Positions 1 through 64,000 of a stretch of 64,000 nucleotides of DNA are shown in pieces. The notes under the pieces were generated by a model. It saw only the letters and a list, made by a program, of their open reading frames with translations, did not search any database and had not been told where the DNA came from. The stretch spans positions 69,262,748 to 69,326,747 of the forward strand of contig NC_057718.1 of the NCBI RefSeq assembly GCF_004010195.1. Reading direction: 5' to 3'. This DNA is from Chiloscyllium plagiosum. Taxonomy: Eukaryota. The position numbers and the translations under genes are program-made. The first letter of the stretch is position 1. Each line of letters opens with the position of its first letter.

Positions 1-240
1 TCCCCCTCCTCTCTTGCCTCCCTTTCTATCCTTCCTGTCGCATTTTGTATCCTGGAACATTAAGCTGCCAGTCCTGCCCATCCCTGAGCCATGTTTGTGT
101 AATTGCTATTATATCCCAGTCCCATGTTCCTGACCATGCCCTGAGTTCATCTGCCTTCCCTGCTAGGCCCCTTGCATTGAAATAAATGCTGTTCAATTTA
201 TTAGTCCTGCCTTGTCCTTCATTGATTCTTCTGTCTCTGA
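1..240 (-). mobile_element. CR1 LINE ORF2 N-terminal AP-endonuclease fragment
   Basis: ORF 26..301 reads YFNARGLAGKADELRAW..WDIIAITQTWL..DWQLNVPGY, the typical start of the CR1 APE domain. Confidence 0.85.
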
Positions 241-624
241 GGACTATGGAAGTGGTTATATTCAGTATAAGTATGTGAAATAGTAACATTTTACAAACCA
301 CTTTAAAGCACAGACTGTTGTATGTATTATGTCATTAAAGTTGAAGAAGCACTTCTTTTTCGAGGGGAGCTGCTTATTCCATGCCCTCAGATTCACTGGC
401 ATGCACTCCAAATCACATGATCAGTAGCAACGTCCCACCTTAGTCATCTTAAACATTTTACTGCCCTTGTAACCAAGGTACAGGAAATTTGTAGATGGAA
501 AGATAGTGATGGAAGCTGTCTTGACACAACACATTTCCTGGTCTCTACTCCATTTCTGCAACCACTGAACTGCTAAAATTCAGTACTTAAGTTTAGATGT
601 CACCAATAACTCAATTGAATAAAA

Positions 625-1575
625 TCATAAGATGTTAAGAGTAGAACTCAATTATTCAGTCCATCATGTCTGCTCCATCATTCAATGTGATCATGACTGA
701 TCATGACTGATAGTCAACTCCACTTTCCTGCTTTATCCTTCTAACCCTTGATTCCTTTACTGACTAAACATCTGCCAATCTGCCAGGCACAACCACCTGA
801 TGAAGGAGCAGCGCTCCAAAAGCTAGTGCTTCCAATTAAACCTTTCGAACTATAACCCGGTGTTGTGTGATTTTTAACTCTGCCAATCTCAGCATTGAAT
901 ATACTTAACTACCCAGACTCAACAGCCCTCTGCAGTAATACATTTCACAGATTTACTGTCCTCAGAGAAGAAATTGCTCCTCATCTTATGTTAATGGACA
1001 ATTTCTTATCCCGAGGTGATATCCTCTGTTTGTAGACTCTCCCGCTAGGAGAAACAACCCCTCAGTACCCTGTCTAGGCCCTGAATGTTTGATTGAGGTC
1101 ACATCTCATTTTTCTAAATTCCAAAGAGTACAACCTAACCTACTCAACCTCTGCTGGAAAGAAAATACCTCAATACACAAATGTCAACATAGTGAACCTT
1201 CTCTGGACTGATTCCAATGCCAGTATATATTTGCTTAGGTAAGAAGATCAATACTGTTCATAGTATTTGGAGAAGGGTGGGGAGGGCTTGTTGTCTAACA
1301 AGTGCCTTGTATAATTTTAGCAAGTTTAATCTTTTTTAACTCTGTACCCATTCCACTTGAAATAAAGATTTACCTCTCTTATTACCTACTGAACTTGGAT
1401 GCTGCCTTTCTGTTATTCATGCAAGCAGACTCCACCAAATACCTCTGTGCTGCAGCTTTCTGCTGTCTTTCACCATTTAAAAAATAGTCAGTTCTTCTAT
1501 TCTGCCTGTCAAAGTGCATAGCCTCACATTTTCCTGCATTATATTTCATTTGTCAAGTTTTTGTCCACCCACTTA
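625..1575 (-). mobile_element. Old CR1 LINE 3' fragment, interrupted by a Penelope-like insert at about 782-878
   Basis: Similar to the other CR1 3' ends in the window (e.g. 50217-51925); many stops. Confidence 0.7.
782..878 (+). mobile_element. Short Penelope-like (pLTR) insert with hammerhead motif; TSD TCTGCCAATCT (771-781/879-889)
   Basis: Direct-repeat flanks; CAC-CTGATGA-A-GGAGC-agc-GCTCC-aAAA-GCTA-GTG at 794-828; same family at 17745-17870 and 33775-33963. Confidence 0.75.
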
Positions 1576-1925
1576 AGCCCCTCTACAGAATCTTTGAGCA
1601 GAATATATTTGGACCCTGAGCAATGTGCGTCCCAATGGCATGATGCCTGGCAGAATCAGGAGAAAGGTTTGGCTATGCCTATCTTGATGCCAGGAGCATC
1701 TTGCTGCATCCTTTAGAGTTTTGTCAAGCAGGAGGTGTTTATGGTGATTATATGATCTTGTTAATGCTACCACTCACTTATTAAAATTTTGTTTTCTATC
1801 TTACCAAGCACATCATAAAAGCTAGTCATGGAGAATCTTGACATGGAAGTTACAGCAGGTACTTGGTGATTTCAGCTCACCACTGGCAGTAACCAGCATC
1901 CATGTTGCTGAGTACCAAACAGCAT

Positions 1926-2061
1926 AAGCCCTTCCTTTTATCTTAGCCTGCTGGACACACTTTCCTCATTCCTGAAGAAGGGCTTATGCCCGAAACGTCG
2001 ATTCTCCTGTTCCCTGGATGCTGCCTGACCTGCTGCGCTTTTCCAGCAACACATTTTCAGC
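1926..2061 (+). mobile_element. Penelope-like pLTR insert, TSD ACCAAACAGCAT (1914-1925/2062-2073)
   Basis: Exact 12-bp TSD; sequence matches the terminal repeat attached to GIY-YIG fragments elsewhere in the window. Confidence 0.85.
1972..1999 (+). ncRNA. Minimal type I hammerhead ribozyme motif (Penelope-associated)
   Basis: CTGAAGA-A-GGGC-ttat-GCCC-GAAAC-GTC: CUGANGA core, 4-bp stem II, GAAA, palindromic ACGU stem III and GUC cleavage triplet. Confidence 0.75.
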
Positions 2062-2107
2062 ACCAAACAGCATCTCAAGGCTTGATTCATGGGCATCAGC
2101 TGAGTCT

Positions 2108-2431
2108 GAAAATGTGTTGCTGGAAAAGCGCAGCAGGTCAGGCAGCATCCAAGGAGCAGGAGAATCGACGTCGGGCATGAGCATTCGGGCATGAGCCCTT
2201 CTTCAGGAACGAGGAAAGTGTGTCCAGCAGGCTAAGATACCGTCGTGTTGCTATGGTCTGGCGATGGAGGAGTCCAAGGACCTGCATGACCTTGGTGGAG
2301 TGGGAGGGGGAGTCGAAGTGTTGAGCCACGGGTAGTTGGGTTGGTTGGTCTGGGTGTCCCAGAGGTGTTCTCTGAAACGTTCCGCAAGTAGGCGGCCTGT
2401 CTCCCCAATATAGAGGAGGCCACATCGGGTG
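2108..2431 (-). mobile_element. Penelope-like insert (GIY-YIG fragment + pLTR), TSD CAGCTGAGTCT (2097-2107/2432-2442)
   Basis: Exact 11-bp TSD; minus strand contains LY(W/I)GETGRLL..F..H and PVAQHF endonuclease segments homologous to 10254-10484. Confidence 0.85.
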
Positions 2432-3287
2432 CAGCTGAGTCTACCCTTTATCCATGGGAACTACCATCTGACATTGGCCAAATGTCACAATCATCCTAGC
2501 ACCTCCTCAATCAACTTGTAATCCACTGAGGAACTGTGTACTTGCAGAACAGGATATATGAGTTACTCGTGTTGATAGGCAGCAGCAGGGGCATCTTGCA
2601 GTATGGCACACCAGGACATGAGTTTAACTCTTACAGAAAATGCCTTGGCAAAAATATTAGACTTGAATTCAGCTAAATTTCTATGTTGGTTAGAAGAAAG
2701 GGATTAGTCTACAGTCTAGCTGTGGCCACTATCAGTTTTGAGGTCCTGGTACTGGCATCAGTCAGGGGTACAGTCCTCTGACAATCTCAGCTATGGTCAG
2801 TCATCAGTTTGACCACTAGGGGATCTGTCTGTCTACACTCTGGGGAGTAGACAATGGGCCTTGTCTACTGGGCACTCTGGTTATCTGTCCTGTAGGGCTG
2901 GCACAAGCAGTCAGTGGAATCAGCTTGATGGGGGAAAGCTCAGGATCCATGTCTGCTGGATGATAGAACTTTGTAGGGTCAAATATTGGTCAAAGGCAGA
3001 ACAGTAGCATTGGTGCTAGCTAAAGTAACATTGTCACTTCAGTGATGCAGTGGTTAGCAGCAATAGAGGGAAACACTGGCCAAAAGCATCCCATCATTTG
3101 TAGAACTTCGAAGGATGCTGTCACTGTCATGTAAGTATGATGATGGATTCTAATGAATACATTGGAAAGTAGAATGGCTGAGATGGGTCTGGGATCTGAA
3201 GGGGGTCAGAATGAAGCAGACACTCTGTTTTGGATGTAATATGTTGGTCACTCAGCCCAGTGTGACCTTCACTAAGTTGGTGCACAT

Positions 3288-4105
3288 AGAGCCATAGAAA
3301 GATGAGGTTGTACAGCACAGAAACAGACCCTTCTGTCCAACTTGTCCATGCCGATCACATATCCTAAATTAATCCAGTCTCGTTTGCCAGGATTTAGTCG
3401 AAACCCTTCCTATTCATATATCCATCTAGATGCCTTTTAAATGTTGCAATTGTACCAGTCTCAACCACTGCCTCTGACAGTTCATTCTGTTCATGCACCT
3501 GTGTGTGAAAAAGTTGCCTCTTAGGTCCCTTTTAAATCTTTCCCCTTTCACCTTACACCTATGCCCTCTAGTTTTGGATTCCACTACGCTGGGAAAAAGA
3601 CCTTGATTATTCATCCTACCTATGTCTCTCATGAAACTTTAAATCTCTCTAAGGTCACCCCTCAGCCTCCAATGCTATGGGAAAATAGCTCCAGCCTATT
3701 CAGCCTCTATGTATAGCTCAAACCCTCTAACCCCAGAAATAAATCTTTTCTGAACTGTTTCAAGTTTAAAACTGGCTTTCCTAAAGCAGGGAGAGCAGAA
3801 CTGAAAGCAGTATTCCAAAAGGGGCCTGACCAATATCCTGTACGCTGCAGCATGGCATCCCAACTCCTATTCTCAATGCATTAATCAACAAAGGCAAACA
3901 TACCAAACATCTTCTTCACTACCCTGTCTACCTGTGACTCCACTTTCAAGGAACTATGCATCTGCACCATTAGTCTCTCTGTTCGGCAACAGTCCCCGAA
4001 GCCCTACCATTAAATGTATAAGTCCGGCTCTGATTTGCCTTACCAAAATGCAACACATCACGTTTATTTAAATTAAACACCATCTGCCATTCCTTGGCTC
4101 ATTGG
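3288..4105 (-). mobile_element. CR1 LINE 3' fragment
   Basis: ORF 3426..3632 LFPSVVESKTRGH..KVKGERFKRDLRGNFFT, the CR1 ORF2 C-terminus. Confidence 0.85.
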
Positions 4106-4438
4106 TCTATATTATGCCCATAGCTGTGGTGAAACTGACCATAGAGCTGGAAATGATGTGAGTTCTGAAGCTTGGAACATACTTTGTGGGTTGGCCTTCT
4201 GTATAGTCCAGACAGTGTGCGGAATCATTCTGGAGTGCTGTGCTTTGCACAATTGGAGCAAGTATTGTGAAAGAAGCCTTGTAGCTGGAATAGCTTAGCT
4301 GCATTGGGTGCTACAAGGCAGACAGGACTTGAGTGATAACTTGATTCCAGTAAATGCAAGCTGGGATAGAAGACCATCCTCCTCATATTTGTCACTGTGT
4401 CTGTAGACACTTCTTAAATCAAACATTAGTCTACAATT

Positions 4439-4565
4439 CCTGAAGAAGGGCTTATGTCCGAAACGTCGATTCTCCTGTTCCCTGGATGCTGCCTGACCCG
4501 CTGCGCTGTTCCAGCAACACATTTTCAGCTCTGATCTCCAGCATCTGCAGACCTCACTTTCTCCT
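4439..4565 (+). mobile_element. Penelope-like pLTR insert with hammerhead motif
   Basis: TSD CATTA(G/A)TCTACAATT at 4424-4438/4566-4580; CTGAAGAAGGGCTTATGTCCGAAACGTC. Confidence 0.8.
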
Positions 4566-4580
4566 CATTAATCTACAATT

Positions 4581-6150
4581 ACTCCAGATTCTGGATTAGT
4601 GGTGCTGGAAGAGCACAGCAGTTCAGGAAACATCCGAGGAGCAGTAAAATTGACATTTCGGGCAAAAGCCCTTCATCAGGAATACAGGCAGAGTGCCTAA
4701 AGGGTGGAGAGATAAGCTAGAGGAGGATGGGGAGAAAGTAGCATAGAGTACAATAGGTGAGTGGGGGAGGGGATGAAGATGATNNNNNNNNNNNNNNNNN
4801 NNNNNNNNNNNNNNNNNNNNNNNNNNNNNNNNNNNNNNNNNNNNNNNNNNNNNNNNNNNNNNNNNNNNNNNNNNNNNNNNNNNNNNNNNNNNNNNNNNNN
4901 NNNNNNNNNNNNNNNNNNNNNNNNNNNNNNNNNNNNNNNNNNNNNNNNNNNNNNNNNNNNNNNNNNNNNNNNNNNNNNNNNNNNNNNNNNNNNNNNNNNN
5001 NNNNNNNNNNNNNNNNNNNNNNNNNNNNNNNNNNNNNNNNNNNNNNNNNNNNNNNNNNNNNNNNNNNNNNNNNNNNNNNNNNNNNNNNNNNNNNNNNNNN
5101 NNNNNNNNNNNNNNNNNNNNNNNNNNNNNNNNNNNNNNNNNNNNNNNNNNNNNNNNNNNNNNNNNNNNNNNNNNNNNNNNNNNNNNNNNNNNNNNNNNNN
5201 NNNNNNNNNNNNNNNNNNNNNNNNNNNNNNNNNNNNNNNNNNNNNNNNNNNNNNNNNNNNNNNNNNNNNNNNNNNNNNNNNNNNNNNNNNNNNNNNNNNN
5301 NNNNNNNNNNNNNNNNNNNNNNNNNNNNNNNNNNNNNNNNNNNNNNNNNNNNNNNNNNNNNNNNNNNNNNNNNNNNNNNNNNNNNNNNNNNNNNNNNNNN
5401 NNNNNNNNNNNNNNNNNNNNNNNNNNNNNNNNNNNNNNNNNNNNNNNNNNNNNNNNNNNNNNNNNNNNNNNNNNNNNNNNNNNNNNNNNNNNNNNNNNNN
5501 NNNNNNNNNNNNNNNNNNNNNNNNNNNNNNNNNNNNNNNNNNNNNNNNNNNNNNNNNNNNNNNNNNNNNNNNNNNNNNNNNNNNNNNNNNNNNNNNNNNN
5601 NNNNNNNNNNNNNNNNNNNNNNNNNNNNNNNNNNNNNNNNNNNNNNNNNNNNNNNNNNNNNNNNNNNNNNNNNNNNNNNNNNNNNNNNNNNNNNNNNNNN
5701 NNNNNNNNNNNNNNNNNNNNNNNNNNNNNNNNNNNNNNNNNNNNNNNNNNNNNNNNNNNNNNNNNTGGACTGTTCTACGTAGCCAACAAAGAGACAGGCA
5801 TTGCTGGGGCCCATACGTGTGCCCATGGCTACCCGTTTGGTCTGGAGGAAGTGGGAGGATTCAAAGGAGAAATTGTTAAGGGTGAGGACCAGTTCGGCCA
5901 AACGAATGAGAGTGTCGGTGGAAGGGTACTGTTGGGGACGTCTGGAGAGGAAAAAACGGAGGGCTTGGAGGCCCTGGTCATGGTGGATGGAGGTGTAGAG
6001 GGATTGGATATCCATGGTAAAGATGAGGCGTTGGGGGCCGGGGAAACGGAAGTCTTGGAAGAGGTGGAGGGTGTGGGTGGTGTCTCGAACATATGTGGGG
6101 AGTTCCTGGACTAGGGGGGATAGGACAGTGTCGATGTAGGTAGAGATTTG
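4581..6150 (-). mobile_element. Penelope-like retroelement: RT fragment, gap, 3' pLTR with hammerhead
   Basis: 5766-6150 encodes ELPTYVRDT..IFTMDIQSLYTSI..LNNFSF..QTKRVAMGTRMGP (PLE RT motifs); minus-strand CTGATGAAGGGCTTTTGCCCGAAA at about 4656-4679. Linkage across the gap is assumed. Confidence 0.85.
4784..5765. other. Assembly gap (N)
   Basis: Run of N. Confidence 1.
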
Positions 6151-6800
6151 TTTGTTCTGGTCTTTTCCTTTTACTACAAGCCATTTTCCAAAGTCCAAAG
6201 GTCATCTTCAGCTCACAATTCCCAGTCATCACATGTTTACCTGTCCATGCTTTCACCTTGTTTTGGGAAGTTTTTAAAATAGATTTTAAAGTCAGAGAGC
6301 TTAGGCCACTCCAGGTCCGATTGTGCAGCTATAAAGACATATAATAAACTGTTCCTGGTTCAAATTTCTACAGGGCTATGTTGTGCATTTTTTTATACCT
6401 TATAATCAGTCCCAAACATAATAACTGGCAATGAGGGTGAATCGCAGCACACTAATTGTGTGCTGTCATTGTTTTTTGAAAGAAGAGAGGAGATTGATCA
6501 TTGCCCGGACTTTGAAAATGGTGCAGGATTTTGGAAATAGCATGACAGACCTGTTGGGGGACCAACCAAAATGCCAAGGGAAGTAATCACAAGGTGACTC
6601 AGTCTGTGGTCGATCCCAGGGAAGAAGGGTACTCACTGGGGAGTGAACAGAGAGTGCCAGTTGTGAGGGGACTCAGGCTGCAGCCAACATTTGAAAATGG
6701 GAGTACTCACCCGTGAGTTTACCGAAATCATCATGGAGAGTGTACACCAAGGGGCTTAGGCTGTGAGCAGCTATCTAGCTTCAAGTGGCAGGAAAACAAA

Positions 6801-7020
6801 ATGGCAGGTCAATTTGAAGTAATGGGATCTTTTAACAAAGAGACACAGAAAGCTGAATTCTGTACGCCAAATATTTTAATGCAAACAGAGTGGCTGAAGA
6901 TTTAGTGGTACCAGTTTACTTGAGCACTGGTAGGAGCAAGACTTTGCAATTCTAAGGAGTCTAGTGCAATAGAGAACTCAGTAAACAAGACATATAAAGA
7001 ACTATATGAAGTGTTGAAAT
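6801..7020 (+). mobile_element. Decayed Gypsy (Mag-like) gag N-terminus
   Basis: Broken frame MAGQFEVMGSFNKET...YFNANRVAEDLVVPVYLS..GA(K)TFAILRSLVQ resembles Mag-clade gag starts. Confidence 0.5.
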
Positions 7021-7699
7021 GTTGTACCAATGAGGATCTAAAATCTGGATTTAGGCCATTGTCAAGAACAACCATTTAATGCATGTCTTTACTAACTACA
7101 AAATGGCTCCTTAATGCAAGTAACATAAGGTAACATAACAAAATGGCTTCTCAGAGCAAATTAACAATTTGGTTTATAATGGCATCTAACTCTGCTGAAA
7201 ACGACATTCCTAAACTAATTGAAAGGGATTAGCAAACAATTCTCTATTCATAGTAAGATTTAACTAAGTAAGATATGGCATTATTAAAGAATCCTAAATT
7301 GACCTTGGAAACCAGGTGTCCCGGAGATTACAAAATCCCCATGTTTCTGCCACGGGAGTTCAAGTTTCTTGTAATCTCTCCCTACATTGGCAGAGTGATG
7401 CCTCTACCTGATGCACAATTGACCATTCTTCATCTCTGTGTCTATTTCCACTTCCACATCAGCACTCTGCTCTTAGGCTAATAGCATTCTAAAATGTCTT
7501 TGGCCTCTGCCTCAGTATGAGGTGACTGTATGAATTTATTTAATTCAGGGTTTATTTATTGTGAGGTAATTAGGGTCAATTATACCAAATGTTCCACTTG
7601 GTTCATCCTCACTTCTCAAAAATGTTTCAATGATCCTTTCACTTGCTTCTGGTGTCACATCAACCCTGATTGATGGATTTTAATAAATCACTGCCCTGA

Positions 7700-8470
7700 T
7701 TGCCACACATGAAGGAAAGATACCAGGAACCTGTTCTTGTAATTGGTGTTACAATCTTGGTATTGCCAAATCATTAGCCAGAAGTAAATCTATTCCCTCA
7801 ACAGGTCATGATTTTACTATTTTGACAATTACTTTTCCCAATAACAAATCACATTCTAGTTATGCTTTATATTCTCCACCAATCTAGGTTATTAATATCT
7901 TAGCTCCCATTGAACTCTCTGAGGGAAAATCAATCCTTTCTCAAAAAGGTGACTGTGTTGTATCTCTTTATCTGACTATGTTTAGCTATCTTAGCTAAAG
8001 AAAAAGAACTCACAATTCTTTTATATAAAAATCTTGCATTGCTCTCACCTATTTTACGGCTTATTTTACTAATGACAGAAATCACTTCCCACCATTTTTG
8101 TTACAGTTAGAACCACAACCTGGTCCATGATATTGTCTTTTGCTGTTCCCTTCTCCAACTCATTTTACTAACTCCTATAAGTCAAATGGGTTTTCCAGCA
8201 ACTTTCAATATTCCAAAAACACAAATTGTTCCCTACTGTCCATTCCCTACCCTGGATATTTGCTTTTTGTTGTCTCTGCTTTGGACACTTTGCCCCAATT
8301 ATGTATTAAAAACACTTTAGCCAAATGCTCTTGTGGATGGCGATGAATGTACATAGAATTTGGTTTGTGGTTCAATTCAATGTTAGTTACAAAATACTCC
8401 TTATTAAAAATACCCTATGAGCCATTGTCAAAATTCTTACAATATTTACCCTCTATCTAGCTTTAACCAT
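7700..8470 (-). mobile_element. Decayed Gypsy (Gmr1/SCAN-like) gag-protease remnant
   Basis: Minus strand gives IRDTTQS.. and LECDLLLGKVIV..PVEGIDLLLANDLA, protease-like motifs with stops. Confidence 0.55.
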
Positions 8471-9411
8471 CTGAGAAAAAGGATATTACCTGCAATTATC
8501 CATGTGTTGAGCTGGGCCATTGGAATTTCCTTCCTCTCCAAACTAGGAATAGCTCTCTTCCTTGCAGGTCAGGGTGAATCTTCACTTGAGTCTTCAAGGG
8601 TTGCTGAAGGACTTCTGTCATGGGTCTTGCTGCAAGTCTTCACTGACGTGTGGCTTCCATGTTTGTGTTACTTTCCTACTTTGCCCCACCTTTGACCAAT
8701 GGGGTCATGAGTGTAGTTCAAAGCCTCCAATGGGGTTACGCCAACATCTATGATTGTTGGCATGCTAAAGAGGTGTGAAATGCATGCCCTCAAACACTGG
8801 ATGGAAGTCAAGGTGCCAGAAAGCCAGATTAATACTTCTCTGATATGCAACCCTCAGTCTTGATGTAACTAGCTTTCCTGAATCTTTGTGACTTTTTGAT
8901 CTTGGTTTCCATTGTTCTCTGTTGCTGATAACTGCTGCTTAATTAAATTTGACCAGTTTTCTGTCGGGCCCGATTTCTCCAGCTGCAGGTCAATTCAGAA
9001 TGTCCAATTTTGGGCTTGACTACTGGCACCTCTGTTGATCCCTTGAAGTGTCCAGCAAAAATGGGATCACAGGCCCAGACCATGATCTTGTGCAGGCATG
9101 TATCAAGTCTCAGATGGATAGCCTAACTCTCTGAGTATCTAGGTTTCCTATTGTACATTGAGAAAATTACCCTATAAAGCAAGCATCTTCCTTATTCACA
9201 TCAACAAGTTTAACAGTACTACATGTATATATAACAATACCATAAATTGAGAATTAGCTAATTTATGGATTCTGGCTCAACCCCCTCAAGCCTCTTTGGG
9301 GATTACTAGCACTCAATAGACTAAAATGCATATCATGCAACAATTTATGTAGTCCTTTCAAATAACAAAGAATAAAGAACGGCACAGAAGAGTACCTCCT
9401 AAATGTTTTTT

Positions 9412-9726
9412 TTAGATTAGATTTTTTTTTAGATTAGATTAGATTACAGTGTGGAAACAGGCCCTTCGGCCCAACAAGTCCACACCGACCCGCCGAAGCG
9501 CAACCCACCCATACCCCTACATTTACCCCTTACCTAACACTATGGGCAATTTTAGTATGGCCAATTCACCTGACCTGCACATCTTTGGACTGTGGGAGGA
9601 AACCGGAGCACCTGGAGGAAACCCACGCAGACACGGGGAGAACGTGCAAACTCCACACAGTCAGTCGCCTGAGGCGGGAATTGAACCCGGGTCTCTGGCG
9701 CTGTGAGGCAGCAGTGCTAACCACTG
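9412..9726 (-). mobile_element. HE1-type V-SINE (tRNA-derived)
   Basis: A/B-box head (CAGTGGTTAGCAC..GGTTCAATTCC), V-domain core GTGTGGAGTTTGCACGTTCTCCCCGTG, (TCTAA)n tail. Confidence 0.9.
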
Positions 9727-9727
9727 G

Positions 9728-11640
9728 GCACAGTTCTACCACCTCTGTTGGCACTTACCACCCATAATATTAAAAATCCGCCTCTCATATCTCCATTAAA
9801 CTTACCCCTTCTTACCTTAAATAAATATCCCCTCATAATTAATATTTCTACTTTGGGAAAAAAGCTCTGACTCCATTCTATCCATGCCTCTCATAATTTA
9901 GTACCACGTTGTCCCTCATCCTCACGTTTGTCTAATCCTTCCTCATAGCTAATAACTTCCAAACCAGGCAACATCCCGGTAAATGTTTCTGTACCCTCTC
10001 TGAAGCTTGCGCATCTGTAGATAATATGGTACCTAGTACCAATACTTCTTTTGCTGTGGCAAACAGCAATGTACACAATATTCCAAATGTGGTCTAACTA
10101 AAGTTTGATACAGAGTGTGGTGCTGGAAAAACACAGCAGGTCAGGCAGCATGCAAGGAGCAGGAAAATTGACGTTTCAGGCAAAACCTGCACCCACACTT
10201 CCCCCCTCACCTCTGTCCAAGGCCCCAGAGGAGGCTTCCCCATCCATCACATTTTGACCTGCACTTCCATACATGTCATTTATTCTATCCGTTGTTCCCG
10301 ATGCGGTCTGCTCTATATTGGAGAGACCGGGCGCCTACTTGCAGAGTGTTTCAGAGAGAATCTCTGGGACATCCGCACCAATCAACTCCACTGCCCTGTG
10401 GCCGAACACTTTAACTTCTCCTCCCACTCTGCCGAGGACATACAGGTCCTGGGCCTCCTCCATCACCACTCCCTTACCACCTGACGCCTGAGAAAGAATG
10501 CATCATCTTCCGCCTTGGGACCCTCCAACCCCAGGCCATCAATGTGGATTTCACCCGTTTCCTCATTTCCCCTCTTCCCCACCTTATCCCAGTTCCAACC
10601 TTCTGGCTCAGCATTGCCCTCATGAACTGTCCTACCTGTCCATCTTCCTTTCCACCTATTCGCTCCACCCTCTCCTCCGACCTATCACCATTACCCCCAC
10701 CTTCATCCACCTATCTCACTCTCACCTACCTTTCCCCAGCCCCACTTCCCTCCCACTAATTTCTTCACCCCGAGGCTCCCAGCCTTACTCGTGATGAAGG
10801 GCTTTTGCCTGAAATGTCGATTTTCCTCCTTCTCAGATGCTGCCTGACTTGCTGTGCTTTTCCAGCACCACACTCTTGACTCTAATCTCCTGCATCTGCA
10901 GCACTCACTTTCGCCTCGTAAAGTTTGATACAGCTGCAACATGACTTGCCAATTTTTATACTCTTTATAATTATTTTACACTTTTATACAAGCATGCTAT
11001 ATGCCTTCTTGACTACCTTATTCATATGTGCTGCCACTTTCAGGGAACTGTGGATTTCTTCGCCTAGATCTCTCTATATGTTGTTTCTATAAAAGGTTTT
11101 ACCATTTACTGTATACTTTCCTCCTGCATTAGGTCTCCAAAAATGCATCACCTTGCATTTGTCTGGATTGAATACCATCTGCCATTTCTCTGCCCATGAC
11201 TCTGGCCAATCCTCCTCAGTCTCTGCAACTCCCCAAATCTTCATGTTTTCCACTAACTTACTAAATTAGGCCATCTACATTTTCCTACAAGTCATCTATG
11301 TATATTGCAAACAAAGGGGGCCCAGAATTGATCTCTGTGGAACAACTCTGATCACAGATCTCAGAAAAACACTTTTTCACTGCCACAGTCTGTCTTCTAT
11401 TACTAAGCCAGTTCTGTATTTACCTTACCAGTTCATGCAGATCTCAGGTGACTTCACCTTTTGTATCAGCCTGCCATGAGAGACCTTGTCAAAAGTCCAC
11501 ATACACAACATTAACCATCCTCAATTGATCATTTTTTGTCACTTCCTCAAAACACTCAATCAAGTTTGTGAGACATGACCTTCCTTGCACAAAAAGATAC
11601 TGCAAATTGCGAATAAGTCCTCATTTTCCTAAATGTGCAT
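9728..11640 (-). mobile_element. Old CR1 LINE RT/3' region interrupted by Penelope insert
   Basis: CR1 ORF2 homology on both sides of 10114-10918 (MLQLYQTLVRPHLEY junction). Confidence 0.75.
10114..10918 (+). mobile_element. 5'-truncated Penelope-like element: inverted partial pLTR + GIY-YIG endonuclease + pLTR; TSD TAAAGTTTGATACAG
   Basis: 15-bp TSD at 10099-10113/10919-10933; ORF 10254..10484 TCTSIHVIYSIRCSRCGLLYIGETGRLL..FRE..PVAEHFN; hammerhead-like motif at about 10791-10818. Confidence 0.9.
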
Positions 11641-12089
11641 AAATCCTCAGGCACTGGCTGGAAGTCAAGGCGCCTAGAAGTCTGATCGAAACTTCTCCAA
11701 TACATAACCCTCGGGCTGGTTATAACTGGCTTTCCCAAACCTTTGTGACGTCTTTGACTTTGGTTTCCATTGTTCTCTGTAGTTGATAGTTGCTGGCTGC
11801 TCATTAATGTAGTTCAGCCAATTTTCTGTCAAGCCCAATTTCTCCAGCTGTGGGTCAATTTAGAATGTCCAATTTTGGGCCCGTGATCACTTGCCTACAC
11901 TTCCTTTCACTCTCCCACTTTATATTATTCTCAATTTTCGGAGAGTGGTGGAAAAAAATGTTTATGGATTGTTGCATAACCTTTAGCCATTATAGCTGCT
12001 TGCTTGCCACCACCCTTTGGTCTTCTACATGAGTTCTGATTATAGAAGGTAACAAAGCTTTAAATTCTTCTAAAAGAATTGTTGGTCTG

Positions 12090-12998
12090 ATCAACACGAA
12101 GATTAGTGGAGTAGCAGAAAGCATAAGGGACTGTCAAAGAATACAGGAGAATATAAATAAACTGGAGAGTTGGGCGGATAAGTGGCAGATGGAGCTCAAT
12201 CCAGGCAAATGTGAGGTGATGCATTTTGGGAAGTCTAATTCTAGAATGAATTATACGGAAGAGCCTTGGGAAAAGTTGATGAGCAGAGAGATCTATGTGT
12301 TCAGTCCATTGTACCCTGAAAGTGGTTGTGCAGGTAGATAGAGTGGCCAAGAAGGCATAGGATATGCTTGCCTTCATCGGACAGGCTATTGAGTATAAGA
12401 GCTGGCAGGTCATGTTAAATTGTACATGACATTGGCTTGGCCACATTTAGAATACTGTGTACAATTCTGGTTGCCACATTACCAAAAGGATGTGGACTCT
12501 TTGGAGAGGGTGCAGAGAAGGTTTATGAGTATGTTGCCTGGTGTGGAAGGTGCTAGCTATGAAGAGAGGTTGAGTAGGTTCGGATTGTTTTCATTAGAAA
12601 AAAGGAGATTGAAGGGGAACCTGATTGAGGTCTACAAAATCATGAAAGGTATAGACAGGGTAGATAAAGATAAGCCTTTTCCCAGGGTGAGGGATTCAAT
12701 AACGAGAGGTCACATGTTCAAGGTGACAGGAGAAAAGTTTAATGGGGATACAAGTGGCAAGTACTTTACACGGAGGGTGGTAGGTGCCTGGAACGCATTG
12801 CCAGCAGAGGTGGTAGAGGCAGGCACGGTAGATTCATTTAAGATGCGTCTGGATAGACGAATGAGTAGCTGGGGAGCAGAGGGATACAAATGCTTAGGAA
12901 TTGGGCAATATGTTGAGACAGTGGATTTGGATCTGCACAGGTGTGGAGGGCTGAAGGGCCTGTTCCTGGGCTGTAAATTTTCTTTGTTCTTTGTTCTA
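12090..12998 (+). mobile_element. CR1 LINE 3' fragment
   Basis: ORF 12420..13022 PHLEYCVQFW..LERVQRRF..GLFSLEKRRL; (TTCTTTG)n-like tail. Confidence 0.9.
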
Positions 12999-13119
12999 AT
13001 AATTTCTCTGAAACCAACATAAGTAATCTCAGACTCTAATACTCTTATCCACCTATCAAAATTATTTTGTTTAACTCTTTCAAATACAGTATAAATTTGA
13101 CTGAGAATACAATAGTTCA

Positions 13120-13290
13120 AGTAGTTTAGATGGATCAGTTTTTGTTCAATGTGTGCAGGAGGGTTTTCTGACACAGTATTTAGACAGGCCAACAAGGGGC
13201 TATACCATATTGGATTTGGTGCTGGGTAATGAACCCAGCCAGGTATTAGATTTGGAGATACATGAGTACTTTGGTGATAGTGACCACAGC
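13120..13290 (+). mobile_element. CR1 endonuclease fragment
   Basis: CVQEGFLTQY..RPTRG..ILDLVLGNEP..FGDSDH; homologous to 14265-14480. Confidence 0.75.
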
Positions 13291-13476
13291 TGAAAATGTG
13301 TTGCTGGAAAATCGCAGCAGGTCAGGCAGCATCCAAGGAGCAGGAGAATTGATGTTTTGGGTATGAGCCCTTCTTCAGGAATGATTCCTAAAGAAGGGCT
13401 CATGCCCGAAACGTTCGATTCTCCTGCTCCTTGGATGCTGCCTGACCTGCTGTGCTTTTCCAGCAACATATTTTTC
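13291..13476. mobile_element. Inverted pair of Penelope pLTR fragments (foldback) with two hammerhead-like motifs
   Basis: 13291-13380 is the reverse complement of 13386-13476. Confidence 0.85.
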
Positions 13477-14264
13477 ATAACTTTAACAAGTAAAGTTAAA
13501 CGAAAAGAGTAATCAAATTAATGTCAATGTTTTAAACCCATACATTTTGTTCTTAACCCTCATTCACAAAAAAGACAAGGAAATAAACAGTTAAAGGATA
13601 AACAAAAGTAAACAAAGAAAAACTAGCCAAATTATTTAAATGGTTTTCAGAATGTGTTGTTTCACAGGCAGGGGCTCCTTGGTTGCTTTTCTGCAGATGT
13701 CGATTAGATTCCCATTTTCAATTCATTCAGGTCGAGTTTATTATACTTCTAACTCAGCTTTCTACTCTCTGGGCTTCCAAAAGTTGGAAGGGAGGTTAGG
13801 GAGGGAGGGAGGGAGTTTTCAAAATCTTCATGCCTTGCCATCAGCAGCCAAAGTTCCTCTCCCCAGAAAACACGGTTCAAACTCCAATCTGGTCCTTCCT
13901 GACCTTCTTTCCCTAAGACTTCAATTACATTCAACATTTGCCATTTGCTTGAATACGGTGTCTCTCAAACTTGCTGGAATCAGTTGCCTGCTACTGACTT
14001 CATTAATAGCCAACTTTTGTTTAAACACAATCCCCCTCCTGGTGTAAATAATATATGTACACAGATAGTGGACATGCACACCAATGTTCCTTGGTGTTTC
14101 CCAAGGTCCTATCATACATCATTCCTATTTGTCCTGCCCAGGTTCATTATTTAACTTTTATCTAAACCATTTGCTACTGATCAGCCAATCCATATCCTCT
14201 TGGACTCTAAGGCTGTCCTCCTCACTATTTCCTCCATCAATCTTTGTACTATCTGTGAACTTGT

Positions 14265-14553
14265 AGAAGAAAGGATTGCGAGGATGATTCAAGAGAAGAG
14301 TGAAAGTAATAGGGTGGTTGTTATGGGGGACTTTAACTTTCCAGATTTTGATTGGGAAAGCTATAGCTCAAGTTCGTTAGATGGGTCGGTGTTTGTCCAA
14401 TGTGTGCAGGAGGGTTTCCTGACACAATATGTAGACAGGCCAACAAGAGGTGAGGCCATACTGGATTTGGTTCTGGGTAACGAACCAAATCCAGTATGGC
14501 CTCACCCCTTGTTGGCCTGTCTACATATTGTGTCAGGAAACCCTCCTGCACAC
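14265..14553 (+). mobile_element. CR1 endonuclease fragment ending in a 73-bp near-perfect hairpin
   Basis: ORF 14200..14586 VVMGDFNFPD..; arms 14401-14473 and 14481-14553 with one mismatch. Confidence 0.85.
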
Positions 14554-14569
14554 AATATCGCAACTTTTT

Positions 14570-15130
14570 TGCTGGAGGGAGGATGAAGCAACTAACAATA
14601 GCTGCATTTAGAAAACTAAGATGAGGAACCCCTGCAATGATGTGCTGAAGCTGAGATGATTGACCTCCACAAACATAGACATTTTCTTTTGTGCTCGGCA
14701 TGACTCTAATCAGAAGAGAGTTTCAACTCTGATTCCCATGGACCCAGCCAAATGTTGCTAAATGTCAAGGGCGATCACTGTCACTTCATCTCTTGAGTTC
14801 AAATCTTTCACACATATTTGGAATGAGGTCAGGAGATGACTGATTGTGTCAGAACTCAAACTGAGCTTCAGTTAACAGGTAATTACATAGAAAGCGTTGC
14901 TTGATATCACTGTCGATGAACCCTTTCATTTTACTCATGAATGAGACAAGATTGATGAAGGAATAATTGATTGGTTTGGATTTGCCTTACTTTTTATCAA
15001 TAAGACATACCTGAACAATTTTTTACGTTGTCAAATAAATGCTAGCTGGAACAGCTTGGTTAGGAGCATGACTAATTCTTCAGCTCAACTCTTCACTACT
15101 AATGCCAGGAAGTTGTCAGGACCTGTAGAC
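14570..15130 (-). mobile_element. Old L2/CR1-group RT fragment
   Basis: Minus strand EVTVIALDI* resembles the RT 'ALDIKAAFD' motif; heavily decayed. Confidence 0.5.
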
Positions 15131-16077
15131 TTTGATTACCCAATTCCATTTTAATGTTATTATTCAATCTGCTTCCACTAGCCTTTCAGGTAATGCATTC
15201 CAGATCATGATGATCTGCTATGTTTAAAGAGAAACGAATCCTCACATTGCCTTTGATTCTTTTGTCTTTTGCTTCCTAGAAGTAGGAGCATATGATCTTT
15301 CTGGTTTATCTCAAATAATCAGCCTTCATTTGCAAACCTGGGTATTAGGTCTTACTGGTCATTTCAGTTGCTACTGGAGAGGTAGTTATAAATGGAGACA
15401 GCGCTTCTCCACATGTAACTGCATAGATGCACATTTGGCAAGATGTGCGCTTTATTTTTTACAAATCCAATAGGTGTCTCAAGTAGTGGTCATACTCTAT
15501 ACTAGTTGAACACAATGGGACTTGCTGATCAGATTTCATTCAATCCTAGTTTCCATTTGTTGGCTATTTGCCTTGAATTCAGGAACACTCATTCCCGTTT
15601 ACGTTCCCTTTTCCTATAGATCAATGATGACGCGCTTTAGCCAATATAGATAAGATCAACTAACTCAGCATGAGCAAAACCTGGGTTCAAAAACAAAAAT
15701 AGAGATTGCAGGAAAAGCTCAGTCAACCTCGTAGCATCTGTGGAGAGAAATTAGAGTTAACATTTCGGGTTGAGTGACCCTGACTCAGAACACCAGGTTG
15801 TTCCCTCCGAGCATGGTATGGTACAGTGCCAGTTGGTATTCTCATCCTCTGCCTTGTCATGGGAGGTATTTTAAACATCTTGTCCCAGTCACTAGAGAGC
15901 ATTTTATAAAGTATTGGAAAAGTTGGCACCCTATCATGCAGAGTTACAAATAACAGTGATACCGGACCCTGGGAAATCTGTGGACTGCGACCTGCCTAGT
16001 CACTCGGCTGAAGAAGACAAAGATAGTAGTGAAAGGTATTAATAGGAAAAATATCTATTGTACACTCCCTCCCCACC

Positions 16078-16918
16078 CCATTTTTATAAGTGACCTGGAG
16101 GAGGGGTTAGAAGGTTGGGTGAGCAATTTTGCGGATGATACGAAAGTCGGAGGTGTTGTAGACAGTGAGGAAGGATGTGTCAGGTTACAGCGGGATATAG
16201 ATAAGCTGCAGAACTGGGCAGAAAGGTGGCAAATGGAGTTCAATGTAGCTAAGTGTGAGGTGATTCACTTTGGTAAGAGTAATAAAAAGATGGGGTACTG
16301 GGCTAACGGTCGGATACTTGGTAGTGTGGATGAGCAGAGGGATCTTGGTGTCCATGTACACAGATCTTTGAAAGTTGCCACCCAGGTAAATAGTGCGGTG
16401 AAGAAGGCATATGGCGTACTGGCTTTTATTGGTAGAGGAATTAAGTTCCGGAGTACTGAGGTCATGTTGCAGTTGTATAAGACTCTGGTGCGGCTGCATC
16501 TGGAGTATTGTGTGCAGTTTTGGTCGCCATACTATAGGGTTGTTTTCATTGGAGAAAAGAAGGTTTAGGGGTGACTTGATAGAGGTGTACAAGATGATTA
16601 GGGGTTTAGATAGGGTTGACAGTGAGAATCTTTTTCCACGTATGGAGTCAGCTATTACAAGGGGGCATAGCTTTAAATTAAGTGGGGGTACATATAGGAC
16701 AGATGTTAGGGGTAGGTTCTTTACTCAGCGAGTCGTGAGTTCATGGAATGTCCTGCCAGTAGCAGTGGTGGACTCTCCCTCATTATGGGCATTTAAGCGG
16801 GCATTGGATAGGCATATGGAGGATAGTGGGCTAGTGTAGGTTAGGTGGGCTTGGATCGGCGCAACATCGAGGGCCGAAGGGCCTGTACTGCGCTGTATTC
16901 TTCTATGTTCTATGTTCT
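16078..16918 (+). mobile_element. Young CR1 3' fragment with internal deletion, inserted in an older minus-strand CR1 (to about 17300)
   Basis: ORFs 16029..16568 (FADDTK RT motif) and 16411..16839; (TTCTATG)n tail. Confidence 0.9.
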
Positions 16919-17744
16919 AACTTACTGATCAATCCTCCTACATTCAAGTCTAAATCACTTATTTAAACCACAAATAGCAAGGGCCCTGTGGGATACCACT
17001 GGACATAGTTTTTCAGTCAGAGACACATGCCTCAACAATTGCCCTCAGCTTCCTGCTATTCTGCTAATTGTGCATCTAGTTTGTCAAATTTTTGAAAGGA
17101 TCCCATTGTCTCTTACCTTCGCTGTCAAATCTCCCATCTGGACCTTATCAAAAAGCTTACTGAAGTCCAAGTAGACTACATCAAAAGCATTGCCCTCATT
17201 TACACACCATGTCACCTCTTTAAAAGATTAAATCAAGTTGGTCAGATATGAGCTTTCCTAAGCAAAACTATGTTGACTGTTCTTGATTAATTCCTGCCCC
17301 CTCAAAGAGATGAGGGCAATGACTTCATTTGTTAAACACGAGGCAATGATTGAGAACTGCAAAACATGGACTCCCTAAAATTTTGGTCACAGATCATTGT
17401 TTACCAACAGAGAATCGAATATTTCCTAAAGTTGAATGGTATTCAATATATAGGGACAACTTCATACCATCCATCATCCAACGGCCTGGCAGAACGTGCA
17501 AAAGTTTGAAGGCAGCCTTAAAAAAACAGCCCTCAGCTTCATTAGATACCAATCTGCCCCAGTTTCTATTTGGGGACCACCCTCATGCAACTTCAGGGAT
17601 AGCTCCAGCAGAATTGTTAATGGGGAGAATCTGGTTAAATCTTACTTTCCAGCACCTGGGAGGGGTGGGCAGTGAACAGTATTCGGAACCCTCATACTGG
17701 ATACAAGACTCCACTAAGTGAGTCAGACAGTTTACTTCAAGAGA

Positions 17745-17870
17745 TGATTTGGAGGTGCCAATGTTGGACTGGGGTGGACAAAGTTAAAAAGCACACAACA
17801 CTAGGTTATAGTCCAACAAGTTTATTTGGAGGTACTAGCTTTCGAATGATTGCTTCTTTATCAGGTGGTT
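17745..17870 (-). mobile_element. Penelope-like pLTR insert (same family as 782-878)
   Basis: Reverse-complement similarity to 786-878. Confidence 0.7.
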
Positions 17871-18357
17871 CAGGGGGCAAAGTTTGGTGTAGAAACCACA
17901 AGAATGATCCTGCATGGGTAAGACACATGGTTGGTGTGAGATCAGATCCAGTGATATATAAAGTTCGAGTCGGTGTAATGGTTCTGAACAAGCACATAGA
18001 CCTGGTAGCTGAAAACTAGCAAATGAGGTGGGAGCAAAATGTGCCCGGCTCTTCTGAACAATTGGAAAGGCTTCAGAACCCGCAGGTTCTCCATTTCTGC
18101 CAAGCATTGAAGAGACATTGGAATCTAAGACAGAAACAGCAGATTTCACCACCTGGATGCCTTTGCTGCCTGAAGAAGAGATGAATTTCTTCTGAGATGC
18201 TCCAGATACTAAAAGTGAGCACTGAAGCAAAGTCAAAAGAATCTGAAATGCTCCAGGAGGAGTTACAAAAAAAAAAGAACTGGCCTATGTCCTCAGATTC
18301 AGAGGGTGAGAGATTGTCATGAGGTCAGCCAGGTGGACCTCAGAACCAAGTGTGTGT

Positions 18358-18575
18358 TGGTGAGTTTTGAGATTTGTAGCTCAGGTTAAGGGACTGAATG
18401 TAGGTTTGCTTGCTGAGCTGGGAGGTTCATTTTCAGAAGTTTCATCGCCATACTAGGTAACATCTTCAGTGAGCCTTCGGAAAGATTCATCCGGAGGGTC
18501 ACTGAAGATATTACCTAATATGGTGACGGAACGTCTGAAAATGAACCTTCCAGCTCAGCGAGCAAATCTACATCC
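18358..18575. mobile_element. Penelope-like foldback insert with two hammerhead motifs; TSD ACCAA(G/A)TGTGTGT
   Basis: TSD 18345-18357/18576-18588; TCA-CTGAAGA..stem..G(G/A)AACGTC-TGA on both strands (18499-18538 plus; about 18433-18472 minus). Confidence 0.75.
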
Positions 18576-18589
18576 ACCAAATGTGTGTG

Positions 18590-18805
18590 TCACCATAGTC
18601 TTACCAGACTGTAGGGGCTGCTCTCTCATTTTGAGAGAAGTGACTGCTGGTGATTTAACCTGAGCGCCACCAGACCTCAGGCAAGGGAAGAGGTTGAGAA
18701 GGAGAGTCCTTCATGGTAACCTCAAACCAGTGAAGGGAATTGAACTCATGCTGTTGATATCACACTACTCTGTAAACCAACAATCCAGCCAACTGAGCTA
18801 AATCA
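18590..18805 (-). mobile_element. tRNA-derived SINE (non-HE1 family)
   Basis: Head TAGCTCAGTTGG..GAGTTCAATTCC; homologous to 27361-27575. Confidence 0.7.
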
Positions 18806-18999
18806 ATTCCCCCACGGCCAAGTGCTGTTAATCTGGTCCAATCAGGGAGCCCTGGCTGACAGATAAAAACAGGAGTGTCAGGCATCCCGTCACCCTGACA
18901 GTTGGTTCTGATGGAGCTGGATCAATGTCAAGGACTTGCCATGTGAATAAAGTGTGACTTGGTGACTGGATACGAGCCTCTGTGGAGTTATTTCACCCT

Positions 19000-20305
19000 C
19001 AGAAGTGATTTTGTCACTTCAAAAAATTTAAATAAGTTTCTGTGACACAAACTTCCCTGCACAAAGTCATGCTACCTATTGCTTATTAATCCATATTTTT
19101 TCAATTGCGTGTAAACCCTATCTATAAGGATCTTTTTCAATAATTTTCCTAACACTGAAGTAAGGCTTATGATGTATAAATTGTGAATTATTCCTGTTAC
19201 AATTCTTAAAGGAAAAACATTGGCTACTCTCCAGTCATCTGGGACCTTTTCTGTAACCAAAGAGGATACAATGATTTCATTCAAGGCTCCAGCAACTTCC
19301 TTACCTGCCTCCCTCAGGATTCTCCAATAGATCTCATCAGAACCTGTGAACTTGTCTACTTTAATGCATTTTAAAACAACCAACACCCCCTCCTTTTTTA
19401 TATTGATGTGCCCCAGAATACCAGCATACCCCTCCCGAGACTCATCATCCACCGTGTCCTTCTTCTTTGTGAATACCAATGCATTTATTAAGGATTTTAC
19501 CCATTTCCTCCAGCTCCATGCATAAATTCCCTCTTTTTTCCTTGAATGAACTTACCCTTTCTCTAGCTATCCTCTTGCTTCTTATATATGTATAAAGATT
19601 AAGGACTTTGCTTAATCCTGTTTAGTAAAGACATTTCATGGCTCCTTTTAGCCCTTCTAATGCTTTTTTTGAGTTCTTTCCTGCTATATTTGTATTCTTT
19701 GAGAGCTCTGTCTGTCTTCAGTTTCCTAAACCCTATGAGTGCCTCCTTTTTCCTTCTGACTAAACTCTCAATTTCTCTTTTCATCCTAGGTTCCTGAATC
19801 TTACCATCTGTATCTTTCATTTTCACATGAACATGCTGGCCCTGAATTCTAATCAACTGGCCTTTAAAAGATTTCCACATGCCAGGTATGGATTTACACA
19901 CAACCCTAGTCTGTATTCCTCAGTTCATGTCTCATATTGTTGTAGTTAATCTTTCCAAAATTTTGTATTTCCACTGGACTTCTACTCTTATCCTAATCCT
20001 TAAGTAACTTAAAACATAAAAAATTATGGTCACTGTTCTTGAAATGGTCCACAACTGAAACTTGGATCACATGACTAGGCTCCTATCACAACACCAGGTC
20101 TAGTATTGTCTCTTCCCAAGTTGGACTATTTACGTACTGTTACAAAAATCTATTCCATACACACCAAACAAATCCGCTGGCTGTTGGGTAGCCTGTAGTA
20201 AAATCCCATCAAAGTGATTGCACTCTTCTTATCCTGAGCTCTACCCATATAGACACACTGGTTGAGCCCTCCAAGGTGTCCTCCCTCGGGAGAGCTGTGA
20301 TTTTT
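19000..20305 (-). mobile_element. Old CR1 ORF2 fragment (continues at about 23590-23760)
   Basis: ORFs 19072..19479 (VPDDWRVANVFP) and 19599..19901. Confidence 0.8.
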
Positions 20306-20307
20306 TT

Positions 20308-23300
20308 CATAGAACATAGAACATTACAGCGCAGTACAGGCCCTTCGGCCCTCGATGTTGCGTTGATCTGTCAGACCAATCTGAAGCCCATCTAACCTAC
20401 ACAATTCCATGTACGTCCATATGCTTGTCCAATGACAACTTAAATGTACTTAAAGTTGGCAAATCTACTGCCGTTGCAGGCAAAGCATTCCATACCCTTA
20501 CTACTCTCTGAGTAAAGAAACTACCTCTGTCCTATATCTATCACCCCTCAATTTAAAGCTATGCCCCCTCGTGCTCACTGTCACCATTCTTGGAAAAAGG
20601 CTCTCCCTGTCCACCCTATCTAACCCTCTGATTATCTTATATGTCTCTATTAAGTCACCTCTCAACCTTCTTCTCTCGAACGAAAACAGCCTCAAGTCCC
20701 TCAGCCTTTCCTCGTAAGACCTTCTCTCCATACCAGGCAACATCCCAGTAAATCTCCTCTGCACCCTTTCCAAAGCTTCCACATCCTTCTTATAATGCTG
20801 TGACCACAACTGTACACAATACTCCACATGTGGCCGCACCAGAGTTTTGTACAGCTGTAGCATAACCTCATGGTTCCGGAACTCAATCCCTCTACTGTTT
20901 GCCTTCTTAACAACCCTGTCAACCTGGGTGGCAACTTTCAAGGATCTGTGTACCTGGACACCGAGATCTCTCTGCTCATCTACACTACCAAGAATCTTAC
21001 CATTAGCCCAGTACTTTGCAATCCAGTTACTCCGACCAAAGTGAATACCTCACACTTGTCCACGTTAAACTCAATTTGCCACCTCTCAGCCCAGCTCTGC
21101 AGCTTATCTATGTCTCTCTATAACCTACAACATCCTTCATCACTATCCACAACTCCACTGACCTTAATGTCGTCTGCAAATTTACTAACCCACCCTTCTA
21201 TGCCCTCACCCAGGTCGTTTATAAAAATGACGAACGGCAATGGACCCAACACCAACCTTGTGGTACACCACTGGTAACTGGACTCCAGGATGAACATTTC
21301 CCATCAAACACCACATTCTGTCTTCTTTCAGCAAGCGAATTACTGATCCAAACTGCTATATCTCAAACAATCCCATTCCTCTGCATTTTGTACAATAGCC
21401 TACTGTGGGGAGCCTTATCGAACGCCTTGCTGAAATCCATATACACCACATCAACTGGTTTACTCTCATCTACCTGTCTGGTCACCTTCTCAAAGAACTT
21501 AATAAGGTTTGTGAGGCATGACCTACCCTTCACAAAACCGTGCTGACTACCCCTAACCAAATTATTCTTTTCTGGATGATTATAAATCCTATCTCTTCAA
21601 ACCTTTTCCAACACTTTACCAACAACTGAAGTAAGGCCCACTGGTCTATAATTACCAGGATTGTCTCTACTCCTCTTCTTGAACAGGGAAACCACATTTG
21701 CTATCCTCCAATCTTCTGGCACTATTCCTGTAGACAATGACGATTTAAAGTTCAATGCCAAAGGTTCGGCAATCTCCTCCCTGGCTTCCCAGAGGATCCT
21801 AGGATAAATCCCATCCAGCCCAGGGGACTTATCTATTTTCACACTCTGCAAGATTTCTAATACCTCTTCCTTGTGAACCTCAATCACACCGAGTCTAGTA
21901 GACTGTATCTCAATAATCCCCTTGACAACATTGTCATTTTCTAGAGTGAATACTGTTGAAAAATATTCATTTAGTGCTTCCCCTATCTCCTCTGACTCCA
22001 CACACGACTTCCCACTACTCTCCTTGATTGGCTCTAATCTTACTCTTGTCATTCTTTTATTCCTGAAATAACTATAGAAAGCCTTAGGGTTTACCCTGAT
22101 CCTATCTGCCAACAACTTCTCATTTCTCCTCCTGGCTCTTCTNNNNNNNNNNNNNNNNNNNNNNNNNNNNNNNNNNNNNNNNNNNNNNNNNNNNNNNNNN
22201 NNNNNNNNNNNNNNNNNNNNNNNNNNNNNNNNNNNNNNNNNNNNNNNNNNNNNNNNNNNNNNNNNNNNNNNNNNNNNNNNNNNNNNNNNNNNNNNNNNNN
22301 NNNNNNNNNNNNNNNNNNNNNNNNNNNNNNNNNNNNNNNNNNNNNNNNNNNNNNNNNNNNNNNNNNNNNNNNNNNNNNNNNNNNNNNNNNNNNNNNNNNN
22401 NNNNNNNNNNNNNNNNNNNNNNNNNNNNNNNNNNNNNNNNNNNNNNNNNNNNNNNNNNNNNNNNNNNNNNNNNNNNNNNNNNNNNNNNNNNNNNNNNNNN
22501 NNNNNNNNNNNNNNNNNNNNNNNNNNNNNNNNNNNNNNNNNNNNNNNNNNNNNNNNNNNNNNNNNNNNNNNNNNNNNNNNNNNNNNNNNNNNNNNNNNNN
22601 NNNNNNNNNNNNNNNNNNNNNNNNNNNNNNNNNNNNNNNNNNNNNNNNNNNNNNNNNNNNNNNNNNNNNNNNNNNNNNNNNNNNNNNNNNNNNNNNNNNN
22701 NNNNNNNNNNNNNNNNNNNNNNNNNNNNNNNNNNNNNNNNNNNNNNNNNNNNNNNNNNNNNNNNNNNNNNNNNNNNNNNNNNNNNNNNNNNNNNNNNNNN
22801 NNNTGAAGTAGACACACTTCAAACCAACTTCTTGCTTGCTGGTGCCATCTTGCATCCTTGAAACTTGATTTCGGACCTCCCTACTTTCAACCTTTTCTAT
22901 ACTCGAACTACAACTTTGGTTCCCATACCCCTGCTGGATTAGTTTAAATCCACCCCAATAGCCTTAGTGAACTCCCCCCCCCACCTCCAGGACACTGGTA
23001 GCCCTCTTGTTCAGATGAAAACCATCCTGCTTGTCGAGGTCCCACCTACCCCAGAAAAAAACCCCAATTATCCAAGAATCCAAAACCCTCCCTCCTGCAC
23101 CATCCCTGTAGCCACGTGTTCAACTCCTCGCTCTCCCTATTCCTTGCCTCACTAGCATGTGGCACGGACAACAAACCAGAGACAACAACTCTGTTCGTCT
23201 TAGCTCTAAGCTTCCATCCTAGCTCCCTGAATTTCTGCCTTAAATCCCCATCTCTCTTCCTACATATGTCGTTGGTGTCTATGTGGACCATGACTTGGAG

Positions 23301-23550
23301 CTGCTCCCCCTTCCCCTTAAGGATCCCAAAAACATGATCAGAGACATCATGAACCCTGGCACCTGAGAGGGAACACACCAACCGTGAGTCTCTCTTGTCC
23401 CCACAGAACCTCCTATCTGTCCACCTAACAATGGAATCCCCAATGACTACTGCTCTGCTCCTTTTCCCTCTTCCCTTCTGAGCAGCAGGGACAGACTCTG
23501 TGCCAGAGCCCTGTGCCCCACTGCTTTCCCCTGGTAAGTCATCCTCATCA
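20308..23550 (-). mobile_element. Near full-length CR1 LINE (ORF1 SGNH esterase + ORF2 EN/RT, decayed)
   Basis: ORF1 AVVIGDSIVR..GARVHDV..VMVHIDTND; ORF2 [24 protein letters not shown]; (TTCTATG)n tail at 20308-20325. Confidence 0.92.
22143..22803. other. Assembly gap (N)
   Basis: Run of N. Confidence 1.
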
Positions 23551-23799
23551 GTAAAGCAACTTCCCCGCCTCATTTCCATACCTCTGTATCACACCTGAAA
23601 TATCTAAATTCTGGAGTGTAAAGCCAGTCTTGGCCTAACCAAGTCTCTGTAATAGCTACAACATGACAGTTATATGTATTAATCCAAGCTCTAAATTAAT
23701 CTGGTTTACCTGTCATACTCCTCCCATTAAAACAAACACACTTCAGAAGGCCAGTCCCACCATGTTCAGTAACCACCCTGTCTGTTAGTTCTCTTAGTT

Positions 23800-24700
23800 T
23801 TATTTAGAGGGAGTGATTTAAAAAGAAACTTTCTCTGAACATCTTGTTTTGAACATAGATAGTCTCTAGTTTAACGCCCACATCCACTTGTCAAAATTAC
23901 TTTGCTTTACTCTCTGAAATTCTATACACGTCTCTCTAAATTTCTGAATGTAAGATTTATAGATAACACTTATACGCCAAAAGTAGAATGTTTTCCACCT
24001 CATTACCTATAGAACCCACCCCAGAAAGCAAGCATAAATTTCAGGAGCTCTGCCTGTCAACCTGCATTGCATGAGCCATGTTTAGTTTTCATTCAGCTCT
24101 ATAGCTAACCACTGTCCCTTTCATAAAAGTTTGTGAGGGCACACACAAATTTTAATCTTCCCCACTCATCTTGGTCTGGACTCAGCTCCCTCTTCATATC
24201 CCAATGGTACCTAGAATCAGTAATCTGTCATTTAAAAAAAAAATCAGTTGTTTCTATTTCTATCTCCCATTTATTTGCACGAAACATGTTTTCCCTTGCC
24301 ATTTCCTCTCTGTTCAGTATTCTTTCTTTTTTTTGTTCTTTTTGGCACTTCTCCTTGATGTTCAAGACCTTTAATTTTCATTTCTTTTTCAATATATAAC
24401 CAGCACCCTCTGCAATTTAATTTTAATCATTTAATTGACTCATCATCTCGTTTGATTTGCTGTTCTTCCGATCTCATGGACTTGCATGCATAGTCATGTC
24501 AACACTTATGCGTGGATACCTTTGGGGTAACATGGATTCTTTCAATCACTCTTACAAAAGTACCATCAGTTTTCACTCTGAAATTCACCACACAGCTGTT
24601 TCATAAACAGGAGATATTAGTTGAGCAAGTTTTACTTATTAGGCTATCCCCCCAACAAATTCCAAGCCCGCAAACACTATTCAAACAGAACTGCCATAAC
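23800..24700 (-). mobile_element. Decayed Gypsy (Gmr1/SCAN-like) gag remnant
   Basis: Minus strand MQCRLTGRAPEIYAC resembles gag 'LTGRAQEVYA'; preceded by a purine-rich K/E coiled-coil-like stretch. Confidence 0.45.
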
Positions 24701-25239
24701 AACCAGTCATAAAATAAGCATTTTTCCTGAAGTGATTTCAAACAATCAAGAGCACCAATTACTTGACTTCCCAGAAACCTTATTTAAAGACAAAGTTCCA
24801 ATGTCTGTCATTGACCTTTAAAAATAATCATTCAAACTCAAGTTCTCAAATAAGTATGAATTAATATTTTGCCTGTTATTTGTATGGTGCAAATGTTATC
24901 TGCCATATATCAGCTCAGTTGTGGAGGGTATTTGGGACAAGGACACCACCATTTTGAGCTTTAGGGCTCGGGTAGTGCAGTGTAGGTGTCCTTACCTCTG
25001 GAACAAGAGGTCTATTTAAGTCCCAATAGCTCCAGTAATGATCCAGCCTTACCATCTCTAACCAGGTTGAACTAAAGAACTCCTGTGGCAATGTCCTGCT
25101 GCTCAAATAATTGACTTTCAACAATCACAATCATCTTGTTTTGAACCAAGATTGACTCCAACCAGTACAGATATTTTCTCTTGATTTCCATTAAGATAAC
25201 TGTTGTTAGGATTCCTTAAAGCCACACTCAATCAAATGA

Positions 25240-27200
25240 GTCATAGAATCATAGAGTCATGCGGCACAGAAACAGACCCTTCAGTCCAACTCCTTCATGC
25301 TGACAGTATATCCCAAACTTAACTTGACAAGGTCCTTCAAGATAGACTCATCCAAAAGATTAAGGTGAAATGGATGCAATGGTGACTTGGCCACAAGGAT
25401 GCAGAATTGGCTTGCCCATAGAAGGGTGCTTTGCAGGCTGGAGGTCCATGACTAGTGGTGTTCCACAAGGATCTGCACTGGCTTCTCTGCTGTTTGTCAT
25501 ATATATGCGCGTATATATATGAAAATGTAAAGTTTGCAGACAATATAAAGATTGGTGGAGTTGTGGATAGTGTAGGAGGTTGTCAAAGGATACAGTGGGA
25601 TATAGATCATGAAATGGGCGGAGAAATGGAGCAGAGCATGGAAGTACAGAAGGATCATGGGGTTCAAGTCCATTGCTTCCTCAAAGTGTCCACACAAGTA
25701 GTTAGGGTGATAAAGAAGGCAGGTGGCATGTTTGCCATTATCAGTCAGGGAATTGAGTACAAAAGTCAGGATATCATGTTTCAGCTTTATAAGACTTTGG
25801 TTAGGCCACACTTAGAGTATTGTGTTCAATTCTGGTTGCCACTTGCAAGGATGTGGAGAGGGTGCAGAAGAGGTTTTCTAGAATGCTGCCTGGATTAGAA
25901 AGTCTGAGCTATAAGGAGAGGTTAGAAAAACTTGGGTTGTTTTCTCTTGACCAGTGGAGGCTGAGGGGAGATTTGATAGAAGTCTGTAAAATTATGAGAT
26001 GCTTGATGGTCAGAATCGTTTTCCCAGAGTTGAAATGTCTAGTACTAGGGGCATGCATTTAAGGTGAAAGGGAGAAAGTTCAAAGGAGATGTGAGAAGCA
26101 AGCTTTTTACACAGAGAGAATGGTAGGAATCTGGACGCACTGTTGGGGTGGTGGTGGATGCTGATACTATAGAGCCACTTAAGGGATTTTTAGATAAGCA
26201 CATGAACATGCAAGGAATGGAGGGATTTGGACCAAAGGCAGGCAGAAGGGATCAGTTTAATTTGGCATCATGTTTGGCACAACATCGTGGGCTGAAGGGC
26301 CGTTCTTGTGCTGGACTGTTCTATGTTCTATGTTCTAGTTCCATATGCCTGTATTTGGTCCATATCCTTCCAAACATTTCCTATTCTATTACTTATTTAA
26401 ATGTCTTTTAAATGTTATTATGATACCCACCTCTACCACTTCTTCTGGCAGCTCATTCCAAACATCACCCCTCTGTGAGAAAACGTTGACCCTCAGGTCG
26501 CTCTTAAGTATTTCCCCTCTCACCCTAAACCTATGCCCTCTCATTTTGGACTCCTCTATTGTTGGGAAAAGATCCTTGGCTATTCACCTTATCGATGTCT
26601 CTCATAATTTTATAAACCTTGATAAGGTGACCCAGGGCAAAGAGTCCCAGCCTATCCAGCTTCCTCTTAGAAATCAAACCGTCCAGTCCTGGCAACATCC
26701 TTTATAGTTTAATAACATCATTCTTACAGAAGCGCAACTGAAATTGTATGCAGTATTCCAAAAGTGGCTTCACCAATGTCTTGTAAAGCCACAATGACCC
26801 AAACCCTGTACTCAATGCACTGACCAATGAAGCAAACTTGCCAAATGCCTTCTTCACCACCCTATCTATATGTGACGCTGCATTGAAAGAACTATGAACC
26901 TGCACCGCTAGGTCCCTTTGTTCATCAACACTCCTCCGGGAGCCTTACCATTAACTGTGTAAGTCCTACCCTGCTTTCTTTACCAAAATGCAACACCTTG
27001 CATTTATTTAAATTAAACTCATCTGCCACTTTTTGGCCAATTGGCCCATCTGAGCAAGAACTCTTTCTATTCGTAGATAATCTTCTTCATTGTCTACTAT
27101 ACCATCAATTTTGGTGTCATCCAAAAACTTACTAACCATAACTTTTATATTCTCATTCAAACTGTTGATGTAAATGACAAACAGCAGTGGACCCAGACTG
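25240..27200. mobile_element. Cluster of CR1 3' fragments (plus 25325-26337; minus 25240-25325 and 26340-27200)
   Basis: ORFs 25455..25898, 25820..26062, 26702..26905 with CR1 RT/C-terminal motifs. Confidence 0.85.
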
Positions 27201-27360
27201 TCTCAATATCAGGAACAATCACCTTCACCACATTAACTTTTTATTTTTTGCTTTTGTTTTCAGTTTTTATTCTTTTCCTCTTGATTTATGTTGTCTCTAA
27301 CCTATTTAGCTGATTGTAGTGTATTTTTATGTAAGGAGAATACTTGTCAAGGGAATTGCT

Positions 27361-27575
27361 TTAGCTCAGTTGGCTGGATTGTTGTAGAGCAGCGTGACAT
27401 CAACAGGGAGGGTTTAATTTCCATCACCGGTTTGAGGTTACCATGAAGGACTCTACTTCTGAATCTTTTTCCTTGCCAGAGGTCTGTTGGCCCTCAGGTT
27501 AATTCACCACCACTCACTTCTCCCTAATAAGAGAGCAGCTACTATGGTTTGGTAAGACTATGGCGACACAACAAC
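27361..27575 (+). mobile_element. tRNA-derived SINE (non-HE1 family)
   Basis: A box TAGCTCAGTTGG, degenerate B box, (ACA)n tail; homologous to 18590-18805. Confidence 0.7.
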
Positions 27576-28700
27576 AGAACACCTGTCTTAAAAGGGGTAC
27601 AAACCGATTCTTTATTAAGTTAAATTATTTTTTGGCAAGTTCTCACTGCCTGTTCATGGACAAAGTTGTGATATTACTGTTGATAGCTTATATCATAGAC
27701 AATCCTTCAATAAGTGTAATTATCTAGCTAGGGAACTTCGTGGAATTTGGTGTCACTGGTCATGGGTTCTGTGTAGCTAAGTGCTGGATTCTAGAGCCAT
27801 ACATTCAGCAGGAGGTGGAAGTGGTCATTGGTCTTGAGATCAGCCCTTTCTCTGGTTCCTTTTCTGTACTTTCTTTTTCTCATGACTGTTCTTGAAGAAC
27901 TGTGTCCCTTCATGCAGTAGTTTCATCTAAGTCAGTTTCTTCTGAATGTATTGATATCTATGTTGCATTTCTTGAGAGCAGCCTTCAAGGCGTCATTGAA
28001 CCACTTCCTTTATTCTCCTCTCATCTGAGTGCCTTCTTTGAGCTGGGCAAAGAAGATTTCTTTTGGTAATTGAAACCCAGGCATCCTGAACACATAGCCG
28101 ACCCATGGCCCCAGTGGTGGTGCTATTAGCTCGTTCAAGGATAATGATGCCTGTTCTCCAGCTAATGCAGAGAATACATCTTAAACAGCATTGATAGTAC
28201 TTCTCAAAGATTTTAAGGTGCCATCTACATATAATCCAAGTTTTGGAGACAAACAAAAGATTTGGAAGGATGACTGCCTTATATGTGAGGATCTGGGTAT
28301 CAATACAGATGTCACCGTCATTGAAGACAATCATTGTTAGACATCCAAATGCAATTCTCACGGAATGGAGGTGATGTTGAATTGCTGCATCAATGTCAGC
28401 CTTAGATGAGAGGTAGCTTCCTAGGTCGGTTATACATTCTACATTTGTCATCAGTTCTCCCCTGATCTTAATGGAGGGATGGACTAGAACTTGCCCTGGT
28501 ATGGATTGGTAAATGACTTACATCTTCTTGAGGTTCAGGCTGAGACCAATTCTTGGGTATTGTTCCACAAAGACATTGAGCGAAGCTTGAATATTCTCTT
28601 TTGAGACACCAGAGATGACATTGTCATCCACAAACTGAAGTTCCACAAGTGAGGTCAGTGTTGTTTACTTCTTGGATTTCAACCATTTGAGTTTGACAAG

Positions 28701-29485
28701 TGCTATGAAATTGAAGGCATGTACTGTACCTTTAAGAGAGAGAGAATGCTGTTATGAACTGAGAGATTGTCAGGACCTGTGTATTTGACTCAATGGCAGT
28801 CCAAGACTGTACAGGAAAATTGAAAATATGTAACATTTGGCTGTGAAATGGATACCTGAGTTTTGGTTGCTACTTTGACATAAATTCAAATTTAACCAAT
28901 CAGTTTAAATTATGCCCCAGGATCCAAAAAACCCAATCAAATTTGAATTTATTGTTTTGCCAACATTGAATCAATGAGATGATCCAATGTTGGGGTATAA
29001 GAATGTGGATATTTTGAAATTGGTCAGAGAGCAACTGCCATAGAGAGAAAAACTGCTGGAGAGCTAACTGCCAGTCTAACATCTTGCTCTCAAAGAAATT
29101 AGAAAACCCTCTCTATCAAAGGTACCTTTTCATGTAAATCAAACTTGCAGTAAAAAGAAAGAAGATGACCCAGGGAGATTAGCGACAGGGAAATTGAAGA
29201 CAGCAGAGAGGACGGAGGCTTTGTGGTTTTGAGATTAAGTTAATGCAATTTTAAAAAGTATCTTATTGGAACAGCATATTATTTTTGTCGAGTTAGAGTC
29301 AGATAATAAGCAGTTAAGAGAAAGGGGGGCTTAGATTTGTGAATAGTTTTTGTATTATATTCATTTTCAGAGTTAGAAAATAAATTGATGTTATTTTCTT
29401 TAAATAGTGGAATTTAGGAGCTCACTGTCATGAGGTGAGGTGAGCTTTTTTCTGAGTGTTTGGGATTCACCTCCGTGTCATAAAA
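28701..29485 (+). mobile_element. Solo LTR (Gypsy-like), 785 bp
   Basis: Ends TGCTATGA...TCATAAAA (decayed TGTTATGA/TCATAACA); 4-bp TSD CAAG/TAAG; TATAA at about 28996; AATAAA at about 29379; removing it rejoins the RTE RT. Confidence 0.75.
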
Positions 29486-29749
29486 TAAGTTTTCTATCCA
29501 TCCTGTAAACAATGTCCATCACTGGGAAGCTTTTTCATAACAAGATGAAGATGGAGAAAGGGAGATGCATTGGCACAATGGTGTATCCCTGCTTGATGTT
29601 TGTCTTGATCTCAAAGGATTCTGTCATATTAATCATCAGTAAGGCGAATACAGTTTGTCATGGAGGAGATAGAGGATATTGATGAATTCCATTGGACAAC
29701 TAGCCTTTGGCGGGTCTTCCATAGCACTTTCCGATTGACTGAGTCAAAA

Positions 29750-30419
29750 CCCAAAGAGAGAAAATGCTGGAAAATCTCAGCAGGTCTGGCAGCATCTGTA
29801 AGGAGAGAAAAGAGCTGATGTTTCGAGTCTAACTGACCCTTTTCCAAAGCTAAAAAAAGGGAGAAATAGGGAGGTGTTTATACTAGGCTGAGAGAAGGTA
29901 AGTCATGGCTCCAGAAGCAAAGGTACCAATATTGCTACCTTTATTGCCACCTTTGCTTCTGGAGCCATGACTCACCCTCTTTCAGTCTAGTATAAATGCC
30001 TCCCTATTTCTCCCTTTTTTTTAAGCTTTGACAAAGGGTCAGTTAGACTCAAATGGCCCTCGATGTTGCGCCGATCCAAGCCCGCCTAACCTACACTAGC
30101 CCACTATCCTCCATATGCTTATCCAATGCCCGCTTAAATGCCCATAAAGAGGGAGTGTCCACCACTGCTACTGGCAGGGCATTCCATGAACTCACGACTC
30201 GCTGAGTAAAGAACCTACCCCTAACATCTGTCCTATACCTACCACCCCTTAATTTAAAGTTATGCCCCCTCATAATAGCTGACTCCATATTTGGAAAAAG
30301 GTTCTCACGGTCAACCCTATCTAAACCTCTCCTTACAGATGCTGCCAGACCTGCTGAGATTTTCCAGCATTTTCTCTTTTGGTTTCAGATTCCAGCATCC
30401 GCAGTAATCTGTTTTTATA
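29750..30419. mobile_element. Penelope-like foldback insert, TSD GACTGAGTCAAAA, carrying a young CR1 3' fragment (30054-30327, minus)
   Basis: Exact 13-bp TSD at 29737-29749/30420-30432; long inverted arms around about 29935. Confidence 0.85.
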
Positions 30420-31433
30420 GACTGAGTCAAAAGCCTTGGTTAGGTAAATGAAGGCCATTTAGGGTGGTTGGCATTGTTCCTAGATTTTGTCTTGGTGTTG
30501 CTGAGTTGTTAAATCATGGGTCAGAAGCCTTATTAGCTTTCATGAAGGACTTCCTCAGAGACTGGGAGAATGCACCTAGTGAGGATTCAGGTGAAGATCT
30601 TCCTGAGTTGGAGTGTTGAGAGATTCCTTGGTCTACTTTGTCTCCTTTCTTGAAAACAGTGATAATGGCAGCATCCCCAAGATCTGCAGGGATTTCTTCT
30701 TTATCCTAGATTTTCAGGAAGTTGATGGAGATGACTGATAAGCATTGCTCTTCAAAATTTGAAAAGCTGTGCTGGAATTCTGTCTAATTCTGCAGCTTTC
30801 CATTTTCATGTGTCCAATGCCACACTGAGTGGCAATCCAAAATCATCTTTGGTAGAGAGCTAGGCGAGTTCCTCAAATATGACCTTGTTGATTATATCAT
30901 GGTTTATGAATTCTTTAAAGTCTTCTATCCAATGGAGGCTGATGTTTTCTCTGTCTTTCAAAATGGTTCTATCCTTACTTGCACAGGTTTGAAGCCAAAG
31001 ACATTGGGTCTGTATATTGCCTTGATGACACTGAAGAAACCCCAGGTGTCATGTTTATCAGCAAGGAGTTGCAGCCCTTTATCTTTCTCAGTTCACCATT
31101 GGTTCTTGATTTCCTTAGTTCTTCTTTATAACTCTGCCTTTGTTTTCTGATGAACTCTCCTCGTTTCCTCACTGTTGATGTTATTTTTCTCGGCATGGAG
31201 AGTTGTGCTCTTCTTGTCTTGGATGATGTAGTCATTAATGGTTACCAATCTTGATATTTCCTGGTCTTGTAGCTGATAGTTTTTTCACAGCATGAGATGT
31301 TGCTTTTCAGCTGTTTTCAGATTTCCTCCATTAAAATGAATTCTTTGGGGAAGATATTGATGGAAGTTTGCTACTCTGCATGACTCTTTTAGTCACTCAA
31401 ACTTCTGCATTTTTCTAAACTGTTTCTGGTGAC

Positions 31434-31732
31434 ACAGTGTGGAAACAGGCCCTTTGGCCCAACAAGCCCACACCAACCTTCCGAAGAGTAACCCACCCAG
31501 ACTCATTTCTCTCTGACTAATGCACCTAACATTATGGGCAATTTAGAATGGCCAATTCACCTGACCTACACATCTTTGGACTGTGGGAGGAAACTGGAGT
31601 ACCTGGACGAAACCCAGGCAGACACGGAAAATGTGCAAACTCCACACAAACTGTCACCTGAGGCTGGAATCGAACATGGGTCCCTGGCTATGTGAGGCAG
31701 CAGTACTAACCACTGAGCCACTCTGCTGCCCC
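31434..31732 (-). mobile_element. HE1-type V-SINE
   Basis: Homologous to 9412-9726. Confidence 0.9.
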
Positions 31733-32275
31733 AGTTGATAGACATTGAGGAGTAGATCAGCTGGGGGTCTGTTTAGCAGTTGTCTGCATTGGTTATCATT
31801 TTAAAAAATGTGGACATCCTTTTGGTTTCAGAGTAAATGATGCACATCAGTGGACACATGGTCCTTGACAGAAGATAAATCCAGTGGTAAGGAAAGCTCA
31901 ATGACGGGGAACCTCCCTATTGCTGCAGCCTTTATCTGCCATTACAGCTATTGATACCACACAAATACTTCCTGCCTGCATTGCCATTGAGGTAATTGTT
32001 GTAGAGTGTGCTTTGTCTGGTTCCTGCCTCCAACTTTACCATCATGGATGACCCTGCCAGGAGTTGAGAACTGCTGATAGCATTGCTTTCAGGGTCAATA
32101 GAGCACTAAAGCCTCTCCACTGCAGCAAGGTGGCAATCCACGGAAAAGTATGTACCCTAGTATCATCCAAATGAAGGAGTTCTTACTTAAATCTCGAAAC
32201 TTAGGATCTTAGATGCTTTTATAGCTTGGACATCGGGAGCAAATGTGGAATCTGAGCCACCACTTGCTGACAGTG

Positions 32276-32561
32276 AGATTTACTTAGATTACTTACAGTG
32301 TGGAAACAGGCCCTTTGGTCCAGCAAGTCCACACCGACCCTCCGAAGAGCAATCCACCCAGATCCATTCCCCTACATTTACCCCTAACACTACGGGCAAT
32401 TTAGCATGGCCAATTCACCTAACCTGCACATTTTGGGACTGTGGGAGGAAACCGGAGCACCCAGAGGAAACCCACGCAGACACGGGGCGAATGTGCAGAC
32501 TCCACACAGACAGTTGCCTGAGGCGGGAATTAAACCCGGGTCTCTGTCGCTATGAGACAGC
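32276..32561 (-). mobile_element. HE1-type V-SINE (5' end clipped)
   Basis: Homologous to 9412-9726. Confidence 0.9.
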
Positions 32562-33329
32562 AGATGAGAGGGTTTTCTTATGAAGAGAGATGGAGCAGGT
32601 TAGGCCTATACTCCTTGGAGTTTAGAAAAATTAAAGAACATTTAATTGAGGATACAAAATGTTAAAGGGGATTGATAAAGTAAATGTGCCTCCTTGCCAC
32701 CCAATTTTCCCATGATGGCCCCCTTATTGGCCACCTCCACGCTTGTCTCAGTTAGAGATGGCATGTGATATAATGTTGCTGCTGACCCAGAGGGTCAGGT
32801 GGAGGGAGGCGGAGGGCAGGACTCTTCTGTTCACCCTATGGCTCTAGAGGTTCTCCCATGTCCCTAACAACAGCAGAAGCGGCATCTGCCAGAAAATGCT
32901 CCATGCCCTCATGATCAAACTGTCCTCCCTCACCAGCTCTCCCAGTGACCTCCAATCCCACACCTACTTTCACTCCGAATCTTCCTGATGGTGGGCATCT
33001 GAGGACTGCTGCAGTCTAGACAGTAGCCACTGCTCCTGGAAGTGATACCTTGACTGAAAACCTTGGGGTGTCAGCTTTTCAGTGGGGACATCCTCCCTCA
33101 GAGGAGTGGAAGACATAACTGTTGGCAATTAGCTACCTGATCAAAGGAAAATTGAGTTTTAGTTTTCTGAGTCAAAGCAGATGGGCTTGGCCATGACTTT
33201 CTTTCTGACGTGTACCTCATGTCCACGTAAAATCTGAATCATTGTTTGATCTGGGCACACTTATAAGATTCACTACCTTTCAACATGTGCCAGTCTCCTT
33301 GTGCCAATCTTTACATAATTTAATTAGAA

Positions 33330-34260
33330 CTATTAGCAGGAATAAGCAATTCAGCACCTCAAGTCTGCTCAGCCTTTGGTATGATCACAGTTGGTCTAAT
33401 CTAGCATCGACTCCACTTTCCTGCCGCTCTCTGTGACCTTCAACTAATTACTAATTAAAAATTGTCCATATCCTTTCATTTATTCAATATTCCAGCATCC
33501 ACCACATACTGGGGCAGTGAATTTCACAGATTCACAGGACTTTCAGAGAAGTAATTTCACCTCATCTCTGTTTTAATTTTGCTACCTCTTATCCTAAAAT
33601 TATGACCTCTCATTCTAGATTTACCACATGTGGAAACATGCTAAACTCCAAGGAGTATAGGCCTAACCTGCTCCATCTCTCTTCATAAGAAAACCCTCTC
33701 ATCTCTGGAATCAATGCAGTGAACAAAAACAGAAGTTACTGGAGAAACTTTGGAGGTCTGCCATCATCTGTGGACAAAGTTAAATATCACACAGTACCAG
33801 GTTATAGTCTAACAGGTTTATTTTGAAGCACTAGCTTTTGAAGCGAGATCATCAGGTGATGAAGAAGCAATGCTTCGAAAGCTAGGTCTTCCAAATAATC
33901 CTGTTGGACTATAATCTGTGATTTTTAACTCTGTCCATCCCAGTCCAATACCGGCTCCCCTAAATCATCTGTGGAGAGAAAGCAAAGACAATATTTTGGG
34001 TCCAGTGATCCTTCTTCTGAAAACCGCTGAGTTTTTCCAGCCATTTTTGTTTTTGTTTCTGGTTCCTACATCCACATTTCTTTGGGTTTTTGTTTAGTGT
34101 CAATCTAATGAATTTCCCCTGAACTGCTTCCAATGCAACTATATCCCTCCTCAGGTAAGGTAACCAAAATTGTATTCCAGGTGCAGCCTCACTAATGTTT
34201 TGTACAGTCGCAGAGACACTTCCCTACTCTTACATGTATTCCTTCAGCAATAAATGCCAA
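33330..34260 (-). mobile_element. Old CR1 3' fragment with nested Penelope-like inserts (33725-34090)
   Basis: CR1 3' homology; inner foldback 33775-33963 flanked by exact TSD ATCATCTGTGGA (33763-33774/33964-33975), with GTGATGA-A-GAAGC-aat-GCTTC-GAAAGCTA. Confidence 0.75.
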
Positions 34261-34906
34261 AACTTCATGTGGCTCCGCACAGAAAAAATCTGTAGAAATT
34301 GCTGTTAACTGACTTGATATTTAAGTAGGAATAGCAGGCTTACTGTTGAATCAGTTGGAGCTTTCCATTATAATGTTATCAATTCTTGTGGAATTGGAAT
34401 GTGTCTATTTGTTTGTACATGAGGTTTATGGACAAAGTGTGTGTGTTGCATCACAGTAAGTAAAAAAAGGACAGCCTATTAACTGTGTAATTTGACTATT
34501 TGTGGTTTCATGGGTTTCTTATTAATGGTAATGTTAGTCAGTCTATTAGGAGGTACTCAACATTATCTGGCAGAAGACAAGAGAGCAATTGCAGAATCAG
34601 ATAACTGTAAGCCAGGCTGAAACTGTAGCAACAAAGAGCCTGGGAGGTAATCCACGGAATGTCAGCCAGTCTTTCAGGAAGACTTTGTTCTGCAGTTAAT
34701 TTCATGCAAATATGAAGGATCTCAACAAACTGATATGAATTAAGACAGCTGTATCAACTTAGCCATATAGTGGTTAATTAACACTAACAACAAACATATT
34801 TTAAAATGTTCTCTTTTTTTTTAAGAAAAAGACTAAGGGAGAGAAATTGACCTTGTAGCATCAATTTCTTTGGTAGTTATGAGATCCTAATAAACAAAAA
34901 TGCCAC

Positions 34907-35170
34907 CCAAGATATGTGCACACAATTTTGACCAAGAAATCATCATGCAGTTTCTTCTTAAAATGTGCATCCAATGTCTGCCAGCAGCATGTAGGGCAGG
35001 TAAGCTGTGATGTCAATCAATGCATAAACTGTTGAATTAACAATACACACTGCACACTGATTGACATCCAGGTTGCCCACTCTGCATGCTGTTGGCAGAC
35101 TTTGAATGTGCACACTTTAATAGAAAGCATATGATGCTTCCTTAGTTAGAAATGTGTGCAAAGAACTTGC
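34907..35170. repeat. Degenerate foldback (MITE-like) with arms of about 115 bp
   Basis: 34907-35025 aligns by eye to the reverse complement of 35051-35170 (e.g. GTCTGCCAGCAGCATG / CATGCTGTTGGCAGAC). Confidence 0.7.
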
Positions 35171-35619
35171 AAGTCAGAAAGTCTGATCTCATCTCATCTC
35201 TCACTATGTGGTCTCCAATTAGTTGATTCTTCAAAACTCTGTATCCACAACATCCTGCCGGATGATATAAATCCATTGCAAATACATCTATTGTTCCTTC
35301 CAAATGCTGATGTCATTGATTAAGTTTTATCCATTCTGTCACTAAATTTCTTTTCAAGCTCAAGTTTTATTAAATGTTTTAGTTAACCCATCATACTCTG
35401 GAGTACTTGGCTCCATACTTTGTCTCACCAGAACATTATGAGCTATTGGACATACAGAAACATGCTGCTGAAATAGTGTTGCTCCTTTGTGTGTAAGCCT
35501 GAACCTATTTCACAGTGATGAAGTAGTTGCTTCCACACAACTACACTTGGCCTCACTGTCAGACTTGGAAATGGGTTAAGGTAATGTTGTCACCTCTATA
35601 GATTATGGCAGCTACATAT

Positions 35620-38600
35620 AGAGTCATAGAGTCATCGAGATTTACAGCATGGAAACAGACCCTTCGGTCTAATCGTGCTGACCAGATATCCCAGATATCA
35701 TTCCATACACGTACCACCCTCTGTGTGAAAAAGTTGCCCCTTACGTCTCTTTTATATCTTTCCCCTTTCACCCTAAACCTATGCCTTCTAGTTCTGGACT
35801 CCCGAACCCTGGGAAAAGACTTTGCATATTTACGCTATCCATGCCCCTCATAATTTTATAAACCTCTATAAGTTCACCGCTCAGCCTTCAACGCTCCAGG
35901 GGAAACAGCCCCACCCTGTTCAGCCTCTCCCTATAGCTCAAATCCTCCAACCTTTGCAACATCATTGTAAATCTTTTCTGAACCCTTTCAAGTTTCACAC
36001 CTTTCCAATAGGAAGGAGACTAGAATTGCATGCAATACTCCAACAGAGGCCTAACCAATGTCCTGTACAGCCGGAACATGACCTCCCAACTCCTGTACTC
36101 AATACTCTGACCAACATGTTAGCCAACCTCCAGTCTTCTGGCACCTCACCTGTGACTATCAATGATACAAATATCTTAGCAAGAGACCCAGCAATCACTT
36201 CTCTAGCTTCCCACCAAGTTCAAGAGTACACCTGATCAGGTCCTGGGGATTTATCCACCTTTACCCGTTTCAACACATCCAGCACTTCCTCCTCTGTATT
36301 ATGGACACAGTAAATACTGATGCAAAATACTTATTTAGTATCTCTCCCATTTTCAGGAGCTCCACACAAAGGCCGCCTTGCTGATCTTTGAGGGGCCCTA
36401 TTCTCTCCCTAGTTACCCTTTTGTCCTTAATATATTTGTAAAAACCTTTTGGGTTCTCCTTAATTCTATTTGCCAAAGCTATCTCATGTCCCCTTTTTTT
36501 CCTCCTGATTTCCCTCTTAAGTATGCTCCTACTTCCTTTATACTCTTCTAAGGATTCACTTAATCTATCCTGTCTATACTTTCCTTCTTTTTCTTAACCA
36601 AACCCTCAATTTCTTTAGTCATCCAGCATTTCCTTTACCTACCAGCCTTTCTTTTCACCCTGACAGGAATATACTTTCTCTGGATTCTCGTTATCTCATT
36701 TCTGAAGGCTTCCCATTTTCCAGCCGTCCCTTTACCTGCGAACATCTGGCCCCAATCAGCTTTCGAAAGTTCTTGCCTAATACCAGCAAAATTGGCCTTT
36801 CTCCAGTTTAGAACTTCAACTTTTTGATCTGGTCTAGCTTTTCCAACATTATTTTAAATCTAATAGAATTATGGCCGCTGGCCCCAAAGTGCTCCCCCAC
36901 TGACACCTCAGTCACCTGCTCTGCCTTATTTCCCAAGAGTAGGCCAAGTTTTGCACCTTCTCCAGTAGGTACATCCACATACTGAATCGGAAAATTGTCT
37001 TGTACACACTTAACAAATTCCTCTCTAGGTGAGGGGGTAAATGTAGAGGAATGACTCTGGGTGAGTTGCTCTTCGGAGAGTTGGTATGGACTTGTGGGGC
37101 TGAAGGGCCTGTTTCCACACTGTAAGTAATCTATTCTAATCTAACCTAATCTAATCAATCTAATCTAAACCCTTAACACTATGGCAGTCCCAGTCTATGT
37201 TTGAAAAGTTAAAATCCCCTACCATAACCACACTATTATTTTTACTGATAGCTGAGATTTCATTACAAGTTTGTTTCTCAATTTCCCATCTGACTATTAA
37301 GGGGTCTATAATACAATTTCTCAGTTCCATCCAAATAACTTCCCTGGATATATTTCCAGGAATATCCTCCCTCAGCACAGCTGTAATGCTATCCCTGGGT
37401 CCCCCTACCCCCACCTTACTAGTTTAAATCCTCCCAAGCCGTTCTAGCAAATTTCCCTGCCAGTATATTAGTCCCCTTCCAATTTAGTGCAATCCGTCCT
37501 TCTTGTACAGGTCACGTCTACTCCAAAAGAGATTCCAATAATCCAAAAATGTGGATCCTTCTCCCATCCACCAGCTCCTCAGCCATGCATTCATTTGCTC
37601 TATCCTCGTATTCCTGCCCTCACTAGCTCGTAACTCTGGGAATAATCCCGATAGTACTACTCTCGGGAACCACGTTTTTAAATTTCTGCCTAACTCTCTG
37701 TAATCTCCCTTCAGAATATCAACCTTTTCCCTTCCTATGTCTTTGGTTCCAATGTGGACAATGACCTCTTGCTGGCCCCTCTCCCCCGTGAGAACATTCT
37801 GCACCCTCTCTGAGACATCCTTGATCCTGGCACCAGGGAAGCAACACACCATTCTGCTTTTTCACTGCTGGCCACAGAAACGTCTGTCTGTACCTCAGAC
37901 TAGAGAATCCCCAAACATAATTGATCTCTTGGAACCTGACGTACCCCTCGTTGCATTAGAGCCAGTCTCAAAACCATAAACTTGGCTGTTCGTGCTACCT
38001 TCCCCTGAAAATCCATCACCCCCTACATTTTCCAAAACAGCATACATGTTTTAAATGGGTATATCCACAAAAGACTCCTACTCTAGGTGCCTACCTTTCT
38101 TATCCTTCCTGGAGTTAACCCATCTATGTGACTGTAACTGAGACTTTCCCCCCTTCCTATAACTGCCATCCATCACTTTCTGTTGCTGTTGCAAATTCCT
38201 CATTGCTTCTGTCTCTCCAACCGATCCATTTGATCTGATAAGATTTGCACCCAACAGCATTTATGGCAGATATAATCCGCAGTAACCCTTAAACTCTCTT
38301 TAAACTCCCACATCTGACAAGAAGTACATATCACTCTATTAAAGGCCATTTTTGGTCCTTCACAATCTACAGAGCCAGAAAATAACACCATCTTATTCCT
38401 CTACAAACACTGCCCCAGGTTAAATTAATAGTTATGGCTTATATTTTAGCTTTAATCAAGAGACATAACTCCAAAAACATATAATCAAGAAAGAACCCAC
38501 TCTATTCGCTACTGCAGATTCTCTGTAGGCCACACTTAAAACAATTAACTTATCTGATTTTGTGCTGTGAACTTTGCCCAACAGTTCTTCCAAGATCAGT

Positions 38601-38620
38601 TGTGAATTTCACTGTTTGTT
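35620..38620 (-). mobile_element. CR1 (HER1-like) LINE with ORF1 (Cys motif + esterase) and internally deleted ORF2
   Basis: ORF 38200..38391 CTSCQMWE..YICHKC; 37484..37852 CFPGARIKDV..VIVHIGTKD..DGLH; EN GDFNF; junction at about 36113 deletes the RT core. Confidence 0.88.
37027..37167 (+). mobile_element. HE1-type SINE 3' fragment
   Basis: GGGCTGAAGGGCCTGTTTCCACACTG followed by (TCTAA)n. Confidence 0.75.
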
Positions 38621-39469
38621 AATTTTACCAGATGCACTCTGATAATCCAGCAATACATGAATTCAAACAGCAAAGGCAGTAACTGTAAAGGTTCTCTCAC
38701 TCTCTCCTGCAATGACCTCATCATGTGCTTCCTTTGTCTGTTCTTCACCCTTTTAAAACTGCTGTTGTTTTGACTTTTGTTTTCCAAAGTTCCAAAACAA
38801 TGCAACAACATTTAAACAATAATTGCTGCTCCTGGAATTCGAGGAAATCACCTCCAGCACCTAAAATACGAGAAAAGGCAGAGAAAATTTTAAAAAGATT
38901 TTAGCACTAACCACAATATGGTTAAGTAGATGTAAGTATGTAAGTAAAAGACTAAGAGAGAGAAATTTGGCTTGCAGGAACAATGTCTTTGGTAGTTATG
39001 TGGGATCCTAATGTGCAAAAATGCCACACAAGGTATGTGCACACCATTTTGACCAAAGATATCTTGAGTTTTTTTCTTACTGTTGAAGTGCTCCAATCGT
39101 CTGTTTTTAATTTTCAAAGTATAGCTTATGGCTTGTTTCCAAAATCTTTACCCACCCTTCAGACATATCCTGTTGTGTAGCCCTGAAATCTAAGTTTTCC
39201 AATCTTCTTTCCCACTCTCTATTTTCCAGTGTTTTTTTCTCAAAGTCTTCTGAGATCCTGCCTTACCTTTTGGCTGTTTCCCTTTGATTCTGTTATAATT
39301 TCAGACCTTAGCTCTGGAAGAGTTTGGTTCCCAACCTGTCAACATGCTTTATTTTGTACTTTAAACCATTACTGCTACCTGCTTATTGAGATACTGGTCT
39401 GGAGTGTCTTGGGCTGTGGGTGTCTGCACATAAAAATACCTGAGGCTGTTTGTTCCTTATCTATAAGAA

Positions 39470-40520
39470 AGGCCCTGGTCTTGTGTGAAAGTATTTGCTG
39501 ACATCTTCAATTTCACCTTGCTACAATTTGAAATCTCCACCTAGTTCAAGAAGACCACCATCATCCCAGTACCAAAGAAAACATATGCAATGTGCTTCAA
39601 TGACTATCACCCAGTGGCTTTGAACTCCGTAACCATGAAGTGATTTGAGAGGTCATTCCCACATCAACACTAGCCTGCCTTGATCCTCTGCAATTTGCCT
39701 ATCAATGAAACAGGTCCCAACGGATGCCATTTCCCTCACCTATATTCACCCCTGAAACATCTGGATAACAAGAATACCTGCATCGGGTTCCTGCTCTTCG
39801 ACTACAGCTCTGTCTTCAGAACCATAATCCCAACCAAAGTAATCTCAAAACTTTGTGACCTAGGTCTCTGCTTCACCCTCTGAAACTGAATCCTCAGCTT
39901 CCCGAGTCCACAGTCAGTGAACTTAGATAATGGCACCTCCTGCACGACAATCCTCAACACTGGTGCCCCACAAGGACGTGTACTCCCTGTATACCTATGA
40001 CTGTGTAGCTAAATTCCATATTAATGCCATCAACAAATTTGCTGATGACACCACTATTGTAGGCCAGAAATCAAACAATGATGAGTCAGAATACAGGAAG
40101 GAGATAGAGTGCTTGGTGTTGTGGTGCAATGACAATAATCTAGGTTCTTTACTCAGCGAGTCGTGAGTTCATGGAATGCCCTGCCAGTAGCAGTGGTGGA
40201 CTCTCCCTCATTTTGGGCATTTAAGCGGGCCTTGGATAGGCATATGGAGGATAGTAGGCTAGTGTAGGTTAGGTGGGCTTGGATCGGCGCAACATCGAGG
40301 GCCGAAGGGCCTGTACTGCGCTGTATTCTTCTATGTTCTATGTTCTATGTTCTATGATAACGAACAATCTGTCCTGGACCTCCCATGTAGATACAGCAGT
40401 CAAGAAGGCACAACAATGCCTCTTCTTTCTCAGCTTTGGAAGTTTGGCAGGTCCATAAGGATGCTCACTAACTTTTGCAGATGCACCATAGTAAGCATTC
40501 TATCCGGGTGCATAATGGCT
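39470..40520 (+). mobile_element. Rex1/Babar LINE RT fragment, interrupted by young CR1 3' end (40141-40356)
   Basis: VFADIFN..FKKTTIIPVPKK..NDYHPVAL; LLFDYSSVF.TIIP; YSLYTYDC..KFADDTTIVG. Confidence 0.8.
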
Positions 40521-40522
40521 TG

Positions 40523-40830
40523 AACATAGAACACAGAACATAGAACACAAAACGTTACAGTGCAGAACAGGCCCTTCAGCCATTGATGTTGTGCTGACCT
40601 GCGGAATCAATCTGAAGCCCATCTAACCTACGCTATTCCATCCCTTTCCATATGCCTATCCAATGACCATTTAATTGTCCTTAAATTTGGCAAGTCTACT
40701 ACTGTTGCGGGCAGTGCATTCCACTTTCTGAGTAAAGAAACTATCTCTGACATCTGTCCTATATCTATCACTCCTCAATTTAAAGCTATGCCCTTTGTGC
40801 TGGCCATTGCCATCCGAGGAAAAAGGCTCT
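40523..40830 (-). mobile_element. CR1 3' fragment
   Basis: Homologous to 20308-20600; (TTCTATG)n tail. Confidence 0.85.
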
Positions 40831-40849
40831 CACTTGGCATGGCATCAGG

Positions 40850-40977
40850 ATTCCTGATGAAGAGCTTATGCTCAAAATGTTGACTCTCCTGTTCCTTGGA
40901 CGATGCCTGGCCGGCTGTACTTTTCCAGCACACCTTTTGACACTGATCTCCAGCATCTGCAGCCCTCACTTTCTCCA
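40850..40977 (+). mobile_element. Penelope-like pLTR with degenerate hammerhead
   Basis: CTGATGA-A-GAGC-ttat-GCTC-aAAA; homologous to 4439-4565. Confidence 0.8.
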
Positions 40978-40979
40978 AC

Positions 40980-43900
40980 TGGGGAACAGGCAATATTGGA
41001 TTTAGTGTTGTGCAAAGAGGCAGGCTTGATCATAGAACCTAAGGTGGAGGAACCCTTAGGAGGCAGTGAACATAACATGATCAAATTTACTCTGCAATTT
41101 GAAAGAGAGAAGATAGAATCAGAGGTAACAGTATTTCAGCTGAATAAAGGCAACTACAGAGGCATGAGGGAGAACTTGGGTAGAATTGACTAGGAGAGGA
41201 GCCTGGTGGGAAAGACAGTGGAACAGCAATGGCAGGAGTTTCTGGGAGTAACTCAGGAGACAGAGCAGAGATTCATCGTGAGGTAAAAGAAGCACGGTAC
41301 AGGGAAGGTGAGGCAACCATGGCTGACTAGGGAAATCAGAGATAGCATGAAAGCAAAACAGAAGCATATAAAGTAGGGAAGAACTGTGGGAAACCAGAGG
41401 ATTGGGAAAATTACAATGACCAACAGAGGGCAACAAAAAATGAAAAAGGAGGGAGAAGATTAAATATGACAGTAAGCTAACCGTTAATATAAAGGAAGAC
41501 TGTAAGAGTTTCTTTCGATATATAAAGGGGAAAAGAGAGGTAAAAGTGGACATTGGGCCACTGGAAAAAGACGCTGGAGAGGTAGTAGTGGGGAACAAAG
41601 AAATGATTGAGGAACTGAATAATTACTTCGCATCAGTCTTCACAGTGGAAGACACAAGTAATTTCCCAAAACTTCAAGAGAGTGAGGGGGCAGACCTGAG
41701 TATGGTAGCCATCAACAAGGAGAAGGTGCTAGAAAAATTGAATGAGGTGAAGGTGGATAAATCACCTGGACTAGATAAGACTACACCCCAGCGTTCTATG
41801 GGAGATAGCCGAAAAGAGGCTGGAGGCATTAGTAGTAGAAGCAGGGTGGTCCCAAAGAACTGGAAAATCACTAACATGACACCCTTGTTTAAAAAAGGAG
41901 TAAGGCAAAGGATGGAAAATTACAGATTAATTAACCTAACCTCAGTCATGGGTAGGATACTGGCTTCCATTGTGAAAGATGAGATTTCTGAATACTTAGA
42001 AGTGTGTGGTAAAATGGGGCAGAGTCAACATGGTTTCATAGAACATAGAACATAGAAGAATACAGCGCAGTACAGGCCCTTTGGCCCTCGATGTTGCGCC
42101 GATCCAAGCCCACCTAACCTACATTAGCCCACTATCCTCCATATGCCTATCCAATGCGCATTTAAATGCCCATAATGAGGGAGAGTCCACCACTGCTACA
42201 GGCAGGGCATTCCATGAACTCACGACTCGCTGAGTAAAGAACCTACCCCTAACATCTGTTCTATACCTACCCCCCCTTAATTTAAAGCTATGCCCCCTTG
42301 TAATAGCTGACTCCGTACGTGGAAAAAGATTGTTGGCTGCTTGCTGTTCCAGACATGTATGTTCGACAGCAACTCCCAATATTTGTGAGCACACTCCAAA
42401 GGTAATAACCTACAACCCATCATGGATGGACATTGACATTGGATATCCTCATGGCACAACTGCAAGCCCTCACAATACAGGTCTAATGTAATGTTATACA
42501 ACTGCTGCATACTGGAGAGAGCCATCACCTTTCATTGTAATGCTGCTACCTGCACACATTGTACACAGAGGAAAGCAGCCAGCTCATGGATTGGACCAGG
42601 GCTCATCTCAGGGCTCCTCTCTTAACGCACGCTCACTTTGCACTGACTTGCATGATCACAATGTCGTTGGTTTGTTTTGCCCAACCTTCTAACCCCTCTT
42701 CCAGGTCATTTATAAAAATGACAAACAGCAATGGTCCCAAAACAGATCCTTGCGGAACACCGCTAGTGACGGCACTCCAAGATGAACCTTTGCCATCAAC
42801 TACTACCCTCTGTCTTCTTCCAGCCAGCCAACTCCTAATCCAAACCTCCAACTCACCCTCAATGCCATACCTCCGTATTTTTTGCAGTGGTCTACCATGG
42901 GGAACCTTATCAAACGCCTTACTAAAATCCATATACACCACATCTACCGCTTTCTCCTCGTCCACCTCCTTAGTCACCTTCTCAAAGAATTAATAAGGTT
43001 TGTGAGGCACAACCTGCCCTTCACAAAACCATGCTGACTATCCTTGATCACATTATTCCTATCCAGATGTTCATAAATCCTATCCCTTACAATTCTCTCT
43101 AAGATTTTGCCCACAACAGAAGTGAGACTCACCGGCCTATAGTTACTAGGGTTATCCCTACTCCCCATCAAGGGTAGGTCATGCCTGTCAAATTTGCTAG
43201 AATTCTTTGAGGAAGTAATGAGCAGAGTAGACCAAGGAGAACTGATGGATATTATCTACCTGAACTTCAAGAAGTCCTTTCACAAGGTGTCACACAGGAG
43301 GCTACTGAGTAAGATAAAGTCCCATGGTGTTAGAGGCGTGGATAGAAGATTGGCTTTCAGGCAGAAAGCAGAGAGTGGGGATTTCTCAGGATGGCAGCCA
43401 GTGACAAATGGTTTTCCATCAGGAGAAACCGAGGAATGCAGATGGTGAATATCAGAGTTGAGAGTGTGGTGCTAGAAAAGCACAGCAGCTCAGCCAGCAT
43501 CTGAGGAACAGGAGAATAAACGTTTCAGGCATAAGCTCTTCATCAGGAAGCCCTTCATCAGGAAGGGTGTTGTGCAAGACTCTGTTGGAACCACAACTTT
43601 TCCCTTTATACATTAACAATCTCAGTGAAGGAATTTAGGGCATTTTGGCTAAGCTTGCAGATGATACAAAGGTAGGTAGAGTGACAGGTAGCATTGAGGA
43701 GGCGGGGAGGCTGCAGAAGAATTTGGACAGATTAGGAGCGTTGGCAAAGAAGTGGCAGATGGAGTACAGTGTGGGAAAGTGTGAGGTCATGCACCTTGGT
43801 AGGAATAATAGAAGCATGGACTATTTTCTAAATGGGGAGAAAATTCAGAAGTCTGAAGTGCAAAGAAATTGGAGAGTTCTAGTCCAGGGTTCTCTTAAGG

Positions 43901-44500
43901 TGAACTTGCAGGTTGGGTCAGTAGTCAGGAAGGCAAATGCAAAGATGGCATTTATTTTTAAAGGACTTGAATATAAAATCAGGGATGTACTTCTGAGGCT
44001 CTATAAGGCTCTGGTCAGGCCACATTTGGAGTATTGCCCACAGTTTTGGGCCCCATAACTGAGGAAGGATGTACGGCCTTGGAGCGTGTTCAGAGGAGGC
44101 TCATGAGAATGTTCCCAGGAATGAACAGCTTAACATATGAGGAATGTTTGCCCACACTGTGTCTATACTCGAAATTTAGAAGGATGAGGGGGGATCTAAT
44201 TGAAACTTAGAGAATACTGAATGGCTTGGAGAGAGTGGATGTTGGAAAGATGTTACAATTGGTAGGAGAGCTTAAACCCGAGAGCACAGCCTTAGAGTAA
44301 AAGGAAGACCTTTTAGAATGGAGATAAGGAGAAACTTCTTCAGCCAGAGAGTGGTAAATCTATGGAATTCATTGCCACAAAAGGTTGTGGAGGTCAGGTC
44401 ATTTAATATATTTAAGACTCTGATAGACAGGTTCTTGATTGTCAAGGGGATCAAGGGTTACGGGGAGAAAGTGGGAGAATGGGGTTGAGAAATGTATCGC
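40980..44500 (+). mobile_element. Decayed CR1 ORF2, interrupted by 42037-43167 (CR1 chimera, minus) and 43420-43565 (Penelope pLTR, minus)
   Basis: ORFs 40903.., 41546.., 43194.., 43645.. with EN/RT motifs (LADDTK). Confidence 0.85.
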
Positions 44501-46689
44501 CTGTGATATTTTTTCATCTCTTAACCATCACTAGTAAACCGCTTGTGTTTTCCAGTTGATTAATTTATATGTAAAGCCAATTAAGAGCAATACACACCAC
44601 CAAAGGTGAGGGAGAGGTAGGGAGAGAGGGTGGGGGCTAAATCAAAATTGAAGGGGGCATAAAGCACTCTACCCTGTCTAGTACCCACCTCTCTCTCAAG
44701 ACATCAAGAGAATTGGTGGACACAGCATGCTCTTCTTCTAAGAACACCTGGGCACAACGTAGCAATGGAAAAGGGCTGATAGTTGGTAGCTGTGATCCCC
44801 TCCGCAGCCAACTGCCTGGACTAGTTCAGAGCTAACTTGGCCAGGCTCAGAAGTAGATGCACAAAGGAGGTCATCTGACTTGCCTACACCCTTTGCACCA
44901 GATGCCCAAAGATCAGGGTGCATTCTTGCTCTTTAGGAACAAAGATAAACATTGGCTGTTGTTTTTTCCTTTGGGAAAGTACCCAATAATGATGCAGTGG
45001 TAGTATCCCGATCTCTAAGCCAGGAAGCTTGATTTCAGGTCCCACCTGTTCCACATGAATGTAACAACATCGCTAGATGATCATATTGGTGGGATGAATT
45101 GTTTACTGTGTTTAGCTAAATTTGGTCAGGCTGTTTTTCTTTTCAGTTTGCTGGCTTGAGCAAAGAGTGGTCACTATACCAGTTGGCTTGTTGGAGATGG
45201 TTAGACTGGCCCTAGCAGTGCAATATGTGATAGAATTGTTCTTTGAAGCAACCCCTGCTGTGGGGTCCTATGGTGTTGTTGGAATTGCACCTCCCATTCA
45301 CTGTTGTTTGGATACCAATAGATGATATTGTGGACAGGTCCTGCCTCAAAGCAGTTTGACACACAAATCCCTCCACAAAAAACTGTAGTGCTGATTCATA
45401 AGGATATGTGAAATTTTTCATACCCTGTGCCAGAGTGCCATAGTGCCATAGTTATGCAGGCCAAGACTTTCAATGAGGCACCCATAGACCAAGGATGCGA
45501 ACTGTGGAGGATTGGAGGAGATCTGGTGTCAGATGCATATCATCTGAGAGGATGGAGTTATTTATTCTCTCAGAACTTAAATCATTTGTGCCCACTGATG
45601 GAGGGCTCCATGTTCCTCAAATCCTCAGTCATTCTGAACTATATCTCCCAGGAAAAGTTTTTCAAATAGCTGTGAGTCTGTACCTCCTATATGCTAACAA
45701 TTATTATAGCTCTGGCAGGGACTTTTTTCTTGGAGATGGAAGCTTCTGCTTTGGCACACTGCCCTACAATGGCCTCCCCTCCTGTAGACAAAGCAGTTTA
45801 TCTTGGTGGTGGGGCACATTCTGCAGGAATGGGCTGTTTTAGTGTCACATCTGGAACAAGAGTTATTGGTGACTCCGATGCTTCCTCTGACCTTAGCTAT
45901 GTTGAAGCACCTTCAGTCATCAAAATGCACTGAGTCAATAAGTTAGTCAGATGAACTTTGTTTCCCTCTAATTAGATGTGTGCTCACACAGCTTAGCTAG
46001 CTGAATGATTTTACCTGCCTCCAGATAGTCTGACAGCACTTTGTGATATAACCCACAATGAGTGAGTCTCAGATTATCTCTTCCCTCCTGCTGGATTCTG
46101 CTCCACATTTGGCAACTTGCTCTCCATGGTTGATCAGTCTTCGCCGGTCATTGTCTGTTGTGGTCTCCTTTATTTATTCTATTCATTTTTTGCTGTTTTT
46201 TTCCTTTCAATTTGCTATACTGCTACTTTGCACCTTTGACTCATCAGAAAATGGCCGTCTCTGCTGCTCAACTTCGTTTTAAACTTTATGCCAGTACATT
46301 CTCAATAAAATTCTTAAATGAGTGTCACAATTGCTGTTGAAATTGCATCCTCAGCAGCACAAACTTCCACCCATACAAATGTTTATATCTTCTTCATTAG
46401 AAAACAAGTTCATCTAAGTAGTACTTGCATATAGCACAGCAGACATTAATGCTTATTGGTCTTAATTCTATAGTATCCTGGTCTAGTACCATACAATTTT
46501 TCTCTCTGTATAGGCACTGCTGAATGCCATTCCTGCTGTTCAACAGCAAATATATTTGGTATTACTTTTGTTTATAGGTAGCAGAAAGCAGGTATGGATA
46601 AGTATCATTTTTATTAGACTATGTAGATTTTACACAGCACAGCATAGAATGAGTCTTTCTACTCATGCTGATATGACTGTCAGAAAGTT

Positions 46690-47120
46690 GACTTATCTAG
46701 AATGGCTAAACAGATTAAGTCAACCATTAGAGTTTCGAAAAATGAAGGATAATCTTATTTAAACATACAAAATTCTAAGAAGGCTTGACAAAGTTGTTGT
46801 TGAAAAGTTGTTTCCACTCATGGGGGCATGTTAAACTAGGATACATAGTTACAGAATAAGGGAACATTCATTTAAAACTGAGATGAGAAGGAATTTCTTC
46901 CCTAGTGGGTACTGAATGTCTGGAATTCCCTAACCCAGAGAGTTGTGAAGGCTAGAAAATATGTTAAGATGATGTAGATAGATTTGTGAAATATTGGGGA
47001 ATTGAGGCTATGATGAGCTGGAACAAAAGAGCAAGTGATATCTGGGGCAGATCAGCCACGATCTTGTGGAATGGCAAGGTAAGTTTGAAGGGACAAATGG
47101 CCTAATCTTGCTTCAACTTT
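46690..47120 (+). mobile_element. Old CR1 3' fragment
   Basis: Similarity to CR1 ORF2 C-terminus and 3' UTR. Confidence 0.65.
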
Positions 47121-47986
47121 TTTTTAAGTTATTATGAGTCTTCAACAGATATCCTATTGATGCTAACTTACACTACACATTGCTCTGCCTTGAAAATCAA
47201 GTCTACTCATATTCCATTAATCTCTTTCAATTTCAGCATTAGCTATTTCAATACTACCTATGTAGTATATAAATTATTTAGACTTGGGAATTAGAATTAT
47301 AATTTCAACATTTTCAGACAATGCATGATTGTAGATACTGAGAATAGAGGAAAACCACTCCTTAGTAACGTTTAAAAATTGAGGCCATAATAAATAAGTT
47401 TATTTAGGAATTGATGAGAAACATTGTTATCTAGATATTGGAAAAAATGTGAAAATTGCTCCCACATGAATTATTTGAGGTAATTAAAACAGAAACATTT
47501 AAGGGAAAGCAAGAAATGAACGGGTTGATTGATACAGTGAGATAAAAAAAATGGAGAGGAGGTTTATGTGGAATATACACTCCAGGATAAATCAGTTGGG
47601 TCAATTTACCATTTTTGTGTTCCAAACGTGTATACTTGTGTTGCCCATAGTTTCTTCTTATATGCAGTGTCTATAAGTAATAATGTATTGACTCATTAAA
47701 TTTCAGAAGACCTGTCTATAATTATTCATGAAGAAATACAAGAAGATTTTTTTTACTAAACAAATGATTTTAATGGAAGTTAATTATTCCACAAGGATTT
47801 CTGTCAATAGAGTCTTGATACAAATCTAAATGCATAATAATAAGATAAATTAATTTCAACAAAACTTATACTTTTGCAGTTCTGCCAAGCAAATTAGATA
47901 CATCAAAAAGAATGTCACCCTGAAATGCAAGCCTTAATTTCAAATAGCTGAAAGTATATTTATGAAGTATAGCAAGACTTAAAGGA

Positions 47987-48297
47987 AGCACGGTGGATCA
48001 GTGGTTAGCACTGCTGCCTCACAGTGCCAGAGACACAGGTTCAATTCCCACCTCGGGCAACTGTCTGTGTGGAGTTTGCATGTTCTCCCTGTGGATTTCC
48101 TCCCACAATCTAAAGGTGTGCAGGTTAGGTGAATTGGCCATGCTAAATTAGGTGTGCAGGTTAGGTGAATTGGCCATGCTAAATTACCCATAGTGTTAGG
48201 TGCATTAGTCAGGGGAATAGGCCTGGGTGGGTTGCTCTTCGGAGGGTCGGTGTGGACTTGTTTGGCCTGTTTCCACACTGTAGGGAATCTAATCTAA
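47987..48297 (+). mobile_element. HE1-type V-SINE with internal tandem duplication of about 36 bp
   Basis: GCACGGTGGATCAGTGGTTAGCAC head; AGGTGTGCAGGTTAGGTGAATTGGCCATGCTAAATT twice; (TCTAA)n tail. Confidence 0.9.
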
Positions 48298-48889
48298 TAA
48301 AATGAAAGATATGTCCTGCATTTCTATTTAGATTCAGTTGGAGCACATTATGAAAAAACTTGAAATTGAAGATCAGAGATCTTCATGCACAATATAGAAA
48401 ATAACTATGGTTTTCATTGACAGTGAAGGATCTGCTGGAATATTAGGATCACTATGAATGTCTAGGTGATTCCAAACACTCAGTTCACTGACGAGAAGTA
48501 TAAGTTTACATTGTACAATGAATAAATCCTGGAACTCATGACAACTGTTATCCCTGTTGTAAGCTGTCCACTTCTTTTTGTCATGTCCAAATCTCATTAC
48601 TATTAGCTCTAAAAATAGAATGTGTCTCTGCTTTGATCCAGCATTGTGCAACCTAACTGGATTCAATGTTCATTAGCATTGTGACAAGATGTAAACAAAA
48701 GTAGAGCAAAAACTATAAATAATGACCCTACGTACTTACACTTGCTAGTTCTTGACGCCCAGCCCCACTTCTGAAGTTTAGCACATTATAGAAATATATG
48801 AATGGTTCATATGAACAGTTGGAGCAGTATTAGGCCACTTATCCACTCTAGCCTGTTACAGATTACGTTTGATACTTGACCAAAATTCA

Positions 48890-49560
48890 CAAAGTTCAGC
48901 ATGTTTTGCTAAGGGGAGGTCATGTCTTACCAATTTGATTAGGTTTCTTGAAGAGGAGACCAGATATGTAGATAAGGGCAATGTTTTTAATGTAATTTAT
49001 GTGGACTTCAGCAAGACTTTTCGTTATAGCTAACATGGGAGACTGAAAGCAAATGTAAAAGCCCATGGGATCCAAGGAAATTTGGCAAATTAATTCCATA
49101 ATTCTCTGAGTGGCAGGAAGCAGAGGTGATGTTTAGGGTTTTTTATTGGAAGCCTGCATTCAGTAGGATTCCACAGGACTCAGTGTCACAGCCTGTCATA
49201 TAAAGCATTTAAACTTGAATGTAAGAGCATTGATCAGTAAGTTCACATCTGTTCTGAAAATTGTTGGTGTGGAAAATAGTGAGGATAGCCTTAGAAACCA
49301 GGAAAATATAGAGTCACACAGCACGGAAACAGTTTTCATTCTGACCGGATTTCTCCAATTAAACCAGTCTGATTTGCCTATGTTTGGCCCATATCCCTCT
49401 AAATCTTTCCTATTCATGTATCTATCCAAATGTCTTACAAGGTCAATGCTCAACCTCCTATGCTCCAGGGCAAACATCACAGCTTATCCAGCCTCTCCTT
49501 ATAACTCAAATCCTCCAGTCCTGGTTACATCCTCATAAATCTTTTCTGCACCCTTTCAAA
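48890..49560. mobile_element. CR1 fragments (plus RT piece, minus 3' end)
   Basis: GRSCLTNL/YVDFSK-like motifs; CR1 3' UTR. Confidence 0.65.
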
Positions 49561-50099
49561 TTCCAAAAGCAAGGCAGTCAAAAATTGTAAACTAGAAAAC
49601 ATGGCAATATGGCACTGCCTCCAATCATGAAGGTCTACTGCCTTACTTTGTCTCACTCTACTTAATGAATGGCACCCATCAAGCTATGTATTACCAAGTG
49701 TTTCTCTCCAATGGAGAGAGACGTGTATGTTCCTTTGTGGATAATGGTTTATGAAATCAGTTCTGATACCATTATTATAGATTGCTGTCTAAATTTGTAT
49801 CTGGGATTCTTCATACTGTGAACTATTGATTATAAACATGTTTTTTGAAAAGGTATTGAATGGATGACTAGCATTTCCTCACAATCATCGTTGGCTATTT
49901 ATTACATCTCCAAGAGCCAGAAACATGCATGCATGTGTGGCATAGTTCCGAAATCTTTGTTAACATTGAGAGATTAACGCAATTATTTCTCTTCAGTTGT
50001 CTTTTATTCATTGTTGATGAACTATAAACCAAATTCAAATGCAAAATATTCGTAATGCTGGAAATTTGAAGTGAAAACAGAGAATGCTGCATTTTACAT

Positions 50100-52650
50100 A
50101 TATGTTGCATAGACAGGCTGGTCAGATGGGCTGATTAGTAGCAAATGGAATCTAAATTTAAATAATGTGAGGTGATGCACTTGGGCAGGACAAACAAGGC
50201 AAGTGAATACGTAAAGCCATAAGACATTGGAGCAGAAATTAGGCCATTCAGCCTATCGAGTCTGCTCCACCATTCAATCATGGCTGTTAAGTCTCTCGAC
50301 ACCATTCTTCCGCTTTCTCCCCATAACCCTTGATCCCTTTGACAATCAAGAACCTATCTATTTCAGTCTTAAATCTGTTCAATGACCTGGCCTCCACTGC
50401 GTTCTGTGACATTGAATTCCATAGATTCACTGTTCTCTGGTTGAAGACGTTTCTCCTTATCTCCATTCTAAAAGGTCTTTCTTTTACTCTAAGGCTGTGC
50501 CTTGAGTCCCAGTCTTTCCTACCAATGGAACCATCTTCCCAATGTCTACTCTCTCCAGGCAATTCAGTATTCTGTAAATTTCAATTAGATTTCTCCTCAT
50601 CCTTCTAAGCTCCATCGAGTATTCTCATGAACCTCCTCTGAGCTCGGTCCAGGGCCAGTACATCCTTCCTGAGATATGGTCCCAAAACTGCACACAATAC
50701 TCCAACTGGGTCTGACCAGGGCCTTATAGAGCCACAGAAGTACATTCCTGCTTTTATATTCAGGTCCTTTCAAAATAAATGCCATCATTACATTTGCCTT
50801 CCTAACCACCTGCTGACTCAACCTGCAAATTTACTTTGAGAGAATCCTGGAATAGAACTCCCAAGTCTCTTTGCACTTCAGACTTCTGAATTTTCTCTCC
50901 ATTTAGAAAATAGTCCATGCCTCTATTCTTCCTGCCAAAGCGCATGACCTCACACGTTGTACTCCATCTGCCACTTCTTTGCCCATTATCCTAACCTGAT
51001 CAAATCCTTCTGCAGCCTCCCTGCCTCCGCAATGCTACCTGTCCCTCTACCTATCTTTGTATTGTCTGAAAACCTAGCTAGAATGCTGTCAGTTCCTTCA
51101 GCTAGATTGTTAATGTATAAAGTGAAAAGTTGTGATCCCAAAACTGAGACTTGTAGAACTGGTTTCCATCCTAAGAAGAACCCTTTTATCCTTACTCTCT
51201 GCACCAGACAGCCAAGCTTCTATCATGTTAGCACCTTGCCTTTAATGCCATGGGCCCTTATCTTACTCAGTAGCCTCTTGTACGGCACTTTGTGAAAGAT
51301 CGTCTTGAAGTCCAGGTAAACTTGGTCTAACTTGCTCGTAACTTCTTCAGAGAATTCTAGCAGACTTATCAGGCATCACCTCCCCTTGATGACTATACTG
51401 ATTTTGCCTATTTTACCATACACTTCCAAGTAATCAGAAACCTTACCCTTCACAATGGATTCCAGTACCTTACCCATGACTGAGGTTAGGCTAATTGGTC
51501 TGTAATTTTCCATCCTTTGCCGTACTCCCTTTTTAAACATGGTTTTAATGTTAGCGATTTTTTAGTCCTTCGGTACCCTCCCTTTCGTTAGTGATTTCTG
51601 AAAGATCACCAATAACGCCTCCACTATTTCTTTAGCTATGTCCCTTAGAATTCTGGGGTGTAGTCTATCTGGTTCAGGTGATTTATCCACCTTCAGGTCA
51701 TTCAGTTTTTCTAGCAACTTCTCCTTGGTGATGGCCACTATACTTGGCTCTGCCCACTCACTCTCTTATAGTTTTGGGATATTACTCATGCCTTCCACCG
51801 TGAAGACTGATGCGAAGTAATTATTTAGTTCCTCAGCTATTTCCTTGTTCCCCACTAGTATCTCTACAGCATCATTTTCCAGCGCCCCAATGTCCACTTT
51901 TGCCTCTCTTTTACCATTTATATATGATGAACGGATGGACCCTGGGAAACACTAAGGATCAGTGGGACATTGGTGTGCATGTATACCTGTCCCTTAAGGT
52001 AACAGGATAGGTGGATAAGTGGTTAAGAGGGCATAAGGTACACTTGCCTTCATTAGCTGAAGCATAAGGTTTACAAGCACGGAGGTGATATAATTGTATA
52101 AAAGATTAGTTAGGCCATAGCTTCTGCAATGTGTGCAGTTCTGGAATCCACATTACAAGAGGGAAGTGATTGCACTGGTTAGGGTGCTGAGGCGGTTTAC
52201 CAGACTATTGCCTGGTCTGGTGAGTTTCAATTATGAAGTGAGATTGGACAGACTGGGTTGTTTTCCTTGGAGCAGAGGAGATTGAGAACGGGCACAATTA
52301 AAATGTTTAAAATTATGAGGAGCATAGAAAGTGTAGTGAGGAAGAAATGTTTTGCTTTGATGGAGGGATCATTGATCATGGAGCACAGATTTAAGGTAAA
52401 GGATAGGAAATTTTGAGGTGATGTGAAGGAAAATCTTTTCACCAAGAGGATGGTGAGAATCTGAAACTCACTGCCTGTAAAGGTGGTAGAGGCAGAAATC
52501 CTCATAATATTTAAGATGTATTTAGATGTACACATGTGATTCCAAGGCATACAAGGCTATGGGGGCCAAGTACTGAAAAATGGGATCAGAGTAGTTAGGT
52601 TTTTGACTGACCCAGACTTGATAGGCCAAAGGGTCCTTTTTTCTATGATT
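50100..52650. mobile_element. Old plus-strand CR1 3' part interrupted by a minus-strand CR1 (50217-51925)
   Basis: ORFs 50287.., 50597.., 50986.. on minus; plus-strand CR1 resumes at about 51925. Confidence 0.8.
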
Positions 52651-53029
52651 AAACTTTTACCATCTTTGCAATTGAAGTGGTTCTTAAATTCAGTCCTGAA
52701 AAGCCTTGATCTAATTTTTAGGTTATGACCCAAACCTGTCAATACTCTTGGAACAGATAGTTACAATGATAATCATACCAAAAAAAAAAGTACTCGCATT
52801 CTTTTCTATGTTCTTTGTAGTCAAATATCTGAATGCAGCTGGTCCCTGATACTGCCATCGTAACCTGCTTTATAGGGCTCGATGCAGAACAAGGGTGGTG
52901 AAGCCACCTTTTTCATGACATCACATGATCTAGTAAGCCCCTTAACTGCAGCAGTAAACAGCATAGTGGTTAACACAGAAAGGTAGTTTCAAAGAAATGT
53001 TTGTATATATTAATATAGCATTTTAGTTT

Positions 53030-53430
53030 TTGCTCACTCTTGGGATGTGGGCAATGCTGGCTGGACCAGCATTTTTATTGCCCCTTCCTAGTTACCCTTG
53101 AGAAGGTGATGGTGAGCTTCTTGAACCGCTGCAGTCCACATCTTGTAGGTAGACCCACAATGGGAGGGAATTCCAGAATGTTGTCCCAAGCAATTGTGGA
53201 GGAATGGCAATATATTCTCAATACCCTAACTTGGAAATATACCACCATTCTTTAACAGTCATTGGGTCAAAATCCTAGAATTCCCTCCCTACTGGCATTG
53301 TGGGTTAACCCAAAGCAAGTGAACTGCAGCGATTCAAGAACGCAGCTCACCACCACCTTCTCAAGGACAAATAGGAAAGGACAAATGCTGGCCAGCCAGC
53401 AACACCCAAGTTCCACAAATGAATTTTTTT
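53030..53430. mobile_element. Two L2/CR1-group 3' ends in inverted orientation
   Basis: 53030-53215 is a diverged reverse complement of 53225-53430. Confidence 0.6.
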
Positions 53431-53436
53431 TTAATT

Positions 53437-54225
53437 GGTTAGGCCACTGTTGGAATATTGCATGCAATTCTGGTCTCCTTCCTATCAGAAAGATGTTATG
53501 AAACTTGAAAGGGTTCAGAAAAGATTTACAAGGATGTTGCCAGGGTTGGAAGCTTTGAGCTATCAAGAGAGGCTGAACAGACTGGGGCTGTTTTCCCTGG
53601 AGCGTCGGAGGCTGAGGGGTGACCTTATAGAGGTTTACAAAATTATGAGGGCCATGGATAGGGTAAATAGAACAAAGTCTCTTCCCTGGGGTCGGGGAGT
53701 CCAGAACTAGAGGGCATAGGTTTAGGGTGAGAGGGGAAAGATACAAAAGAGACCTACGGGGCAATGTTTTCACACAGAGGGTGGTACATGTATGGAGTGA
53801 GTTGCCAGAGGAAGTGGTGTAGGCTGGTACAGTTGCAACATTTAAAAGGCATTTGGATGGGTATATGAATAGGAAGGGTTTGGAGGGATATGGGCCGGGT
53901 GCTGGCAGGTGGGACTAGATTGGGTTGGGATATCAGGTCAGCATGGACAGGTTGGACCGAAGGGTCTGTTTCCATGCTGTACACCTCTATGACTCTGGAA
54001 ATGTCTCAGATTTGGAATTTTGGCAACACATCAAAACGAGGCCAGTGCCACCGAATTGCATTAATTTAAAGTCATCAGATGATTATATGAATCAGAAAGG
54101 CTTAGAGGAATATGAGCCAAGTGCTGCAAATGAGACTAGATTAGGTTGAGATATCTGGTTGACATGGACGAGTTGGACTCAAGGGTCAGTTTTTGTGCTG
54201 TACATCGGTATGACTTTATGACTCT
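53437..54225 (+). mobile_element. CR1 (HER1-like) 3' fragments
   Basis: ORF 53435..53710 VRPLLEYCMQFWSP..GLFSLERRRLRGDL; (CTATGACT)n-like tails. Confidence 0.88.
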
Positions 54226-54234
54226 AAATTACCA

Positions 54235-54378
54235 GGAGAAAGTGAGGACTGCAGATGCTGGAGTTCAGAGTCAAGAGTGTGGTGCTGCAAAAGAATAGCA
54301 GGTCAGACAACATCCGAGGAGCAGGAGAATCGACATTTCTGGCATAAGCCCTTCATCAGGAATGAGGCTTGTGGGCCG
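54235..54378 (-). mobile_element. Penelope-like pLTR with hammerhead motif
   Basis: Minus strand CTGATGAAGGGCTTATGCCAGAAATGTC. Confidence 0.8.
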
Positions 54379-54379
54379 T

Positions 54380-55180
54380 TGTTTTAAAAAATTCTTAAGG
54401 TCAAGGACCAGGCTCGCAGGAAAGTAGTCTGACACAGAACAAACAGCCAAGAGGCGAGTCTGCTAGAATATAGTTTTATTCCCCGCAGTGTCCCCACAAC
54501 CAGTCTCGTACTTACAACGGGTCTGGCTTATACTCACTCTACATGTTACCAAAACTGGGAGCCGTCAGTTCTCGTAGAGCGGTTGCCAACAACCCACGCT
54601 CGGCGGTTAAACGTAACCCCGGAGCAGACTCTACCGAACTGGAGACTTCTCCAGCTGATTTACCCTTTTCCAGATATAAACATTCATGTGAACAGCAGAG
54701 CAAGGCTAAAAAACACATTCCATTCTGGTTACATACAGATAAGAAGATTCACACAGGAAGGTGTATAACAAGATTCACACGGGACTAAGCGACACCTTCC
54801 ATTTTCGGTTAGATTCACACATGTATTGGGACACAATTTTAACCCTTTCACCACACGGTGAGAGAGAGACTCATAGAAACCCGGGGCTGCGCGCTCAGGA
54901 ATCGACACGCGCTCCGTCTGTAACTAACCCCGACCCCCCGCCCAGGTTGACCCGCGGGGCGAGGGTTCGACTTACAGGGAGTGGGCTCCCCGACTGGGAG
55001 ATTAATAAGCCAATGCCAACAACATCCCTTAGCATGCCTGCTAGCTTTACTTTAAATTAGCTTCTGTTAAGTTACACCCGCTGAGCCCCTACCATGGGTG
55101 GGAGCGCGGCCGAAGACCTAGATTGGGTGCCAGAGGGTTCCCTTACCCGTCTCCAAGTCTCAGGTATTGAGAATGCCAGA
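54380..55180 (-). mobile_element. Young CpG-rich LTR-like element (unassigned family)
   Basis: Minus strand has TATAA (about 54528-54532), AATAAA (54475-54480) and a terminal ..AAAACA at 54380; three AGATTCACAC repeats (54745, 54771, 54811). The 5' boundary is uncertain and no TSD was found. Confidence 0.55.
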
Positions 55181-55299
55181 CTATAATTTTTTTTTGCTTT
55201 AAATTAGTTACTTGAGTCCAATAGTTGGAAACTAAAGGTTAGCTAATGACCATTTCTATCTGGCTGGATACAAGAAGACTCATATGATTCATGCTGCCA

Positions 55300-55906
55300 T
55301 GGAGATTGACCTTGACAGAGGAGGGGTCTACAAAAAGCCATTTGTAGGGCTGGGTTATTGGCTTTCCAAAAGATATCCCAGAAGTTCACAAGTTAATCTG
55401 ACAGAATCGAAGAGGAAGCCAAATAGCAAAGTTAACAAGAACAAATTTCTATGTTTACCTTGCGGGAATGCAGATGGAACCTCATGCTCAAATTGGAAAG
55501 GCCAAATTTTTAAGGATTTGAAATGAGGCTGCAAGATTTGCTTAACTTGAGCTGGGGAGATAATGTCCAGGAAGCTGCTGGAAAGGAAGACTATTGGCAA
55601 AAATATGACAGAACAATTAGAATTTGAGCATGAATTCCACATTGATTAGACCCAAATACTCCATACAATGAAGGTGATGAAGGGTGATTTAATTGGATTG
55701 TTTAAGATAACTAAAAGAGTTGAAAGGGCAGACAGAGAAAAATGATTTCCTCTGGCAGGAGAATCAAGAGCAAGACTGTGTAAAATTAAAGCCAGACAAC
55801 ATAAGGATAATGTCAGGAATCATTTCTTCACACAAAGAGTAGAAGAAACCCTAACCTTCCACTTTGTAAAAAGCCTTGGACCCTGCAGGTCAATTCAAAA
55901 TGTTTA
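55300..55906 (+). mobile_element. Old CR1 3' fragment abutting the ERV-like integrase
   Basis: Decayed GDLI..FK../FFTQRV motifs. Confidence 0.6.
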
Positions 55907-56530
55907 GACTCAGACCAGGGCACGCACTTCACCGGACGCGCAATGAAACTGGCCTGCCGCCTCCTAGGCATCAGACAGCACTTCCACGTCCCGTTCCATC
56001 CCCAGAGCTCCGCGATGGTCGAACGCATGAACCGGACCCTCAAAGCGGCGATCGTGAGGGCGATCGTCGAAACAGGGCAGGGCTCGGTGGACGTTCTGCC
56101 CTGCATACTGAGGCGCTTAAGGGCCACCCCAGGCCGCTCCACTGGCATCACTCCCTTCGAGCTCATGACGGGGAGGGCCATGTGACTACCAGAGAACGTC
56201 ATGGTCGGGGGGGGAGACATGGCCCCCCTGAGGGACAGGGTGACGCGCTATATCAGGCAGCTGGACACGCAGCTGCGGGCCCTTAGACAAATCGCGTGCG
56301 ACCAGCAGGACATTAGGGACCAGGCAAAACTGCAGCCGCATCTGCCCGCCCAACCCCTTCCCGGCGTTGGGGACAAAGTCCTGGTCAGGGCCAACCCCGA
56401 CCGGCCCAGCTTCACCCCCTGGTGGCTGGGACCACACGAAATCATCCTCACCAGCGACACGTGCGCCTGTGTCGACATGAAGGGAAAGGGCAGGTGGAAA
56501 CACTGGTCCCAGCTTAAAACCTACCCTTAA
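55907..56530 (+). pseudogene. pol: Retroviral-type integrase (core + C-terminal GPY/F-like region), one in-frame TGA
   Basis: DSDQGTHFTG..HPQSSAMVERMNRTLK (D-x35-E counted); TGITPFELMTGR; GDKVLV..PWWLGPHEI. The TGA at 56183-56185 is consistent with CGA>TGA decay. Confidence 0.92.
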
Positions 56531-56575
56531 GCCCCGACCGGACAGACTCTCCTCACCTCCCCCCTTTTGACTTGA

Positions 56576-56696
56576 CTCTAACCGCCCCTCTTTCTCCTTA
56601 CAGTGCAGCGGGTGGAGCGGTTCCAGGGAGACCTGCTCCTACACACACTAACCCTACACCCTTGGTAAGGGTGCCTCTCTCCCTCTCTTCCCACAG
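56576..56696 (+). promoter_or_regulatory. Two splice acceptors with branch points and an intervening donor upstream of env
   Basis: CTAAC..CCCCTCTTTCTCCTTACAG (AG ends 56603); TTG|GTAAGG (56664/56665); ACTAAC 56647-56652 ..CTCTCTCCCTCTCTTCCCACAG (ends 56696); ATG at 56700. Confidence 0.7.
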
Positions 56697-56699
56697 ATC

Positions 56700-58478
56700 A
56701 TGCTTCACCGGTGCACCGCTCTCCTCCTCTTCGCCCTACGACTAGTGCCTTCCTTCCCCGTATTCTGTATTCCTGCAAGGGACAAACCCGATGTGATCGA
56801 CGCGTTCTACAATGCCTGGCTGGAAGTTCTCCCGGGCGTACAGACACTCTGTTTATTCTGCACGTCNNNNNNNNNNNNNNNNNNNNNNNNNNNNNNNNNN
56901 NNNNNNNNNNNNNNNNNNNNNNNNNNNNNNNNNNNNNNNNNNNNNNNNNNNNNNNNNNNNNNNNNNNNNNNNNNNNNNNNNNNNNNNNNNNNNNNNNNNN
57001 NNNNNNNNNNNNNNNNNNNNNNNNNNNNNNNNNNNNNNNNNNNNNNNNNNNNNNNNNNNNNNNNNNNNNNNNNNNNNNNNNNNNNNNNNNNNNNNNNNNN
57101 NNNNNNNNNNNNNNNNNNNNNNNNNNNNNNNNNNNNNNNNNNNNNNNNNNNNNNNNNNNNNNNNNNNNNNNNNNNNNNNNNNNNNNNNNNNNNNNNNNNN
57201 NNNNNNNNNNNNNNNNNNNNNNNNNNNNNNNNNNNNNNNNNNNNNNNNNNNNNNNNNNNNNNNNNNNNNNNNNNNNNNNNNNNNNNNNNNNNNNAGAGGG
57301 AGCATACATCCAGCTCGACGGCATTGCAGTCCTGGAAACACACGCCCACACCATTAACCGCCTTATAGACCGGGCCATGCGTATGGCCTGTGGATGGTAG
57401 CCCAGATCCGGCATAATCTTGACCAGATCCAAAGGGGGGAGGTGCCCGATTGGATCGACAGTGCCAAACTGGCCTCACTCGCGGGGCGCTCCGGGCCGCT
57501 CGACAGCCGGACTCTGAAGGGTATGACCAGAGTATACCCAGTGATGCCTGACTTTGAGGTCAGTGAGGCGACAGGAGTCGGGATTGTCCTCCTGATCCCC
57601 GTGGTCACCCCAGAGTCGGGACCATTTCCCCTGTTTCACATTGAGAACATAGGAGTCATACGCTTCCATCAAATATCGATTAGCTCACCACACAGCCATT
57701 TCTCGAAACGGCGCTGTGTACGGGGTGCCGCTTACAGGCTGCAAGCAGCAGGGGGCAATTACCATCTGCCCTCACCCCTTACGAAGGAGTGAAACAGCAG
57801 ACTGCAGGTTCAACCAGACACAGGGCTGCATCCTTAAAATCGAACCCACGGGCTCCCACTTCACTAGGGCGGGGTATGGTGGGGGGGACGATATTGTGTC
57901 TCCACTCTTGAAACCTCATTTTGGTATAATGGATTGCAGTGCCTTATTCCCCAGCACGAGTTCTGCTTCACCCCCAGGCGCCCAGTCACGGTTGGGCAAG
58001 CTCACATCTCAGAGGTCCGACGACGGAACCCTGAGTCCACACAAACTACTGATAAATTCAGGGACACCCTCAGGGAATATCAGGAGTCCGAACAAGCCCC
58101 CATCCCACATTTGGCTGAGGTCTTATGGGAGCTTAGGACCCGGATAGGACACTCAGTGAAATTGTATCACCAGTTGCAGTCGCATGTAAAGGACCTAGAG
58201 AAGGGCACAGACACAGCTCTGCAGTCCCTGGGGTGGGCACAGAGGGTGTGGGATTGGGGCCTGAACGTAAACATCCATCCATGGATCCGAATCATCTCGC
58301 ACACCATTGTAGGCATACAGTTACTGCTGGCTCTGGCCTGGCTCTGGCCTGGCTCCTGCTGGCGTGTCATTCATGCCGCCAGCACAAGAAACGAAAGGCC
58401 AGGAAGACCATGCTCCACGCCATTGACTCCTGGCGGGCGATCAGGCACTGTGAGCCCACAGGGCTCGAGTTAATGTGA
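56700..58478 (+). pseudogene. env: Env-like class I fusion glycoprotein (paramyxo/pneumovirus F-like), frameshifted, partly in gap
   Basis: Signal peptide MLHRCTALLLFALRLVPS; Cx8Cx11Cx7C at 57740-57829; heptad LYHQLQSHVKDLEKG; Trp-rich membrane-proximal region; TM IISHTIVGIQLLLALAWLLLAC after removing an 11-bp duplication (58328-58349); basic tail HKKRKARK. Confidence 0.8.
56867..57294. other. Assembly gap (N) inside env
   Basis: Run of N. Confidence 1.
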
Positions 58479-58613
58479 CCTTCTCCCGGGACTATCCAAA
58501 GGCCCCATGACTGCAGCATGACGGCCGGCGAAATGTACCGGGCGAGGAGCTGACTTTTAAAATATCGGCATCGGGGGTGTGGACGTGTCCAACCCCTTGC
58601 CGAAAGGGGGGAC

Positions 58614-59015
58614 TGCAAGCGGGCATCAGAGCCGCCCTGCTTTTGCCATGGGACTATGCCTACATCAGGAAACTATAAGAATTCATTTTGTGTTTTAAAC
58701 AGCAGTCGCAGCTTTAAACCCATAGAACTCAGCAGCTGCCGGTCCGGCCACGTGACCGGGAGATAGGAGACAGAGGACAGATCAAATCCACACTAGACCA
58801 ACACTATCCATGACTCATAGACCAAAACTCCGGAATTAATTAATATGGAAACCCATCTCCTAATCACATCAAGAGACTAACTGAAACACACCCATGGAGA
58901 GCAGTCGAGATTCGGACCTCGGTTGGTCTCCGCCGGCGTTACTGTAGCAATAAACGTTACCGATTGTTGAACCGCACTCTGGGCTCGGACTGATATCATT
59001 TCATCCGCGCTAACA
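58614..59015 (+). repeat. 3' LTR (402 bp) preceded by polypurine tract
   Basis: PPT GAAAGGGGGGA at 58602-58612; starts TGCAAGCG and ends CGCTAACA (imperfect terminal inverted repeat); AATAAA at 58949-58954. Confidence 0.8.
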
Positions 59016-59165
59016 GTAGCATGGAGGGGAACTTGCAGGTTGTGATGCCTTCCTGGATGGAAGAGGTCATGAGTTTGGAAATTACTGTCTAAGGATCTTT
59101 GGTGAATTTCTGCAGAGTATTTATAGATAGTACATACTGCTATTATTGAGCATTAGTGATGGAGG

Positions 59166-59844
59166 CGTTGTGGGGAAAATCATCAGTCTCGGAGTCAGAA
59201 TCGGGATTCAACGACAGAGTTTATTGTACAAAGACACCGGAGCTCTGGGGAGAGAGAGAGAGAGACGTTCAGCAGCACAGCTGTCAGCTGTGAGCCTTCT
59301 CTCACCCTTGGAGCACATGCCACAATATTTTATACATTTTATAGTATAATGGTCCAAATATCGAGTTTTTGTTTGTACAGCATTGTTTGTTTACAGAAAA
59401 CATTACAGAGTCATTATCAGTTTCAGAGAAATGTTACAAAGTCATTGTCAGTTTCAGCAGCTATATGCAAGTCCTTTGCTGCAGTAATTGGTCCTGAGAA
59501 GGAAGATCATTTTCCATTACTGCAAATCTAAGGTATTAACACTTGCAGGTATTAACACAGCAGTCTCAGATAGTTAACATTTCTGTTGAAGGTAGTGGCT
59601 GGACACTTTGGGGGGCAGTAGACGTTACTGACGTGTATTCTCTCCCCCACTCACCTTAAACTAATTATCTATGTTCTGTGTCTATTTTGCCGGTATCCTG
59701 TTGGCCTCAGATAGTATGCTTCACTGTACTTTTCAGCTAATGGCTCAGCTGCCATCTAGTGTGCTCAGTGACAATTTAGGGCTCAGTGGCCATCTTGTGT
59801 CTCTGTGCCCTGTGTCAGCATGCCACGTGTCAACACTTACTTCA
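59166..59844 (-). mobile_element. Solo LTR (679 bp) in an L2/CR1-group fragment
   Basis: TSD GAGG (59162-59165/59845-59848); minus strand starts TGAAG and ends CCCCACAACG; TATAAA at about 59330 and AATAAA at about 59222 on minus; host repeat rejoins across it. Confidence 0.75.
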
Positions 59845-60534
59845 GAGGGCATGGATGTTTGTGGATATGATGCCAATCAAGTGGGCTGCTTTGGTCTGGA
59901 TGATATCAAGCTTCTTGAGTGTTATTAGAACTGTACTCATCCATGCAAAGTGGGGAGCATTCTATCACACTCCTGACTTTGGGAAATCAGGAGGTGAGTT
60001 ACTCACTGCAGTATTCCTAGCCTGTGACCTGCTGTTGTAGTGATTGCATTATATGGCAAGTTTCTGCTCAATGCTAACCTCCATTGGCTTTTAGTTTAGT
60101 TTATATTTTAGGAGTTATATGTTGATGTCAGAATGCAGTGTGTGCCTGTATCAGTTTGGAATATGTATGGTTGAGTTGATGTCCCCTTTTAAGGAATGAT
60201 CAGAGGGTGTGTAAAATAAATCCTACTGTTAATTTGGAATTAGTTTCTTAAGGATTTGGTGAAAATTTACCTAATGGAATTGGTTGTAATTTTGTGAAAC
60301 CAGTTGAAGGAAAGAAAGAATTTAAGTTAAAGGCTTAACTTATTTCCTCTCTCTTTAATATGCGATACTATCTATGTTGTATTTTGTTTGAGGAAAGAGT
60401 CCTGGGTAAATGGTGAGTTTCAAAACCTTTATAATTGCATTATTGTGTTTGGAATTTCAGGTTCTAGCCAGAAAGAACTTCCAAATATCATTGTAATATG
60501 AGTGAATCTTTAGTTCTGGATATTAAGATTAAGA

Positions 60535-60640
60535 TATGGAGGATAGTGGGTTAGTATAGGTTAGGTGGGCTTGGATCGGCGCAACATCGAGGGCCAAAGG
60601 GCCTGTACTGCGCTGTATTCTTCTATGTTCTATGTTCTAT
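60535..60640 (+). mobile_element. Young CR1 3' UTR fragment
   Basis: Near-identical to 16814-16918. Confidence 0.85.
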
Positions 60641-61867
60641 TTGCTCATCTTAAATGTTTGTTGATGTGACTTGGTGCTTTAAAACTGGAGATAATTTTGG
60701 AACAGAATTACCCAACAGCAAAAATCGAAACATGCCAGACAGAAATCTGTGAACAGACAGCAACTGGAGGTGTTATTTTGCAAGGTAAGGCAGGTAACCT
60801 TGACACTGTAGCTGACAACGTTTTCCTAACTGTTCCATCCCCGTGTATTGAGACAAGGTCAATGAGTAATGTCACCCACGAGCCAGTAGGGGCAGACAAG
60901 TCACAAGTCCTAACAAGGGTTAGGACAAGTCTCTTTACCAAAGCCTTTTGTGAAAATTGGATTGTATCACTGAGTTTCCATGGCAGTTTTTGAACTAAAT
61001 ACATGAAAGGCTGACACTACATCACCTGGTGACTTGGGCCCTGCACCTTCTGAGACCAGCAGAGTTAACTCTTCGTGTTGGCAGTTTTAAATCTTCTTGC
61101 ATAACTTCTGTGGGGTGAAATATAATGTTTGAAACTTATTAACCCATTAGGCTTCTTCAAAAGCCACAGTGGATTTTACCTTTTTGTTTTTTTTTTGAAC
61201 AGCTTTTCATGAGTACAGCTAGGGAGCTGGAAGTCTTGCAAGATAAAACCTTTGAAAACAGGAAACCCCTAAACTGAATACAATCACCTAATATTAGAGT
61301 GTTTAAAACCACTAAGCCTGGGTGTAATTGTTAGTGAATTTGGGATGAATTAAAATTACTTGATGCAAGTTGCTAGTTCAAGCTCACAATGGGAAATTCA
61401 ATTAAAGGGAAAATACAATTAAAAATGTAAGTTTTAATTTAAAACAAGTGGAAACGTTCTAAGTGGTTTTAGTTTTTATCAGAATAAAATGGACTAGCTT
61501 AGGAAGAAATTAGTAGATTACTAATTGAACCTGTTAGCCGTACAACACTGAGGCTGTACACAAAATAAACCCTTGAGTCTATTGCTGTCAACTTGAATTT
61601 AGAATAATTTTGAAAGATGGAAAGTTGAGTATAAGGAGTTATGTTTGAAAATATAGTAACACCAAACAAATGAAAATTGGTAATGCTTGAAACCACACAG
61701 CAGTAATGTTTATCTCTTTTAAAGCTATTGTGGAAACATGCTTTTTATTTACTTTTCTCCAGAGTCCCTAAATGGTAATTAATAGCCGTCATACTTTGGA
61801 ATAAACAAAAACTGACAGTAAAGAAGTGACACAGAATCAAATGGAAATGAGAATATCGCCTTTTAGA

Positions 61868-62330
61868 ACCATAGAGTATTACAGCACAGAGACAGGCTCT
61901 TTGACCCAAACTGATCCATGACGATCAAAATGTCCATCCACACTAACCCCATTTCCCTGCACTTGGCCTATATCCTTCTAAGCCTTTCCTACCCATGTAT
62001 TTGTCCAAGTGCCTTTCAAATGTTGTTAATGTACCTACCTCAACCATTTCTGGCCACTCATTCCATTTGCATACTACTCTGTGTTTTTTAAAAAAAGATT
62101 AATTCTCAGGTTCCCTTTTATTCTTTCCCTGCTAACCTTAAACTGATGCCCTCTAGTCCTCAATTCCTCAACCCTGGGGTAAAAAAAACTGAGCGCATTC
62201 ATCCTATCCAAGGTTCTCATGATCTATAAGATACCCCTCAATCTCCTATGCTTTAAAGAAAAGGTCCTAGTTTGGCCAACCTCTCCCTGTAAATCAGACT
62301 GTTGAGTACTGGCAACATCCCTTGTTATAG
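61868..62330 (-). mobile_element. CR1 3' fragment
   Basis: Similar to 3288-3750. Confidence 0.75.
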
Positions 62331-62879
62331 TTACGTGGAATATATCCAATGAAATCAAAGTGTAGATAGAAATATATAGTAAATAGCTTTCTTTTGGAGA
62401 TATGTACTTTTGCCTGTGAGGTCATTTTTGAAAAAGGGAACTAAATTGGCTGATTTGGCCAGCACCAGGAACATTGGAATCAGGTGAGGAGGATGCACAG
62501 GCACCTTCTGTCGACTTCTGATCATTGGAAAGATTGGCTGAAAGTTAAAAATGTGTGACATAGCCTTGGGATACTAATGTAAGTGTGTAAAAGTGATTGC
62601 AACATTAAGTAATAAGTATGAGAGAATATGTTGCCATTTCTTTGCCATCAGTACCCAGCAGGAAGACAAAGCAGTGAGACTCATTAGTTTGCATAAAATA
62701 TACATAAAGTAGTTTACATTGATAGATTTGCTGATTAGTTTGTATAGATATTAAGTGCATTAAGCTAACAGATTTGGAAGAGCACATGTCTTATATTTGT
62801 TTTGATCAGACTTTAAAAAATCTATTAGGTACTTTCAGCCTAACAATTTAGTGGAACTCATTCCTGTTGATAAATTCTG

Positions 62880-63160
62880 GAGCACTGCGATATGGTCCTC
62901 CAAGTTGGTCTTCCTGCATCTGGGCAAGCTAGCTATGTCACTGTATCGACTGCAAGAGCTGCAACACTGATCTCCTTACAGGGAAACAAAATGAAACGAT
63001 GAGGCAGATGGTATTGGTTGCAGTCATGATGCATTTGTGGGTGCACAACAGAGAGATCTCAGGCAGGTCACCCTTTGTTTTCAGGAAGGAGCCAGTAGCA
63101 TAGACATTCAAAATGGCTATTAATTTCACTTCCGCCAAAAGAGGATGACCCTCCTCCACT
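62880..63160 (-). pseudogene. PIF/Harbinger transposase remnant
   Basis: ORF 62938..63159 VKLIAILNVYATGSFLKTKGDLPEIS..THKCI resembles the HARBI1-family 'AL.FYATGSFQ..GD...ISQ....RC' motif. Confidence 0.65.
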
Positions 63161-63169
63161 TAAAATGAT

Positions 63170-63630
63170 AGGACAAAGGAACAGGAGTAGGTCATTCAGC
63201 TCCCCCAGACTGTTATCCTATTCATTAGGCTTATTGCTAATCCGTAATTCCTCTCGTCCATATTTCTGCCCTTTCTCTGTAACTTTTATTTCCCCTACAG
63301 ATGGATAATCAGCTCTCTATGGTGTGGAATTCCAAAGACACTTGACCCTTGAAATTCTGTCTCATCTCGGTCTTAAATTTGCATCCAGTCATTTTGAGAT
63401 TATGGTCCTAGACTCTCCCATAAGAGGAAACATCAGCATTTCCCCTGTCAAGCCCCTTAAGAATTTGATGTGTTTCAATGAAATCACCTAATTTTTCTAA
63501 ACTCCAGCAAGTAGAGTCCCAAGCCATTTAGCCTTTGGTCATAAGACCATATCTCCTTTACTGACAAACATCCAAGTGAACCTTCTCTTAACTACTTCAT
63601 ATAAAATGGCATCTTTCCTTGAATAAGAGG
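63170..63630 (-). mobile_element. Old CR1 3' fragment
   Basis: Similar to 625-1250. Confidence 0.65.
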
Positions 63631-64000
63631 ATGGAGGATGAGAAAAAAATTGTGGTTATAAGAACTGTTTTTGTTTTGAGATACTTCAGGTGTTGGAAGC
63701 TATTTCCTCATTCCAAGAGCAGTAATTCTTGTTTGATAAGATGTTGCATTGCTTTGGAACTTTGGGGGGAAAAGAAATCCAAACAACAGCAATTTAAAAA
63801 GTAAAGAGCCAAAGGTAGAGACCACATGGGCAATGATTCAAACTGAGAATGAAGCCTATACTGCTGTCTGACACAACAGTGAATCTGCACAGTTACTGCC
63901 TTTGCTGCTTGAGTTCAAGTATCTCTGGACATTGGTATGTGTCCAAGAAAAATGAACAGCAGTGGAATTCACAGTTGACCTTGGAGGTACCTTTGTGGGG

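Follow-up and report, generated by a model that had tools for sequence, protein, structure and literature searches.

Penelope-like elements (PLEs) of metazoans carry a minimal hammerhead ribozyme in their terminal repeats (pLTRs). The motif is of type I without a real helix III, has palindromic positions 15.2-16.2, an extra base between A9 and 10.1 and a G10.1-C11.1 pair, and occurs in several consensus families per genome, mostly as single truncated copies or close opposite-strand pairs (Cervera and de la Pena, 2014; PMC4209133). A U3-A8 variant of the core is described in Schistosoma (PMC4209133). The endonuclease-bearing (EN+) PLEs, Neptune and Penelope/Poseidon, combine a reverse transcriptase (RT) with a C-terminal GIY-YIG domain and show heavy 5´ truncation, an inverted 5´ copy, a tail of 30-40 bp, target duplications and palindromes at the inverted junction (Arkhipova, 2013, PMC3846280; PMC8557442; PMC11167929). 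Metazoan non-LTR retrozymes are short, non-coding and Penelope-related, with type I hammerheads and many hammerhead families per genome, 16 in a coral; they form head-to-tail tandem repeats with mostly canonical hammerheads and are expressed as circles (Cervera, 2020, PMC7229834; Li, 2026, preprint, bioRxiv 10.64898/2026.07.22.740005).

We have analysed a stretch of 64,000 nucleotides of Chiloscyllium plagiosum (contig NC_057718.1), referred to as the window. Its hammerhead motifs share the features listed above for the PLE ribozymes, and its insertions those of EN+ PLEs; like retrozymes, the short copies are non-coding with type I motifs of many families, but they carry minimal motifs and represent pLTR ends that stand alone or in back-to-back pairs. 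Very probably, three lineages of endonuclease-bearing PLEs are present, and the motifs are the minimal type I hammerhead folds of their terminal repeats. The window copies would be 5´-truncated, mostly mutated insertions. Ribozyme activity is likely confined to RNA from intact master elements, where the hammerhead is predicted to act as a dimer, perhaps aided by the protein of the element. The kind of element is already published, including its multi-family diversity within a genome and the U3-A8 swap. This genome adds scale, with ends numbering roughly a million and identical motifs in the tens of thousands; against its ~60,000 exact matches, coelacanth has ~4,000 and Xenopus 9,000 (PMC4209133). 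This scale makes junction statistics possible on the role of the hammerhead in Penelope transposition and on the formation of pLTRs and inverted ends.

Hammerhead motifs and insertions in the window

A sequence-only reading had named 16 places with hammerhead motifs, and a motif or a decayed copy is present at all 16. The first bases of the cores are:

Family A: 1972 plus, 4440 plus, 4679 minus, 10791 plus, 13378 minus, 13388 plus, 40854 plus, 43546 minus, 54359 minus
Family B: 797 plus, 17864 minus, 33855 minus, 33856 plus
Family C: 18469 minus, 18502 plus
Family D: 15788 minus, 34019 minus
Family E: 29847 minus

A profile search of the window gave 24 matches, some of them additional: family A near 2206 (minus) and at 10117-10187 (minus), family E at 30028 (plus), and tail-only pieces at 30327, 33721 and 34020. 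The insertions are:

789..894, plus: short family B pLTR end, core 797, G12 lost, 11-bp target duplication
1939..2061, plus: family A pLTR end whose minimal hammerhead, at 1972, is intact
2102..2440, minus: family A 3´ end with a remnant of the endonuclease region; an internal duplication disrupts the hammerhead near 2206
4435..4564, plus: short family A copy (hammerhead and tail), intact core 4440, 15-bp target duplication whose end lies one base ahead of the core
4582..6201, minus: 5´-truncated family A element with RT fragment (5770-6201, RVT_1 E 1.3e-4), N run, 3´ UTR and hammerhead 4679
10098..10911, plus: family A element with GIY-YIG remnant (weak match, E 0.1), 3´ UTR, decayed hammerhead 10791 and tail; short inverted arm 10117-10187, minus
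13272..13474, both strands: family A back-to-back pair with mutated cores 13378 (minus) and 13388 (plus), the hinge lying immediately 5´ of both
15684..15792, minus: short family D copy, decayed core 15788
17754..17870, minus: short family B copy, decayed core 17864
18369..18602, both strands: family C (Penelope/Poseidon-like) back-to-back pair, cores 18469 (minus) and 18502 (plus), both mutated
29734..30418, both strands: family E two-armed insertion (U3-A8 core), cores 29847 (minus) and 30028 (plus), 11-bp target duplication, right arm split by a 270-bp LINE 3´ end (30054-30326)
33721..34085, both strands: nested cluster in which D/E-type arms (33721-33772 minus, 33959-34021 minus, 34020-34085 plus) surround a family B back-to-back pair (33764-33961)
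40848..40976, plus: short family A copy, decayed core 40854
43423..43565, minus: short family A copy, core 43546, start with a 15-nt duplication
54233..54364, minus: family A copy, core 54359, stem II broken

Fold, covariation and abundance

At the family level the conserved core is complete (N3-N8 pair, UGA, A9, GAAA, U16.1, H17), and stems I and II, the extra base before G10.1 and the palindromic 15.2-16.2 are all present; the palindrome is C-G in some families and G-C in others. Stem II is short (4-5 bp) in families A, B, D and E, unlike in the minimal hammerheads described in PMC4209133, and a 3-4 bp stem I is also present in family A, although the earlier reading had not credited it. That reading had proposed covariation across families and a palindromic helix III, and both are borne out. 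Among 15 natural representatives, 138 of 150 cells are paired against a shuffle mean of 85, a value reached in 0 of 2000 shuffles, and two-sided change is seen in 9 of 10 pairs against a mean of 7.3 (60 of 2000 shuffles as high), figures that are not probabilities because the compared rows are related. The number of pair types in the same representatives is not above that of shuffles (977 of 2000). In family E the core has U3-A8 in 96 of the 100 copies listed out of 781; the swap is compensatory, and the variant is already published.

The motifs are more frequent than chance in both a genome sample and the window. With a generic descriptor, C3-G8 matches with a palindromic helix III numbered 20 in a 382-kb random genome sample and 1 in five shuffles of that sample, and 3 in the window against 0 in 20 shuffles. 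One of the three window matches arises from wrong parsing of the start duplication at 43561. An Rfam scan of the window returned no hammerhead family at E<=10; its miRNA matches were rejected as fold-back hairpins.

The window is typical of the genome in motif density. Profile matches number ~320 per Mb, roughly 1.1 million overall by extrapolation, and Penelope ends make up ~3% of the sampled DNA. Exact pattern matching of the families across the genome counted 44,690 for A, 13,152 for B, 1,802 for D and E together and 979 for C, with 0 for reversed controls. Intact C3-G8 cores account for 45 of 304 profile matches in 951 kb (~15%), or ~160,000 genome-wide by extrapolation; core, stem II and palindrome, judged by eye, are all intact in 2 of the 20 core-bearing window copies (1972 and 4440). 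The idea of a dense self-cleaving system was thus an overstatement, with ~15% of matches intact at the core and most copies solitary or back-to-back. Since these pairs lie on opposite strands, a partner hammerhead in the same transcript is rare, and self-cutting is predicted only in pairs.

Coding sequence and lineages

The assignment of the motifs to pLTRs of PLEs in the sequence-only reading holds, as they are linked to RT and GIY-YIG coding sequence. Of 20 RT loci, most have the family A hammerhead ~1.35-1.65 kb downstream of the RT match, and 16 have a sense-strand motif. RT followed by a C-terminal GIY-YIG was read, in fragments, in sampled loci L195, L191 and L193. GIY-YIG matches reach E 1.5e-4 (family A) and 8.8e-3 (family C); the Pfam RVT_1 and GIY-YIG matches are below curated cut-offs. 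Placement in pLTRs rests on the RT loci for A, on GIY-YIG/RT loci for C and E and on homology to A/E for D. For family B, the end of an endonuclease domain is present in two loci, with no RT or linker seen there. In the long copies read, the ORF is interrupted by N runs or stops.

The same reading had counted at least four unrelated families sharing only a hammerhead skeleton. Families A, D and E align over 30-75 nt downstream of the ribozyme (E 5e-16 to 1e-5), and the RTs of A and E are 62-68% identical, family E being joined in locus L195 to an RT 68% identical to that of A; therefore there are three lineages, with only B and C standing apart. The linker between RT and endonuclease is diagnostic of the clade (Craig, 2021, PMC8557442). 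A linker of the CX2-5CxxC type, C-x4-C-xx-C, is present in A and E, which suggests that the A/D/E lineage is of Neptune type, D being placed by homology only. Nematis also has a CX2-5CxxC linker. In the family C loci examined, GIY-YIG lies 300-400 nt upstream of the motif and no linker precedes it, and this absence points to a Penelope/Poseidon type. Family B is a separate lineage, presumed to belong to the Neptune clade as well. The shared downstream segment was also considered as a conserved upstream ORF, a reading that was rejected; the frames differ between A1 and A2, so that a stem-loop is likelier, as judged from single folds.

Structure of the insertions and the origin of short copies

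The tail, inverted 5´ copy and target duplication of an EN+ PLE are all found. Two clusters of 3´ ends ~35-40 nt apart mark the tail in A, B, C and E and are less clear in D; RNA reads at locus L008 have loose ends at 1407-1408 (537 reads) and 1443-1452. Short family A copies are flanked by target duplications of 8-17 bp in 21 of 58 cases, and control pairs in 3 of 200; the counts are 5 of 22 for E, 3 of 21 for B and 3 of 26 for D. In 100 random 10-kb stretches, pairs of copies within 1 kb of each other are back-to-back in 67 cases and on the same strand in 17, of which 6 are split matches in one locus.

The earlier reading had taken the short copies for retrozyme-like non-autonomous elements, a view that is not supported. 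That they spread via their own self-cleaved circular RNAs is very improbable, even though short copies are very common among scored cores (26 of 35 in D, 22 of 48 in E), one A subclade is short in 14 of 17 cases and retrozymes are reported in one chondrichthyan in a preprint (Li, 2026, bioRxiv 10.64898/2026.07.22.740005). The short/long label is weakly clustered on the tree, with 32 changes where shuffled labels give 38 (9-11 of 500 shuffles go as low), a result biased by RT-locus sampling; still, short and long copies interleave, and identical sequences occur among both. There is no tandem hammerhead array in the window, same-strand pairs are as few as given above, and 7 of 8 such loci were inspected and held no head-to-tail array. 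The copies run from the stem I edge to the tail, unlike a permuted circle unit bounded by the cleavage site. No circular joint was found among 1861 poly(A) reads, a library that would hardly show circles. With their tails and target duplications, the short copies are Penelope insertions truncated at the 5´ end rather than tandem retrozymes.

Cleavage site and 5´ ends

Based on published work, reverse transcription would start internally on uncleaved RNA, ~90 or 130 nt 3´ of the core, so that every insertion would bear a hammerhead. Between families, selection for the fold acted on the master elements; inserted copies are not subject to it. Starts of profile matches in the 951-kb sample form no clear 5´ end peak at the cleavage site. 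Long-tailed copies that start exactly after the predicted cut were 2 of the first 30 and 0 of 40 further ones, or 2 of 56 scored ends. A targeted junction search placed 42 of 100 listed junctions at the cleavage base (27 by strict count) against 11 of 42 at a control site, where 58 rows were dropped as 1-nt shifts (both tallied by eye; Fisher p 0.09, strict 1.0). These figures do not establish a footprint of the cleavage site. They could mean that the fold persists because it serves as a structural or protein-binding signal, and does not cut in vivo. The same could be read from Anolis, where insertion in vitro is unimpaired in ribozyme mutants and no RNA ends map to the site (Frangieh, 2024, PMC11167929). 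We regard this as unlikely, given a catalytic core kept across three lineages, the compensatory swap in family E and cleavage of the Anolis motif with protein present (PMC11167929).

The 5´ ends cluster instead at the front edge of the hammerhead, in 30 of 76 family A copies and also in family B. In A and E this edge falls sharply at -4, as it does in RNA reads. For breakpoints, a first calibration was poor in family D (mean error +6 nt) and had no references in E, and a second scoring was used for both. Family C has no such pile-up despite the same fold (1 of 19 ends within 20 nt). The extra G at -5 expected as a cap signature was not seen (G 11, A 9 of 58). Many cDNAs of A, B, D and E appear to stop at the 5´ edge of stem I, and a class of template RNA starting there seems likelier than cleavage. 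The available portions of the EN+ PLE accounts do not mention such a pile-up (PMC8557442, PMC3846280, PMC11167929).

The pile-up could also arise from a stop of reverse transcription at a folded or protein-bound hammerhead, or from end-joining bias at the short self-complementary bases before the core, which is quite possible though on the doubtful side of even. Back-to-back hinges often lie on short palindromes ahead of the core, and the first bases are often part of the target duplication, which ends at -1 or -2 in 7 of 21 cases. Of 25 copies extending beyond the tail, 10 (~40%) end at the stem I edge and the others continue past it. Such a stop fits poorly with family C, where the same fold is without a pile-up, and with the sharp edge at -4 in copies and reads; moreover, a stall would be expected on entering a structure, not on leaving it. 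For a template RNA starting at stem I, we tentatively offer a scheme, rather unlikely in its entirety, in which one transcript class of the Neptune-like families begins at the first base of stem I and so has a start site of reverse transcription near each RNA end. A cDNA primed at the 5´ site would reach the end of its template within 90-135 nt, as retroviral strong-stop DNA does, and give stubs and short inverted arms, priming at the 3´ site would give long copies, and a dimer of the two hammerheads of one RNA would hold the priming sites at two nicked DNA ends. Families A and B with a pile-up and C with none are a ready natural control.

Two observations speak against a template RNA starting at stem I, the lack of a clear extra G at -5 and the fact that four of five copies that run from a 5´ hammerhead into the ORF reach >70 nt upstream of the hammerhead. 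The likely ORF start of family A lies ~170 nt downstream of the core, whereas that of Anolis lies inside stem II (PMC11167929).

Hammerhead motifs in the window and the genome

The Penelope-like elements (PLEs) behind the motifs are real and of a known kind, and C. plagiosum is a new host with very many of them. Site-by-site inspection confirmed the motif, or a decayed copy of it, wherever the sequence-only reading had listed one, and a family profile search of the window gave 24 matches. Of the 20 core-bearing copies in the window, only 2 are intact in core, stem II and palindrome, as judged by eye. Random stretches of the genome (951 kb) gave 304 profile matches, a few split copies included, with 45 intact cores carrying the C3-G8 pair of core positions 3 and 8. 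The density is 320 per Mb vs 388 per Mb in the window, and extrapolates genome-wide to about 1.1 million profile matches and about 160,000 intact cores. A generic descriptor with C3-G8 and a palindromic helix III matched 20 times in random genomic stretches of 382 kb, against a single match in five shuffles. Genome-wide counts, as had been proposed, found exact family patterns at 44,690 (A), 13,152 (B), 1,802 (D and E together) and 979 (C) places; the reversed control patterns for the same families had no match in the genome.

The proposed covariation of the stems between families was upheld in fifteen natural representatives, aligned by core parsing because MAFFT displaced family B by one column: 138 of 150 cells are paired, a number that none of 2000 shuffles reached (their mean was 85). 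Two-sided change is seen in 9 of 10 stem pairs, a value reached by 60 of 2000 shuffles, and the number of pair types in this test was not above that of the shuffles.

The architecture, the presence of several families per genome, opposite-strand pairs and the U3-A8 core variant are all described in the available text of Cervera et al. (2014; PMC4209133). More than 6,000 hammerhead motifs in 16 families are given for a coral and, in a section title, up to 120,000 motifs for axolotl (PMC7229834). One chondrichthyan was sampled in a 2026 preprint (bioRxiv 10.64898/2026.07.22.740005, accessible text), and literature searches for PLE hammerheads of sharks or chondrichthyans, covering titles and part of PMC6155905, returned no such paper. 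Hammerheads of types absent from the window are seen at other loci: a C variant (L211, L067, L260), E/D-like motifs with C3-G8 (L258, L193) and A-like motifs with a different stem II (L239, L250, L034, L298).

When core positions were left free, the family E pattern matched 781 copies in the genome; among the 100 listed, U3 is found in 96 and A8 in all 100. Among 100 listed family B matches in the same test, C3 is found in 98 and G8 in 100. U3-A8 in E is a compensatory change of the catalytic core, which speaks for selection having acted on the fold of the master elements. The variant is already known from Schistosoma (PMC4209133), the sole paper found in a search on it.

Lineages and coding sequence

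At least four unrelated-looking families had been thought to share only a hammerhead skeleton. This stands between three lineages, A/D/E, B and C, and fails within A/D/E. The segments 3´ of the ribozyme are mutually alignable among A1 and A2 (subfamilies of A), D and E (E 5e-16 to 1e-5), and those of B and C aligned to no other family in the same comparison, so there are three lineages in the window. A sense-strand A motif lies near 16 of the best 20 of 31,910 candidate reverse transcriptase (RT) loci, downstream of the RT. Using the N-terminal region as query brought up copies in which a 5´ hammerhead is followed by the tail and then, about 170 nt downstream of the core, by the probable start of the ORF. 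Family E is joined to an RT with 62–68% identity to that of A, and both have a C-x4-C-xx-C linker ahead of the GIY-YIG domain, a mark of Neptune and Nematis elements (PMC8557442, in the text available). Family C has GIY-YIG without the linker, and its tblastx comparison with A yielded nothing significant at the protein level; it is therefore Penelope/Poseidon-like. For family B, the coding sequence seen is only the end of the endonuclease domain, in 2 loci. Directly 3´ of the hammerhead, D and E have a pyrimidine tract ending in CAG before the shared segment, with the look of a splice acceptor; in E, an AG is also found at the stem I edge.

Short copies are truncated insertions

Families A, B, C and E have two 3´ end clusters about 35–40 nt apart, corresponding to the published tail, which has been tied to two internal reverse-transcription start sites on uncleaved RNA (Frangieh et al., 2024; PMC11167929, accessible part). 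Target duplications of 8–17 bp accompany 21 of 58 short A copies vs 3 of 200 control pairs. The suggestion of retrozyme-like copies was not borne out: tandem hammerhead arrays were found neither in the window nor at the loci with same-strand neighbours (7 of 8 inspected), short and long copies are intermixed in a poorly resolved A tree (120 rows, 88 columns), and identical sequences occur in both groups. The short copies are truncated Penelope insertions, unlike retrozymes as these are defined in the available parts of PMC7229834 and the 2026 preprint. Same-family neighbours within 1 kb comprise 67 back-to-back, 17 same-strand and 3 3´-facing pairs. A back-to-back pair, when transcribed, would give an RNA with one sense motif plus a long hairpin; partners for dimer formation in cis would therefore be rare. 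The nearest approach to a two-unit array observed is a direct tandem of family B (355 bp, 97% identity) with an inverted arm at L200 (G000:C1:17709500-17714500).

A pile-up of 5´ ends at the hammerhead

The 5´ ends of copies were scored in a random genome sample (calibration error -0.2 nt), relative to the first core base. Among 76 A copies outside fold-backs, 30 end in -16 to +2, 5 in -99 to -17 and 41 further upstream (binomial p 1.5e-17 for the pile-up), and 33 of 35 A fold-back arms end in -18 to +3. The same edge is seen in family B (8 of 23 non-fold-back copies, 26 of 29 arms) and in only 1 of 19 copies of C. Similarity of A and E to long copies falls after -4, the first base of stem I; the drop is less sharp in B. 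RNA reads from one run have loose ends at the same place (96 reads), with depth about sevenfold lower upstream, a fall explained in part by subfamily divergence. As these reads come from passively transcribed copies, they confirm the boundary and not a start site.

The pile-up could come from a stall of reverse transcription or from joining bias, or from a mixture of templates of which one class begins at -4. Of 25 copies that run beyond the tail and reach the core, 10 have their end at -10 to +2. Among the five copies followed into the ORF, four reach more than 70 nt upstream of the hammerhead. The base at -4 in A and D has a context that we take to be initiator-like, but no extra G is present at the 5´ junction. 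In the fly, the Penelope start site lies 46 nt ahead of a 75-nt intron and thus well upstream of its hammerhead (Schostak et al., 2008; PMC2377424, text available in part). We prefer the mixture of templates, though not strongly, over a stall or joining bias.

At the predicted cleavage site, genomic junctions of the copies have no clear footprint, in agreement with Anolis PLE, where uncleaved RNA is the main template (PMC11167929, accessible part). The 5´ end of two copies, L337 and L340, coincides exactly with the base that directly follows the predicted cut, and L337 continues into the ORF start. In a junction listing from a targeted search, copies recur that have lost, via 2–3 nt microhomology, the stretch separating the 5´ half of the core from the cleavage site.

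Setting of the window

The surrounding assembly is 3.56 Gb and gapped. The window contains many LINE fragments, presumably CR1, together with SINE-like repeats, Penelope pieces and one retroviral remnant, whose downstream frames may be envelope-like and had no significant Pfam match. Further observations are:

14401-14554: near-perfect fold-back of LINE coding sequence, 73-nt arms, 99%, without hammerhead
30054-30326: LINE 3´ end inside the right-arm hammerhead of a family E element, about a dozen bases lost
40172-40723 and 53034-53422: larger inverted pairs resembling the fold-back at 14401-14554
about 54700-58500, + strand: retroviral/LTR-element remnant
near 56870-57295: N run inside this remnant
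55811-56185: integrase core fragment in this LTR-type remnant (Pfam rve, E 0.0012)

Follow-up and report, generated by a model that had tools for sequence, protein, structure and literature searches.

The window (the whole 64,000-nucleotide stretch of the Chiloscyllium plagiosum genome that was analysed) contains one dead, 5'-truncated, gag-pol-deleted retroviral copy on the + strand at 54856-59015, which is probably a non-autonomous derivative of a multi-copy canonical shark retrovirus with an F-type class I envelope protein (Env), and not a lokiretrovirus. The true extent of the element reaches upstream of position 55907, where an earlier note, made from the sequence alone, had placed its start. 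The parts of the copy are the following:

54856..55093, + strand: leader (5' untranslated) fragment; homology to other copies begins exactly at 54856
55094..55148, + strand: gag start, ATG and ~18 codons, beginning MGG (direct reading)
55149..55906, + strand: host LINE-like insert of 758 bp, AT-rich and CpG-poor (GC 0.38, CpG o/e 0.07)
55907..56530, + strand: C-terminal part of integrase, with D-x35-E and LGPH (GPY/F-like) at 56426
56680..56696, + strand: putative env splice acceptor, a pyrimidine tract and CAG read from sequence, followed by 3 bases and the env ATG at 56700
56700..58478, + strand: env, broken, with signal-peptide-like start, N run, frame breaks, anchor and short tail
58603..58612, + strand: polypurine tract (PPT; direct reading), with the same tract 5' of the 3' LTR in 4/4 other copies read
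58614..59015, + strand: 3' LTR, TG...CA, with TATAAG at 58674 and AATAAA at 58949

The retroviral parts differ from their surroundings in composition, with CpG o/e of 0.60-0.87 versus 0.19-0.28 in the flanks, in keeping with the CpG richness noted earlier; the leader and gag start (54856-55148) have a GC content of 0.58 and a CpG o/e of 0.76. The gag start agrees with the beginning of the 451-residue Gag protein of another locus (L030). No LTR match was found upstream of 54856 within the window, and the copy is devoid of a 5' LTR, primer-binding site (PBS), protease, reverse transcriptase (RT) and RNase H, with gag reduced to its first ~18 codons; the corresponding point in locus L011 lies 485 bases downstream of the end of the 5' LTR. 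The insert, whose translated motifs are similar to LINE-like ORF ends found elsewhere in the window, stands in place of gag, protease, RT, RNase H and the N-terminal half of integrase, and the homology of a full-length copy without the insert (L012) starts at 55907. Of the DDE triad, the remaining integrase retains the second D and the E, without the catalytic D that precedes them and without the zinc finger; a Pfam scan of it returned weak rve, rve_3 and MLVIN_C matches and nothing else, and it shares 89% identity with the integrase of locus L026, with which it clusters at a support of 98 in the integrase tree. The earlier note had described a D-x35-E integrase with a GPY/F-like C-terminus and no chromodomain, and these motifs were read again in a frame that runs to 56530 and encodes no additional domain. 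Its splice-acceptor-like sequence, signal-peptide-like env start, hydrophobic membrane anchor (~58291-58359), PPT and TG...CA LTR were likewise recovered; an HRB-like helix begins at ~58051.

The search for further copies that the note had suggested recovered full-length relatives, in which RT, RNase H, gag and the PBS could then be read. It yielded 78 DNA matches in other parts of the genome (530 candidates, of which 40 were scored), more than chance would give. The junction between insert and integrase (55906/55907) is spanned by 31 of 41 matches (window included), with a further seven beginning at the junction, and is common to at least 30 other genomic places; among the scored matches, the derivative outnumbers its full-length parent by 31 to 7. 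We propose that a LINE-like host fragment would have replaced the bulk of gag together with the whole of pol as far as the middle of integrase, leaving the LTRs, PBS, leader, PPT and env in place, and that the resulting chimera would presumably have spread by retrotransposition or reinfection, with proteins supplied in trans by full-length relatives. Spread in trans is suggested by copies whose flanks differ and which have 4-bp duplications and LTR pairs of their own.

The view that the element has few disablements and is relatively young could not be upheld, given (i) the gag-pol deletion; (ii) a TGA in the integrase frame at 56183-56185; (iii) breaks in the env frame, which, compared with another copy, has lost 40, 8 and 4 bases at ~57375, 57663 and 57885; and (iv) a loss from the window LTR of 328 bases between 58895 and 58896, which are present in the 730-bp LTRs of other copies, full-length relatives included. 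The env region also contains a 428-base N run (56867-57294), which covers the cleavage site and the fusion peptide region. In sister copies, the LTR-LTR K2P distances are 0.032, 0.037, 0.040 and 0.037 (3.2-4.0%), corresponding to 73-91 My at the rate of 2.2e-10 assumed in PMC4422223 and to 16-20 My at 1e-9, a rate assumed in this analysis, the shark rate being uncertain.

The anatomy of the parent was read from other copies, not from the window copy. Its order is LTR, PBS, leader, gag, in-frame TGA, pro, RT, tether, RNase H, integrase, env, PPT and LTR, which is the canonical provirus layout (LTR-PBS-gag-pro-pol-env-PPT-LTR) with target duplication; 4-bp duplications (AATG and AGTA) were found in two of the three copies with both flanks readable, the third (C13) being ambiguous. 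The PBS of L030 is complementary at 18 of 18 positions to the 3' end and CCA of host tRNA-Pro. When loci matching the tRNA-end pattern were inspected, the first six contained no tRNA gene and look like primer sites of other elements, and the tRNA genes at two loci were tRNA-Pro in 5/5 cases (clustered loci). Pfam scans of the family returned RVP, RVT_1, RT_RNaseH_2 together with RNase_H (PF00075), Integrase_H2C2, rve and zf-CCHC, with complete integrases matching Integrase_H2C2 and rve. Gag starts with MGG and has one CCHC knuckle; the gag gene ends in TGA with protease in the same frame in all five loci read, and exactly one stop, a TGA, is present in 11 of the best 12 genome matches. This layout suggests that Gag-Pro-Pol would be produced by stop-codon readthrough, as in gamma-/epsilon-type retroviruses, and that Env would be translated from a spliced RNA via the acceptor-like site just 5' of the env ATG. 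No accessory ORFs were seen in the family. Raw RNA reads over the window (0 and 12 reads) showed no joint at the putative env acceptor, and the sole RNA joint observed skips 95 bases within the LINE-like insert. A contig from another organism breaks at 56695, and its upstream letters match none of the loci examined.

The pol gene belongs with the canonical retroviruses, probably those of fish and amphibians (snakehead-retrovirus (SnRV)/epsilon-like), and not with lokiretroviruses. In a maximum-likelihood tree of RT (30 rows, 237 columns), the five shark rows form a group with support of 100/97 inside a 24-row set, among canonical retroviruses, split at 98/95 from the three 'Loki' rows P0037-39, which are proxies labelled by eye from the published lokiretrovirus RT alignment. 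An AU test rejects a clade of shark and Loki rows (p 0.000144), and an integrase tree that includes the window fragment gives the same separation from the proxies with a support of 96; the trees contain no named SnRV, WDSV, MLV or foamy RT sequences. Identity of the RT is 35-37% with the Loki proxies versus 45-51% with other fish and frog elements, and against PDB sequences it scores 148 bits with MLV-type, 128 with foamy, 99 with Ty3 and 60 with HIV-2 enzymes. By eye, it has long motifs in common with the SnRV row of the published alignment, amounting to roughly half of the initial 118 aligned residues, and it looks nearer to this row than to those of WDSV, ZFERV-2 and AciFLERV. A viral contig collection scanned with the RT contained no relative, and a word-indexed protein search returned no exogenous retrovirus.

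With regard to Env, 15 of the 16 closest proteins are named from sharks, the best being from Chiloscyllium punctatum (88%), which bears out the shark host proposed in the note; sharks, a skate and frogs, and no teleost, were present among the 10 profile matches looked up. The protein has ~700 residues, a single C-terminal anchor and a short tail. Its layout runs from a signal peptide through an ~210-residue N-terminal subunit, an RxxR site, a fusion-peptide-like stretch, a long helix, a beta-rich cysteine-bearing body and a second helix to the anchor and tail; in other copies and shark homologues, the cleavage site reads RHRR, RSKR or RRKRR, followed by the fusion-peptide-like stretch and heptads. 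At the level of sequence, no method connects this Env to any F family: Pfam scans of Env pieces and homologues gave no match to PF00523 or PF12259 (PF00523 at E<=1 or E<=10), Env alignments of 15 and 49 rows, used as profiles against PDB sequences, retrieved nothing significant, only coiled-coil noise, and a donor was sought without success among 1.84 billion representatives. A genome search for PF00523 also came back empty, but has no weight, as its control likewise gave no signal.

As judged from its predicted fold, this Env belongs to the F-type class I fusogens and would act as one. The AF2 model is that of a Mustelus homologue, 63% identical to the long env frame of locus L018, and not of the broken gene in the window; its pLDDT is 70.9, an earlier full-length fold from a 15-row alignment having reached 29.8. 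Foldseek returned 240 PDB matches at E<=1e-3, led by RSV F (1.2e-8), the best 40 of which comprise 39 paramyxo-/pneumovirus F proteins and one foamy virus Env. All matches among the 50 rows listed by VIA-align are F proteins, including NDV F (Z 9.4 over 294 residues) and Langya F (Z 9.2 over 298), and in a Foldseek-independent search of 48,161 chains the top six are F proteins (Z 8.7, then 6.7-6.9), with foamy postfusion Env at rank 10 (Z 5.8 over 264 residues); counting against the match to F are the low TM-scores (0.23-0.42), the high rmsd and a Z of 8.7-9.4 that barely exceeds the range of 7-8 described as common for the tool. The alignment to F proteins spans model residues 14 to ~400. Matches in BFVD include the Env of WDSV (3.0e-9), WEHV-1 (7.7e-9) and feline foamy virus (1.7e-4), as well as baculovirus F proteins and F0 proteins, and those in the ESM Atlas include Baculo_F clusters (0.92, 0.91 and 0.90) and Fusion_gly clusters (0.87 and 0.86). 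The marks of the F type (class Ib) are present, namely the F fold in the predicted model, in which N- and C-subunits jointly form the beta-rich domains and the helical core, and a basic site directly N-terminal to the fusion-peptide-like stretch, and the predicted-fold matches favor the F-type fusogen that the note had raised over a classical retroviral TM.

These results bear on three other explanations of the element. A cartilaginous-fish lokiretrovirus, in line with the note's 'lokiretrovirus-like', would account for the combination of a dual RNase H layout with an F-type Env bearing an RxxR/RSKR site, as described in the lokiretrovirus paper, and for the RT motif ANGFW common to the Loki rows; the dual RNase H does not discriminate, because it is common to canonical retroviruses too. 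The separation of the family in both trees and in the AU test, together with the RT identities, renders this explanation highly improbable, as do (i) the lack of a PF00523 match in the Env, versus E 2.2e-7 for Loki-Str in the lokiretrovirus paper; (ii) the absence of teleosts among the profile matches looked up; and (iii) the supplement of that paper, which records none in three orectolobiform genomes, one carcharhiniform genome or Callorhinchus. The note had named as fatal to it a pol nested in ordinary clades together with an env matching classical retroviral TM; the first half describes what we found, and the second does not.

It is also unlikely that the family represents a foamy-like (class III) endogenous retrovirus (ERV) of cartilaginous fish rather than an SnRV/epsilon-like one, even though its integrase finds its best PDB sequence match in PFV integrase (137 bits) with no full-length MLV-type integrase among the 60 matches listed, its RT reaches the 128 bits with foamy RT given above, and cartilaginous-fish endogenous foamy viruses are reportedly the subject of a J Virol paper of 2023. 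Foamy viruses express Pol from its own mRNA, have a Gag without Cys-His boxes and carry an Env with a leader peptide. None of these Spumaretrovirinae features was found in the shark family, in which gag and pro-pol share one frame across the TGA, Gag has a CCHC knuckle, and the Env of ~700 residues with one anchor is without the leader-peptide layout; moreover, foamy Env ranks below F proteins and the WDSV Env model, and the RT motifs are, by eye, nearer to the SnRV row than to those of ZFERV-2 and AciFLERV. The published F-like retroviral Env is that of foamy viruses (PMC11468914), which counts in favor of a foamy-like element. Finally, a canonical retrovirus could have captured its F-type glycoprotein from a negative-strand RNA virus or another retroelement, as would fit the best BFVD matches (glycoproteins of arthropod negative-strand virus and filovirus-like fish origin, E 2e-11 to 3e-11) and the nearest ESM Atlas clusters, which are arthropod Baculo_F proteins. 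We give this only a small chance of being right, since the WDSV and WEHV-1 Env models match nearly equally, no donor was found at the sequence level among the representatives searched, and structural E-values at such distance give no direction; in addition, pol and env may have travelled together, because both have frog relatives. The independent capture that had been envisaged is not needed, given the matches to the WDSV, WEHV-1 and feline foamy Env models.

We regard the family as a new member of the fish-type canonical retroviruses, one that carries an F-type envelope; such an envelope in a shark element does not by itself make a lokiretrovirus. A well-populated Env family, without a Pfam model and named only 'uncharacterized', would hereby join the F-fold retroviral envelopes; its structural tie to the walleye epsilonretrovirus envelopes bears on the question of a single versus several envelope origins. 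The env-keeping, gag-pol-deleted chimera would provide a case of a non-autonomous retrovirus spreading with env retained. A full-text literature search found neither the shark family nor an F-like Env of SnRV or epsilonretroviruses, and a 2021 preprint on SU evolution and the J Virol 2023 paper may bear on the matter.

Among known systems, the shark RT motifs look, by eye, nearest to the SnRV row. The SnRV clade comprises SnRV together with fish, amphibian, reptile and bird ERVs (PMC12193657), and lineage I of the elephant-shark CmiERV clusters with SnRV in Orthoretrovirinae (PMC4422223). SnRV expresses gag-pol via in-frame stop readthrough (PMC13517186), and the shark family has a like layout; the SnRV stop is TAG, whereas that of the shark family is TGA, and relatives with a UGA stop are known, namely SSSV, ZFERV and a toad ERV (PMC13517186). 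The tail of SnRV Env has 136 residues (PMC12193657), whereas that of the shark Env is short. Epsilonretroviruses (WDSV and WEHV) use gag-stop readthrough, as the shark family probably does, and their Env models match the shark model at the E-values given above, although the walleye Envs have 1159 and 1317 residues versus ~700. Lokiretroviruses resemble the shark family in the dual RNase H, the order gag-pol-env-LTR and an Env of the F type that bears a basic cleavage site; they differ in that pol lies apart in trees, the shark Env is without detectable PF00523 similarity and the shark family has no smc gene, and their reported hosts do not include cartilaginous fishes. Foamy Env and paramyxo-/pneumovirus F, grouped as 'class Ib' in PMC11468914, can be aligned with the shark Env in predicted fold, with nil sequence similarity; the shark Env is approximately F-sized with a modest N-terminal addition, and is without the foamy leader peptide and inserted receptor-binding domain. 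From this compact, F-sized Env family of sharks, skates and frogs, we tentatively raise the possibility that an F-type (class Ib) Env is usual, perhaps ancestral, for fish-type canonical retroviruses (SnRV-like, epsilon and foamy) and lokiretroviruses, and that class Ia Env, as in gamma-, beta- and lentiviruses, is a later replacement; if true, this would contradict the placing of all orthoretrovirus Env in class Ia, as published in PMC11468914.

The element in the window is a genuine retroviral remnant in a shark, and it is larger than the 55907-59015 of the earlier note, since homology with other copies of the family begins at 54856. The window copy was read directly over 54900-59400, together with stop-to-stop frames, and has the following layout.

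Features of the window copy (window positions, + strand)
54856-55093, leader, from the start of homology to other copies
55094-55148, start of gag (first 18 codons), in agreement with the N-terminus of Gag at L030, another locus of the family
55149-55906, LINE-like stretch, AT-rich and CpG-poor (0.07), missing from the full-length copy L012
55907-56530, integrase fragment with D-x35-E, from direct reading and stop-to-stop frames
56183, the only in-frame TGA in the integrase fragment
56426, LGPH (GPY/F-like) motif in the integrase fragment
56680-56696, pyrimidine tract and CAG, upstream of the ATG at 56700
56700, ATG opening a signal-peptide-like frame
about 58291-58359, hydrophobic anchor
58603-58612, purine tract
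58614-59015, TG...CA repeat with TATAAG and AATAAA within it

The earlier observation is partly confirmed: the D-x35-E integrase with its GPY/F-like motif, the acceptor-like site, the signal-peptide-like env start, the anchor, the PPT, and the TG...CA LTR can all be read at these coordinates, and the retroviral parts are CpG-rich as described (observed/expected, 0.60-0.87 versus 0.19-0.28 in the flanks). The description of few disablements does not hold: integrase contains a TGA, env is interrupted by an N run (56867-57294) and broken in frame by deletions of 40, 8, and 4 bases relative to another copy, and the LTR is without 328 bases found in the LTRs of other copies. No 5' LTR or primer site was found in the window. 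At 58316-58337, in the membrane-anchor region, the window copy has 11 bases more than the copy at L018, in what resembles a short tandem duplication, and these bases are missing from the contigs of two runs. The N run in env and those at 4784-5765 and 22143-22803 of the window and 6809-7026 of L012 are of uneven length; the last has an identical 25-residue coding stretch on either side and resembles an assembly gap artifact.

The window copy is a chimera, with the LINE-like insert joined to integrase at 55906/55907; homology of full-length L012 to the window begins precisely at 55907. The genome (3.56 Gb, 101,977 contigs) was searched for full-length copies, as the earlier note had proposed, and the full-length type, e.g., L012, was recovered. 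The env-LTR query gave 78 matches from 530 candidates (40 scored, identity of 86-94%), and the Env query gave 132 from 647. Among the 41 matches to a query over the junction, 31 span it (window counted), 7 begin at it and are of the full-length type, and 2 stop just beyond it. Each of two copies of the junction type carries a separate LTR pair and a separate 4-bp target duplication (AATG and AGTA), which argues that the chimera spread by integration and not by segmental duplication; its proteins would have been supplied in trans. Two places (G000:C18:64855949-64856263 and G000:C27:21540633-21540948) match the LINE-like side only, at 96-98% identity and reaching 7-15 bases past the junction; they could be copies that were truncated or sequences related to the donor. 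LINE-like reverse transcriptase ORF fragments elsewhere in the window, at 50287-51951 (- strand) and 53435-53710 (+ strand), share C-terminal motifs with the insert. Contigs of runs X2-X10, labeled as three other organisms (B, C, and D), hold 6-31% of the sampled env-LTR words, which points to close relatives of the family beyond this species.

The parent provirus, read from L012 and L028-L031, has the Pfam domains RVP, RVT_1, RT_RNaseH_2 followed by RNase_H (dual RNase H), Integrase_H2C2, and rve, and a Gag with a single CCHC knuckle and no Pfam match to Gag_p30. In all five loci read, gag terminates in a TGA in the same frame as protease, and when the genome was queried with gag-protease, 11 of the 12 best matches had exactly one stop, a TGA. 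In L030, the 5' LTR is followed by 18 bases that form the full complement of the host tRNA-Pro 3' end plus CCA, and the tRNA genes in two pattern-hit loci are all tRNA-Pro (5/5). A variant primer-binding site, with one extra base and further differences from that of L030, occurs in L011 (7015-7035) and L012 (2434-2454). The family LTRs measure 730 bp, and four LTR pairs diverge by K2P of 0.032-0.040, equivalent to 73-91 My at the elephant shark rate assumed in PMC4422223 or 16-20 My at 1e-9, a rate of our own assumption. Under either rate the family is not young, contrary to the relatively young age proposed earlier.

The pol side of the family is ordinary. The nearest database relative of the shark RT is from the shark Heterodontus (59%), followed by elements from fish and frogs (45-51%), a caecilian element of gamma-like type (40%), and a further set (35-37%). 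Three stored proteins of that last set, P0037-39, match motif for motif the Loki-Str and Loki-Lch rows of the RT alignment in the lokiretrovirus paper's supplement and served as Loki proxies. The maximum likelihood RT tree was built under LG+C20 from 30 rows and 237 columns, with three gypsy-like rows as the root. In it, the proxies branch off first, and the shark group (100/97) lies inside the other 24 rows, behind a 98/95 branch and adjoining cyprinid and unnamed elements. Constraining shark and Loki together, the hypothesis of the earlier note although tested after the tree was seen, cost 28 log-likelihood units (AU P = 0.000144). An integrase phylogeny, run through the TGA with X at the stop, pairs the window fragment with a full integrase of the family (support of 98), and a 96 branch separates both from the proxies, against the proposed lokiretrovirus grouping. 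The RT tree, the integrase tree, and the AU test thus reject the lokiretrovirus reading for pol. Against PDB sequences, the shark RT scores highest with MLV type (148 bits), followed by foamy (128), Ty3 (99), and HIV-2 (60), and the integrase scores 137 bits with PFV and 89 with Ty3. By eye, the SnRV row of the supplement's RT alignment is most like the shark RT, with roughly half the first 118 residues and several long motifs in common, a likeness we offer as a lead.

Other copies and database homologues have longer natural Env frames, from which the layout of the protein was taken. Env is approximately 700 residues long and opens with a signal peptide and an N-terminal segment of ~210 residues, which lead to RHRR (RSKR in Mustelus). 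A fusion-peptide-like stretch and heptads come next, then an extended beta-rich region that bears cysteines, another heptad region, and finally the anchor with its short tail. Downstream of the cleavage site, the subunit has ~460 residues, a size shared with F proteins and unlike that of a classical retroviral TM. The family's Env sequences have no Pfam match to PF00523 or PF12259 and no match among PDB sequences. When 1.84 billion representatives were searched with an Env profile, 54 proteins were returned, one a bacterial false positive; the ten looked up came from sharks, a skate (Rhinoraja), the frogs Pelodytes and Mantella (16 members), two further assemblies, and the bacterial false positive, with no teleost among them. 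In some distant members, the N-terminus holds a V-set-like immunoglobulin domain (P0094 matches V-set with an E value of 9.9e-6, P0076 matches weakly, and UniRef names P0057 Ig-like). This domain may have been exchanged in as a module for receptor binding, in front of the F-like body.

At the level of predicted structure, an F-type envelope, as the earlier note proposed, is supported by the agreement of four independent rankings. The model is of the ectodomain of a Mustelus homologue, 63% identical to a long env reading frame of another copy of the family, L018; AlphaFold2 gave a pLDDT of 70.9 and pTM of 0.48 with 48 alignment rows, versus a pLDDT of 29.8 with 15. Foldseek against the PDB gave 240 matches at an E value of ≤1e-3, with alignments covering nearly the whole model, the best being RSV F (1.2e-8), and the 40 rows listed were 39 paramyxo- or pneumovirus F proteins and one foamy virus Env; VIA-align listed F proteins in 50 of 50 rows, with Z scores of 9.4 for NDV F (294 residues), 9.2 for Langya F, and 9.1 for RSV F and hPIV3 F; in a Foldseek-independent search of 48,161 chains, the top six were F proteins (Z of 8.7, then 6.7-6.9), and foamy Env ranked 10th (Z of 5.8 over 264 residues); the nearest ESM Atlas clusters were Baculo_F (0.92, 0.91, and 0.90) and Fusion_gly (0.87 and 0.86). 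Matches to the model have TM-scores of 0.23-0.42, high rmsd, and Z scores barely above the tool's "common" range. Among BFVD predicted viral structures, the matches included WDSV Env (3.0e-9), WEHV-1 Env (7.7e-9), feline foamy Env (1.7e-4), F proteins of baculoviruses, F0 proteins, and negative-strand virus glycoproteins from arthropods. The matches to the Env models of WDSV and WEHV-1, two exogenous fish epsilonretroviruses, suggest class Ib envelopes inside Orthoretrovirinae.

Lokiretroviruses are defined by where their RT falls and by an Env resembling PF00523 (PMC7947760 and PMC9040795), and by sequence the shark family has neither. According to the lokiretrovirus paper's supplement, three orectolobiform genomes, one carcharhiniform genome, and Callorhinchus were screened without a lokiretrovirus being found, yet Chiloscyllium punctatum has annotated Env proteins of the shark family. 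Other sources report chimaera ERVs of the SnRV clade and epsilon-like type (PMC4422223), fish, amphibians, reptiles, and birds as SnRV clade hosts (PMC12193657), and UGA readthrough in SSSV, ZFERV, and a toad ERV (PMC13517186). Foamy virus Env has been published as F-like, in a paper that assigns the Env of orthoretroviruses, taken together, to the other subclass (PMC11468914). The matches to the Env models of the walleye viruses suggest that the F-type envelope is not restricted to foamy viruses and lokiretroviruses, of which our full-text literature search, itself of incomplete coverage, found no published statement. On the Env side, the shark elements extend the F-type retroviral envelopes by a new, compact family.
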